Both the position numbers and the translations under genes were made by a program. A DNA stretch of 64,000 nucleotides, taken from Chiloscyllium plagiosum (taxonomy: Eukaryota). Within the stretch, counting starts at the first letter, position 1. The number at the start of each line of letters is the position of its first letter. This document shows, in pieces, positions 1 to 64,000 of the stretch. Below the pieces are notes generated by a model. That model was not told the DNA's origin. It saw only the letters and a program-made list of their open reading frames with translations, and did no database searches. Location: the NCBI RefSeq assembly GCF_004010195.1, contig NC_057718.1, positions 55,544,422-55,608,421 of the forward strand, in the 5' to 3' direction.

Positions 1-1139
1 AAGTACATGCTCGGAACGAATTAACATCAAGTCATAATAAAACCCGTATTCATGGTGATGTTTAAAAGTGTCACATTATCAGTTTTTCACACTGCTGGAA
101 CCCTCCCAGAATTCAATGTGTTATGACATGGAGACAAACATTTAGGAGCTAAATCAAATCAGTCCTCATAACAACAGTGTTTATAATAAAGTAAAATTAA
201 AACCTTCAAAGACCCAAAAATTGACCCCAATGGTTCCTAACCAGACATTTTCAATAACCAGTCTGAGACTTTATGAATAATCAGTACTTGACACTTGATA
301 GCTTAAACAAAATACTTCATAATTTACAAATAATACGGTAACATTAGCAAAGCAAAATTAAATAATAAAATAAAGTCACAAGAGACACAAACACAGTTAA
401 GGGATAAATTTAAGAAAAGGAAACATAAAACTGGTCAGATCATTTAAGCAGTTTCCATGATGTGCTGCTTCACTGGTATGTGAAATGATCTCTTGATTTT
501 GGAAGATGTTGATCAATGCTGTTTGAGTTCACTCTGAAGATGCAATTAAAGCTATAACGTACTAGAAACAAAAATGTTGGAGATCACAACAGGTCAGGCA
601 GCAGCTATGGAGAGAAAGCAAGCTAGTTTCTATTCACTGAACTACCAATAGCTGATAATGGTAGATTAGGCAGAGGGCTTTCAAATCTCCATGCTGCAGC
701 ATCAACTGCCAGACTCCTCTCCCTCAGAACCCTCCAGGTCAAAAATATTCCAACCTCTCCTTCCGTTTGGTCATCATTTTCTCCCAGACTTGCTGGCATC
801 AGTTGTCAGATACTGACTTCATGAGGAGTCAAACATCTGCTCCCTAAGCATACTGCTGCTCTGGAGTTGAAAATTCTATGGAGTTCTTTGAACAAGAACT
901 AAACTGCAGTTAAGTTTCAGGCTTGGCCTCAAAAACAAATAATAGCTTGTTTGTTCTATTTGATTTTAACGTGAATTACTTATCACTGTCCTAAGATCAC
1001 CTATCAATTCTTAGCTCACGTTCACAGCTGCAAACCAAAAATTGATTAGAGTGAAAATGAAGAAATCAGCGTGGGTTCTAAGAACTGATTTTGGAATACT
1101 TTGACCAGTACCTTTGTAATCTCTACAGCTACTTCAAGT

Positions 1140-1940
1140 CAGAGATATCAGCAGCAAAATAAAAGGCCCTTTGGCCTGTTGAGTCTGTGCCAGTCAAAAG
1201 CAAGCACAAGTATTCCAATCCCATTTTTGAGCACTTGGACTATAGTCTTGTATGTTTTAGCATGACAAGTACACATCTAAATACTTCTTAAATGTTAAGT
1301 GTTTGTGCCCCTACCATCCTTTATAGGCAGTAAGTTCCAGATTCCTATCATCCTCGGGTTGAAATCCTTTTCCCCTTACATCACCTCTAAACTTTTTGCT
1401 TCTTACCTTAAATCTGTGCCACCAAAGGGAAAGTTCCTTTCTGTCTATCCTATCTATGCCTTTCATAACTTTATACATCTCAATCATGTTTCTCTCCATC
1501 TTTTCTGCTCCAAGGAAGACCACTTCAGTCGTTCTTCATAGTAAAACTCTCCAGCTTAAGTAACATCCAGTACTGCACATACAACTCTAGCTGTGGTCTC
1601 CAACACTTTGTATAGATCCAGCATATCGCAGTTGCTATTAAACTCTATGCCTCGGCTAATATCCATATATCTTCTTAGCCACTTTATCTACCTGTCCTGC
1701 TACTTTAAGTGACAGAGAGGTGTGTACACCAAGGTCCCTCTGATCCTTGGTGCTTTCCAGGGTTCGACCATTCATGTATTTCCTTGCTGTGTTTGTCCTG
1801 TCCAAGTGCATCATCCCACACTTAACTAGATTGATCAGTGACAAATTGAATTCAATCATCTGACGAGCCCATCTATATCCTCCTGTAATCTAAGGCTCTC
1901 CTCCTCACTATTTACCACCCCCCATTTTTGTAATGTATCA
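1140..1940 (-). mobile_element. CR1-clade LINE 3' fragment, decayed
   Basis: Minus ORFs 1311..1523 (MIEMYKVMKGIDRID) and 1656..1859 (DQRDLGVH) match the CR1 ORF2 C-terminus. Confidence 0.8.
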
Positions 1941-1947
1941 TAAAACA

Positions 1948-4060
1948 CTTAGAGTCATAGAGCTGTACAGCACGGAAACAGACTCTTCAGTCCAATTCGT
2001 CCATGCGACCAGATATCCCTATCTAATCTAGTCCCATTAGCCAGCAGCCGGCCCATATTCCTCAAAACTCTTCCAATTCATATACCTATCCAGATGCCTT
2101 TTAAATGTTGCAATTGTACTAGCCTCCACCACTTCCTTTGGCAGCTCATTCCAGACACGTATCACCCTCTGTGTGAAAAAGTTGTCCTTTTATATCTTTT
2201 ATATCTTTCCCTCTCACCATAAACCGATGCCCTCTAGTTCTGGACTCCCCAACCCCAGGGAAAAGACTTTGCCTATTTATCCTATCCATGCCCCTCATGA
2301 TTTTATAAAACTTAGTCTCCAACACTCCAGGGAAAATAGCCTCAGCCTATTCAACCTCTCTTTATAGCACAAATCCTTCAATCCTGGCAACATCCTTGTA
2401 AATCTTTTCTGAACCCTTTCAAGTTTCACAACATCCTTCCAATTGGAAGGAGACCAAAATTGTACGCAATATTCCAACAGTGGCCTAACCAATGTCCTGT
2501 GCAGCTGCAACATGACCTCCCAACTCCTGTACTCAATACTCTGACCAATAAGAGGAAACATACCAAATGCCTTCTTCACTATCCTATCTACCTGTGACTC
2601 CACTTTCAAAGAGCTATGAACCTGCACTCCAAGGTCTCTTTGTTCAGCAACACTACGTAGCACCTTACCATTAAATGTATAAGTCCTGCTAAGATTTGCT
2701 TTCCCAAAATGCAGCACCTCACATTTATCTAAATTAAACTCCATTTGTCAGTCCTCAGCCCAATGCCCTATCTGATCAAAAACCCATTTGTCTGAGGTAA
2801 CCTTCTTTGCTGTCCACTACACTTCCAATTTTGGTGTCATCTGCAAACTTACTAACTATACCTCTTATGCTTACATCCAAATCATTTGTATAAATGATGA
2901 AAAGTAGTGGACCCAGCACCGATCCTTGTGGCACTCCACTGGTCATTGGCCTCCAGTCTGAAAAACAACTGTCCACCACCACCTTCTGTCTTCTATCTTT
3001 GAGCCAGTTCTGTATCCAAATGGTGAGTTCTCCCTGTATTCCATGCGATTTAACCTTGCCAACCAGTCTCCCATGGGGAACCTTGTCGAATACCTTACTG
3101 AAGTCCATATAGATCACCGCTCTGCCCTCATCAATCCACTTTGTTACTTCTTCAAAAGACTCAATCAAGTTTGTGAGACATGCCCCGCACAAACCCATTT
3201 TGACTATCCCTAAGCAGTCCTTGCCTTTCCAAATATGGGGGAACCTCGATTATCCGAACGAGATGAGTGGGCACTATTTAGTTCAGATAATCAATTATTC
3301 GATTAATCGATTAAATGCCTTTTCTCTGGGGCTCGGAGTTTTTAAAGTCTGCTTCCTGTTCAGGAGACTGCAGCAGTACACAGTGCGCGAGACCCCGTCC
3401 CCAACATCCAACACCGTGCCCCCAGTCCCCGCCCGCTCCCAACCCTGTCCAACACCACTCCCAGCCTGCGCCCCCCCTCCCCCAACCCCTCTCTGGGGCA
3501 GCCAGAATGGACACCAACAACAAAACTGCTGCAGCTGCCTTTGTGGGGTAAGTCTCCAAATAGCACACACAGCCACAGCCACACACAAAATGTTTTACTG
3601 CAACCTTTTGACAGATTCCACGTTTGCCCTGCGCAGGACAATGTTGGAGAGATTATCTGGAGAAGAGGGGATGGTTTAGGGTACACCCCCCTGTAGAACT
3701 CCAGGGAAAATGTGGGGAGAGAGAGAGGGTGGGAGGTCAGTCATTTGGAGATGGTGCCTGTTTAATCACTGCAAACAAAAGACTCGATCACTGTTGGAAA
3801 CACTTCTTTGCTGTATTTTTCCACGGGACCTCAAGATCTCCTTTGGATAATCTGATTTTCGGATAATTGGTTTTCGATATTCGTGGTTCCTCTGTACATG
3901 TACATCCTGTCCCTCTGGTTCCCTCCAACAATTTGCCCACCACTGATGTTAGGCTCACCGGTCTTTAGTTCCCTGGCTTGTACTTACCACCTTTCTTAAA
4001 TAGTGGCACCACGTTAGCCAACCTCCAGTCTTCTGGTACCTCACCTGTGCCTATCGATGA
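1948..4060 (-). mobile_element. CR1/HER1-type LINE (RT to 3' tail), split by a MITE at 3236-3894
   Basis: RT motifs YMDFSKVFDKVPH, GVPQGSVLGPLLF, KFADDTK and WRLANVVPLFKKG; tail agagtcatagag at about 1950. Confidence 0.92.
3236..3894. mobile_element. Tc1-mariner/pogo (Tigger-like) non-autonomous MITE
   Basis: Imperfect terminal inverted repeats ggggaacctcgattatccgaa ... ttcgatattcgtggttcctctg, with TA on both sides (3234-3235, 3895-3896). Removing it restores the CR1 sequence ccaaata|catgtacatcc. Confidence 0.8.
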
Positions 4061-4424
4061 TTCAATGTTGCAAGTTATCACGTCCTGGCAACTTATTCCT
4101 TTCAGTATTATTGTTTTGTCAAATACTCTGACCCTCATGATAGAGATGTTAAAAGATCTTTCCTCCAATTCAGCCCTATCTTAACAGTTATCTTTTGGGT
4201 ATTTATAGTGTCCATCACTATGAAGATGGATGCAAAAAATTGATTGAAATGATCTGCAATTTCCTTACCTGCCATTATTAATTTCCCAGGTTCATCCTCC
4301 AGTGGTCATCCTCCACTTGTTTCAGCAAATGCCTATTTATATACCCAGAGAAGCTTTTGCTGTTTGTTTTTATATTTCTTACCAATTTACTTCCCTAATC
4401 AACATTCCCTAATCAAAAAAGATA

Positions 4425-5282
4425 TGCAGGAAAACCACACACACAGACCAAGTCCTGAACTACGAAAGCAACCACCCCAACACACAAAGAAGTTGCATCA
4501 AGACAGTGTTCAAAAGGGCCACAACATACTGCAGCACACCAGAACTGCAAAAAGAGGAAGAAGAACACCTCTACAATGTATTCTCCAAAAAACGGATACC
4601 CCCGCAATTTCATCAACAGGTGCCCAAGGAAAAGACAACGGAATGAGGACGTGCCATAACCCAAAGGACTAACCACATTACCATACATCAAGAACATTTC
4701 TGAACTGACAGCCAGACTACTTCGACCACTAGGACTCATAACAGCACATAAAACAACAGCCACCAGGACAACATCTCACCAGGACAAAGGATCCGATACC
4801 CAGCATAAGCAAAACCAACGTAGTGTACAAAATCCCATGCAAGGACTGCACAAAACACTACATAGGACAAACATGAAGACAGCTAACGATCCGTATCCAT
4901 GAACACCAACTAGCCACAAAAGGACACGACCAGCTATCCTTAGTAGCCGCACACACACATGACAAGCAACATGAGTTCGACTGGGACAACACTACTATTA
5001 TAGGACAAGCCAAACAGAGAACAGCCAGGGAATTCCTAGAGGCATGGCACTCATCCACAGATTCTATCAACAAACACATCACCCTGGACCCAATATACCG
5101 GCCACTGCAGCGGACAGCTGGAACTGACAACCGGAAGCGGCAGAGACAAACCACTATAAATGCCAGAGGAAATATCACAGAAGCGCTTCACAGGAGGCTC
5201 CCAAGCACTGAGGATGTCACCTAGACAGGGGACGAAACATCTGCAGCACAAATTCCCAGCTTGGTGAACAGAACCACAACGA
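4425..5282 (+). mobile_element. 5'-truncated PLE (family A): RT thumb, GIY-YIG and pLTR
   Basis: Near-identical to 55670-56532; encodes NVVYKIPCKDCTKHYIGQT; hammerhead motif at 5205-5244. Confidence 0.9.
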
Positions 5283-5741
5283 CATTCTCTCTTTATTAGC
5301 TTTTTAGTTATTTGCTGCTGGTTCCTAATATTTCTACTTTGCTTTTTTTTCTGCTTTGTATGCCTTAGTTTTTGAATGGATGCTCTCCTTAACTATTGTT
5401 CTTAATCATGGTGGTTCATCCTTCTCAACGAGTTCTCCTTTTTGACAAGAGTAAATTTTTGAGTGTTATGAAATGTCTGCTCAACTGTCTGCCACTGTAT
5501 GTTGATTGACATTTCCCCCTTCATCTATTTTTCCAGCACACCTTAGACAACTGTTTGTTCATATTTAATTGAGACCTGAGTTGTTGTTCTTCAAACTGAA
5601 ATTGAAATTCTACCAGGATGTGATCATTGTTCCCTAGAGGATTCTTAACTACAAGAGCTCTGATTAATCCTACCTCAATACACACTACTAGATTTGGAAT
5701 AGCTTGTTCTCAGGTGGGTTAGTCAACATACCTTTCTAAGA

Positions 5742-6665
5742 GGAAAAAGTGAGGACTACAGATGCTGGAGATCAGAGCTGAAAATGTGTTGCTGGAAAAG
5801 CGCAGCAGGTCAGGCAGCATCCAAGGAGCAGTAGAATCGACATTTCAGGCATAAGCCCTTCTTCAGGAATGAGGAAATTGTGTCCAGCAGGCTAAGATAA
5901 AAGGTAGGGAGGATGGACTTGGGGGAGAGGCGTTGGAAATGCGATAGGTGGAAGGAGGTCAAGGTGAGGGTGATAGGCCGGAGTGGGGGTGGGGGNNNNN
6001 NNNNNNNNNNNNNNNNNNNNNNNNNNNNNNNNNNNNNNNNNNNNNNNNNNNNNNNNNNNNNNNNNNNNNNNNNNNNNNNNNNNNNNNNNNNNNNNNNNNN
6101 NNNNNNNNNNNNNNNNNNNNNNNNNNNNNNNNNNNNNNNNNNNNNNNNNNNNNNNNNNNNNNNNNNNNNNNNNNNNNNNNNNNNNNNNNNNNNNNNNNNN
6201 NNNNNNNNNNNNNNNNNNNNNNNNNNNNNNNNNNNNNNNNNNNNNNNNNNNNNNNNNNNNNNNNNNNNNNNNNNNNNNNNNNNNNNNNNNNNNNNNNNNN
6301 NNNNNNNTGCCTGGAGTGGAGGTTGGGTTGGTGGGGGGTGTGGACCTGACGAGGGATTCACGGAGGGAGTGGTCTTTTCGGAACGCTGATAGGGCAGTGG
6401 AGGGAAATATATCCCTGGTGGTGGGGTCCGTTTGGAGATGGCGGAAATGATGGCGATGATACGCTGTATATGGAGGTTGGTGGGGTGGTAGGTGAGGACC
6501 AGTGGGGTTCTGTCCTGGTGGCGGTTGGAGGGGCGGGGCTCAAGGGCGGAGGAGCAGGAAATGGAGGAGATGCGGTAGAGGGCATCGTCGACCACGTCTG
6601 GGGGGAAATTGTGGTCTTTGAAGAAGGAGGCCATCTGGGTTGTACGGTATTGGAACTGGTCCACT
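5742..6665 (-). mobile_element. 5'-truncated PLE (family C) spanning an N gap
   Basis: Minus ORF (SFFKDHNFPPDVVDDAL...TPLVLTYHPTN) is PLE-like; 9-bp duplication tttctaaga at 5733-5741 and 6666-6674; hammerhead motif at about 5835-5870 (-). Confidence 0.85.
5996..6307. other. Assembly gap (312 N)
   Basis: Run of N. Confidence 1.
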
Positions 6666-7651
6666 TTTCTAAGAAGCAATCTTTGGTGTGCTCTACAAAT
6701 TCATTTCCCATGTTACCATTGCCATTCTGATTTGTCTACTTAATACGTAGATTATAATAATCCATGTTAATTGTAGTGCCCTTCTTCCATTTCTCCATTA
6801 GTTCCAAATTTATACTTTATCCTACAATGAGGCACCTCTTCGTGGGGTTATAGATGATCCCAGTCATGACTTCTTTCCCTTGCTCTTCCCTATTTCCAAC
6901 CAAATTGATTCCACGTCCCCATTTATCACACCTACTTCCCACCACACTGACAACCATCCTTTATTAATAAAGCTACCCCACTTCCTTTTCCTTTTTGTCA
7001 ATTTTTCTGGGCCATCGAATATTCTTGAATATTGAGTTCTCAGTCTTGGTCACTATGCAACCATGTTCCTGTAATAGCTATCAAGTCACATGCATTTATT
7101 TCTTCTTGTGTCATCAGCTCATCTAACTTATTAAAAATTCTGCAAGCATTCAGATGAAGACTCTTGAACATTTTACAATTATTATTTATTCTGGTTCCTG
7201 TTTCTATCGTACTCTTCCTATTTCACTTCAATTATTGTTTACCTCTCCACCAGCCTGCTGTTGTTTCATTTGATTTTTTTAAACTTCCCTTAAATTGAAC
7301 CATCCTACCTCCTCCACTCTCAAACACGCTTTCACATGCACGCTACCACACGTGCACACACACACACAAATTATTTTTTAAAGCCTTATCTACAATCCAC
7401 ATTAGACAAATTGTCAGGGCACCAATCCCAGCATGTTTCAAATGAAGCATTTCCAATGGAATAGCTCTCTCTCTTCTAGGTGCTAGTGTCCCATGAATTG
7501 GAACCCATTTCTTCCACACCAATCTTTAGGCCATGCATTTACCTCTCCAATTTTATTTGCCCTTCACCAATTTGCATGTGATATAGATTATTATCTTTGT
7601 GGTTCTGTTTTTTTAAAAAAAAAGACTCATGCTGCTTACAATCCCTCATCA

Positions 7652-8960
7652 GAACATAGAACATAGAAAAATACAGCGCAGTACAGGCCTTTTGAGCCTC
7701 GATGTTACGCCGATCCAAGCCCACCTAACCTACACTAGCCCACTATCCTCCATATGCCTATCCAATGCCCGTTTAAATGCCCATAAAGAGGGAGAGTCCA
7801 CCACTGCTACTGGCAGGGCATTCCATGAACTCACGACTCGCTGAGTAAAGAATCTACCCCTAACATCTGTCCTATACCTACCACCCCTTAATTTAAAGCT
7901 ATGCCCCCTCGTAATAGCTGACTCCATACGTGGAAAAAGGNNNNNNNNNNNNNNNNNNNNNNNNNNNNNNNNNNNNNNNNNNNNNNNNNNNNNNNNNNNN
8001 NNNNNNNNNNNNNNNNNNNNNNNNNNNNNNNNNNNNNNNNNNNNNNNNNNNNNNNNNNNNNNNNNNNNNNNNNNNNNNNNNNNNNNNNNNNNNNNNNNNN
8101 NNNNNNNNNNNNNNNNNNNNNNNNNNNNNNNNNNNNNNNNNNNNNNNNNNNNNNNNNNNNNNNNNNNNNNNNNNNNNNNNNNNNNNNNNNNNNNNNNNNN
8201 NNNNNNNNNNNNNNNNNNNNNNNNNNNNNNNNNNNNNNNNNNNNNNNNNNNNNNNNNNNNNNNNNNNNNNNNNNNNNNNNNNNNNNNNNNNNNNNNNNNN
8301 NNNNNNNNNNNNNNNNNNNNNNNNNNNNNNNNNNNNNNNNNNNNNNNNNNNNNNNNNNNNNNNNNNNNNNNNNNNNNNNNNNNNNNNNNNNNNNNNNNNN
8401 NNNNNNNNNNNNNNNNNNNNNNNNNNNNNNNNNNNNNNNNNNNNNNNNNNNNNNNNNNNNNNNNNNNNNNNNNNNNNNNNNNNNNNNNNNNNNNNNNNNN
8501 NNNNNNNNNNNNNNNNNNNNNNNNNNNNNNNNNNNNNNNNNNNNNNNNNNNNNNNNNNNNNNNNNNNNNNNNNNNNNNNNNNNNNNNNNNNNNNNNNNNN
8601 NNNNNNNNNNNNNNNNNNNNNNNNNNNNNNNNNNNNNNNNNNNNNNNNNNNNNNNNNNNNNNNNNNNNNNNNNNNNNNNNNNNNNNNNNNNNNNNNNNNN
8701 NNNNNNNNNNNNNNNNNNNNNNNNNNNNNNNNNNNNNNNNNNNNNNNNNNNNNNNNACCACATTTGTAGCCTCCAATCTTCTGGCACTACTCCTGTAGAC
8801 AACGAGGACATAAAAATCAAGGCCAATGGCTCTGCAATCTTCTCCCCTGCTTCCCAGAGAATCCTAGGATAAATGCCATCAGGCCCAGGGGACTTATCTA
8901 TTTTCACCCTTTCCAGAATTTCCCATACCTCAAAGCTGTCCATTCTAATTAATTGTCACT
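7652..8960 (-). mobile_element. Young CR1 LINE fragment spanning a gap
   Basis: KSPGPDGIYPRIL...VPEDWR and FFTQRVVSSWNALP; (agaacat)n tail at 7650-7670. Confidence 0.9.
7941..8756. other. Assembly gap (816 N)
   Basis: Run of N. Confidence 1.
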
Positions 8961-9099
8961 CAATATTCACCTTTTTCCTAGTCCTGCATAAAACATTGGT
9001 ACCAATTTGGACCCATGACAACTTGATCCTTCCCTTCAGCTCTAAATTCCTCTCCAACCAGAAGAGAATTTTACCAGGCTTCTTTAAATGTACTTTTTT

Positions 9100-9337
9100 G
9101 CTCTTCTTTAAAAGGGTAAAAGATGATGACTTTTCATGTCCACTGGCTTTTCTGCTGATGAAGTTGAATCCCTGGGTTGTTTGCAAGTTAGAACACAATG
9201 CAGGACAATGTAAAGGAGCCTTTTATAAGTACAGGAACTGTTTGTATGTTGGATCTTTAAAATTACATCCACGTATGGGATTGTGTTTGCAAGTACAGCA
9301 TTCGTAAGTTGAACATTCATAAATAGGGGACCCCCTG
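9100..9337. mobile_element. Tigger-like DNA transposon end
   Basis: Minus strand reads TA-CAGGGGGTCCCCTATTTATGAATGTTCAACTTACGAA, similar to the terminus at 55186; other end not found. Confidence 0.5.
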
Positions 9338-12300
9338 TAGTCACAGCCTAGATTATCGTCATTCACAAAATAGTCGAAAGAACTAGTATTTAAAAGCTTT
9401 ATCAGGTTGTTGGAAACAAAATTTAAAGTGAAACACTTTCAATTTTTGGGATATCTTCTTTATTGACTCCCTACATCTGTACTGAATTATAAATCCAGGA
9501 AGGCTTGTGAAGATGCTATTAAATAGGAGCCTCTTAGTCTTTTCAATGCCAGGTTTCCAATGATTAATCATGTTAATAAACCCTACCTCATCTTGAAAGC
9601 TTTGCTTGGTGATTTTCTCCATATTCATTTGATATTTCTGTAAACAACAGGTGGCCTACTGAAAAGAATTCAATCAAAAGACACGTATTACTCCTTGGAA
9701 ACCCAGCACAGACTAGATAGGTGAATGGTTTCCTTTTCTGTAACCATTCTCTGATTTTATGCTAAGTGTAAAAACAAGACTTTTCAATCAATCATTGCAA
9801 TTTGAATTAGAGTAGAATGTGGGAGTCAGTTAGCTCAGTTGGCTAGGCAGCCAGAATATGTTGCAAAATGATGCAAATTGTGCGGATCTAATCTGAGTTG
9901 TTGTGGAGACTTGCTTCTTTACATTGTCCTAGACTTATGGAATGGTGCTCTTCAAACTATATATAAAATAGTGTCTCAACTGCATTATGGTGCTTTCTTC
10001 TTTGAAAAAAACATTATAGTGAAATAAGAATGGTTGGTCATTGTAAAAATCAACTTGCATCATGGAGAACTATCCTTGGGCATTACTGCATTAAAAACAT
10101 CTTGTAAATTAAAGCACATAATCCAATGGTAATATTTGAAGGTGTGAAAAATTGTACATTTAGTTTTCCATATGTCTGGACCCTTCAGCTCGAATCTAGC
10201 TTGTTTGTAATGTGCTTCTAAAACTCTGTATCAGCAGACAAAATGATGCACAGAACAAATGTTTAAATCAGGATTCCAAAGAGGTTGTTTTAGGGCTGTG
10301 GATAGGAGGGAAGTATGGGCCATATGTGCATTTTGTAAGCAACCCCAAAGAAAATTGGATCACCTCCAAAATAAAATCAAATGCAGTTCATACACCGAAA
10401 TACAACTCCACACCCAGAAGAAGATATAGTCCAGTGTTTATTTATAGGGTCCCAATGAATCCCCAGTCGGTGCTCACCTTCTCGCCTATTTTTAAGCAAA
10501 TAATATAAACTAGTAATGAAAATAATACAATATCCCCTGTCTGTGTGTGTGTGTCTCTCTCTCTCTCAATTTGAAATTTTATGTACAACCAAAACAAATT
10601 AATTCAGAAAACTGCATATTCTGTACAAAGGAGATAACTCTTTTCTGAATTCATGAAAGATGGCTAGTTGAATTGAGAAAGGAAATCTTCAAAAATAAAT
10701 GGGTCAAAGCAAGACATCAACTGTCTAACTTCTTTTTGCAAAACAATGCATATATACAAAAAAAATTGCTAGATGTATAAGTTTATTTGCCCTTAAAGCA
10801 ATTTCTACTTCAGTTAATGTCAAAATATCAAAGCGAGCAATATTCTGGATGCTGGAAATAGGAAATAAAAACAGAAAATGCTGAAAATATTCTGCATGAA
10901 CATCTATGGAGAGAGAAACAAAATTAACATTTAAACTGTGCCACCTTTTATGATTGCTGTTATAAAAAGTCAACAACCTGTGAATAAAGTCAATGTTTGT
11001 TATGAAGGTACTATTCATTTAGACTGGAGCTGTCCTTGAGTTCAGCATAAAAGTGATCTAGATAAGCCCAACCATAAGATCTAGTACATTTAAGCAATGA
11101 TTTTGCCATCGGGAATAATGTATATGGTGGTCAGAGAGTGAATGTAAGATTACTACATCATGTGATTCCCACATTTTTGGGAGCATGGTGGCCATCTTCT
11201 GATGGTCAGGTTGAATCCTCATGAATATGTAAATATTGGATTTTGAAGAAATCTTTTGCATTCAAAGCTTATTTAAGTCTGTACTCACTCACTGTGTGAG
11301 TCATACACTGATTTGAAATTATCAGTAAAAAAACTCGTGGCAAGCAGGAATGGGAACTGAAGACACCTGCTAAATATTTTCTTTATTTTTCTTGAGGTTC
11401 CTTTTGGGCAGAAGTAGTATGTCTGAAGAAGAGGCAAATTTAGGATACCTCTTTCCTTGCATTTCCTGTCCCCACCAGATCACAATCATTCCATTTACTT
11501 TGATTCACATTCTTGCCTGTTTATAATAGCTACTATTTGCTGTGGAAAAGGCAGAATTGAATTTAAAACATCAAGAGGTTATTCTATCTGTAGAAGCCTG
11601 CATATCACCTAGTCTGGTTTTAAAAGCTAAACAAGCTTCTGAGTTCTGATTGTCAGTGAACAGAGGCGTTGACCGTATAGAACAATGAATTATATGGTAT
11701 ACAGTTAACTAACCTGTTATATGTAAAATAAGACTTGATTCAGAGGCTAAGTTGCATTGAAAGAGTATACATTCTGTTGCTTTAGAAATATACTGGAAAT
11801 TTTATGGCAGCACATGATACATTTCGATGCTTAATGTACAGATTTGATTTTTCTGCAGGTCTCTGCATCAAACCTTTACTTTGGTAATGAGTGGAAAAAA
11901 GTACACTCAGATTTCTATGCATTGCAAGATCTTTTTTATTTCAGTGCAGTGTAAAAACCTTATTAATAATTGCAATATTAGTGAGTGGAAATGATTTAAA
12001 GAAAAATTGGCCAGGAATTTACTTGCCCCTAGGAAGAATAGTGAAGCAGTAAAAATATGGGCAGCATGTTGGTTCAGCTTCCCAACTCGATCGTGTAGTC
12101 CAGGAATGTTTTGAAGGCAGTTCCAGTTGCAAAGAGGCTACCTGATTATGAAACAGGGATCCAGTTCATATAATTAAATTCCCTATTAGGAAACTTCTTA
12201 TATTGCTGTCAATGTTTTTCTGACTATGGGGTAATCTTTGCTACATGTAAGTGGAGGCAACCCCTTGCCATAGTTCGGGGCAAGGAAGGGACTGTGAGCA

Positions 12301-13044
12301 GGGAAGGCTATCCCTGTCGCCCCAACAATCTCTCCAAAGGGCATGTCCCTTTAATCTTTGGCTCCATTAGTATTATAACTTTTTTTAATAACGTGCCCAT
12401 CAAAGACTTCAGGTCACTGGTGTTCCTCAGCAGCAACCATTTCCCTTTTGGTGCTGTCAAGTCTTCAGAGTTGTCAGTCCTGTGATTGGGACTTTAGATG
12501 GTGGCATGTTCTCAGGTGGCCACTTAGGAGGTAGACTTTGCTGAAGTTCTTGAGCAGTGCTTAAAATCCATCTTTTAACCCCATGTTGGGGCTCGAATGC
12601 ACTTTGAAACATTTAGCCCATTTTATTTAGGTTTGGAGCTTTTGGTAGGATTGACAATTTTAGGATCTTTATAGTCAAAGTTTTCCATTCTGAAGTTCAA
12701 GATTGGTGTTCAGTGTGTTAGGTTATCATTTCTGCTATGGCTCAATTATTTGCTTTTCACTCACTATATACACTAATGAGATGTTGTATGTTTTAGTCTG
12801 TGAATTAGAAGCGATGAGCATGCAGAAACATTGTCTCTGGGAAGTTTCTTCTGAGGTGGTAGGTTTTGGTCTCCTATTTAAAGGCTATTTGGAAGTCATT
12901 TTATTTGCTGCAAGCCGGGAGCTTCATAAGAGCTTGTGTTGGCCTCCCTCAACCCTCTTGAAGATGCCACATAAGAAGCCAAAATTTGCCCCATGGTTCA
13001 GTTATACCTCCTAAGAGTTTCTATTGGATCCTGTCCAGGAAATA

Positions 13045-13940
13045 AAGAATATAAGACCTGGAGCAGAAGTATGCTAATCAGCCCATGATGTCTACTCTGC
13101 CATTCAGTGGGATCATAGCTGATCTGATAATTGTTAACTCCTCCACTTTGTTGCCTTATCTTTTGATTCCCTTTCTGATTAAAATGCTGTCCCTCCAGAC
13201 CTTAAATGTACGTAATTATCCAGCCTGAACAGCCCTTTGCAGTAAAGAATTCCACAGATTCACTGCACTCTGAGAGCACAAAATCCTCCTAATTTCTATC
13301 TCAAATGTGCTGCTATTTATTCAGTGATTATGCCCTCTGGTGCTAGACTCTCCTACAAAGGAAATAATCTTTCTGTATCACGTCAAGTTCCCGAAGAATC
13401 TTATATGTTTCAATAAGGTCACCTCTTTCCTTTAAATTCCAAAGTGTAAAGGTCCAACCTACTCAACCTGTCCTCATAGGACAGTCCCTCTGTGCCTCCA
13501 ATGCCAGTACACGTTTCCTAAGATTAGAGGCTCAAAACTGTTCACAGTATTCCAAGTGTGGTCTGACTGCTAATTTGTATAGTTTTAGTAAACCGTTCTT
13601 ACTTTGAAATAAAGGCCAACATTCCATTTGTCTTCCCCATTACTTGGATGCTTATTTTTTGTAATTTGTTGTCAGGGATCCCACATTACTCCATAGTATT
13701 TCTCAATTTAAATAATATTCAGTTCCTGTAAACTCTCTGGCAAAGAAACCTCACATTTTTCCATAAAATATTCCATCTGCTTTTTCCCTTCTCACGTAAT
13801 GCAGCCAGATTCCTTTATGTCATCCTCATCACTTGACTTCCCAATTGTTACCTGCAAACTTGACAAGAGTGCATTTCCTTTCTACATCAAAGCCATTAAT
13901 ATATATTGTGGACAACTGTGGTCCTAATTGATTTGGAGTG
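13045..13940 (-). mobile_element. Decayed CR1 LINE 3' portion
   Basis: LGPQLSTIYING and VKFAG remnants; same tail family as 36145-36660. Confidence 0.7.
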
Positions 13941-13964
13941 GGTATCCCTTTGTTACCCAGCAAC

Positions 13965-14236
13965 CACCCTTGCACAGACTGAGTGCCACCAACTGGATTC
14001 CTTCCTCCCATCAACCAACCAGGTCATACACTCTACTTGTGTTCACCTATCTCCACCTCAACACCCTGCTCCCCCACCCCCTTTATTTGCAGCTCCCCTT
14101 ACTCCCATCCCCAGTCCTGAAGAAGGTTATACCTGAAACGTTGACTTCTCCACCTGCTGATTCTGCCTGGCTTCTGTGTTCTTCCAGCCTCCTGCTTGTC
14201 TACCTTGGATTCCAACATCAGCAGTTTTTTTGTCTG
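13965..14236 (+). mobile_element. PLE 3' end/pLTR fragment
   Basis: C-rich PLE 3' region followed by a hammerhead motif and a pLTR tail. Confidence 0.7.
14113..14146 (+). ncRNA. Minimal type I hammerhead ribozyme motif
   Basis: AGTC-CTGAAGA-AGGT tat ACCT-GAAA-CGTT^-GACT; stem I AGTC/GACT, stem II AGGT/ACCT, palindromic ACGT. Confidence 0.75.
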
Positions 14237-15289
14237 TTAGAAAGATGCTGACAACTATGAGTGGTACAGGATGAAAAAATCGTAGCAGTTCCCTGGATAT
14301 CTAGCCCAGACCTGCATTTTCTGGCTATTGTGGTTACAAATGAACTATACATTAACAAAGTGGCATCTTCTTCTATTGGTACAAACTGCTGGTTCATGAC
14401 AAGGCATCTGCCATGCAGATGCAATCAATTGGACTCTGAACCCACAGAAAACCAGCAATGCCATTAAAATCTGATGCCCTTAACTGGCCGATTTCCCCCA
14501 CCCCCCAAGTTAAAAGGTAAAGAGATTGATTGATGCACTCTTGCAAAGAAAGCATCATACCCTTCCAGATATACTTACAAGTTAGTTGATGCCTTTGAAA
14601 TGCGACAAAGATCCCCAGAAACACATGGGATTGAGGGTAAATGTCATCTCTAGGGCTACTAGGGTTGAAACCCAATGGCCACAGGTTCTTGTCCAGCAGA
14701 TGACATAGAGATGAGACGTTGGCTCAGGAGTTCCTGAGGCAGCTTCTACCTTGGATGCCATTACCTTAGAGAGAGGATCTATGGACTTTAGTATAGCTAT
14801 TTTGCATGGAGAGAACTCACCCACTCCACATCAGATTTCACCTACTTCTCTGTCTTATATGTGAGGTTAAACAAGCTACAGTGTCATATCTTGTAGTTCT
14901 TGTGATGGTCTCCATTATCAAATGTGAAGATGAATATGAGATATGAGCAAGTTAAGTATATTCAAAACTGAGACTGATTTTTAATCAGTAAGGGAATCAA
15001 GGGTTATGTGGAAAGGGAGGGGAAGTGAAGTTTGAGGATTATCATATCAGCTATTATCCAATTGAATGGTGGTCCAGACTCAATGGGCTGGAATGACCCA
15101 CTTCAGCTCCTAAGTCTTATGAGGCATGAATGAGCTTCTCTTGCTCCATTGACTTTGTAGACCTGTGACATTGGGAGATCTCAATCTGGTTACAATGTGC
15201 TTTTGCTTGGTACTTCATGAGATTGGGTTGTAACTGAATGGTGTTGAGTTACTCTTTTCAAAGCAATTTGAAATTAAGTTAATATGAAG

Positions 15290-15480
15290 GCAAATGTGAG
15301 AACTGCAGATGCTGGAGATCAGAGTCAAGATTAGAGTGGTGCTGGAAAAGCACAGCAGGTCAGGCAGCATTCGAGGATTAGGAAAATCGATGTTTCGGGC
15401 AGGAGCCCTTCATCAGATTCCTGCTCCCCGGATGCTGCCTGACCTGCTGTGCTTTTCCAGCACCACTCTAATCTTGACTC
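15290..15480. mobile_element. Fold-back PLE pLTR insertion
   Basis: Perfect 49-bp inverted arms at 15322-15370 and 15432-15480; minus-strand hammerhead core at about 15385-15419. Confidence 0.85.
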
Positions 15481-15579
15481 AAATTAATATGTACCAGCCC
15501 AATTAAGGGGTGCTGGAAAGAAAATCAAATGTTCAAATTTAATTTAACAACATTCAATTAAAATGTCATTGTGTGAAGA

Positions 15580-16630
15580 TGATGCACTCCAGTCCCTGAC
15601 TGACCATGGAAGGCTTTGAGCATACCAGTAAACACTGCATGCGCCCTCTTCAAGGCTCCCTGAGTATGGATGTAACCATGGAAGAGGGGCAAGTAGTCAG
15701 ACAGAATGACCCCCTGAACCCTTCCTATATGGATCTCTTTATGCCTAAGTCCAGGAACAGAATCTGATAATTTGAAACAGGATAACTGTGATGAGGAAAA
15801 AGAAGAGGCAGACTAATTAAATATATATTTTGTTTGTCTTTACGAAAGAGGATACATGTAACTTTCCAAAGAACATTGGGAGGGGGGGGGCGTAGGAAAG
15901 AAATCAGCATTTGTAGGGAAGGGCAACTTTTTCACGCAGAGGGTGGTACGTGTATGGAATGAGCTGCCAGAGGAAGTGGTGGAGGCTGGTACAATTGCAA
16001 CATTTAAAAGGCATTTGGATGGGTATATGAATAGGAAGGGTTTGGAGGGATATGGGCCAGTGCTGGCAGGTGGGACTAGATTGGGTTTGGACTGAAGGGT
16101 CTGTTTCCATACTGTACATCTCTATGACTCAATGATGTCCAGGAAACTAGAAATTAAAGGCTGATAAGTCTCCAGGCCCTGATAATCTATATCCCACAGT
16201 ACTGGAGGAAATGGCCATAGAAATAGTGCATGTATTGGTGGATATCTTAGATTCTATAGACTCTGGAACAGGAGCTATGGATCAGAGGGTAGCTAATGTA
16301 GCCTCACTATTTAACAAAGGTTGAGAGAAAACAGGGTATTAGAGACCAGTTAGTATAGGGAAAATGCCAGAGGCCATTATAAAAGATTTATAACTGAATG
16401 CTCGTAAAATAGTAGCAGGTTTGGATGAAATCAGCCAGAATTTATAAGAAGGTTATGATGCTTGATAAACCTAATTTTTATGAAAAGTTATGGTGGACTT
16501 GACAAAGGGGAGCCAGTGTATATGGTTTACTTCGGCTATAAGAAAGTGTTTGTTAAGGTTTTACATTAGAGACTAGTATGTAAAATCAAAACATGTGGGA
16601 TTGGCAATAGTGGACTGAGATATATAGAGA
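15580..16630 (+). mobile_element. Decayed CR1 LINE with a nested younger CR1 tail (15910-16130)
   Basis: KSPGPD-like and RT remnants at 16165-16620; tail ctctatgactc at about 16130. Confidence 0.65.
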
Positions 16631-17392
16631 ACTACTTCCAAATGCTCTGCATGAGTTCAGTCAAGTGGTTTTCTTCCATTTACTGAATTTCTATTTCTAT
16701 CTAAACTTGTTTTTCTGTGTCAATCTGATAAGGATGTTGGTTTATTAGTTCTGACTCTGCTGTGTCCACATCATGCCTAGTAACATAGTACATCCAGGTG
16801 TATCTCTATAGATTATATCATACTTCCTCGGTCTTACAAGATCTTACAAGTTTCTCATATTGTCCTTTCTCTCATTATGAGAACACAGTAACTGTTCCAG
16901 TAGTTGTGTATTACCTAGTTGAACTGTAGGAGGTTCACTTTGAGAACTGTCTACTTCCCCTTCCACGTCAATCTCATTATCTCTGTTATCTTCTGCCTTA
17001 TCACCTGACACACTTGCTCATCCTTACCCTATTCCAAAGATAGTACCTTTTCAGCAGGCTTATACGGGATAACTAATTCTTCTTCCTACATTCAGGAGTA
17101 TTTATCAGAGAAGTCACTTTATTAACCCTTCTAGCTACTTTATATGGAATGCTGAATTTTGCTTTCAAAGGTTCACCTTATAAATGCTGCAAAACCAATA
17201 CTTCATTTTCCACTCTGAAACATACTTGTTGCTGAGTGTTTATCTGTCGTTTCATTTTCACCTGTGAAATGTTTAAATGTTCATGTGCTACCCTACATGC
17301 TCCTGTGAGTCTTTCTAGAAAAAGGGACATGTAATCCAACATTAAGGATTCACCTTTCTCATTCAAAAACACTTTTCTAATCAATTTTGATG

Positions 17393-17738
17393 GATCTAGA
17401 ATCCCTACAGCGTGGAAGTAGGACATTTGGCCTATTGAGTCCACACGAATCCTCTGAAGAGCATCCCACCCAGATTCAACCACCTACCCTATCCCTGTAA
17501 CCCTACATTTCCCATGACTAATCCACCTAGCCTGCAAATCCATGGATACTATGGGCAGTTTAGCATGTCCAGTTTAAATAAACTGCACATCTTTGTACTG
17601 TGGGAAGAAACTGGAGCACCCATAGAGGACCCATGCAGACATGGGGAGAATGTGCAAAATCCACATAGTCACCTGAGGCTGGAATCAAAGCAGGGTCCCT
17701 AGCTCTGTGAGGCAGCAGCGCTAGCCACTGTACCACCA
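17393..17738 (-). mobile_element. HE1-type V-SINE
   Basis: Reverse-complement tRNA-like head (tggtggtacagtggctagcgctgctgcctcacag) and V-domain. Confidence 0.85.
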
Positions 17739-18079
17739 TCTAATCTTATAACGAGAAACCAATCAAATGGATTAAATCTAACGATTCATTTAGAGAATCT
17801 CTGCTAGAAATTAATAAAAAAACTAATCCTTTGTCTCAATTCTGTGGGTATTCATGGGAGTATGCCTTAATCATGGTTTTGAGGGTCTGATTGTACCGCT
17901 CCAAATCTCCGTGTTTGCAGATGATACACAGTTCATTTCATTTTTTTTCCTCAAAACTGGTAATGACTTTCTGGAAAACCTTTCACATGAAGTTAGAATC
18001 CTGGTCAGGCTGTACCTCAATTAATAGTCCATAATGAGTTATAAATAAAACTGTTAACTCTTCCATTACTACTCTAGCT

Positions 18080-18332
18080 CAAAGTTTGGGAGAAGATTTG
18101 TAGCTCGGGTGCTCGTTGTTGTGGTTCTGTTCGCCGACCTGGACCCAATATACCGGCCACTACAGCGGACAGCTGGAACTGACAACCGGAAGCGGCAGAG
18201 ACAGGCCACTATAAATGCCGGAGGAAACATCATAGAAGCGCTTCACAGGAGGCTCCCAAGCACTGAGGATGTCACCTAGACAGGGGACGAAACGTTTGCA
18301 AGACAAATTCCCAGCTCGGCGAACAGAACACA
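18080..18332 (+). mobile_element. Short PLE family A insertion with inverted 5' pLTR piece
   Basis: 12-bp duplication actactctagct at 18068-18079 and 18333-18344; 18080-18142 is an inverted pLTR end. Confidence 0.88.
18260..18299 (+). ncRNA. Minimal type I hammerhead ribozyme motif (family A)
   Basis: GCA-CTGAGGA-T-GTCACCT agac AGGGGAC-GAAA-CGTT^-TGC. Confidence 0.7.
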
Positions 18333-19258
18333 ACTACTCTAGCTATAATTATTCTTAAAGAAAGAGCTTTGGGTTTCAAGTTGTCAACTCTGAGGATATA
18401 TTGATATCCTGCTTTCGTTTTTGGTAATGGTTCTGTAGAATCCATTAACACTCTACTAAATAATTCTGCAAAAACTGGTTTAGGTATCAAAGGTGCTAGT
18501 GTGATTACATGTTGATATTTTCCAAAATAACATGTTTTACAGTACTGCACTATATCTTTATGAAGTATTGGCCATGTAAAATACCTGTTTATTGATGCTT
18601 GTGTTTTCCATATGCCTGTAAGCCCTCCCACAGAAACTTTATGCACTACTTGCACTATCTCCTTATGATATCGGGGCAGAATGACTATTTGATGAACCAT
18701 CCATTCTTAGTCTGCAGGTCTGAGAGGATGTCTCCACTTCCTCATAACTATTTTCAATATGATAGCATTCGGAAACCCTTCACCCTCAGCTTCACTGTGA
18801 ACTGTCTAATAACTTGCATATTTCTGTTTGCTTAGCCTAATCAGTGAAGACATGCCAAACACCTCTATTGCACTATTCTGTCTCTTAAATATGAGTTTCA
18901 TAACATGTTATTAATGTGACTTTTCCTGAACTTCGTTAAGGCAAAGCTCTGGCCAAGATACATTCAGGAAAAATATCCTGAACTATTTCTGCAACTGTTC
19001 CATCTATCTAGCCTCAAATGGACTTCATATGATTATAGATGAAGCTATGTCTTGCACTCTTGCTAAATCGTTCCCCAGAACTAAATCAACTCCATCCTTC
19101 GGTAATCTCTGCATATTAACGACTATTAGACCAGACAAGTCGCACTCCAGTTGGACCTTGCACAATAGAACTGGGATATACTCTCCACCTGTTCCACCTA
19201 CCAAATAGTTTGAGTTTCAATGAACTCTCTGGAGGAAAACTCAATTCTTCTCCAGCAA

Positions 19259-19468
19259 AGTTAAAAATCACACAATACCAGGTTATAGTCCATCAGATTT
19301 AATTGGAAGCACAAGCTTTCGGAGCACTGCTCCTTCATCAGGTGGTTGTGGATGAAGGAACAGCGCTTTGAAAGCTAGTCCTTCCAATTAAACCTGTTGG
19401 ACTATAACCTGGTGTTGTGTGATTTTTAATTTTGTACATCACAGTCCAACACAAGCATCTCCAAATCA
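19259..19468. mobile_element. Fold-back PLE pLTR insertion (family B)
   Basis: Inverted arms; duplication cttctc(c/t)agcaa at 19247-19258 and 19469-19480. Confidence 0.88.
19310..19344 (-). ncRNA. Minimal type I hammerhead ribozyme motif (family B)
   Basis: Minus strand CAC-CTGATGA-A-GGAGC agt GCTCC-GAAA-GCTT^-GTG. Confidence 0.78.
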
Positions 19469-19589
19469 CTTCTCTAGCAAGAGAGATTGAGTAACCCCTG
19501 TATCTCTCAGAATTAGTTATGGGCTTGTTTTCTTCTTTTGAAGAAAATGGGTCATCTTCCCTTTAGATTAAAAACCTTCTAATTTCTGT

Positions 19590-19810
19590 TAAAAATCACA
19601 CAACACCAGGTTATAATCCAACAGGTTTAATTGGAAGCACTAGCTTTCAGAGCGCTGCTCCTTCATCAGGTCGGTTGTGTCCACAACCACCTGATGCAGG
19701 AGCAGCGCTCCGAAAGTTAGTGCTTCCAATTAACCCTGTTGGACTATAACCTGGTGTTGTGTGATTTTTAACTTTGTACACCCCAGTCCAACACCAGCAT
19801 CTCCAAATTT
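19590..19810. mobile_element. Fold-back PLE pLTR insertion (family B) with two opposed hammerhead motifs
   Basis: About 90-bp arms centred near 19680; duplication taatttctgt at 19580-19589 and 19811-19820; cores at 19638-19672 (-) and 19688-19722 (+, mutated to CTGATGC). Confidence 0.88.
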
Positions 19811-20205
19811 TAATTTCTGTCTCATTTACCCTATGCACCTCTTCTGCACACCCAGTAGTTTCTACCTGCAGTCTTTTTATTGTAGTTACAATCTGATCAG
19901 TGACCTTTTCTTTCTCAGTTTCCTTTTCAGACTTATTTTTATAAACTCCAGTAAGTTCTGTAGGTTTCCTCTTCTCAGTTTCGAGCATTCTGAATAAACA
20001 TATTCTATCTTGCTATACTGAAAACGTCTTGGCTTCCAATTTTCAACTTCACCCTCAGTATTTCCTGAACGGAGGAGAGACACTGGGCATTCCCAGCAAT
20101 CCACTCTTTACTTTGACAAATTGTCATTCTTTCATTTTCCCATTTTCAAATTTATGAGGGTGATAAAGAAAAAATATTTAGTTCTATTGATTAACCCACA
20201 ATTAC

Positions 20206-20500
20206 CATGGTGGCTCAGTGGTTAGCACTGCTGCCTCACAGCGCCAGGGACTCGGGTTCAATTCCTGTCTCGGGCAACTGTGTGGAGTTTGCACGTTCTC
20301 CTCGTGTCTGCGTGGGTTTTCTTCGGGTGCTCCGGTTTCCTCCCACAGTCCAAAGATGTGCAGGTTAGGTGAATTGGCCATGCTAAATTGCCCGTAGTGT
20401 TAGATGCATTAGTCAGGGGTAAATGTAGGGGAATGGGTCTGGGTGGGTTGCTCTTCGGAGGGTTGGTGTGGACTTGTGGGCCACACTGTAGGGAATCTAA
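20206..20500 (+). mobile_element. HE1-type V-SINE
   Basis: A box tggctcagtggtt, B box gggttcaattcc, V-domain gggtgctccggtttcctcccacagtccaaagatgtgc. Confidence 0.92.
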
Positions 20501-20599
20501 TATACCACCCATCTAGCAGTTGCAAACTTTTAGTCCTCAACATGAGGTCTTATCGCAGAAGATTGAGAGTTTTTAAATTCTTCTAAGAGAAGAGTGTTG

Positions 20600-20965
20600 G
20601 AGGCCGAGAAGTGACCTTAGAGGTGTATAAAGTCGCAAGGGGCATGGATAGGGTAAATAGACAAAGTCTTTTCCCTGGGGTGAGGAGTCCAGAACTAGAG
20701 GGCATTGGTTAAGGGTGAGAAGGGAAAAAAATTAAATGGGACCTAAAGAGCAACTTTTTCACACAGAGGATGGGGCATGTATGGAATAAGCAGTGGAAGT
20801 GGTTGACGCTGGTATAATTACAACATTTAACAGGCATCTGGATGGCTACATGAATAGGAAGGTTTAGAGAGATATGACAAATGGGACGAGATTAAGTTAG
20901 GATATCTGATTGGCATGGACAAGTTGGATCGAAGGGTCTGTTTGCGTACATCTCTATGACTCTAA
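20600..20965 (+). mobile_element. CR1/HER1 3' tail
   Basis: EVYK...GMDRVN remnant and tail ctctatgactcta. Confidence 0.8.
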
Positions 20966-20969
20966 TAAC

Positions 20970-22920
20970 CTATTTCAAGAGTAGTCATCTCTGGATTACT
21001 CGTGATGCCACATGATAGTGTGAGTAGGAATAGGAAGACAGGGCAGATGAATGTGTGGTGGAGGAGCTGATGCGGGGGCAGGGATTTAGATTTTTGGATC
21101 ATTAGGATCTCGTCTGGGGCAGAAGTAACCTATACAAGAGGGATGGGTTGCATTTGAACTGGATGGGGGAATCGGTATCCTGGCAGGGAGATATACTGAA
21201 GCTATTTGGAAAAGCTTAAACTGGTCTGGCAGGGGAGCGGGTGGGACCCTAAGCAGTTGTGAGACCAGAGAGAAGGTTGAGGCTGGTATAGAAGTTAAAG
21301 AGAGGACGTTAAGTGGACAAGGTAGGTAGGGGCATGGCAGGGACTGAGGGAAGACAGAATCATTTATTTCAATGCAAAAGGCCTGACAGGTAAGGCAGAT
21401 GAACTGAGGGCATGGATGAGAACATGGGAATGGGATAGCTTAGCTATTACAGAAAGATGGCTGGAAGGATGGGATTGGCAGCTCAATGTTTTGGGACACA
21501 GATGCTGTTGGATGGCTAGAAGAGGGGCAAGAGAGAAGGTGGAGTGACATTTTGATTAGGGAAATCATGACAGCATATTTAGAGAAACTTTCCTGAAGGA
21601 TCATCCAGTGAAGCTATATGGGTGGAACTGAGAAATAAGAAGAGGGTGATTATTTTAATGGGATTGTACATAAGACCCCAGCAGTTAATGGAAAATTGAG
21701 GAGCAAATATGTGGGAGATCACAGATAGCTGTAAGAATAATAGAGTTGTAATAGTAGGGGATTTTAATTTGCCAAACATAGACTGGGACTGCCGTTGTGT
21801 TAAGGTCTTGGATTGTAAGGAATTTGTTCAGTGTTTCAGGAAAACATTCTCAATCAATAAGTAGATGGCCATACTAGAGAAGAGGCAAATCCTGACCACC
21901 TCTTGGGAAATAAGGCAGGGCAAGTGATTGAAGCGTTAATGGGGGAGCACTTTGGGACCAGTAACCATAATTCTATACCACCTGATTAAGAGGCAGCGCC
22001 TCGAAAGCTAGTACTTCCAAATAAACCTGTTGGACTATAACCTGGTGTTGTGTGATTTTTAACTTTGTCCACGCCAGTCCAACACCGGCACCTCCAAATC
22101 CAGTTTTAAAATAGTTTTAGAAAAAAGATTGACCTCGTCCACAAGTTAAAATTCAAACTGAGGTGAGGCCAGTTTTGAACAGGAACTTTCAAAAGTTGAT
22201 TGGGAGAGGCTGTTTGCAGTGGCAAGTGGGAGGCTTTCAAAAGCAAGGGAAGAGTTCAGGGCCAGCATGTTGCTGTTGGTGTGAAGGGCAAGGCTGGCAG
22301 GGCACACTAGATAACTCGAGATATTGAGGCACTGATCAAGAAAAAAGAGACATATATCAGGTATCAACAGCCGGGATCGAGTGAATCCTTTTAGTCGTGT
22401 TGGGGGGGGTGAAGACGTACACATAAGAAGGGCAAAAGGGTTCATAGCTTTGACAGGTAGGGTAAAGAAGAATCCAAAGAGTTTCTACAAGTATATTAAG
22501 GACAAAAGAGTAATTAGGGAGAGAATAGGCACCCATTGGAGGGATTCTGAGAGACTGGATCTACATGTATTTGGAAAGGTAAGGACTGATTAGGGATAGC
22601 GTGGCTTTGTTGGAAATGGTGTGTTTCAAACTTGAACTTTTGAAGAGGTGATCAAGAAGATAGGTGAAGACACTTTACATGGGCTTTAGCAAGGCCTTTA
22701 GCAAGGCCTTCAACAAGGTTCTGTATGGTAGACTGGTTAAATCATCTGGGATCCAGGGAGAGCTAATGAACTGATACAAAATTGGCTTGAGACCGAGGGT
22801 GGTGGTAAAGGGTTATTGTTCACACTGGAGGCCTGCGACCAGTGATGTGCTGCAAGAATCGGTGCTGGGTCCAATGCTTTTCCTCACTTCTATCAATGAT
22901 TTGGATGAGAATATGGAGAA
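20970..22920 (+). mobile_element. Decayed CR1 LINE (ORF1 esterase, endonuclease, part of RT)
   Basis: YKRDGLHLNW SGNH-type motif at about 21130-21163; VIVGDFNLPNIDW at about 21745-21790; SVLGPMLF...INDLDE. Confidence 0.85.
21978..22100 (+). mobile_element. Family B pLTR fragment starting at a hammerhead motif
   Basis: CAC-CTGATTA-A-GAGGC agc GCCTC-GAAA-GCTA-GTA followed by the family B tail; interrupts the CR1. Confidence 0.8.
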
Positions 22921-25372
22921 CTGGGTGCCACTGAATGCACTGCTTCCGCAACCCTCCCATGCTTATGTTTCAATTGTGACTCCGACCGCCTTTCCAAGGA
23001 ACCTTTTCTTCCACATCAAATATGTTCCATCCACTTGGACACCCCTTCCTGGTCTCTTACCCGCCTCGACCTTTTTATTCTCCAACTGCTGCCAAGACAT
23101 TGACTGCCTCAATCAGTGCACCCGTCTCACCTACTCCAATCTCTCACCCTCGCAAAGTGCAGCCCCCTACTCCCTCCACTCCTTATGCTCCAACCGCAAC
23201 TTCACCATTAAATCAGTGGACAAGGGGGGGGATGCAGTGGTAGTTTGGCAAACTGACCTCTGAATTGCTGATGCCAGATGCCAACTCCGCCCTCCCCCCA
23301 CCCGATTGCCACTGTTTATGTCACTTCCTCCAGTGATGTTGCCAATGATCATATGATTGCCCCCACTTCAAAGACAGTTTCCACTCCCAACTCCTGCTCT
23401 GCACCAGGGTCCAGCCCTGCTGAGTTTTTACCATCCCCCCCCCCAGACCTTCCCCTCACTGATGATGAGCAATCAATCGTCATCAGAGGTCTCTCCTTCG
23501 CCCCAGTACAGTCCCAGGTCAGTGAATTCCATACGTGTTGCGACATTGAACTTTTCTTCCTCTGCTTCCTGCTTCCATGCTGATGTTTTCAATTGTGCCT
23601 CTGACCGCCTCTCCAAAGACCCTTTTCTCCCACATCAAACATACTCCATCCACTTGGACACTCCTTCCTGGTCACTTACCCACCTCGACCTTTTTATTCT
23701 CCAACTGTCGCCAAGACATTGACTGCCTCAATCTGTCCACCCCTCTCACCCACTCCAATCTCTCACCCTTGCAAAGTGCAGCCCTCTACTCCCTCCAATC
23801 CCTATACTCCAACCCTAACTTCACCATTAAAGCAGCGGACAAGGGGGGGATGCAGTAATAGTTTGGCAAACTGACCTCTGCATTGCTGATGCCAGGCGCC
23901 AACTCACAGATACCTCCTCCTACCACCCCCTCGAACACAACCTCACCACCCATCACCAAACCATCATCTCCCAGAACATCCACAACCTCATCACCTCAGG
24001 AGATTTCCCATCCACAGCCTCGCACTTCATGGTTTTGCAACCCTGCACTGCCCAGTTCTACCTCTTACCTAAAATCCACAAACCCGGTCGACCTATTGAC
24101 TCACCTGCTCCTGCCCCACCGAGCATATCTCTTCATATCTCAACACTGTTCTGTCCGCCTTGGTTTAGGAACTCCCAACATGCAGTTGGGACACTACCCA
24201 CGCCCACCACCTCCACCATGACTTTCTTTTCCCTGGTCCCCAAAGCTTCATCTTTACCATCTGCCATGGCAAAGCTTCTGAGCCCTCTATTTCTTCCTCT
24301 CCCTTCCACCCAACCAGTATCCTTCCATTGACACACTCATTCAATTGGCAGAACTGGTCCTCACCCTCAACAACTTCTCCTTTGAATCCTCCCACATCCT
24401 TCAGACCAAAGGGTATGCTATGGGCACCTGCATGGGCCCTGACTATGTTTTTCTCTTCGTAGGAATGTGGAACAGTCCATCTTACACTGGCACCATACCC
24501 TATCTCTTCCTCCACTATGTTGATGACTGTTTTGATGCCACCTTGAGCTTCCAACTGGAACAGTTCATCAACTTCACAAATACGGTCCACCCTGACCTTA
24601 AGTTTACATGTACCATCTCGGAAACCTCCCTCTGCTTCCTGGACCTCATCATCTCCATCTCTGGTGACTGGCAGCATGGACACCTATTTCAAACCTACCA
24701 ACTCCCACAATTACCCGGACTACGTCTCCCCACCCCCTACACCCACACCCTAAAAATGTGATCCCTTACTACCAATTCCTCCACCTCTGCTGTATTTGCT
24801 CCCAGGAGGATCACTTCTACTCCAGGACATCCCAGGTGACCTCCTATTTCAAGAACCATAATTTCCCTTCCCATGTGATCAATAATGCCCTCCAGTGCAT
24901 CTCCTCCACTTTCCGCATCTCTGCCCTTGAACCGCAAGGATAGAATTCCCTGGTCCTCACCTTCCACCCCAATAATATCTGGATACAACACATTATCTTC
25001 CACCACCTACAGTCAAACTCCACGACCAGATATATATATGTATATATATATATCCTTCCACACCTCCATCTGCGTTCTGTAGATACCATTCCCTCAGTGA
25101 CTTCCTCATTAGCTCCATGCCACCCCCTCCCAACAAAAGCATCCTCCACTCCCAGCACCTTCCCTCACCATGCAGGAGGTGTAAAACCTGCGTCCATATC
25201 TCCTCTCCTCACCTCTGTCCAAGGCCCCAAAGGATCTTTTCATATCCGGCAGAGATTTTCCTGCACATTCATTCACCTGCTCTACTGTGTCTGTTGCTCT
25301 CGATGTCGTCTCCTCTACATCAGGGAGACAGAACGCCGACTTGTGAACCATTTCAGGGAACCTCTCTGGGAC
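22920..25372 (+). mobile_element. Decayed PLE (RT and GIY-YIG) with an internal duplication
   Basis: [41 protein letters not shown] and YCVCCSRCRLLYIRET motifs with frameshifts. Confidence 0.9.
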
Positions 25373-26122
25373 ACCTTGTGTCTTTCACTGTGTCTCATAC
25401 CTGCACACACACACATCATGGGTGCTGGGGAAAAAATAAGCACTACCGCAGTTAGGCGGTAGTGTGGGGGCTATAAAAAGAAAAAAGAAAAAGATAAAAA
25501 AAACGAAAAAAAATAAACAGGATATTTCACGCAGCATTGCCCTTTGATGTCCAAGTTGACACCGTCCTGTCCCCCTTAGTCCAAGTTGACACCGTCCTGT
25601 CCCCCTTAGTCCAAGTTGACACCGTCCTGTCCCCCTTAGTCCAAGCCAACCTCATAGTCCCACAACCTCGCACCGCCCGCTTCTACCTCCTGCCCAAAAT
25701 CCACAAACCTGACTGCCCCGGCCGACCCATTGTCTCCGCCTGCTCCTGCCCCACCGAACTCATCTCCGCATACCTTGACACCGTCCTGTCCCCCTTCACT
25801 AGAAAAAGAAATAAACAGGAGTGTACTCTACTTTGATTAAAAAACTCTATTTTGATTTAATCCCTGCCCTCCCCTTCACTGTTTGATCACACAGCAAAGC
25901 CCTTTTTTGTGAAGGGCACTGCTTGTCACTCGGGTGTTTTCCTATCTTCCTGGTGGTGGAAATTGAATAAAGATTCGTGCACCTTGTGTCTCTCACTGTG
26001 TCTCACACCTACACACACGCACCATGGGTGCTGGGGAAAAATAAGCACTACCGCAGTTAGGCGGTAGTGTGGGGGTTAAAAAAAACAAAAGAAAGGAAAA
26101 AAAAGGAAAAAATAAATAAACA
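25371..26122 (+). repeat. Two direct copies of a hairpin plus A-rich tail unit (about 25371-25522 and 25980-26124) around a scrambled PLE piece
   Basis: caccttgtgtct...cactaccgcagttaggcggtagtgtggggg-A-rich-aaataaacagga occurs twice. Confidence 0.8.
25549..25645 (+). repeat. Perfect tandem repeat: 3 x 30 bp plus 7 bp (gtccaagttgacaccgtcctgtccccctta)
   Basis: Directly visible; the unit derives from PLE RT coding sequence (DTVLSPLVQ). Confidence 0.95.
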
Positions 26123-26129
26123 GGAGAGT

Positions 26130-28626
26130 CTGGGATTCTGCTCACTCTAAGAGCTGGCTCTGAGTTAGCTGGGTCATTGTCATTTACTATGTATATGGAA
26201 ATAAGGGGTAACTTGATGATTGGATACTGGCCTTCGTGGAGCTATTTCAGTGATGATGAGAGGAAAAAAACACCTCTGTAGAGATTCACTTGCAACAACT
26301 GTCTTTGAGTTGAGATAAGCATTTCTGCCTCGTGCCACTATTTGGGAGGCTTGACGTATTCAATCCTGTTGTCCAGTACGTGGAAAGAATGCGATATTTT
26401 TTTCCAGACAAGTGACATTAGGGTGGGCAAAAGTAACGAGTAATTCTCCTGAAAGCTTGTCGACCAGCAGCTTTTTCAGTTATTAGGAGCTTAACTTTCA
26501 TGGAAACGCCAGATACTAAAACCTCTCAAAACTTGACAGATTTAGTGAAGGAATATTACCACCCAAGCCTTCTCGATTTCTGAGATGCTATTGGTTTAAC
26601 TTGGCAATTTGAGAACAAAGGGAATCCATATTAGGATTTTTGACAAGGTTAAGACAATTGGGAGAGGCACGTGATTTTCATTTAACCCTAAGTGAGATTC
26701 TGAGAGACCATTTGATATGTGGAATTAATGATAAGACCATGCAAAAGTGCCTACTAGCTGAAGCCCAACTAGACTTTAAACAGGCATAACCATTAGCTCA
26801 ACATTTTTTAAATTAGAAACTGGCGGCCTGAGTGAAATCCTAATTAAATACCCAGAGGTTTTTCAGGATGGTCTAGGGACAATCAAAGGAGCTAAGGCCA
26901 TCTTGTATGTTGGCTAAGAAGCAAATCCTTCACAAAGCTGGACATGAGACATATGTATTTGCTATTGTGATTTAGATGAAGATTCCTAGAAGCATGCTAC
27001 AATTAATGCCCATAAGGGTTTCTAACAATATATGAGACAATCTATTGGGCTATCATTAGCCCATGCCATTTTCCAGTGGATGATGGAGAGCATTTTACAA
27101 GGTCTAACCCAGGTCACTATTTATCTGGATGTTGTGCTAATAACTGGGCAGATCAATAAAGAGCATTTAGAGAACTTGTGACATACTGCTTGAACATTTC
27201 TCCAAGGTAGATATATGTCTTAGGGGGGAAAAATATGTGTTCCAGGCTCCTCAAGTGACCTCCTTGAGCTATAGAGCCAACAAAATTAGGTTACACCTAT
27301 TGGAAGATAAAGTAAAGGTGATCAAAACTGCTCCAGCTCCCATGTCTGTCCCGGGCTTAGGTCATCCTTTGGGTTGGTGCATTTTTGTGGAAAATGCGTA
27401 CGTAACCTGGCCTCAACCTAACACCCTTTACATCTGCTATTGAAGAAGGGTCAGCCTTGGAAATGGTCTAATAGTCAAAATGTAACCTTGAAGGAAATGG
27501 AGAAACAACTATCATTGTCTAAGGTTTTGGTACATTATGATCCCAAGCAAGATGCGTTGCTGACATGCAATGTCTCCCCACATGGTATCGGAATAGTGTT
27601 AGCCCAGCAGAGAGGAACGCCTCAATGTATGGTTCCTGGCCTTTGGCTGATGCTGAATGAAAATACATCCAGTTAGAGAAGGAAAGATTGGTGGCCATCT
27701 TTCGTGTGAGAAACTTCCACTGACACCTTTACGGATGTAAATTTGTAATAGTAACAGATACAAACCCCTGCTAGGACCACTGAAAGAGGACAGAGCCATG
27801 CTTCCCATAGCTTCAGGTCAAATGCAGCAATGGACTCTTATTCCGAGTGCATACAATTACAAGTTGAAACACTGTCTGGGAAACCAAGTGGCAAATGTGG
27901 ATGTCTTGAGCCGTCTTCCACTGGCGGATACACTGATGGTATTTTATGCACTTTTTATGTAATTGGACTGTCTTATATGTATTTGTCGCTCTTACTGTTA
28001 TGTGATGACTGAAACTGGGGTTTGTGGTTTGTCCTCATTTCACTGAAAACTGGTTGAACAGTGGGTTTTAGGGCCTAGCTTTGTTGCTCCTCTCTCTTGT
28101 AAATTGCTATTACTCTTGTATACTACTGTTAATGTTAATTGTTTTGTAAACTGTGTGCTGTTTAATAAAATTATAACCAGGAAAAAAAGAAGGAGGGGCG
28201 CAGTGGCGAGCTGCCTTAGAGTGGCCGGAAGGTGGGAGGGACGGATGGCTTGCTGAGTTATGGGGTTGGGGGGATGGGGGGGTGCGGGGGGGTGGAATCA
28301 GTATTCTATGCACTTTTTAAAATCTAATTGGACTGTCTTGTATGTATTTGTTACTGTTTTCTGATGACTGAGGTTTGTCCTCAATTCCCTGAAAACTGGT
28401 TGAACGGTCAGGTTTGGGGCCTGGCTTTGCTGCCCCTCTACCTTGTTGTTTCTCTATATACAGCTGTTAATATTAATTGTTTTGTAAATTGTATTGCTTA
28501 ATTTAAAAATAAGTGTAAGGGGATCTGCTCAGTCTAGGAGCTGGCTTTAAGCTTGCTGGGCCAGTGTCATGTACTATGCATGTGTAACCTTGATGACAGG
28601 ACACTGGCCTTTGTGGAGTTAATTCA
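26130..28626 (+). mobile_element. Internally deleted Gypsy element with two LTR remnants
   Basis: Similar blocks at about 26130-26249 and 28520-28626, both ending ttca; decayed primer-binding site gtgatgatgag; gag start PLFGRLDVF; RT YLDVVLITG; RNase H CNVSPHGIGIVLAQ. Confidence 0.8.
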
Positions 28627-28629
28627 CCC

Positions 28630-29680
28630 TGCAGAGTTCCAAGCTGTAATTATTGTCTCTCCATTTTGAATTTTACTTTCTTCCGATTGGTTTCCAAACA
28701 TTCAATCAAAGATGAACCAGATCTCGGTAAGATGAAACATCTTCACTTAATTTAATTTGCATAACACAGCTCACCACCACCTCGCATCATCTAGGTCATT
28801 ACTAATAACTTAATATGATGGTCACTAACTTTTTGAAAAATAATCTTTTTCGCTAGATTCTCACTATTATCCTCCAACATCTAAAATCATGTGTCTAGGC
28901 ACAGGATTTATTCTAAAAGTCCTCTCCAAATTCAAGTTCTTGATCTCACTTCTTGTGAAAAAAGGTGTCGGCTCTTTCTCTGTTGAGAGATACATAGTGG
29001 AAATCAAGTGGCTTTTTTGTGGACAAGACAGAGAACTGCATATTTCCTCAAAACCTATGTGCTGTGCTGGTACCTCCATTATCTCTGCCCTTTTAGCTGT
29101 GTCATTTAATTTTATCTTCAGTTTACCTGCCAATTGTTTTAGAAATTTCCTATAAAGCTGCCAGTGACAATACTTTATTATGTCTAATGCTATGCCTTAT
29201 GTGTAATACAGAACCGGTATATTCGTTTAGCAGTATTATTTATCAAACCACACCTAAATCCTCATTGCATCTGTTTTCAATCCAATCCAATTCAAAGCAA
29301 ATCCAAGACAAACCCCAAACTTGTTACGATCCAATGAAGTAGTGCACGATAAATAGAATCCTGTTATACCTGGAGTCATGACAAATGTTAAAGATCTTTT
29401 TAAAAGTATGCACAGTACCTCAATTTAGCTGACTTTCAGACCAAGTTTGATAGAAAGCACAGACCAAGTTTCTTTATTTAAAAAGAAATCTTATTATAAG
29501 TAATTAGACTATACCTATAAGTAAACAAATTAAGCCTTTGATCCTTTATAAACTCCTCTTACACACCCATACATGCACAGACATACAGACAAGCAAATAG
29601 GGAAAGTAGATTATTGGTGGATGTAGAAACACTGGAAAATCAGCTCAGGTCTTTGGGTCCCAAATCCAATGACAAGATAA
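28630..29680 (-). mobile_element. Probable Gypsy gag 5' region and LTR remnant
   Basis: ORF 28867..29133 resembles a gag N-terminus; LTR-like edge tgttacg at about 29322. Weak. Confidence 0.45.
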
Positions 29681-29689
29681 TCCTAATTC

Positions 29690-30135
29690 AGCGAGGATGA
29701 TACTTGGACTTCAGGGGTTAAATTATGAGAAGAGAAGAGACAAATTACAACTTATTTTCTAGAATTTAGAATGTTAAAGGGTAATCTAATCAAGGTGTTG
29801 ATGATATTAACAGGGAAACAGAGAAGTCAAATATAAACTACTTCCATTAGTTAAAAATTCTAGAACCAGGGGGCAGAGTCTAAGAACTAGGGCCAGGCCA
29901 TTAGGGAGATATGTCAGAAAGTATTTCTATATACAAAAAGTAGTGGGGGATTGAAACTTTCTTCTTCAAATGGCAGTCTACTAATTCAATTGTTAAATTT
30001 AAATCTGAGAATTTTTTTTATTATGCAAGCATCAACGAATATGGGCAGGCATATGGAGTTAGGCCACTGATTAGCCATGATCTTATTGCATGGTGGGGCA
30101 GGCTTGAGGGGTTGAATGGCCTACTGCTGTTCCTG
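29690..30135 (+). mobile_element. CR1 3' fragment
   Basis: LNYEKR...GNLIKVLMILTG remnant and tail gaatggcctactgctgttcct. Confidence 0.7.
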
Positions 30136-32307
30136 TGTTACTAGTGAGATCCTTGGTATTTTGGAAGTTTCCAATGGCTTGTAAGAAGTATAGCACAACT
30201 GATTCACTTGGAAAATATGTCTGGCTTATCAATTCAAAAGTCAAAACTCGCAGCAACTGCTGCAGGAATGATAATTGTTTTTTTCAGGTCAAAACTGACG
30301 TTTTTTTTAACTATTCAGACCAGGCAGCTTCGGCAGTAACAGTGAACCCTTCTGTGTCTTTCTCTGTCTGTGTGTCTGTATTTCTGTTACTTGTTTCCAG
30401 TCCCAACCTACTCAGTTATCCAAGAAGCAATCTGTTTTACTTGAAAGCACCTGATTGCAGGAACCTATAGCCACAAAAAAAATTCACGTTAAGTATTAAT
30501 TCCTTACTATGAAATTATACAGCCATTTTGGAAAATCCTTATTTTCTAAAACAGTCTTTTTTCATCTTACAGTTGACAACTTTTAAAGTAATAAGACAAG
30601 CTTCTTACAATACGTAAGCATACAGCATCAGAATATGTTTGGAGGCACCTTTTTGAAACTGATGATTTTTTTAATGTTGTCTACCACTATGGTTTGATGC
30701 AACTCTGACTTCAGGAGCTCAGGTAGAGAAGACCTGCTGAATACTATGGCTCATTGCTTGAAGTGACTTTGTTGAGTACTCCAAGTCTTAGGCTCTAGGT
30801 TATCAGCAGCAGCCCTGACTCTCTGCATGGACATGCTCATATGCAAGAGGCATGGCAGAATCCTTCACTGTTCGCTTGACACTGTGCATAGCTCTGGCAC
30901 CTTTGTTAGACGTTCCCCTGTTCTGTCTCTTCATCTCCAGAAATTTTATGTGGCTGTTCTTGAGTCCCATTGCCAGCATAGGCCTGATCTCCAGCTGTCT
31001 TTCAACTGTCCAGGATCTTGGCTGCCACATTGTTTATCGGCTGCTGCAATATGCTCGTAATAATCCTACATTTATTATATGGCTCATATTGGTTGTGAAT
31101 CAAAGTGAGTGAATAGGTATAAGTTGACATTGACAGTGTGAGGGGACATAGAAAATTAACATGAATTGTTTTGGAGAGTATGAGGGGTCATGGAGCATGT
31201 CTATGTAAGACCTTTTGAATTAATAGCCTACCTTCATGATACCTTATTCTCACACTTACATTATGTATTTTCTGTTTGAAAGCAGCTGCCAAAGTGGCTG
31301 TTTGAGATTTTAGATGTTTCAAGCTCAGAATACAACTTGTGAATAGGGATTGTGGTTTTCGTTCACCCAAACATTCTGCACTATGGAAGAACTGTTGATT
31401 GGACTTGCCTGTCAGAAATGTTGAATTGAATTGAGATAGCTTTATTGTCACATGAACTCAAATTAAAAGTTTAATTGCATTGAAAGTTTATAATTCACCA
31501 TTTGCAGTGCCATCTTAAGTACAAAGATACCTAGGTACAGCTTCTTGAGTTAGAAGATTAGTTACAGTGTAATAATGTCACTAACACGTGGCAACATCTC
31601 AGGTACAGAGCATCCAGGTACAATCCTTAGTTACAGAATAAAGAAATGAAGAATAGTAAGTTACATTACAGATATAGACAGTATATTCATAGGTCAAAAG
31701 AAGCAAAATTAAAAAGACAAACATCAGTCTCTCTCCGAGGGCAGACCAGCGCAGGAGACCTCCATGTAGGCTGACTTCTGGCTGTCGTCACACTCTGCAC
31801 TGTGCCATTGCTGCTGCACATGTGCTGTGCAGAGGGCCGTTGCCTCTGATCCACACTGGGCTTCTGCGGCTGCTATCACCATGCTCTGCACCGAGCCGCT
31901 GGTCACTGGGCCCCCACTCCAGACTGCTGATCCCACTTCGGAGGCCAGGAGTCTGAAGCCTGGGCCAGCTGTCCAATGCAGATTCCTAATGATCAAATTT
32001 AAGGGATTATATGATACGCTTTCAGACTTTTACTGCTATGTACCAACTGAAAATGGCATTGATTAAACAAGGTAGGCAATTAATATTTAACTACAGAAAG
32101 TGTGACTCTTTGTCAATATCTTAGCATGACCAACAACTCCATGCTATTATACAGTTTAGAGTGTGCTTACCATTTGAATCTTTACAGCTTCCAGTGAGTT
32201 TATCTTGCCCCATTTTTAAGTTGTGACATTGAGCAACCATGGAAAATTCTCTCCTCAGTCCTCTGAAAATGTCTGAAATTTCCTGTTTTGCAGTATGGCC
32301 CACTTGA

Positions 32308-33120
32308 TAGAAACATAGAATATAAGAATGGGAATAGGCCATTCAGTCCTTCGAGCCTTTTTCGCCATTCAGTGTGATCATGGCTGATCATCCAACCCTG
32401 TATCCCCTTGATGCTATCTCACATTACTCCTTAATCCCTTTAGTCCAAAGAACAATATCTACATCATTATTGAGAGTCTTCAATGTTTTGGCCTCAACAG
32501 TTTCCTGTGGCAGAGACTGCTCATCACTCTGAATAAAGAACTTCTTCCTCACCTCTGTCCTACAAGGCCTATTCCCTTATCCTTAAGACTGTGTGACCCA
32601 TGGTTCTGGACTCCCTGATCGTCGAGAACATTCTTCTTGCATCCAGCCTGTCTAATATGAGATCACATCTCGTTCTTCTAAACTCTAGTGAATATTATCC
32701 CAGCAGATCCATTCTGTCCCCATACCCTCAGTCCTGCCATTCCAGGGAATCAATGTGATAAGCCTTCTTTGCACTTTCTCAATAACCAGAACATCTTTCC
32801 TTCAGAGAAGGAGACCAAAAGTGCACACAGTACTCTAGATATGGTCTTTTAAATGCCTGTACAGTTGCCATGATTAGAAGTGTTGGTGTTGGACAGGGGT
32901 GGATAAGGTCAGAAGTCACATGACACCAGGTTATAGTCCGACAAGCTTGTGATTTCAAAAACCCTTTTGGATTATAACCTGGTGTCGTGACTTCTGACCC
33001 TATACAGTTGCAGCATGGCATTCCTGCTCCCATATTTGAATTGTCTTACTATGAGCACCAACATAATTTGCCTTCTGCAGCACCTGTACACTTACTTTCA
33101 GTGTTTTGTGTATGAGGACC
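32308..33120 (-). mobile_element. CR1 3' fragment with a nested fold-back pLTR insert (32869-33002)
   Basis: RPYLEYCVHFWSP; insert flanked by tacagttgc at 32860-32868 and 33003-33011. Confidence 0.8.
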
Positions 33121-33770
33121 CTCTTCACTGCTCCATAAATCATAAAGAAACCATTGCACCTTCCCAATCAAGGGTTAACATTGAAGTTTCTCTTGGGCTG
33201 CAGCATGACCTGGAGATGGTGAAAAGACAACAAAGAACAGAAGCTTTTGACAGACAAAAGAAAAGAGCTCTTCTTCTAACCCCACCTCAGATATAATAGT
33301 GTCTGTAGTGGCTCCACTTCTGTAAAGAAGTGGTCACAGAATTATGCTTCCTCCTTCAACCGATCCTAGAGCTACAAAGGATATCACTGTCAATCCAATA
33401 GCTCTGGGACAGAAATTTTCACCACAGACAGTGCAGTCGCCCTGACCTATGATTCCACATTTTAACATACTGCATATGGCTTTCAGAGAATCTTAGTCCG
33501 GGCCCCCAGTTACCGTGATATCAAGCCACGTGGGTATGCTGTCAGGCAGAATATAGAGCTGGTCATGTGACCCTTGTCATTACTTCATTTATTATAAAGA
33601 AATAGTCCAAAACATAATTATACTTGTAACAATTAAAATAATCTTATTCATTTTTATAAAATGTACCATCCATGAGGATAATGCAATTAAACTTGGGGTT
33701 TTAGGTAATCTGTGTTGCAGTACATCAGTTCCCAGTCTATAAGAAAAATATTCCCATTCAAATGTAATGA

Positions 33771-33977
<207 letters not shown>

Positions 33978-34297
33978 TAAAATCTGCAAATGAAAGCAGT
34001 TTATCATTGATATGATCATGTGAGAAGAGGGAATTGCACCTCCCACCCATTTTTAAAATTTCTGTGCATCGATTGCAATAAATATTTATTTTTCTTTTAA
34101 TAAACAGCTATACCACATGACAAAGTTATAACTGAATGGATATAAACAATAGAACCAGCTTTATTGAGTGAAACACAATATTTATGTACTAACTCCCAAA
34201 ATATAAAAATACGACATCAAGCACACATACAAAGACAGGCAAAGGATCTTCCTGATGGTTGCATTAGGAACATTGATTAATCTTCAGTATTTCAAGA

Positions 34298-35020
34298 ACT
34301 TAGAGTCATATGACATGGAAGCAGATCCTTCGATCTAACTCGTCTGTGCCAACCAAACGTCCCAATCTGACTTAGTCCTATTTGTCAGCATTTGGCCCAT
34401 ATCCCTTTTAAACCCTTCCTATTCATATATACTCACCAAGATGCCTTTTAAATGGTGTAATTGTACACCTCCATTACTTCCTCTGACAGCTCTTTCCATA
34501 CACACACTGTCCTCTGCATGAAAACTTTACCCCTCAGGTCCTTTTGAAATATTTCTCCTCTCACTTTAAACCTATGCTCTCTACTTTTGAACTCCCCACC
34601 CTAGGAAAAAGATCTTGACTATTCACCCTATCCACGTCCCACATGATGTTATAAACCTCTATAAGGTCACCTTCAGCTCCTGTTCCAGGGAAAATTATTC
34701 AGCCTCTCCCTATAACTCAAACCCTCCAGTTGTGGCAACATCCTTGTAAATCTTTCTGCATCCTCAAGTTCAACAATATCTTTTGTATTGAAGACTGACA
34801 ATGTTTTAAAAGTGGCCTCACCAATGTACAGCTACAACTTGTTGTACCAGCTCCTTTACTCATGCACTGACCAATGAGACCAAACATGCCAAACATCACC
34901 TTCATCACCCTGTCTACTTGTGACTCCACTTCCAAAGAGCTATATACACCAGCATCCCTAGGTCTCTTTGTTTGGCCACACGTATGTACTGTATAACTTC
35001 TGCCCTGGTTACAAACTTGC
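34298..35020 (-). mobile_element. CR1/HER1 3' fragment
   Basis: VESQVDRVMKVMFGM; tail agagtcata. Confidence 0.82.
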
Positions 35021-35485
35021 ATTCTGCTTTCAGAAACTTGGTCTCTCATTCAATTAGTTTCCTCCACCTGCCATTCTTCCAGCTCTCAGGAGCAGTGCAA
35101 GATTCTGCCTCTGGATTCTTTAACCAGATTATTTTTTCCAACTTTTGGATAAGTAGCTAATGCATGTAAATTTGAGGCAAACCAGCCAAGAAATTGCAAC
35201 TGTACACTTTAGCAAATTTGATGTATTCTTATTTAGCTATTGATCTGAATCAAGATCTCAACACATCAAGATAATTTTGCTAATTTTTGTAATAATTTAT
35301 GTGGTTCACATAGTTTAGTAGAAACTACCTAAGTGGTATATATTATGGTTTGCTGTTCTGCTGAGACTTCCTATATTCGTAGCTTCTCAAGCCATATGAT
35401 CTCTCTAGTTGCACATTTAATATGTAATTTCCCTGATTTCGTTTCCTTATCTTAGTAACAGCTATTCTAACAATTTTTCAGAGAG

Positions 35486-35605
35486 AATATTATGTTTGCG
35501 AAACTTGTTATTTTTCATCGTGCTTTAGTAAGTTTATAAAACCTACATCAAATGTTAGCCCAGTGAAGCACAATGAAAAATAACAAGTTTCGCAAACATA
35601 ATATT
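35486..35605. repeat. Inverted repeat: 40-bp arms (39/40 match) with a 40-bp spacer
   Basis: aatattatgtttgcgaaacttgttatttttcatcgtgctt versus aagcacaatgaaaaataacaagtttcgcaaacataatatt. Confidence 0.92.
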
Positions 35606-36144
35606 GTAAAATATTACATAACAATGTAAAATTTTACAAAGTATTAAAAACAGTCCTGTAATTTTCAGTTTTTCTTCATGTTTGAGTTTTAAGTTTTCTT
35701 TTAGTTTTGAACATTATTTTCAATTCTCTCTGGAAAGTGTGATATGTTATTGTGGCATTTGGACTTTTTGTTCTGGACTTTTGTCAGTTGACCTGTTTAT
35801 TCCAACTGCAATTTTCTCCTGGTAATTCTGAATATCATGTCAGAAATAAAGTAAAGGAAGAACTGAGTAGTGAAAATTATGAAAGCAAAATCAAAAATAA
35901 TTGAAATAATAAAGAGCAGTAATAAATAATGGAGGTTGGAGTAGTGAAGTAAAATTAAGAGGAAGAAAATAAGAATATATTATTTACACCACACTCATTC
36001 TCTGCTCATTTCTTTCTTTGTGTGTCATTTGTAGTATATTTCCACCTAGGACCAGTAATCTTCTGGAAGCTTGTGCAAAATGACTTAAGTATTTTCAGCT
36101 TTTTCTGAACTAAATTGATCCTCTGCTCAAATAAGACTACACAT

Positions 36145-36660
36145 TGCAGGAGCAGAAGTAGGCTATCAAGTCTGCTTTGTCATTCATGAGATTCTGGCTG
36201 ATCTGATAACTGTCAACTCCACTTTTCTGCCTTCGATAATCCTTGATTCTCTTATGGTTAAAAATCTCACCATCTTAGCCTTGAATATAGTTAATGATCC
36301 AGCCTCAACATTCCTCTGTAGTAAAGAATTCCACAGGTTCACTCCTCTTAGAGTCATAAGTGCATGACACTTATTCTGCGATTATGCCTCCTGGTCGAAG
36401 ACTCTCCTACAATGGGAAGTAATTTTGCTATATCTGCCCTCAAGCCCCCTAAGAATCTTGTATGTTTCAATAAGGTTGCCTCTTATTATAAATTCCAGTT
36501 ACTTCCGGGTCCAACCTACTCAACCTCCTCTCGTAAGACAACACTTGCAAAACTTGTATCAACCTAGTGTATCTTCTATGGATTGCCATCAGTGCCAGTA
36601 TATTTTTCTAATGCTTTCTATAGTTTTGACAAAACCTCTCTACTTTTATACTCTATTCCC
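36145..36660 (-). mobile_element. CR1 3' fragment
   Basis: Similar to 13045-13600. Confidence 0.7.
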
Positions 36661-36750
36661 AAAGACTATTAATATTAACATTTGTAAACCGTCCCATTAC
36701 AGTCAAAGGATAGCAATCACCAATAAACATTGTAATTAATTCCTTCACTG

Positions 36751-36851
36751 TTCTGAGGAAGGGTCTCCAGACCTGAATCATTAACTTTGATTTCTCTTCA
36801 CACATGCTGCCAGACCTGCTGAGCTATTCCCGCAACTTCTGTTTTTGTTTA
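36751..36851 (+). mobile_element. 101-bp pLTR insertion starting at a decayed hammerhead
   Basis: 18-bp duplication taattaattccttcactg at 36733-36750 and 36852-36869; CTGAGGA-A-GGGTC tcca GACCT-GAAT. Confidence 0.82.
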
Positions 36852-37256
36852 TAATTAATTCCTTCACTGACCCTACATTAAAATCTTAGAATTCTCTCTG
36901 TAACAACACTTTGGGGTGTACCTGCATCACTTGGAAAATAGCTTTTGAAGAAGCTGGCTTACTGGCATCTTCTTGAGGGTAATTAGAGATGGGCAATAAG
37001 TGCTGGACTTACCAACCAGATCTACTTTATGCAAACAAATTTTTTTTAAAAATGTCATTCTGTAAATACATTTGAAACAAAAGTAAACTTTTGAATGTGA
37101 TTCATTTGTGGTTAATATTTTTTGTAATAATAAGAACAAATCTCTGTAATAATTGAGCTCACATTGTTTAAAGTTCAAAACCACTTGCCTGTGTGAAATT
37201 GGGGAGGAAAGTGCTTAAGAGTGTTTATGGCATATTCAAAAATGTAACTTATTTGA

Positions 37257-37451
<195 letters not shown>

Positions 37452-38049
37452 TGAAATTATTTGACGGTATTATAAAATGGAAAGCAGTTTGAGACCTATG
37501 AATGTTATATTTATCTATGTAGAAATCCATAACTTTCTGCATATTTCTTGGTTCTCCTCAATATTTGATATAGCAGCAGAATTTCATAGTACATTGGATA
37601 GATTATTTCCTCCCACAGATATTTTTGTTTGATATTTTCCTGTTTACTGCACATTTTTTTCTGTTCCTATCTTGAAGATGTAAGCTGTGTTTGTGTGCAG
37701 TTTATTGGTGTCATCAAATGACCTGCATTTTATATGTTGATCATTGAATGAGCCTACTTGATCTTGAGAAGCACCACAGCCAAGTTCAACCCTGTGCTTG
37801 ACCAATAGTTACACGTGCACATCGGAACACAAGAAAGCATGCAGCCAGAAACAATAATTTGATGTATTAAGCCCAATTCTTTCATAGAATTGAACAACAT
37901 TTGATGTGACATAACATATACTGCTGAATAAATTTCCTAAAAATATTCAGGAAACGGTAGTTTCTGAAACCTAAAGGAAATAATGCACAACTCCAGAATA
38001 TTTATCTATACCCACAGATATTTCTATCCCTGCTTATCTCATAAGGGCA

Positions 38050-39100
38050 GATTCCTTGTGCTTAATTGTAGATGCAAGTATGGAAGCACTGCAGGGGATG
38101 AGGTCAAGGTGAAGTGTTTGGGGGTAGGTGCCTCTCTGGCCTGCAGCAGCCACTGGAAGCAGGACAAGATTCTTCAGAGCTGATTCATAGTGGAGGAATC
38201 ATCTGACTATGGGATTATAAATTTCAGACTTTGATTGACAAGGAGAATCGTACAGATAGAGGATGCAGCCAGATAGAACATCTGTGCATCAGCCAGGGGA
38301 GCTCCAACACTGAGAATATCTGGATGTGGAAGGCACTTGAAGGCAAGACTGTAGGCCCATGGCTATAGATGCACTATATGAGTAAAAGGTTTATGGTCAA
38401 AGACTTAACTTAATGGAAATGTCTGAGCACCAGTATCAGCAACAAGTTGGAGGTGGTGGTAGAACTGCATGCTATGTTGGAGCAGGATATGATGCCAACA
38501 GAAAGAGACGCACACTCAATGACTGTATCTCAAAAGGTACCTTTGGCACTCACCAGTTTTCCCTGTAATTTGTTCCAAGGATGGTGTAGAGATCTGTGCT
38601 GACTCTCTGTCAGCAACCCTTTGCTGCATAAAGGAGTTCATGGATGCCATGTCCCATGAGCAACATATCAAGTTTGCAACTGATCAGGTCCATTAGGTGT
38701 TGAGTGCAATTGGCCTAAGGACCATGATTGAATTTCAGCAAGTATATGGGAGTCATTGACTGTACTCATGTGGTCATCAAGACTCCTCTTAGAGCAGTGT
38801 GGCATCTTCATGAGCAGGAAGAGATTCCATTCCCTCAATAATTAAGTCATCTGCGATTTGCTGTAACTGAATCATGCAGGTATGCATACGATTTCTAGAA
38901 GTTGTAATGACTCCTACATTCTTAAATTATCCCAAACCCCTCAGCTGTCCCTCTACCAAATATGCTGGAGTTGAATGAGGGCACGTAAGTGAGCTGCATC
39001 CTTCGTGAAGAAGGATGAGCATGACATGCCTCAGGTGCTAATCAATTAGGATGGTCCCAAAAGGACCTAACTTTCTGGACCGTAATATGCCTTGCAGTGA
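38050..39100 (+). mobile_element. PIF/Harbinger transposase remnant
   Basis: GVIDCTHVVIKTP at about 38749-38787, then FMSRKRFHSLNI; matches the Harbinger DDE motif (IDCTH...NRKG.HS.N). Confidence 0.78.
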
Positions 39101-40885
39101 GACCCCAGATTCTCTGACTTGTTAAGGACAAATGCTGAAGGCTACCGAATTAAGATGTAGGGTGGAATTAAATATTACCTCCTACCCTCACTTACCCCAC
39201 CCCTTTAAGCCAACTTCCCCTACTCCCCACCTCCCTCACAGGAGTCACCCTGACTTGTCCCAGAGATCTTGCAGTCCTGCTTCACTCAGTTGTATTCCAG
39301 AGCTCCAATGACTATCTTCACCCTTGGGTCTTCTACCCGTGGCTATAGTTTGTGGTGCTATTGCTCTGACTTTGAAATTTTGCAGTCAATTCTCCTGCAG
39401 GAGCTGGGACCTCCAACAGCAGTCAACAGGCTGTCGGTTGGCACTTAACCAACTGGAGCCCCATCGGAAATATCAACAATAAGTTTAGCTCATTTTCTCC
39501 AAGAAGCAGTCTTGCTGACCTTTCCTGAGAGATCTTTACCATCTCTCTGTGTATCTGTGAGCATTATATGCCCAGGCATTTAACAAAAGTACTGAAGACA
39601 CCCTTTGTTGTACTTACCACCTCTCAATTTGATTTTGCATCTAGTCAGCATTATTAAATGTAGCATAAAAATAAATACAAAATAGTTACATATTGAGAGC
39701 TGAATTTAATTAATGACACCAGGAACAGGAAACGTGGGGGGCAGGATTAATTAATTATATGTGAGCTGAAACTTTGAAATTATGATAATGGGTGACAGTG
39801 ATAAGTCGGGCTTCATTCTGAACTGTAGCAAGTTTCTCATTGTAATCTATTTGCATTTCATGAATGTTAATTACCTTTAAAAGCTTTGAAATAAAGTCCT
39901 ACCTTCACAACAGTGATGTGTGAGTCCAGCATGGCTCTGCTTCACATTGGCTTGATGGTAGCATTCACTCAGTCAATTTTATTCAGATTGACTAAGGTGA
40001 ATGGTTGTTTTGACTAAACAAGGAAGGAGAATGGGAGAATTGCAGCATGAATGGAAGGTTCAGGAAAGGCACAGATGAGCTAGGTGTGAGAGGGAGTTTG
40101 ACATTTGGGCAGTGATGGACTGGAACAGGGCTTTTTGAGATGACATTGGATGGGGCCAGTGCACTGAAGTATTTACTGGGAATGGCTTAATATCTTGGGA
40201 GTGATCAGAATTAGGGTTGGAGGAGAGAGATGCAGCCTGTGAAGATAAATGGAACAAGAGGCTTAAAGGGTGGGATTAGCATAATCCAAAGTTGAGTCCT
40301 GTGGTCACATCCAGGATGCTAGCTGACTAAGGGTAAGTTTGTGTTCATCCAGAGGAGTCTGATTCACTGGAATGTGGTCAGGTCAGGTCTGAGGTTGGGA
40401 TGTTCAGAGGTCTTACAGGGAATACCATTGGAGACTCTAGGAATAATGTAGAGTGGTCTTTGATTAGAAGGGGAATTTTAACAATGGTGGGGTAGGCCAG
40501 GAGGAGCAAGAGCATGTCCAGTTCCATGACGATTATGTTCAGAGTGAAGGTGAGAGGTTCAAATGTTACAAGTAGAAAGTGCACAGTGATATTGTGAGGG
40601 TCGAGATGAAAAGGGACAAAGTTGAGGGTCATGAGAGAGGGATTGAATGTCATGGTTTACAATTTCTTAGTGCCACTTATATACTGTTACTGGCTATGTC
40701 CAAAACCAACTCATAGCTGCTTAAAGTAGAGGTCAAGGCAGAAGGAAGCCAGTATGGGATAGTTTGCGTTTTGAGTGTGGAGAATGGAAGGAGTAGTAAA
40801 TTCTAGAGCTCAAGAGGTCTATGCAGGAAAATGGTAGACACATGGGTTCTCATATTATTGTCTTCTTTTATACACAGTTCCTCGG

Positions 40886-41052
40886 AGAAAGTGAGATCTG
40901 CAGATGCTGGAGATCAGAGTCGAAAAATGTGGCGCTGGAAAAGCACAGCATGTCAGGCCACATTCCTGATGAAGGGCTTACGCATAAAACATGATTCCCC
41001 TGCTCCTCGGATGCTGCCTGACCTGTTGTGCTTTTCAGCACCACTTTTCAAC
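40886..41052. mobile_element. Fold-back family C pLTR insertion
   Basis: Inverted arms gctggaaaagcacagc / gttgtgcttttcagc; decayed core attc-CTGATGA-agggc at about 40962. Confidence 0.75.
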
Positions 41053-41199
41053 CCTTCATACAAGGTTCACTTGGTGTAATACCTATTGTTCTCATACCCC
41101 TAAAAGTCTTACAACTTCTGCTGTAGGAGGAAGGGATGTGATAAAGGAGGGCTCTTGTTGATCACAACTAAGTTTGTAAGACCATCAATAGGCAGCAGT

Positions 41200-42060
41200 A
41201 GAGGGGAAAGTTGATATGGAGGCAACCATGCAGAGGAAGACATTGATGAAGAAGGTCATGGTATGTCAGCATGTCTTCAGGATGTGCATAAACTAGCTCG
41301 AGATGCACAAGAGGCAATGCCAGAGACTCCTAAAACTGTTCTTGAAAGCAGTCACTGAAATTTGCCAGATCCCATTGTAGACCTGCAGCCACACGAATTT
41401 GGCAGCAGCCCTATGCCTGCAACTCTCAAAGTGATTCTGTTGTTCAGCCTGTTTTCCACTATTTGTTTCCAGGGCTTCAAAGACATTGTGTGGTATTTTG
41501 TTTGCCTGAACCCCACAGGTATATCAAAGAGGTGACCAATGCCCTCTTTTTTATTCATGTCAATGAGTTAATGGTCCAGCACAGATAATGTATATCACAA
41601 GGGATTCTGTGGTCTACAGTCACAACTGAGATTGTTTCCTTTGGAGCTTTCATGACTCCTTTATGTTGCAGAAATAGCAGCTGTCTGAGATTTCTCAGGC
41701 ACCTTTCTAGATTCATGGCTGAATCCTTGGTGACGAGGGCAATTTACTCCCTCCCCCCAAAAAGACCTTGGTGATAGTATGGGTGATCCCCACAGTGCAG
41801 CAGAAGAACAGTACACTGCAATCCACCACAGCCATCATTGGATAGACCATTAGCAAGTTGAAAATGCACATTTATTCTCTAAACATGTCTAGAGGGTCTC
41901 TACAATATGCACTACAGTGGGTTTTATGGGTAGCATGGTATGTCGCACATTGAATGATGTGACTAGATAGCATGATGAGTTCTTATGTCAGGACAATAGG
42001 GAAAAATAAAACTCCTCTATAGATGAGGATAAATGTGATGATCCTGAGAAAGATCTCTTT
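41200..42060 (+). mobile_element. Second, more decayed Harbinger transposase remnant
   Basis: LGDEG at about 41727 and TISKLKMHIYSL at about 41847 resemble Harbinger GD.GY and TIGLLK.RFRCL blocks. Confidence 0.5.
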
Positions 42061-42913
42061 CGGGAGCAATAGCATGTGTTGTAAAATAGACAAAGTGTGA
42101 AATCCCAATTACTTACTAAAGAATAAAGCCATTATGTTCAATGATTTTAAACAAACAGAAAAATCTTTATTACAGTGTGGTCACTAAAGCAAACAGTCAA
42201 TATTATCTATCATACTCCAACATTCATAATTATCACGAGATTAACAAGAATTAACACAGTAGCCAAACACCCAAAAGCTGCACATTAAATGGCAGACACA
42301 ATGACATGTCCCATGAGTTTTCTTGCTACAGTGATTACTGAGTCAGAAAAAAGTCCTTTAAACTCTGTCTTCCTCATGTAGGATATTAGCTCCTGTCCTT
42401 CAACAATGTATTTTAGAATTTCCTACACCACTGGCTCCAACCTTCTTGTTACTTCTGCCTGCAAGAGATTGTAAGGCATTTGGATTCCAGTTCAGACTGC
42501 CTCAGCAACTGCTCACCCTACAGTTACTCAAACTCTTCTGAGACTGTGCCCCATTGGATTTCTTAGGCTGAATCCTAGGATCTAATTATCAATATAATCT
42601 CTGTTCTCAAGATGTACTGAGAAGACTTGGCTTCAGCTTTACTGATCTGACATTGTTCCCAGTTTTCTTGAGCTGTAGCTACCAAGCTGCACAGAACTGC
42701 CACTGTATTTTTGCTGTTACTCTCAAGACTCTTGCCTCTGGGATCCTACTGCTTCTCCAAACCAGAATAATCTAGTCACCTGGGCTTGCCTGTATGCCCA
42801 AAAGCACAGTCCTGAAGTTGGTTTTTGCCCCCTCTCAAAGGAAACCCAGAATGGAGCATGTGCAGTCCTTCCCCCTGTTGTATTCTGCACTTGTGCTGGA
42901 GCCCCATACCAAG

Positions 42914-42999
42914 CTCCTTGGATGCTGCCTGAACTGCTGTGCTCTTCCAGCACCACTAATCCAGAATCTGGTTTCCAGCATCTGCAGTCATTGTTTTTA
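42914..42999 (+). mobile_element. 86-bp pLTR tail insertion
   Basis: 12-bp duplication ccccataccaag at 42902-42913 and 43000-43011. Confidence 0.8.
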
Positions 43000-43289
43000 C
43001 CCCATACCAAGGCCTAGCCTCAACCCCAACACATACCAAGTAATGTTACAGGAAATGGATTCCCTCACAACATACATGAACCTTCTCTGGATATCAAAGC
43101 CCTTTAGAGCCCAGGGGTATCAGATGCAATCGGCAATCTCAGAGTCACAAAAGCATGCATGCACTCATGTATACACATGTATGCACACAGGCACACAGGA
43201 ATTCCTGGCACTTTAATTTGTTTAAAGGTAGTGTAATCCAGTCACTTTTATGCATTTTGGCCTCCCCATCTGCTTTCCTGAGAACTGGC

Positions 43290-43565
43290 TCTGAAAGGCT
43301 GGACCATTTTGGGATTGAGATGAGAAGCCGTTACTTCACCTAGATGCCAGTGAGTCTTTGGAATTCTTTATTCCAGAGGGCTGTGAAAACACAATTATGT
43401 TCAAGACTGAGGTCAATAGATTGCTATATATTAAAGATATCAAACATATGGAAGTGTTGCAGTAAAATGGCATTGAAGTGGAAGGTGAATCTTGCCTTAT
43501 TTGAATTGTGGAAACAGACTTGAAGGACCAAATGGCCAGTTCCTGCCCCTATTTTCTACGTGCCT
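43290..43565 (+). mobile_element. CR1 3' tail fragment
   Basis: EMRSRYFT...SLWNSL remnant; tail aatggccagttcctgcccct. Confidence 0.65.
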
Positions 43566-44945
43566 ATTGTGGCTATTGGCATCAGGGCCTGTTTGGCATT
43601 GGTAATTGGCTGGCTGTCCTGGCTGCAGATCCTTAATTGGTTTTTGCTGATATAATCCTAGCAGATGTCCTGCCATTCATCCATGTGTGCCACTGATGTA
43701 CATTTTTCCTCGTGCCAGGCTGTTTGACCAATGTTTCAAGTTGACGACTCTTGTCAGACCAATCTTAAATCAGTGTTCTGACTCCCACACTACGCCATGC
43801 AAGCCTAGTTTAAGAGATCAGAGTCTTAGTCCTTAGAGACAAATGATGAAACTGCCTGACACTGAGGGAAGAAATACATTAAATAACAAAGCACATCATG
43901 GGTTGCCATCAGCTCTTCATTGTTAGTGTAGCTCTCACCTTCCTTTGTTTGTATTTTATTTTTCTTCATGCCCAGTCTGTATTTCATGCAACTTCCATCC
44001 AGTTTGTGTTTATCTCTACGTCTAATTTATGTTTCACTCTCTCCCTGCCCTGCGATGTGTCTGTCTCTTTTTCCCCCTCTTCGCCCAAGTTTGTAATTTT
44101 CTCTGTGTCCCTTCGATGTCTTTCTGTCTGTATTTCTTCAGTTTGTTTCTTTATTTCATTGTCCTTCTGCTTGTGTTGATCTTTGACTCTCACTCACTCC
44201 TTCAGTTGCTCTGAGTATTCAGAATGTGTCTGCATGATACTTGTCAGCCCTGTCAACAGTACATTCTGAATAATTCCTGGAATTGCCTCCCTAACAGCAT
44301 TGTAGGTCAACCTACAGCAGCTGAACTGCAGCAATTCAAGGTGACCACTCACTCACCACTTCTCAAGGGCAACTAGTGACAGGCAATAAATGCTGGCCAG
44401 CCAGCAATGCCCACATCCCACAAATAAGTATAGAAAAATGTGGAGAACAACAAGCCTCAGAAGACTGATTGCAAGCCACAGTAGCCAAGTGTGCATGCGT
44501 AAGCTGCGCATATGGGAAGTAATTTTTCCAATTGATTTACCAGCAGCACTCAGGAGATCAATTGGCCATTCCAATAAAAGTTATGAACTCTGAGATGTAC
44601 TATTGATTGCTGTTGCTGGATGCAGTATGAAAATTGCTACTATGATCTTGTGACACTCAACTATGCAGACTCATAAACGACTCAGTGAAGCTTAGGATTC
44701 CAGTCCAACAGGTTTCGCCTGGAGTATGTTTGGTTTTGCATGTCTTGACAGTTTTGTTTGGTCAATCTTGGCATCTGCATTACTGTTAATGATGGAAGGC
44801 AGCTAAAATTGGCTTTTTTCTACAATTTATTTTATTCAAGTGTATTAATAGCTGCAATCCTGTCTATTTAAGATTTCTATGATTTCTCTTGATGTTTGCA
44901 ATTGCATACAAATTGTGAACTTTGATTAGGATTTATAGTCCTTAA

Positions 44946-45143
<198 letters not shown>

Positions 45144-46159
45144 TAAAAATACTTCTCAAGTAGCTGTTTTCATTGCAGTAGAACTTTCTTTGCTTACCTC
45201 TTCCAAAGACTTCAATGTTGTAAAACTGCAAAGCCAATAAATTAAAAAAACTTAGTATTTTGAAAGAACCCTGTCCTATCCCCATTTTAGTCCAATGTGG
45301 AAAACTCATGTTGAAATTCATTTGTCATAGTTTTGCTCACTCACCTAATCTTTGATATATCTTTGTAATTTTTGATAACTCAGACTGAGATTACAAGCAA
45401 ACAACAAAAAAATGGTCTTATGGTTGGAAGAAACCATCCTGGGGAAAGAACAGTTCAATACCACAAGTCCATAGGATTGTATATGATATCTGCTTTTGCT
45501 TCTCAAGACCATCTTTGCTCTGATCTTCTTTCTGGATTCTTTCATTATTTTGCAGAAAGGATAGGGTCATTGGAACACTAATTATAAAGTTTCTTAAATA
45601 CTGGGCAAAAGTAATAGTTTACAACAACTAACGGGAAAATATCTGGCTTTCCTCAGGCATCAGTTACTTTTATTTTAGGTAGATAGAGACATTAGAACCT
45701 GCTTCTTCTAGCCTGGAGGTCAACTCCCTCTATCATTCACATAAAGCAGCTGTTCAGCTGCTCATGAACCAATCAGTATGTTGTCACCAGGCTGATGACC
45801 ACAACTGGTCACAAATGCAAAAACCAATCAGCAATCTGGCTAGCTAAATCTCATTCTGCACACACAACCCAGTGCCATGCTTGCTTAACTCCCATTCCCC
45901 AACTGCTTGCAAATTGGCAGCACTAACTCAACTCTTATTGAATTCCAATAATTTGTTTATAAATGTGCAGCAGTTCCTCCCTCAGTCCTTGGTTTAAAGC
46001 AGTCATTTCCCCAATTCAGTTCACAAGCAAAAATAAAAAAAAATTTTAAAATGCACTTTTGTACTCGAGAGTCAGAAGATGATTTACTCACTTTAAATTT
46101 CACAACCTCTGACCTATTCTTGTACTCGTAATATCCATATAGATGTTCCAATTATATTT

Positions 46160-48180
46160 TTGCTCAATGGCTGTTGAGGATGAATATTCAGCAATAATAA
46201 AACCTTTGACTTTGAAACTGAGGTGATTAGACTCTTTGTTTTTGGAGATAGTTATATCCTTGCATTTAAGTGGTATGAATGTTACTTGCTGTTTACAATC
46301 ACAACCCTCAATTTTGGGATTGCTACAAATGGGCAGGGTCTGCTTCATTATCTGAGAAATTCTGAATGGAACTGAGCACTCTGCAATCATCAGTGAACAA
46401 CTCAACTTTTGATCTTATCACGAAGGAGAGGTCATTAATGAAGGAGCTAAAGATGGTTGTCCTGGACAGTAGCTTGTGGAATTTTTGTGTAAGTGTTCTG
46501 GGACTGAGTTGATTGGCCTCCAACAGCTACAACATCTTTCCTTTGTGGTGGATATGGCTCCAGTCTGTGAAGAGGTTCAATTTTACTCGTCCTCCTTGAT
46601 GTCACCTTTGATCAAATGCTGGCATAATGTAAGGAATGGTCACCAATGCTGTAATGTGGTCATCAATAAAGTGACATTGCACAACCCAAACTGAGCATTG
46701 ATGAAAAAGTAATTATTGAGTAAGTGCCACTTGATGGTACTGTTGTCAACACCTTTCATAGCTTGGTTTGTGGTGAGAAGGCCACTATCTGACTGCCTGT
46801 CAGATCCTTCATGCATTCCTGGTTCTCTGTGTGCCACTGCTCGCTGTCCTCGAAGCAACTGCAATGGTGAAGAGATGATGTCACTCAATCACCTTCTGGA
46901 AAAAAAAACCTTTGTAAGGAAGGTAGAAAGAGATGCAATGATTTTTGTTAAGGTTAATCCCGAGCAGCTTCATGATGCAGGACTCTGTGCTCTACAGGCT
47001 TTCCCCTGGATGCACGCCAGACAGCCATCAAATGGAGAACCATTAACTTGGTGAAAGACAATCTTTGGTCTGCTCGAAATTTGTTGGTCTTCACGTGTAA
47101 AGAGTTGACCTCGACCAAGCATTGCAGACTGGCACATTCCAAGGTTTAGGACTACTTGCTGAGGAATTCACTAAAGCTACAGCTGCCACTAAGATGCAGT
47201 GGAAAAAGACCGCCATCTAGAGTCCTTCTGCCAAAGTAAAACAACTCCTTCAATTGTCAGACCCTCTTGGTGTCTGAAAATGAATATAAGTAGTTACCTA
47301 CATAAATATGAAACAGTAGAAAAGCTCTGAGAAATGTCAAATTTTCCAATATTTGTTTTCTTTTCTCTGCAAATACTCTACAAAACCTATTTAGGAGATT
47401 TTTTTATCAACTTACAGATGATACTTATGAATAGTGAATTTTTGAAATTAAAGTAATTGTTGTCAACATCTTTCATTATTTTGTGATGATTAAGAATGGA
47501 GACCGTATTGGCTGGTTTAGTTAGTCCTCATTTTGTGGAGAGGGCATACCTAGACATTTTTCTACTTTGTTGGGTAGATAGACGTTTTGTATCAGTATGA
47601 ACAGCTTGGCCAGATGAGCCCCACTAGTGTGAAATTTTTAACACTTGAGCTGCAATGTTGCCAGGCCTATGAACTTGTTATATTCATGCTCCAATGATTT
47701 TCAATATCACCTGAAGTGATACCAATTGCTTGGGATTAGCATCTGTGATGATGAGGACTCAGTAGCAGGCTAAGATCAATAACCTACTCAGTGATCATGG
47801 CTGTAGGTAGTTGTAAATGTTACATCCCTGTTCTTTACACTTGTGCTGAGTTTCACTGATTGTTTGTGTAAAAGCGTTCCTATATGATTGGAAGTAACAA
47901 AACTTGTTCACGTCAATTTGTTGGGTAGTGAGTTAACTTTGCCTATAACAAGCTGCATCTTTTATTGTAGCTTCAGGAGGTTGACACTTTTTTTATTTTT
48001 CCTGACATCTCTTTTAATCATGGCTTGATGGTCATAGTAGGATGAGGGATATGGCAGGCTTTGAAGTTGTAAAATGCAGTTTTTCTGCACTGATGGTCCA
48101 TTGATGCTTCATGAATATCCAGTTTTGTGCTGGTAGATTAATTCTGAATGTTTCACATTTGGCACGATGTGTTGACACAC
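46160..48180 (-). mobile_element. Decayed non-LTR (CR1/L2-group) LINE fragments
   Basis: TIFSSFINDLSFVIRSKVELFTDD RT motif in ORF 46323..46523. Confidence 0.65.
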
Positions 48181-49275
48181 AAGACAAGATTAACCTCAGT
48201 ATGAAGACAAAATATTGGATGGGAATTTTTCACTCCCTAGAGTATTGTGAGCAATGGCAAGAAATATGGGAAAATATAATGAAAATAAAACTGTTAAGAA
48301 AAAACATTTTCTCTCCACCGAAGGTTTTACAGTGAGCTCAAAGTCTCACAAATGAGCAATGACTATCTTACTTCCTCGCATTTGTATGCTAGTAATAGCC
48401 AAATTTGCCTCATTTTTGTGCAACTTTTAATTCTTCTCTTTCAGTGCAAGTTGGAAACTACAAACCACCAGTCTGATCACACCATATTGTTTTCAGATCA
48501 ACTCTCACACCACTTCAGCCCCTCCGGACTTGACTTTGAAGCTTAGGGCCATATATGACTTGCATGTTTCTGCCAGGTCACTACATGAAAGGAAACACAC
48601 CCATGTTGGGTGATTACACAGGATGCATCCTACGGCTCTTTAGCTCCATTCTTACTGCTTGTTCATTTTGTATTGAATTGGAAGCTGTCAGCCTCTGTGG
48701 CTTGTATTTTTTTTAACGCAAAGGGAGATGCAGCAACTTGTCATGGTTTGGAGGACCATAAGATCAAGGGAATGGACATGTTGCTGTACAGCACCATGCT
48801 GTGTTAATGTCATACCTATAGCATATGCCAGCAGCTTACACAGTAAACACAGTGCATGTGCTTTCAACGGATAATCATGTGTGAAAGTCAGAGGGAACTA
48901 GCCTTTGGTGGAGTCACGGGGTACAATAGTCCGGTGGGGTACTGCAGCAGTCAGTTAAGGGACCCATCTTCAGTACCTAATAATGTGACAAAGGGAGAGA
49001 TTGAGTATTGTGGAAATGACTGTAAGTACAATTAGCAGTTATACATGAATAGGAGAGTTGTTAGTGAGGTGTCCCAAGTGAGGGAGCTGAAAGTGCACCA
49101 GGCAGAAATAATTGGTAGTTTGAGAGAATGAAGTGGGTGACGGTTGTTGAGTGGACTGGTACATACAGTAATGAGAATTATAGTCCATAAGTCTTGGTGG
49201 GTTGAATGTGCAGTGGCAGAGTTTGAATGAGTGGTGGCCCTGTAAGTAAGAGTTAGCAGACACAAGATGTTAGCA

Positions 49276-49765
49276 CTTAGAGTCATAGAGATGTACAGCA
49301 TGGAAACAGACCCTTCGGTCCAACTCGCCCATGCCGACCAAATATCCCAACTCAGTCTAGTTCCACCTGCCAGCACCTGGCCCATATCTCTCCAAACCCT
49401 TCTTATTCATGTACCATCCAGATGCCTCTTAAATGTTGCAATTGTACTAGCCTCCACCACTTCCTCTGGCATCTCATTCCATACATGTACCACCCTCTGT
49501 GTGAAAACATTGCCCTGTAGGTCTCTTTTATATCTTTCCCCTCTCACCCTAAACCTATGCCCTCTAGTTCTGGACTCACTAGAACTAGAACTTTACCCAC
49601 CCCAGGGAAAAAACTTTGTCTATTTATCCTATCCATGCCCGTCACAATTTTATAAACCTCTATAAGACCTCCGAAGTTCCAGGGAAAACAGCCCTAGCCT
49701 ATTCAACCTCTCCCTATAGCTCAAATCCTCCAACCCTGGCAACATACTTGTAAATCTTTTCTGAA
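49276..49765 (-). mobile_element. CR1/HER1 3' fragment
   Basis: Near-identical to 1948-2415. Confidence 0.88.
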
Positions 49766-50329
49766 ATTGTAGAGACCATTAACCTCCTACCTGCACTACT
49801 ATATGTTACATTTTACCTGGAACACTGCCCTGAACCCAGGTTGCTATCTTGGAGTAGGCTGGCTAAGTCTGAAGGCAAGCCCTTCTTTGCCAGTCAGCAG
49901 GGTGAAACACTGCTGTCCTTTTCCATTGCCCTATCTGTCTGCACCTTCAGGTCCCTACCAGCAAACTGAGGAGGAGCTGACATGCCTTCCTGGGCCATTT
50001 CCTTTGGGATATGATACACGGTCGCAGTGTGAAAGGCAGCCCCTGGCAGGCAGTATCTGAAATGTTGCAAATCTGGGTTTTAAATATGGCACCAGCAGCA
50101 TAAATGTAAACTCTTGGCAGTGGCATCTAAGTATGACTTTTCTGCCACTTGAATCTATGGGATAGGTGCCAAAGACGGCAGTTGCAAAATTAATAAGATC
50201 TAGAGTGAAAGATTGTGTAAAAAATATCATGGACCATGGTGGTCTGAATGTGATGTGTTTCACTTGGGGGAAGCAAATACTTTGTCAATAAATGGTAATA
50301 TTTAGTCCATTGTATCTACAAGTGCTGTG

Positions 50330-50950
50330 CAGTGATCAGTCCTACCAATAGATAGATACATCTGCAACAAGTGGCTTGACAATGGTGAGATCAAATAGAC
50401 TTTTCCCTCATGTTGCAGCTGATACCGACTGTATCCAAAAGATGTCCTTCAAGGTTTGGTCAGTTCCGTCAATTGTGATACTACTGAGCCACTTTTGAAG
50501 TGCCTCACCCAAATTACAGTTTTTGCCCTTGCTACTATTTGTGTTTTTTCTGAAGGTGTTCAAAATGAAGGAATATTGATTTATCTGTCGAGGGAGGTGG
50601 TTTGTGATAATCAATATGTGGTTTTCTTGTGCATTTTGACATAATACCCTGATACTACATGGTGTTAGAATTAATGATGAACACATCCAGTTCCCTACCT
50701 CCTGAATATAGGGACTTGGCAGTTGGTCAGTGAATGAGTCACAGAAATAGGGGAGAGTGCAGTTGGAAATAGCAAGAGGCAGCAAGCCACTCCATACAGG
50801 ATGAAGGCCAGAGGGATGCAGAGGTGTAGAAATGACAGCCAGGACTCAGACAAGTGGCTCACTGGACAGCACAAGCACAAATCAATACAGATGCCTATTG
50901 ACCGGTCACACCAATGATGACAATTATGACAGAAAAGGTGTGTATGTCCT
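50330..50950 (-). mobile_element. LINE endonuclease-region remnant
   Basis: Weak similarity to the endonuclease region of the family at 46160-48180. Confidence 0.4.
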
Positions 50951-51635
50951 GGTGGACACAGTTGTTTTACATTAATGCTGTTTCATCTTTGGACCTGTTC
51001 TTCTACGTTTCTCTTTGCTCCTCTAATTACCCTTTTACTATGTCTCCATTTTCCTGTAATTATCTCCTTGGCCTTAATTCTGCCGATTTATTCTTATTGG
51101 TTTCACTTTTCATTTGTTTGTTGATCAGGTCAGGGTCATATTTGTTAATCCCAAGAAACAACCAGTTAAGTGGGGAGTGCACACTTTCTGGCTGGACAGT
51201 GCAGTTTTTCAGGATCTTACCATTCCAGAGCTGGTCTTGGATTGGTCCAAAGTTATAGCATCTTGTATTGTCAACCGAAGCACTCCAGAATCCAGTGATG
51301 CTTTCTGTTTGTGACGGTGCTGGATAGCCAAGCAGAAAAAGAAACTAGATGAGTGGGTTTCCATGATTTGAAATTGTCATCTTTAAAAAGAAGACAATAA
51401 ATATTAAGAATACATTCTTTGAAAAAATGTAGGGGATAAAACAGATAAGTGGATATTGAAGTAGAGATTATAAAAGGAAATTAAATATATGTTTTTTATT
51501 AAAAAAGGAAGATAATGGAAATATACGTAGCAGTAATTAAAGAAATAGCATACATGATATCTGTCACTTCTGTTGCTGTGAAAACAACAATTTAATTGAA
51601 AATGTTGATTTATTTTAAAATGTGTAGACTTATGA

Positions 51636-51992
<357 letters not shown>

Positions 51993-54087
51993 TGAGATTC
52001 AAATTATTATGTTTGTTTGCTTCTCCCCACCTACATACGTGTAGTTGTTTGCTGTTCAAAATGTATACGGTGCTGGAGTAGCATGAAACTGTTTCTGCAG
52101 ATGAGTACAGAATAACTGAATGTCAAGAAAAAGTCCTATTTGCATGTGCTATCACAGTAAGCAGTATTCTAAATGTTGTTTGACAGCTGAAAATGTGCTT
52201 AGAGTAAAAGTAAGGCATGGAAAATTTGAATTTAAATCATTTAGTCTAAAATTAATTTCCTCCATTACTAATTGGTGCATAATTCAGGTATTTTTCTTAA
52301 TTTTATCATCTGTAAAAAGACTTGTGTTAACCATTATATATTGAAATTGGAGGGGGTCAATTAACTCAGATGACTAATAATGTCAACAACATGCATCCAA
52401 TCCCTCTTGGCTGAGGTAGTTCTTGGGGCCTACGTTCTTGCTTGCCTCAAAGTTAGTAACTCTCAGTGTAATGTAGCAAGGGGTATTTGGATACTCCTTG
52501 CCTTTGAGACCATGCAAGAGCAACCAAAGGAGTTAAGGCAGAAGTTTACATCCATCTAATTCTTTAGTTTGGGTTTAGCTGTAAAAAGACCTTTTAAAAC
52601 CACCCATGGTTTGGACATAGCTGAATACCAAGGAATATACCACTACAACTACTAAAATAATTGATTTCATTTTAAAATGCATTGATAAAGCAGATTGTAT
52701 TTCAGTACGAAAATATCTTTCACAAGTGTCAATGTTTGCCTGCAATACCCAGCATGCCTGCGTGCAATAAGCATCACTCTTAAATGCCTGTCATGCATCA
52801 TATGTGAAAAGCTATATTTTGGCCTTTGACCCAGATTGTTGCCATGGCAGAGAGCCCCTTTGACAAGATGAATATAGTAGAAGACTTCAGATATCTGAAG
52901 TGTTGCCTTACAATAATAAGTGGAATGGAGTATAAAGGAAGAAATAGTGAGAGCCTATGAGAAAACTGCAATTGAAATCAGGAGGGTTATAATCTACATC
53001 TCAAGTGAAAAAATTAGATGGGCAAAAGTGGCCTACTTGAGGATTTCATAGCCAAAACAGAAATTGCTGGACAAACTCAGCAGGTCTGGCAGTACTTTTG
53101 GAGATAGTACCTGTTCTGAATTTGGATGGATCTCCAGCATCTATAGTTCTTTGTTTCATAATGTATTATCCAATGTTGGTATTCCCTGTCACCATCAATA
53201 TTCCTTCAAAATTGCTGTTAATATTTTTTTACATACCATTATATTTGTAATAGCATCTAAGTCTTTATGCAGTGTTTGAATTGAATCTTTCTGTTTAGAA
53301 CACATTCTTATATATTGTTTATTAGTCTTCAGGCTTTCTGCTGTGTTACAATATGACCATAATGGGTTTATATTTTTTGTGCTCATGCTGGTATTTAATA
53401 AGTGTGCATTAATTGTTGATTTACACATTATTGCATTCTTCCACATTAATAACTGCATGTAATATTCAAATGCAGTGATGGCTTCTTCCAACAAATCTAT
53501 TTCCACCTTGTCATCTTCATGCACTTAATGAAACTGTAGGCTCCCGATACCAGAAATCATATTGATGGAACCTCATACTAAGCTATCTGTTATTACTGAA
53601 TCATCAACGGTGCCTATGGATACATTTGTCTAAATATTGATGATTTACCATCCAAACTGTTGATATTTCATCATCTTGAGCCAACATGAATGTGTACTTT
53701 TTTAAAGAAATGCTTGCAATTCTACACTCTCCAAACTTGGCTGCCTACAGTGTCACCCTTAAACCTCTATCCAAAGCAATTTAGTGAAAGAAATCATAAA
53801 TTGATACTGAAAACTTAATTAACATTGTGAGAAGTGCAATTTTGATACCTATACAATTTTCTCTTTCTTTCCCCATTTCATTGAAATTGTGCCTACCAGC
53901 CAGTTGATAAACCCATCCCTTACTCTCTCAGTCCGTCTCCACTCATTTCACTTGAACTCTAACCATATCCTTCTTTCTGTTCCTTTCTTCCACTCCTTTA
54001 TTCTCCTTCTTATACACTATTGATCCAATTTGCTCCTTCTTCCCTCTCTTAATCTTCATCCTATTTATATATCTTTATCTTATTATT

Positions 54088-54650
54088 TATTGGAAGGGGA
54101 ATTGAGTTTCAGAGCCACAAGGTCATGCTTCAGCTGTACAAGACCCTGGTAAGGCCACACCTGGAGTATTGCGTGCAGTTCTGGTCACCACATTATAGGA
54201 AGGATGTGGAAGCTTTGGAAAGGGTTCAGAGGAGATTTACTAGGATGTTGCCTGGTATGGAAGGGAGGTCCAACGAGGAAAGGCTGAGGGAACTGAGGCT
54301 GTTTTCGTTGGAGAGAAGGTTGAAAGGTGACTTAATCGAGACATATAAGATAATCAGAGGGTTAGATAGGGTGGACAGTGAGAGCCTTTTTCCTCGTGAA
54401 GGCTAACATGAGGGGACATAGATTTAGGACAGATATTAGCTGTAGTTTCTTCACTCAGAGTAGTAGGGGCATAGAACGGCCTGCCTGCAACAGTAGTAGA
54501 CTCGCCGACGTTAAGGTCATTTAAATGGGCATTGGACATTCATATGAATAATAATGGAATGGTGTAGGATAGATGGGCATCAAATTATTTTCACAGGTTG
54601 GTGTAACATTGAGGGCTGAAGAGACTGTACTGCGCTGTAGCATTATACAT
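54088..54650 (+). mobile_element. CR1 3' fragment
   Basis: ORF 54125..54406 LYKTLVRPHLEYCVQFWSP...LERVQRRFTRM. Confidence 0.92.
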
Positions 54651-54799
54651 TCTGTAGCAATATCCCATAAACATGCCCTTGGCAGAGGCAAATTCAGTAA
54701 AATAGATTGTCTCATAAGCAATTCTAGCAGCAGGAAGAGAACCCAAGCTTTTAGCTGTAAAAGAGAGGAATGACAGCTTCCATGCCCAGCTTCATGACC

Positions 54800-55186
54800 C
54801 TCTATAACAAAATCCCGGTTTTGTGGAAGTTCGACCCCACCCCTTCATGCTGCTTCCATTATTCCAACCATTTAAAAAAAAACAAGAATTCACAAGCTGT
54901 TTACTTTATTGGCTTGGAACAGTTTGCTTGCCACCTCCATCTCAACTTCTCTTCATAATAAAACCAGGACAAAATACACTTCTTAAAGCCCTTATATCAT
55001 CACATCCATTCTTGAGTACATTTGTAAATCAATCATATGCAAATCGGAACACAATATAATGCAAACTAAAATATCAGTTTGTAAGTATGAGTAAATGTCT
55101 GTTCTTTAAAATTAACATTAATGTTGAATCTCTTTCATAAGTGCAAGCGTTTGTAAGTCGGACGTTCATAAATCGGGGACTTACTG
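54800..55186. mobile_element. Tigger-like DNA transposon end
   Basis: Terminus gtaagtcggacgttcataaatcggggacttactg, similar to 9300-9337; other boundary uncertain. Confidence 0.5.
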
Positions 55187-55574
55187 TCAAAGTGCAACCT
55201 TTGACTCAGACACCTTATTGAAGTGTAGGGCCTTGAAATGTAGCTGTGCCATACTAAAAGATCTTCTTAGCCCCAGGTATGATAGACAAGATGTTCACTA
55301 TAGCCAGTATTAACTGCTCATTACTAATTCTCCTAGAAATAGTGGTAGTGAATTATCTTCTTGAATCGCTAAGTTCCTTGAGGTTTTGAGACACCCACAG
55401 TTCTACTAAAAATGGAGTTTCAGAATTTTGAGTTGATAAAGTGTGGCAATGGAAAAAGCTTTTTCCAGCTCCACACTTTATCGACTCTGACTTGTCCAAC
55501 ATCTGTAGTCCTCACTATCTCCAAGTTTAAAATTTTGAGCCAATAACAATGAAGATAATGGTGATATCACTCCT

Positions 55575-56532
55575 CTAGAATTCACTAGAGAGGAAGAAAA
55601 GGACAACAAACTCCCATTCCTAGATGTGATGGTACAGAGAACACCAAATGGAGAATTCACCACAAAGGTATACAGGAAAGCCACACACACAAACCAAGTG
55701 CTAAACTACAAAAACAACCATCCCAACACACACAAAAGAAGTTGCATCAAGACACTGTTCAAAAGGGCCACAACACACTGCAGTACACCAGAACTGCAAA
55801 AAGAGGAAGAAGAACACCTATACAATGTATTCACCAAAAACGGATACCCCCGCAATTTCATCAACAGATGCCCAAGGGAAAGACAACAGAATGACGTCAT
55901 GCCACAACTCAAAGGACTAGCCACAGTACCATGCATCAAAAACATTTCTGAACTGACAGCCAGACTACTGCGACCACTAGGACTCATAACAGCACACAAA
56001 CCAACAGCCACTCTCAGACAACAACTCACCAGGACGAAGGACCCGATACCCAGCATAAGCAAAACCAATGTAGTGTACAAAATCCCATGCAAGGACTGCA
56101 CAAAACACTACATAGGACAAACAGGAAGACAGCTAACGATCCGCATCCATGAACACCAACTAGCCACAAAACGACATGACCAGCTATCCTTAGTAGCAAC
56201 ACACTCAGATGACAAGCAACATGAATTCGACTGGGACAACACTACTATTATAGGACAAGCCAAACAGAGAACAGCCAGGGAATTCCTAGAGGCATGGCAC
56301 TCATTCACAGATTCAATCAATAAGCACATCGACCTGGACCCAATATACTGGCCACTGCAGCGGACAGCTGGAACTAACAACCAGAAGCGGCAGATACAAA
56401 TCAATATAAATGCTGGAGGAAACATCACAGAAGCGCTTCACAGGAGGCTCCCAAGCAATGAGGATGTCACCTAGACAGGGGACGAAACGTCTGCAACACA
56501 AATTCCCAGCTCGGCGAACAGAACCACAACAA
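55575..56532 (+). mobile_element. 5'-truncated PLE family A with an open RT-thumb/GIY-YIG frame (ORF 55626..56474)
   Basis: LPFLDV, KVYRKATHT, NVVYKIPCKDCTKHYIGQTGRQLTIRIHEH; hammerhead motif at 56455-56494 with C3>A. Confidence 0.93.
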
Positions 56533-57844
56533 GATGGACATTGCTTTGCTCTTTCAGCTGCAAAATTGATGTTCATGTTACCACACATGTTTCTGAACTC
56601 ATTATTGACAATAGAAGGGCATTTGCCAGCTGACTATTTTTGACTCAAACATTGTAAATTTTCTTCTGGAGAGAAGAAGTTCAAAATGGATTCATTTTCT
56701 GCTAACAATTCATTCCTTGGTTGATAAAAATCCCCTTTATCTATTTTAAGAATATTGGTCAGATTTTTTCATGTTCAAGATGTGATAATTTGAAATATTT
56801 ATTTGGTTTGTACTTGAAATAATTTTAATCTTTCATCTTTTCTTGATTCAATTCTAAATTAATTTAATGTAGTTCCCTTTGAATGGTATCAATATCTTCT
56901 TGCTTTGGATTTCCACTATTTTGTCTAACACTTCCCCTTCGATTTTGCTGGACTTGTAAAGACTCACCTGACTTTTTAAAATTGTCAGATGTGACTCTGA
57001 TTCAGAAGTTACGCACCCATTTCTGAGTCACTGTTTTTGCTGATAGTGGAGCCTCCCGATGGCTCAATCACTTTTTCTGAGGTTGCTTTCCACATGATTC
57101 CTGAGCCTGTATTCCAGCACTTACTTATGGGCACAATTTCAGCTCTTGTGCAGACAATTAGATTCACTAAGCTGTAATTGCCCTTCACTTTTCTGAAACC
57201 CTAATTTCCAAGCTGCACAGAGCTGTAATTGGTTTGCAGGGTGATTTCTGAGCCCTAGCACTTCCTAACAATGTAATCAGCAATCTTTTGTTGCTGTATC
57301 AGCCCTCAATCACCCAGGACTTTTTTGAGTTCTAACTGTGCAAAATAAGCAAATGACATCACTTTCCTGCTTGGTGCCTCTTTCTCTGTGTCTCTCCTAG
57401 AGGCCTCCTCTATCACAGGAATCACTTTTTGTGTGGTGCCATGCTGGTGCTGTGATTTTCTTGCTGCAACATCCATGTGGTTGCCCTCTTGTCCAAAATG
57501 GCTGACTCTTCAGCTTTGGAGAGAAAGCTAGAACAATTGCATGCATTGGCTGAGAGGCTGCAATGCTCTGTGCATGGTCAGAAACATTCAACCTGCCATG
57601 AAATGGAGTCCTTAGTTTCCACCCATGAGTAAGGTATATCAGGTTGATAATGGTGTTCGGTCCTAGGATGTTGCCTTGAAAAGTGAGATTTTGAGCATTT
57701 AAGTTTTTCTGAAAAATCAAAATAAATTGATGACTGAGTTCATGAATTATTATTTCAAGCAAGCATTTGATAATTATTTAGTGTAACTTATGTTACTGGC
57801 AATCCAGAGGTCTTGAGTAATGATTTGAAAATATGATTCCAAGT

Positions 57845-58217
57845 CCAGGGAGTCCAAAACTAAAGGTCATTTAAGGTGAGAGTGGAAAGATTTAAAAGGC
57901 ACCTAAGTGGCAACTGTTTCACCCAGTGGGTGAGTGTGTATGGAATGAGCTACCAGAGGAAGTGATGGAGGCTGGTGGGTTGGGATATCTAGCCGGCATG
58001 GACAAGTTGGACACAAAGGCACTGTTTCCATGCTTTCCATTTCTATGACTCTATGACTCTAATTACAGCATTTAACAGGCATCTAGATGGGTACATGATT
58101 AGGAAGAATTTAGAGGGATATGGGTCAAATGCTGGCGAATGGGACATTTAGACTGTCTGGTCGGCATGGATGAGCTGGACCGAAGGATCTGTTTCTGTGC
58201 TATACTCCTCTATGACT
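57845..58217 (+). mobile_element. Rearranged double CR1/HER1 tail
   Basis: Tail ctatgactct at about 58050 and again at about 58215. Confidence 0.75.
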
Positions 58218-58759
58218 AATTAAATAAATTTGTTAGCATTTCCAAAGAGATCGATAAGCTTATAAAAACAGTTTCGTACTTCTTCTGTTAGCTGACTGTC
58301 AAAATTTCATACTTTAAACTCTTTGCTGTAAGAAATTGTTTAAAAAAATCATTGAGTAATCATAAATAGCAAACAGAGTAGGAATATGTGAGTCATTTTT
58401 TGGTTTGCAGGCTTTGCTTAAGGGGTACGACAACAATTGATGCTTGACCCCAGCTATTCATAGTCCATAACAATGACTTGGATATGGGGATTGAATGTAA
58501 TATTTACAAGTTTGCAGAGGTGGATATGAGCATTGTGAGGAAGACACATGTTTCAATGAAATTCTGAGAAGTTAAATAAGTTGGCACTATCCATTTGGTA
58601 GGAAAAATGGTGAGAAACTGAAGACTGTTGAACTTCAAAGTGACTGGGTGTCCTTGTTCATCAGTCTTTGAAATTTCACGTGGAAGTATAGCAAGCAATT
58701 AAGAATCCAAATATTATGATGGCCTTTTTACCAAAAACATTTCCATGTAGAAGTAAAGA

Positions 58760-60475
58760 TATGGAACCACAGGAAATGGATGAGATACTAAATGAGTATT
58801 CCGCGTCAGTGGACTGTGGAGAAGGATATGGAAGCTAGATAACATGGGGAAATTAACAAGTGATATCTTGAAACATGTCCATATTACAGGAAAGATTCTG
58901 AACATCTTAAAATAATAATGGTGGCTAAATTTTACGACCTGACCAGATTTATCCCAAAACTTTGTGGGAAGCTCGGGAAGAGATTCCTGGGCTCCTTGCT
59001 GAGGTATTTGTATCATTGATAGCCATAGGTGAAATATTGGAAGACTGGAGGTTGGCTAATGTGGTGTCATTATTTAAGAAAGGTGATAAGGAAAAGTCCG
59101 GGAACTATAGGTTGATAAGCCTGACGTCAGTGGTGAGTGAGTTGTTGGAGAGGATTCTGAGGGACAGAATTTACATGCATTTAGAAAGTGACTGATTAGG
59201 GAGAGTCAACATGGCTTTGTGTGTGGGAAATAGTGTCTCACTAACTTGATTGAGTTTTTTGAAGAAATGACAAAGAAGATTGATGAAGGCAGAGCAGTAG
59301 ATGCTGTTTGCATGAACTTCAGCAAGATGTTCGACAAGGTTCCACATAGTCAACAGTTAGTAAGGTTAGATCACATGGAATGCAGGATGGGTTAGCCAAC
59401 TGGATATAAAATTGGCTTGAAGGTAGGAGACAGAGGGTGGTGATGAAGGATTGTTTTTCCTGACTGGAGCAGTGTGACCCGGTGGTATGCTGCAAACACT
59501 AATACTGGGTCCGCTACTTTACATGATTTACTTAAATGATTTGGATGTGAATAAAGGAGGTATGTTTAGTAAGTTTGCAGATGACCCCAGAATAGGTGAT
59601 ATAGTGGATAGTGAAAAACATTGCCTCAGAGTACAATGGCACCTTCATCAGATGGATCGATGGGCCAAGGAGTGGCAGATAGAGTTTAATTAAGACAAAT
59701 GTGAGGTGTGTTTTGGTAAGGTTAATTGGGGCAGGACCAATACACTTAATGGTAGGGTCTTGGGGAATTTTGCTGAGCAAAGGAACCTAGGGGTGCAGGT
59801 ACATAGTTCCTTGAAAGTGGAGTCATAGGTAGTCAAGGTGGTGAAGAAGGCATTTGGCACACTTGCCTTCATTGGTCAGTGCATTGAGTATATGAGTTGG
59901 GATGTCATATTGCGGCTGTACAGCACATTGGTTAGGTCACTTTTAGAATACCATGTACAATTCTGTCTCCCTGCTACAAGAAAGATGTTAAACTTGAAAG
60001 GATTAAAAAAAGATTTACAAGGATGTTGCCAGGATTGGAAGGTTTGAGCTATAGGGAGAGGTTGAATAGACTGGAGTTATTTTTTCCCTGGAGTGTTGGA
60101 GTCTGAAGAGTGACCTTTATAGAGGTTTATAAAATCATGAGGGGTATGGATAGGGTGAAAAGCCAAGTTCTTTTTCCCAGGGTAGGGGAGTTTAAACCTG
60201 TGCCCTCCATTTTTGAGGTGAGAGGAGAAAAAATTAAAAAGGACCTGAGGGACAACTTTCTTACACAGAGGGTGGTGTATGTATGGAGGATATGGTGGAG
60301 ACTGGTACAGTTACAACATTTAAAAGGCATCTGGATGGGTACATGAATAGAAACGGTTTAGAAGGATGTGGGTCAAAATCTGGCAATTTGGACTAATCAA
60401 TTTAGGAAGTCTGGTCGGCTTGGATGAGTTGGACCGAAGAGTGTGTTTCTCTGCGGTATGACTCTTTGACTCTAT
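58760..60475 (+). mobile_element. CR1/HER1 LINE (RT to tail) nested in an older CR1 (about 58300-58740 and 60476-61030)
   Basis: WRLANVVSLFKKG, YRLISLTSVV, LGPLLYMIYLNDL, KFADD; frameshifted. Confidence 0.9.
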
Positions 60476-61292
60476 GTCTTATTGCAATTATATAAATCCT
60501 GAGGCCGTATCTGGAGTAAGGTGTGCAGTTTTGGTCTCCTTATTTAAGAAAATTATATTTGCCATAGAGGATTCAACAAAGTAATTCCTGATTTCTGAGG
60601 CATTGACCGATGAAGAAAGATTAAATAGATTTCATTAAATATTAATTAAATTAGCCTATATTCCCTGGGGTTTAAAGAATGAAAGATGATCTCATTCAAA
60701 GTGAATGTGGAAGGACAGTTCACCTGACTGGAAACTGGGAAGTTTGGGGGAGGTGTTCTAGTGCCTGGGAACATAGTCACAAAATGAAGAAGCTATTTGT
60801 GACTGACAGCAGGATGAATTTATTCACTCAGAGAATGATGTATTTTTAGAGTTCTGTGCTTCTGACGGAAGAGCAATTATTTGGTATATTCAGAATTCAG
60901 TTTGATGGAATTCTAAATGTTAAGAAGTTCAGAGATATAAGAATGGGGCAGGAAAATACAATAGCATCAAAGTGAAAGATCAACCATGATCTAATTAAAT
61001 GACAGCTCGATGGGCTGAATAGTCTACTTTGTTTTTCTGTTTATACTATATTCTTTTACTAGGCAACTAATGTTTTAACTATAGAAAGTGACATCCCCCT
61101 TGTGTACCTACCATCATCTCAGTCTCCAGAGAATTGTAGACCTATTAGCAACTTGTTCAGTGTAATCCATAACTTCTAATCTGATCTAGTATTTGCATTT
61201 TGCCAAATAGTAATATTGAGTCAAGTAGCTAGATGCTTTCCTTGGCTTTTGAAAAATTGTTAAATCCAACAAAGCAGGGAAGAAGCTCCAAT

Positions 61293-61330
61293 GATTCCTG
61301 AAGAAGGGCATGTGCCCGAAACGTCGAATC
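61293..61330 (+). ncRNA. Minimal type I hammerhead ribozyme motif (family C)
   Basis: GATTC-CTGAAGA-A-GGGC atgt GCCC-GAAA-CGTC^-GAATC; 5-bp stem I and GUC cleavage triplet; within an 88-bp insert flanked by ccaatgattc (61288-61297, 61386-61395). Confidence 0.8.
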
Positions 61331-61419
61331 TTCTGTTCCCTAGATGCTGCCTGACCTGCTGTGCTGTTCCAGCAATAAAGTTTCACCAATGATTCTTCAC
61401 CCTTGGATACATCAGGATG

Positions 61420-61818
61420 AATCTCCTAGAATCCTTAAATGGCTTTCGCTTAAACTAAATGCTGTCCCACATCTGACTGTGGTGGTCATAAACTCAAGCA
61501 GCCTTTTCTTCCTCTTCTTCTGGTGGTAACGGTATCGAGGCTGCATCCGTCTTCGACTCTGAGGTTTCCTTGACGAAAGACGGATGCAGAGAACCCATGA
61601 TTTCTGACAGCCTTTCTGGCTGTTCTGATGGATCAGGTATGTTTTTCTCCTGGCCTGTTTGCACAGTAGCAGCTTTCAGGTGATCTGCATGTTTGTTCAG
61701 GACTGCATCATCTATCCAAACTTTATATGTCACAGGACCTGACCTCGTGTCAATCTCGCCTCGTATCCATGCCGGGCCATTTCTGTAGTTCCAGCACCAA
61801 CTTCATCCCTGAAGTAAA

Positions 61819-61876
<58 letters not shown>

Positions 61877-62370
61877 TTGAGGAGGTTTGTGGCTGGCATT
61901 GGAGTTCCAGATGCTGTTTCAACCTCCCTACCAAGGTCCAGAGTCTTCTCCTTTTCAGCAACTCTGCTGGGGCTATCCCTGTAGTTGTGTGAGAGATGGT
62001 CCGATAATCAAACAGGAATCGGGCAATTTGGTATCGGGTGGAGCTGTTGGTGTTTCTTTAATCCTGCTTTGAATGTTTGGACTACTCTTTCTGCCAGACC
62101 TTTGGACAATGAATGCCATTCAACTTTAGGAAATACTTGAATTCCCTGCTGGTAAATGATGTATCTTTGTCCTTGACCAATGCTCTGGGAGTCCCTGGGC
62201 ATCTTTGTACTATGAATGATGCTCACAGTTTTTCATTCAACTTCACTGAGTTTGCTAAATGAACTTTATGCACAGCTAACCACTTTGGGCATCCAGAATA
62301 ACCAGGAACATTGAGCCCATGAAAGGACTGTACGGTAACATAAATCCAGGGTTTACCCGGTCACGCCCAC
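61420..62370 (-). mobile_element. Gypsy integrase remnant
   Basis: SKGLAERVVQTFKAGLKK and GPVTYKV...NKHADHLK. Confidence 0.78.
61819..61873. repeat. (CT)n microsatellite
   Basis: Directly visible. Confidence 0.95.
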
Positions 62371-63687
62371 AAATGTGTAGGTGCTGCTGGTGGTCATTTT
62401 TGTTCTTGCTGGCACTGTGGCCACTGAATCACCGTAGTTGCCAATCCTGTCCACCAGACGTAACTTCTTGCTGACATCTTGAAGGGTTTTAATATCTGCT
62501 GCCTCAGGGAAGCTTCTCATAACTGAAAATGTTGTGGGTCCACAACCAGTCATAAGATTACTCATTGGGGCAGATGAAAAGCAATATCACTTGCCAGGAA
62601 AAAATATTGCATTCTTTCCACATACTGGGCCCAGTCATTGATGGCAAGATCAAACAAGTCAAGCTTCCCAAATAATGGCATGATGCTAAAAATGCTTACC
62701 CAAGTTCAAAGACAACTATTGCAAGCAAATCTTCTTAAGGCATGTACAATTTTCTCTAAATTGAAATAACTGCACAGAGACTCATCCCCAAAGAGACGGC
62801 ACTTTCCAGAATAAACTGGTTAAAATCCTATCCACTTTAAGAGCTAACTTACGTTTTCCTCGCTATGTATAATTCAAGTAACATTTTCCATCTGTCCTGC
62901 TACCCTTAACGTGTGCATTAATATCTACGTTGTGCATTAAACAGTTTATCTTGGCAACATATGATGTTTAGTGTCTAGTAATCAGATATAAGTAATGGTT
63001 AAGAATTAAAATGCAATGTTACCTCCTTGAATACAGGAGAAGAAGGGACACCCAGGGACAGATTGAATTGCTTCATGCCCCTCCTACCTACTGCTGTATA
63101 AAGCTCATTGACAAGCAACAGAAGATAGGTCTGAGTGCCTATCCATTGACCAGTGAGTGTCTATTGGACTTATCTTACAAAGACAATAGCTTTTCCCGGG
63201 AGTAAATTGAGTGCATACATGCTGGAGCCATGACAGCACTGAATTTGGATGGACTTCTCCACTTTTTGGGCAAGGCTGTGCTTGGCTCAGACATCTCTAA
63301 AAAAACATTTTCTTGCTCTCCGGCTGGTTTATTTCAGTTTTAACTAGAGGTTAGTCTTCAGCATATGTCTGGTTTTAGCCGTCCCTATATAGTCTTCCTG
63401 TTCTGGACCTCGGCTTTCATATTTTCCAACAGCTGCTGACATGTGTCTGTGATGTGAATATGAATGGGTAGCCACTGAGATCATGGTCTCTGTGCTGGTG
63501 AGGGTGAGTGATTGATGATCGTAGTGTTCTGTCTCATCACCCTCAGAGGTAGCGTTGAAACTTGCAGCCTGCCTCTTCTGTTTCTCTTGACTGCAAGGGT
63601 TTGTACTGGAGAACATAAAGACTTTTTCTCACTTGGATAATTGAAATCCTGGACTCTCCATCAATGCAGGATGGTCTACCTTCCTCC

Positions 63688-63960
63688 CCAGGGTCCCAGG
63701 TTCGATTCCAGCCTCGGGCGATTGCCTTTGTGGAGGTTGCACATTCTCCCCATGTCTGCGTGTGTTTCCTCCTGGTGCTCCGGTTTCCACCCACAATCCA
63801 AAAATGTGCAGGTCAGGTGAATTGGCCATGCCAAATTGCTCATAGTATTAGGTGAATTAGTCAGAGGGAAATGGGACTGGGTGGGTTACTCTTCGGCGGG
63901 TCGGTGTGGACTTGTTAGGCCGAAAGGCCTGTTTCCACACTGTAGGGAATCTAATCTAAT
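63688..63960 (+). mobile_element. HE1-type V-SINE, 5' truncated
   Basis: B box ggttcgattcc, V-domain and tail gggaatctaatctaat. Confidence 0.88.
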
Positions 63961-64000
63961 TCCGCAACCACCTGTTCTGTACAAATCAATATTCTGATGT

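Follow-up and report, generated by a model that had tools for sequence, protein, structure and literature searches.

Minimal hammerhead motifs lie in the pLTRs of at least five PLE families of Chiloscyllium plagiosum. The insertions are solo or head-to-head and mostly decayed; in families B to E, most copies were likely reverse-transcribed from the front end of an element RNA that was uncut and capped (probability of this reading about 0.75). The preliminary description of the window (the whole 64-kb stretch of DNA analysed) had placed minimal hammerheads of several PLE families in pLTRs, and this is borne out, with five families in the window. The motif class is known already and is not a new ribozyme; Cervera and De la Pena (PMC4209133) described minimal hammerheads in PLE pLTRs in 2014.

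A structural descriptor (CTGAnGA..GAA core and helix II of at least 3 bp) run on both strands of the window matched 10 cores, five with an intact A-N-N'-T-H and four also with helix I of at least 3 bp; 300 dinucleotide shuffles gave means of 2.19, 0.017, and 0 and maxima of 8, 1, and 0 for these three tiers, respectively. Each of the 13 positions listed earlier has a hammerhead motif or a decayed version of one (fully intact, four; nearly intact, one; broken, eight); because they are drawn from five families, the 13 sites are not independent. One further arm with a truncated core, at 19351 (+), was absent from that list. An Rfam scan of the window returned 10 matches up to E=5, none of them a hammerhead.

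Table 1 Hammerheads and associated PLE features in the 64-kb window. Signs in brackets give the strand.
Feature	Position	Strand	Remarks
Family A copy ending in the 5205..5244 hammerhead	about 4486-5280	+	
Family A minimal hammerhead	5205..5244 (core 5208)	+	broken: helix III ACAT by CpG change
Family C (TTAT loop) hammerhead	5835..5870 (core 5866)	-	broken: ATGT
Family C long copy with the 5835..5870 hammerhead	pLTR tail to about 5742	-	TTATCT box at -30; PLE ORF fragment upstream, 6360-6700 (-)
Family D hammerhead	14113..14146 (core 14117)	+	intact; AGTC/GACT, ACGT-T
Family C head-to-head stub pair	15289..15480	-	
Hammerhead in the 15289..15480 pair	15385-15416	-	broken: ACAT, helix I lost
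Family A copy around the 18260 hammerhead	18136-18329		inverted partner 18079-18143
Family A hammerhead	18260..18299 (core 18263)	+	intact; GCA/TGC, ACGT-T
Family B head-to-head pair	19256..19468		intact hammerhead 19310-19344 (-, core 19341); truncated-core arm from 19351 (+)
Family B head-to-head pair	19588..19808		near-intact hammerhead 19638-19672 (-), core intact (19669), helix I weak; broken hammerhead 19688-19722 (+, core 19691), A9>C, AGTT
Family B solo stub	21977..22100	+	hammerhead 21979-22013 (core 21982) broken: G8>T; AATAAA about 10 nt 3' of cut
Family E solo stub	36750..36850	+	hammerhead 36750-36785 (core 36753) broken: A15.1>T, helix III lost; 18-bp direct repeat on flanks (by reading of the sequence)
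Family C head-to-head stub pair	40884..41052		hammerhead 40962-40997 (+, core 40966) broken: G12 and helix II damaged
Family A PLE ORF, 3' part	55539..56474	+	311 aa, GIY-YIG region
Family A hammerhead	56455..56494 (core 56458)	+	broken: C3>A
Family C solo stub	61288..61395	+	starts at inferred +1 A (61294); 10-bp target-site duplication
Family C hammerhead	61294-61330 (core 61298)	+	intact

The PLE minimal hammerhead core (CUGANGA..GAAA..UH) is intact, helix III included, in five of the 13 window sites and in every one of the ten family representatives; the latter all have an extra A or T between A9 and G10.1, and their 10.1-11.1 pair is G-C in eight and G-T in two. Helix III (15.2-16.2) is, as had been stated, a loopless palindrome, ACGT in families A, C, D, E, and F and AGCT in B. 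In a covariation check by permutation, 28 of 30 cells of helix I and 39 of 40 of helix II are paired across the ten representatives (counted by structural anchors, not from a MAFFT alignment, in which the ten short hammerheads were misaligned; kinship of the families inflates the figure); with 3' strands permuted among families, 15.3 and 25.7 cells are paired, respectively, and none of 20,000 permutations reaches the observed values. The stem pairs given in the preliminary description stand as helices that differ but pair, with two amendments: AGGT/ACCT at 14117 is an extra A plus GGT/ACC (family copies, GGGT/ACCC), and the leading G of GATTC/GAATC at 61293 sits in the 10-bp target-site duplication, not in element sequence. 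By nearest-neighbour energies, an intermolecular double hammerhead has no advantage over two monomers, nor over the dimer MFE. Two pLTR 3' ends, 30-40 nt apart, are found per family, and families D, E, and F have a downstream pLTR motif in common with C.

In families A and C, an RT/GIY-YIG ORF lies upstream of the pLTR with its hammerhead. Relatives of the family A ORF contain RT plus PF26215, some also GIY-YIG; the 311-aa ORF itself gave no Pfam match at E 0.01, a sub-piece gave a weak GIY-YIG match (E 0.014), and its stop codon falls within helix II of the hammerhead. A long PLE-like ORF (L105) terminates in a family C hammerhead; a Pfam search with it returned nothing useful. In family B, a short C-terminal remnant with GLNRDLGF, which we take to be a PLE-like motif, is present about 480 nt upstream of the hammerhead; no full ORF tied to families B, D, E, or F was found. 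CRRCKTC precedes a GIY-YIG remnant at about 25.2 kb, in an ORF that resembles a family C fragment, and a linker of the CX2-5CxxC type is absent from the family A ORF; such a linker is a criterion of Neptune only, the clades weighed being Poseidon for family A and Neptune for the relatives of family C.

The origin of the copies was read mainly from their 5' ends. In a 1.42-Mb sample (305 family C and 89 family B ends), 86 family C ends fall at -5..-2 before the core (21.5 per nt), against two within 2 nt of the cut (0.4 per nt) and an upstream density of 0.2 per nt; in family B, nine ends fall at -9..-7 and one at the cut. Genome-wide, the first 100 of 2,648 matches to a family B +1 probe include 81 junctions at +1, whereas the first 100 of 1,149 matches to a cut probe include about eight junctions at the cut. 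Stubs formed by run-off at the cut site are ruled out by the 5'-end counts. Among hand-counted non-C matches, the base before +1 is G in 25 of 42 plain and 39 of 39 inverted junctions of family B (first 100 of 2,648) and in 59 of 100 of family C with TTAT or TCAT loops (excess over 25%, binomial p 2e-6 and 6e-13); in L1, an extra G likewise marks insertions that are capped and full-length (PMC11702581). At its junctions, the TTTT subfamily of C has roughly 5 G and 9 A, and its box lies 2 nt further upstream; its start may differ. Of 15 long copies scanned, 14 have a TATA-like or TTATCT box at -29..-32. The start letters, ACAACC in family B, AGTC in D, and AGTT in E, are non-ATT. An exact-repeat search found exact target-site duplications in 14 of 177 copies, 11 of which join by microhomology, with G at -1 in two of these 11. 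Family A has no 5' pile-up (one of 13 sample arms is short) and no G excess at -18/-19, the only positions probed.

RNA reads were taken from about 2% of one run (X20) of one sample, possibly from a related species; a second run, X21, gave no matching reads. Of 3,270 family B reads, 1,404 have poly(A) at L048 1557-1560, 12-15 nt past A(A/T)TAAA and 27-30 nt past the uncut cleavage site; read depth on the two sides of the cut is 1,846 and 1,945. No pile of read ends was seen at the cut in families B and C in this poly(A) run; the data are compatible with cleavage, because a cleaved 3' product would be too short for this library. Neither family has a pile of read starts, and no poly(A) was seen among the loose ends listed for family C reads. 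Copies are transcribed from both strands. The family B order of promoter, hammerhead, poly(A) site, and RT start is an LTR-like U3-R-U5 layout.

In the origin proposed here, transcription would start at the first A of helix I (families C, D, E, and F) or 8 nt before the core (family B). RT would begin internally, at one of two tail sites of the 5' pLTR (an anole PLE has two internal RT starts in vitro; PMC11167929), and would run off at the cap to leave stubs about 90-130 bp long; head-to-head pairs would result from two cDNAs of this kind, one per target end. Where a source element carries two pLTRs, the hammerheads at the 5' and 3' ends of the same transcript would form a double hammerhead, probably with protein help, and its cutting would take off cap and tail and could yield a circle; the fold would be selected in source elements only, and inserted copies would be inert relics. 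A bolder version is conceivable, albeit doubtful: the pLTR would be a true U3-R-U5 with the hammerhead as R and helix I as initiator, the stubs (hundreds of thousands) would be integrated 'strong-stop' cDNAs of uncut RNA, and long copies would arise only via 5'/3' hammerhead pairing, cutting, circle joining, and RT passing R to the ORF end, ribozyme activity setting the ratio of long copies to stubs.

The genome contains at least 107,814 exact cores, roughly tenfold the published vertebrate counts (search methods differ), and pLTR arms occur at about 290 per Mb; Penelope also appears among whale shark repeats (PMC8455134). In 1,419,399 bases, 34 motifs are strictly intact, which extrapolates to about 85,000 genome-wide; core and helix III are retained in 49 of 151 whole copies of family C and 18 of 43 of family B in the 1.42-Mb sample. 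Among whole arms of family C, 4 of 180 have a same-strand partner within 600 nt (about 13 expected, Poisson estimate), 73 of 180 within 4 kb (about 72 expected), and 80 of 180 an inverted partner; in family B, 4 of 55 have a same-strand partner within 600 nt. An excess of tandem dimers is ruled out, same-strand pairs being no commoner than chance. One internally deleted element (L096) is flanked by two direct pLTR tails.

The 5' edge might not be a transcription start at all, being set instead by microhomology to AT-rich targets (the endonuclease prefers ATT) or by RT drop-off past the hammerhead fold, with the G due to C addition by terminal transferase. An ATT preference is demonstrated for the anole PLE endonuclease (PMC11167929), 11 of the 14 copies with a target-site duplication have microhomology at their first letters, and the TTTT subfamily of C is without G excess; however, TTAT copies have the same ATTC 1 nt past the cut, yet no pile-up there (2/305), families B, D, and E begin at non-ATT letters, and these families too have a TATA-like box about 30 nt upstream, so that we consider this explanation unlikely. 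Somewhat less likely still is a separate non-autonomous SINE-like or retrozyme-like family of stubs, derived from short masters, possibly through self-cleaved circles: several loop subfamilies and four families have starts of one kind and flanks that are heterogeneous, same-strand pairs of family C are at or under expectation, and stubs are without the upstream box, although short copies are extremely numerous, truncated copies that retain the TATA box could serve as sources, the L096 element lies between direct pLTR tails, and tandem retrozymes are known from one chondrichthyan (10.64898/2026.07.22.740005).

That selection maintains the dispersed copies as a working ribozyme population, which cuts host transcripts in the form of cis or trans dimers, is highly improbable, even with the extrapolated number of intact motifs, transcription from both strands, and a raw mismatch in family C of 2.8% in the core vs 9.6% downstream (p 6e-21). 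That gap is due to subfamily differences; per position, mismatch is 3.2% at non-CpG core sites vs 3.1% at 12 invariant downstream sites (biased low, as these overlap the search anchor), and at the helix III CpG it is 25-26%, the same as at other CpGs. In family B, the core is not significantly conserved (5.2% vs 6.8%, p 0.27). Inverted partners are frequent, the sole same-strand near-intact pair in the window folds as a long duplex, and published PLE hammerhead activity is low or nil without protein. Selection on inserted cores, apparent in family C, is gone once mismatches are counted per position; cores decay at about the background rate in inserted copies. The preliminary description had spoken of a dense, multi-family ribozyme population: density and multiple families are upheld, whereas an active population is unsupported, because of background-rate decay (eight of the 13 window sites being broken), solo or head-to-head copies, and the lack of a same-strand pair excess.

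The copies are a natural experiment on what PLE hammerheads do, a function described as unclear (PMC8557442), cleavage being dispensable for PLE insertion in vitro (PMC11167929). Insertion ends reveal the form of the copied RNA: uncut, probably capped, and seldom cut linear. Because in family B the promoter, ribozyme, poly(A) site, and RT start follow one another as in an LTR, circle and strand-transfer models are directly testable; its stubs may also give host genes poly(A) sites.

The motifs are like published PLE minimal hammerheads in their core, the nucleotide added between positions 9 and 10.1, the G10.1-C11.1 pair, the short helix I, and the loopless palindromic helix III, and in the presence of several families per genome, mostly as singles and opposite-strand pairs; they are unlike published sets in number (about 4,000 in coelacanth and 9,000 in Xenopus vs at least 107,814 exact cores here; methods differ). 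The proposed position at the transcription start, the cap-type G, and the poly(A) site are absent from the available parts of the published description, which name no shark; no literature on shark PLE hammerheads or cap-G stubs of PLEs was found, as judged by titles and abstract openings. Poseidon PAc of Anolis (Frangieh et al. 2024, PMC11167929) likewise has a pLTR hammerhead, two internal RT starts that give a 30-40 bp tail, uncut RNA as chief template, and RNA-seq ends missing at the cut; that work was done in vitro, whereas in the present case in vivo evidence, from the 5' ends of genomic copies and from RNA reads, points in the same direction, and the family A ORF, unlike PAc, terminates inside the hammerhead. 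Insertions of EN+ PLEs (Arkhipova 2013, PMC3846280; Craig 2021, PMC8557442) likewise have arms arranged head to head and joined by palindromes, together with a tail, target duplications, and TATA/Inr in the pLTR. Solo pLTRs were proposed to arise by recombination or deletion and palindromes by self-priming on an antisense template (PMC3846280), whereas the present data fit run-off cDNA off capped sense RNA. Non-LTR retrozymes (10.64898/2026.07.22.740005) share the type I hammerhead and the pLTR origin. They form tandem arrays, whereas copies here are solo or inverted and tandem pairs are without excess. LTR retroelements have a U3-R-U5 layout, minus-strand strong-stop DNA, and tRNA priming. 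Family B is like them in the order of promoter, start, poly(A) site, and RT start and in short copies that span cap to RT start; PLEs are unlike them in target-DNA priming and in a ribozyme in R, and poly(A) inside the repeat was seen in family B only.

Whole or decayed hammerhead motifs were found at all 13 sites of the preliminary description, which had proposed about 12 motifs, several of them decayed; 8 of the 13 are broken, 3 of these through CpG transitions in ACGT. They fall into five families (A–E), and a sixth variant (F) was met outside the window. With a descriptor consisting of helix I, CTGAnGA, an optional base, helix II, GAA, A N N' T H, and helix I, 10 cores were obtained in the window, helix III being intact in 5 and the full motif in 4 (means over 300 shuffles for the same three classes: 2.19, 0.017, and 0). 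Rfam gave no hammerhead among the window matches up to E = 5.

Hammerhead sites in the window by family
Family	Sites
A	5208, 18263, 56458
B	19341, 19669, 19691, 21982
C	5866, 15416, 40966, 61298
D	14117
E	36753

The helices covary. Stems that differ between families and still pair, as described earlier, were recovered in ten representatives, with 28 of 30 cells paired in helix I and 39 of 40 in helix II; both misses in helix I are a U-U pair in the commonest family C subfamilies. Both sides vary (helix I position 3 is G-C, C-G, or T-A; the middle of helix III is C-G or G-C). Permuting the 3' strands among families left 15.3 (helix I) and 25.7 (helix II) cells paired, and the observed value was reached in 0 of 20,000 trials, a frequency that ignores kinship among related families and is not a true probability. 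One copy (21990–22002) carries GAGGC/GCCTC in helix II versus GGAGC/GCTCC in its family, a double change that preserves pairing; the core of this copy is broken. Families C, D, E, and F, though their hammerhead helices differ, share a downstream motif at about +45 to +75 from C3 (the first core base), a candidate protein-binding or RT-positioning element.

The dense, multi-family presence proposed for this genome (3.56 Gb) was confirmed: exact core patterns, which leave helix I unchecked, gave 107,814 cores (85,040 C; 14,028 B; 7,492 A; 1,254 E/F; reversed-pattern controls, 0), and family D a further 494 outside this total, overlapping family C in part. Across a sample of 141 unselected stretches totalling 1,419,399 bases, the window among them, the strict descriptor detected 34 intact motifs (control, 0), which extrapolates to about 85,000 strictly intact motifs genome-wide. 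The same sample holds 410 arms, that is, copies of the terminal repeat (pLTR) of Penelope-like elements (PLEs): 307 C/D/E, 90 B, and 13 A. By these motif and arm counts, the window is typical of the genome.

A 311-aa family A ORF extends into the hammerhead; its closest named protein is labelled Chiloscyllium punctatum (76% identity across 31% of the query). Most of its 76 longer relatives carry RT and PF26215, a few additionally GIY-YIG; P0003, a relative, has RT and GIY-YIG by Pfam. Elsewhere in the genome (L105), a 466-aa PLE-like ORF is followed by a gap and then by a hammerhead and pLTR of family C. The putative clade names Poseidon (A) and Neptune (C) derive from a linker motif, not from a tree. 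Within a decayed Neptune-like PLE (22775–25830), 263 nt are directly duplicated (22968/23587), and a 30-nt unit matching the element's own RT region stands three times in tandem (25549–25645); no hammerhead was found at the end of this element. An integrase zinc-binding fragment of an LTR-type element (PF17921; 18272–18706, minus strand) adjoins a family A head-to-head insertion, and LINE RT fragments (PF00078) occur at 2295–3249 and other places; their 3' ends also recur as several dispersed copies. A near-perfect AT-rich hairpin with arms of about 40 bp (35490–35601; weak Rfam MIR6288 match under the gathering score) looks like a MITE-type inverted repeat, and a weak SNORA31 match (61544–61648; 25 bits, E 2.3) is probably due to chance.

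Of the proposed ribozyme population, density and the several families stand; the inserted copies are probably not working ribozymes. Core and helix III are retained in 49 of 151 whole family C copies and 18 of 43 family B copies in the sample. In a raw test of family C, the core was changed at 2.8% versus 9.6% for downstream sequence; this gap was gone per position, non-CpG core sites differing at 3.2% and 12 subfamily-invariant downstream sites, which overlap the anchor used to search copies, at 3.1%. The helix III CpG of family C differs at 25–26%. Core and downstream sequence did not differ in family B (p 0.27). A head-to-head (inverted) partner lies within 400 nt of 80/180 whole family C arms and 26/55 family B arms; same-strand neighbours of family C are at or below chance (73/180 within 4 kb, 4/180 within 600 nt). 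Sites 19341 and 19669, the window's sole near-intact pair on one strand, are predicted to be buried in a long duplex (-325 kcal/mol), and nearest-neighbour energies gave no preference for an intermolecular double hammerhead. In another stretch (L096:6101–6480), beside an assembly gap, an internally deleted family C element lies between two pLTR tails in direct orientation, about 330 nt from each other, and is a candidate for a natural tandem or a retrozyme-like unit.

Copies were searched by sequence downstream of the cut (after NUH), so that a whole hammerhead was not required. Family C 5' ends (305 of 307 arms, two edge cases left out) lie at -5 to -2 from C3 in 86, at the cut ±2 in 2, and well upstream in 53; those of family B lie at -9 to -7 in 9 of 89, at the cut in 1, and 26 are long. 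Most of 25 E/F loci, read by eye, start about 4 nt ahead of the core. In the C set, about 50 arms begin near +36 to +52, many being D/E/F copies diverged from the C references, not truncations. Cut-site junctions are scarce genome-wide (about 8 in the first 100 of 1,149 matches). The pile-up base is A, in C, D, E, and F also the first base of helix I, in an initiator-like context; of 15 long copies scanned, 14 have TATAAA, CATAA, or TTATCT at -29 to -32. The preceding base, scored only where differing from template C, is G in 25/42 plain and 39/39 inverted family B junctions (first 100 of 2,648 matches, less 19 long copies). In family C it is G in 59 of 100 matches, the first of 10,420. Many Gs at inverted junctions could have been copied from the partner arm.

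A capped transcript would start at helix I; RT would start in its 5' tail and proceed to the cap, giving stubs (copies beginning just before the core), and paired events would give head-to-head arms. Against a capped start stand family A, which has no 5'-end pile-up, the TTTT-subfamily junctions, which are not G-rich, and copies with exact target duplications, mostly microhomology joins with no G excess. Long copies would need strand transfer, read-through, or a circle, as proposed by Cervera and De la Pena (PMC4209133). A double hammerhead would form between both pLTRs of one source transcript.

The 3' ends of copies lie at two sites 30–40 nt apart; a 30–40-nt PLE tail marks internal RT starts according to PMC11167929. 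Two raw-read RNA runs were available, both of one single-cell poly(A) sample (possibly from a relative), a type of library that would lose short cleaved products. On a family B copy (stretch L048), 1,404 of 3,270 reads of run X20 turn into poly(A) after 1557, 1559, or 1560, 27–30 nt past the cut and 12–15 nt past A(A/T)TAAA; a GU-rich tract follows, and the genome has no run of A at the site. At the position of the signal, 71/90 family B sample arms have AATAAA or ATTAAA. The hammerhead is uncut in these RNAs, and read depth shows no drop at the cut. Since the poly(A) site precedes both RT starts, a polyadenylated 3' pLTR would be without them. In 369 reads, sister-subfamily sequence precedes the inferred start, so these are the 3' ends of longer RNAs. 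At L048:1505, 91 reads with one common foreign upstream sequence (agreement 0.74) suggest a host transcript ending in a family B stub. On a family C copy, 2,676 reads match one strand or the other; the loose ends listed show no poly(A), read ends form no pile, and 7 reads bridge the tail and the element body.

The hammerhead class is already known, and these are a new set of members. Cervera and De la Pena give about 4,000 hammerheads for coelacanth and 9,000 for Xenopus and low activity for those of PLEs (PMC4209133); the decay, pairing, and energy results fit this low activity and the protein dependence mentioned in the published literature. The motif class is ordinary, the abundance is unusual, and the set offers a useful handle on PLE replication.
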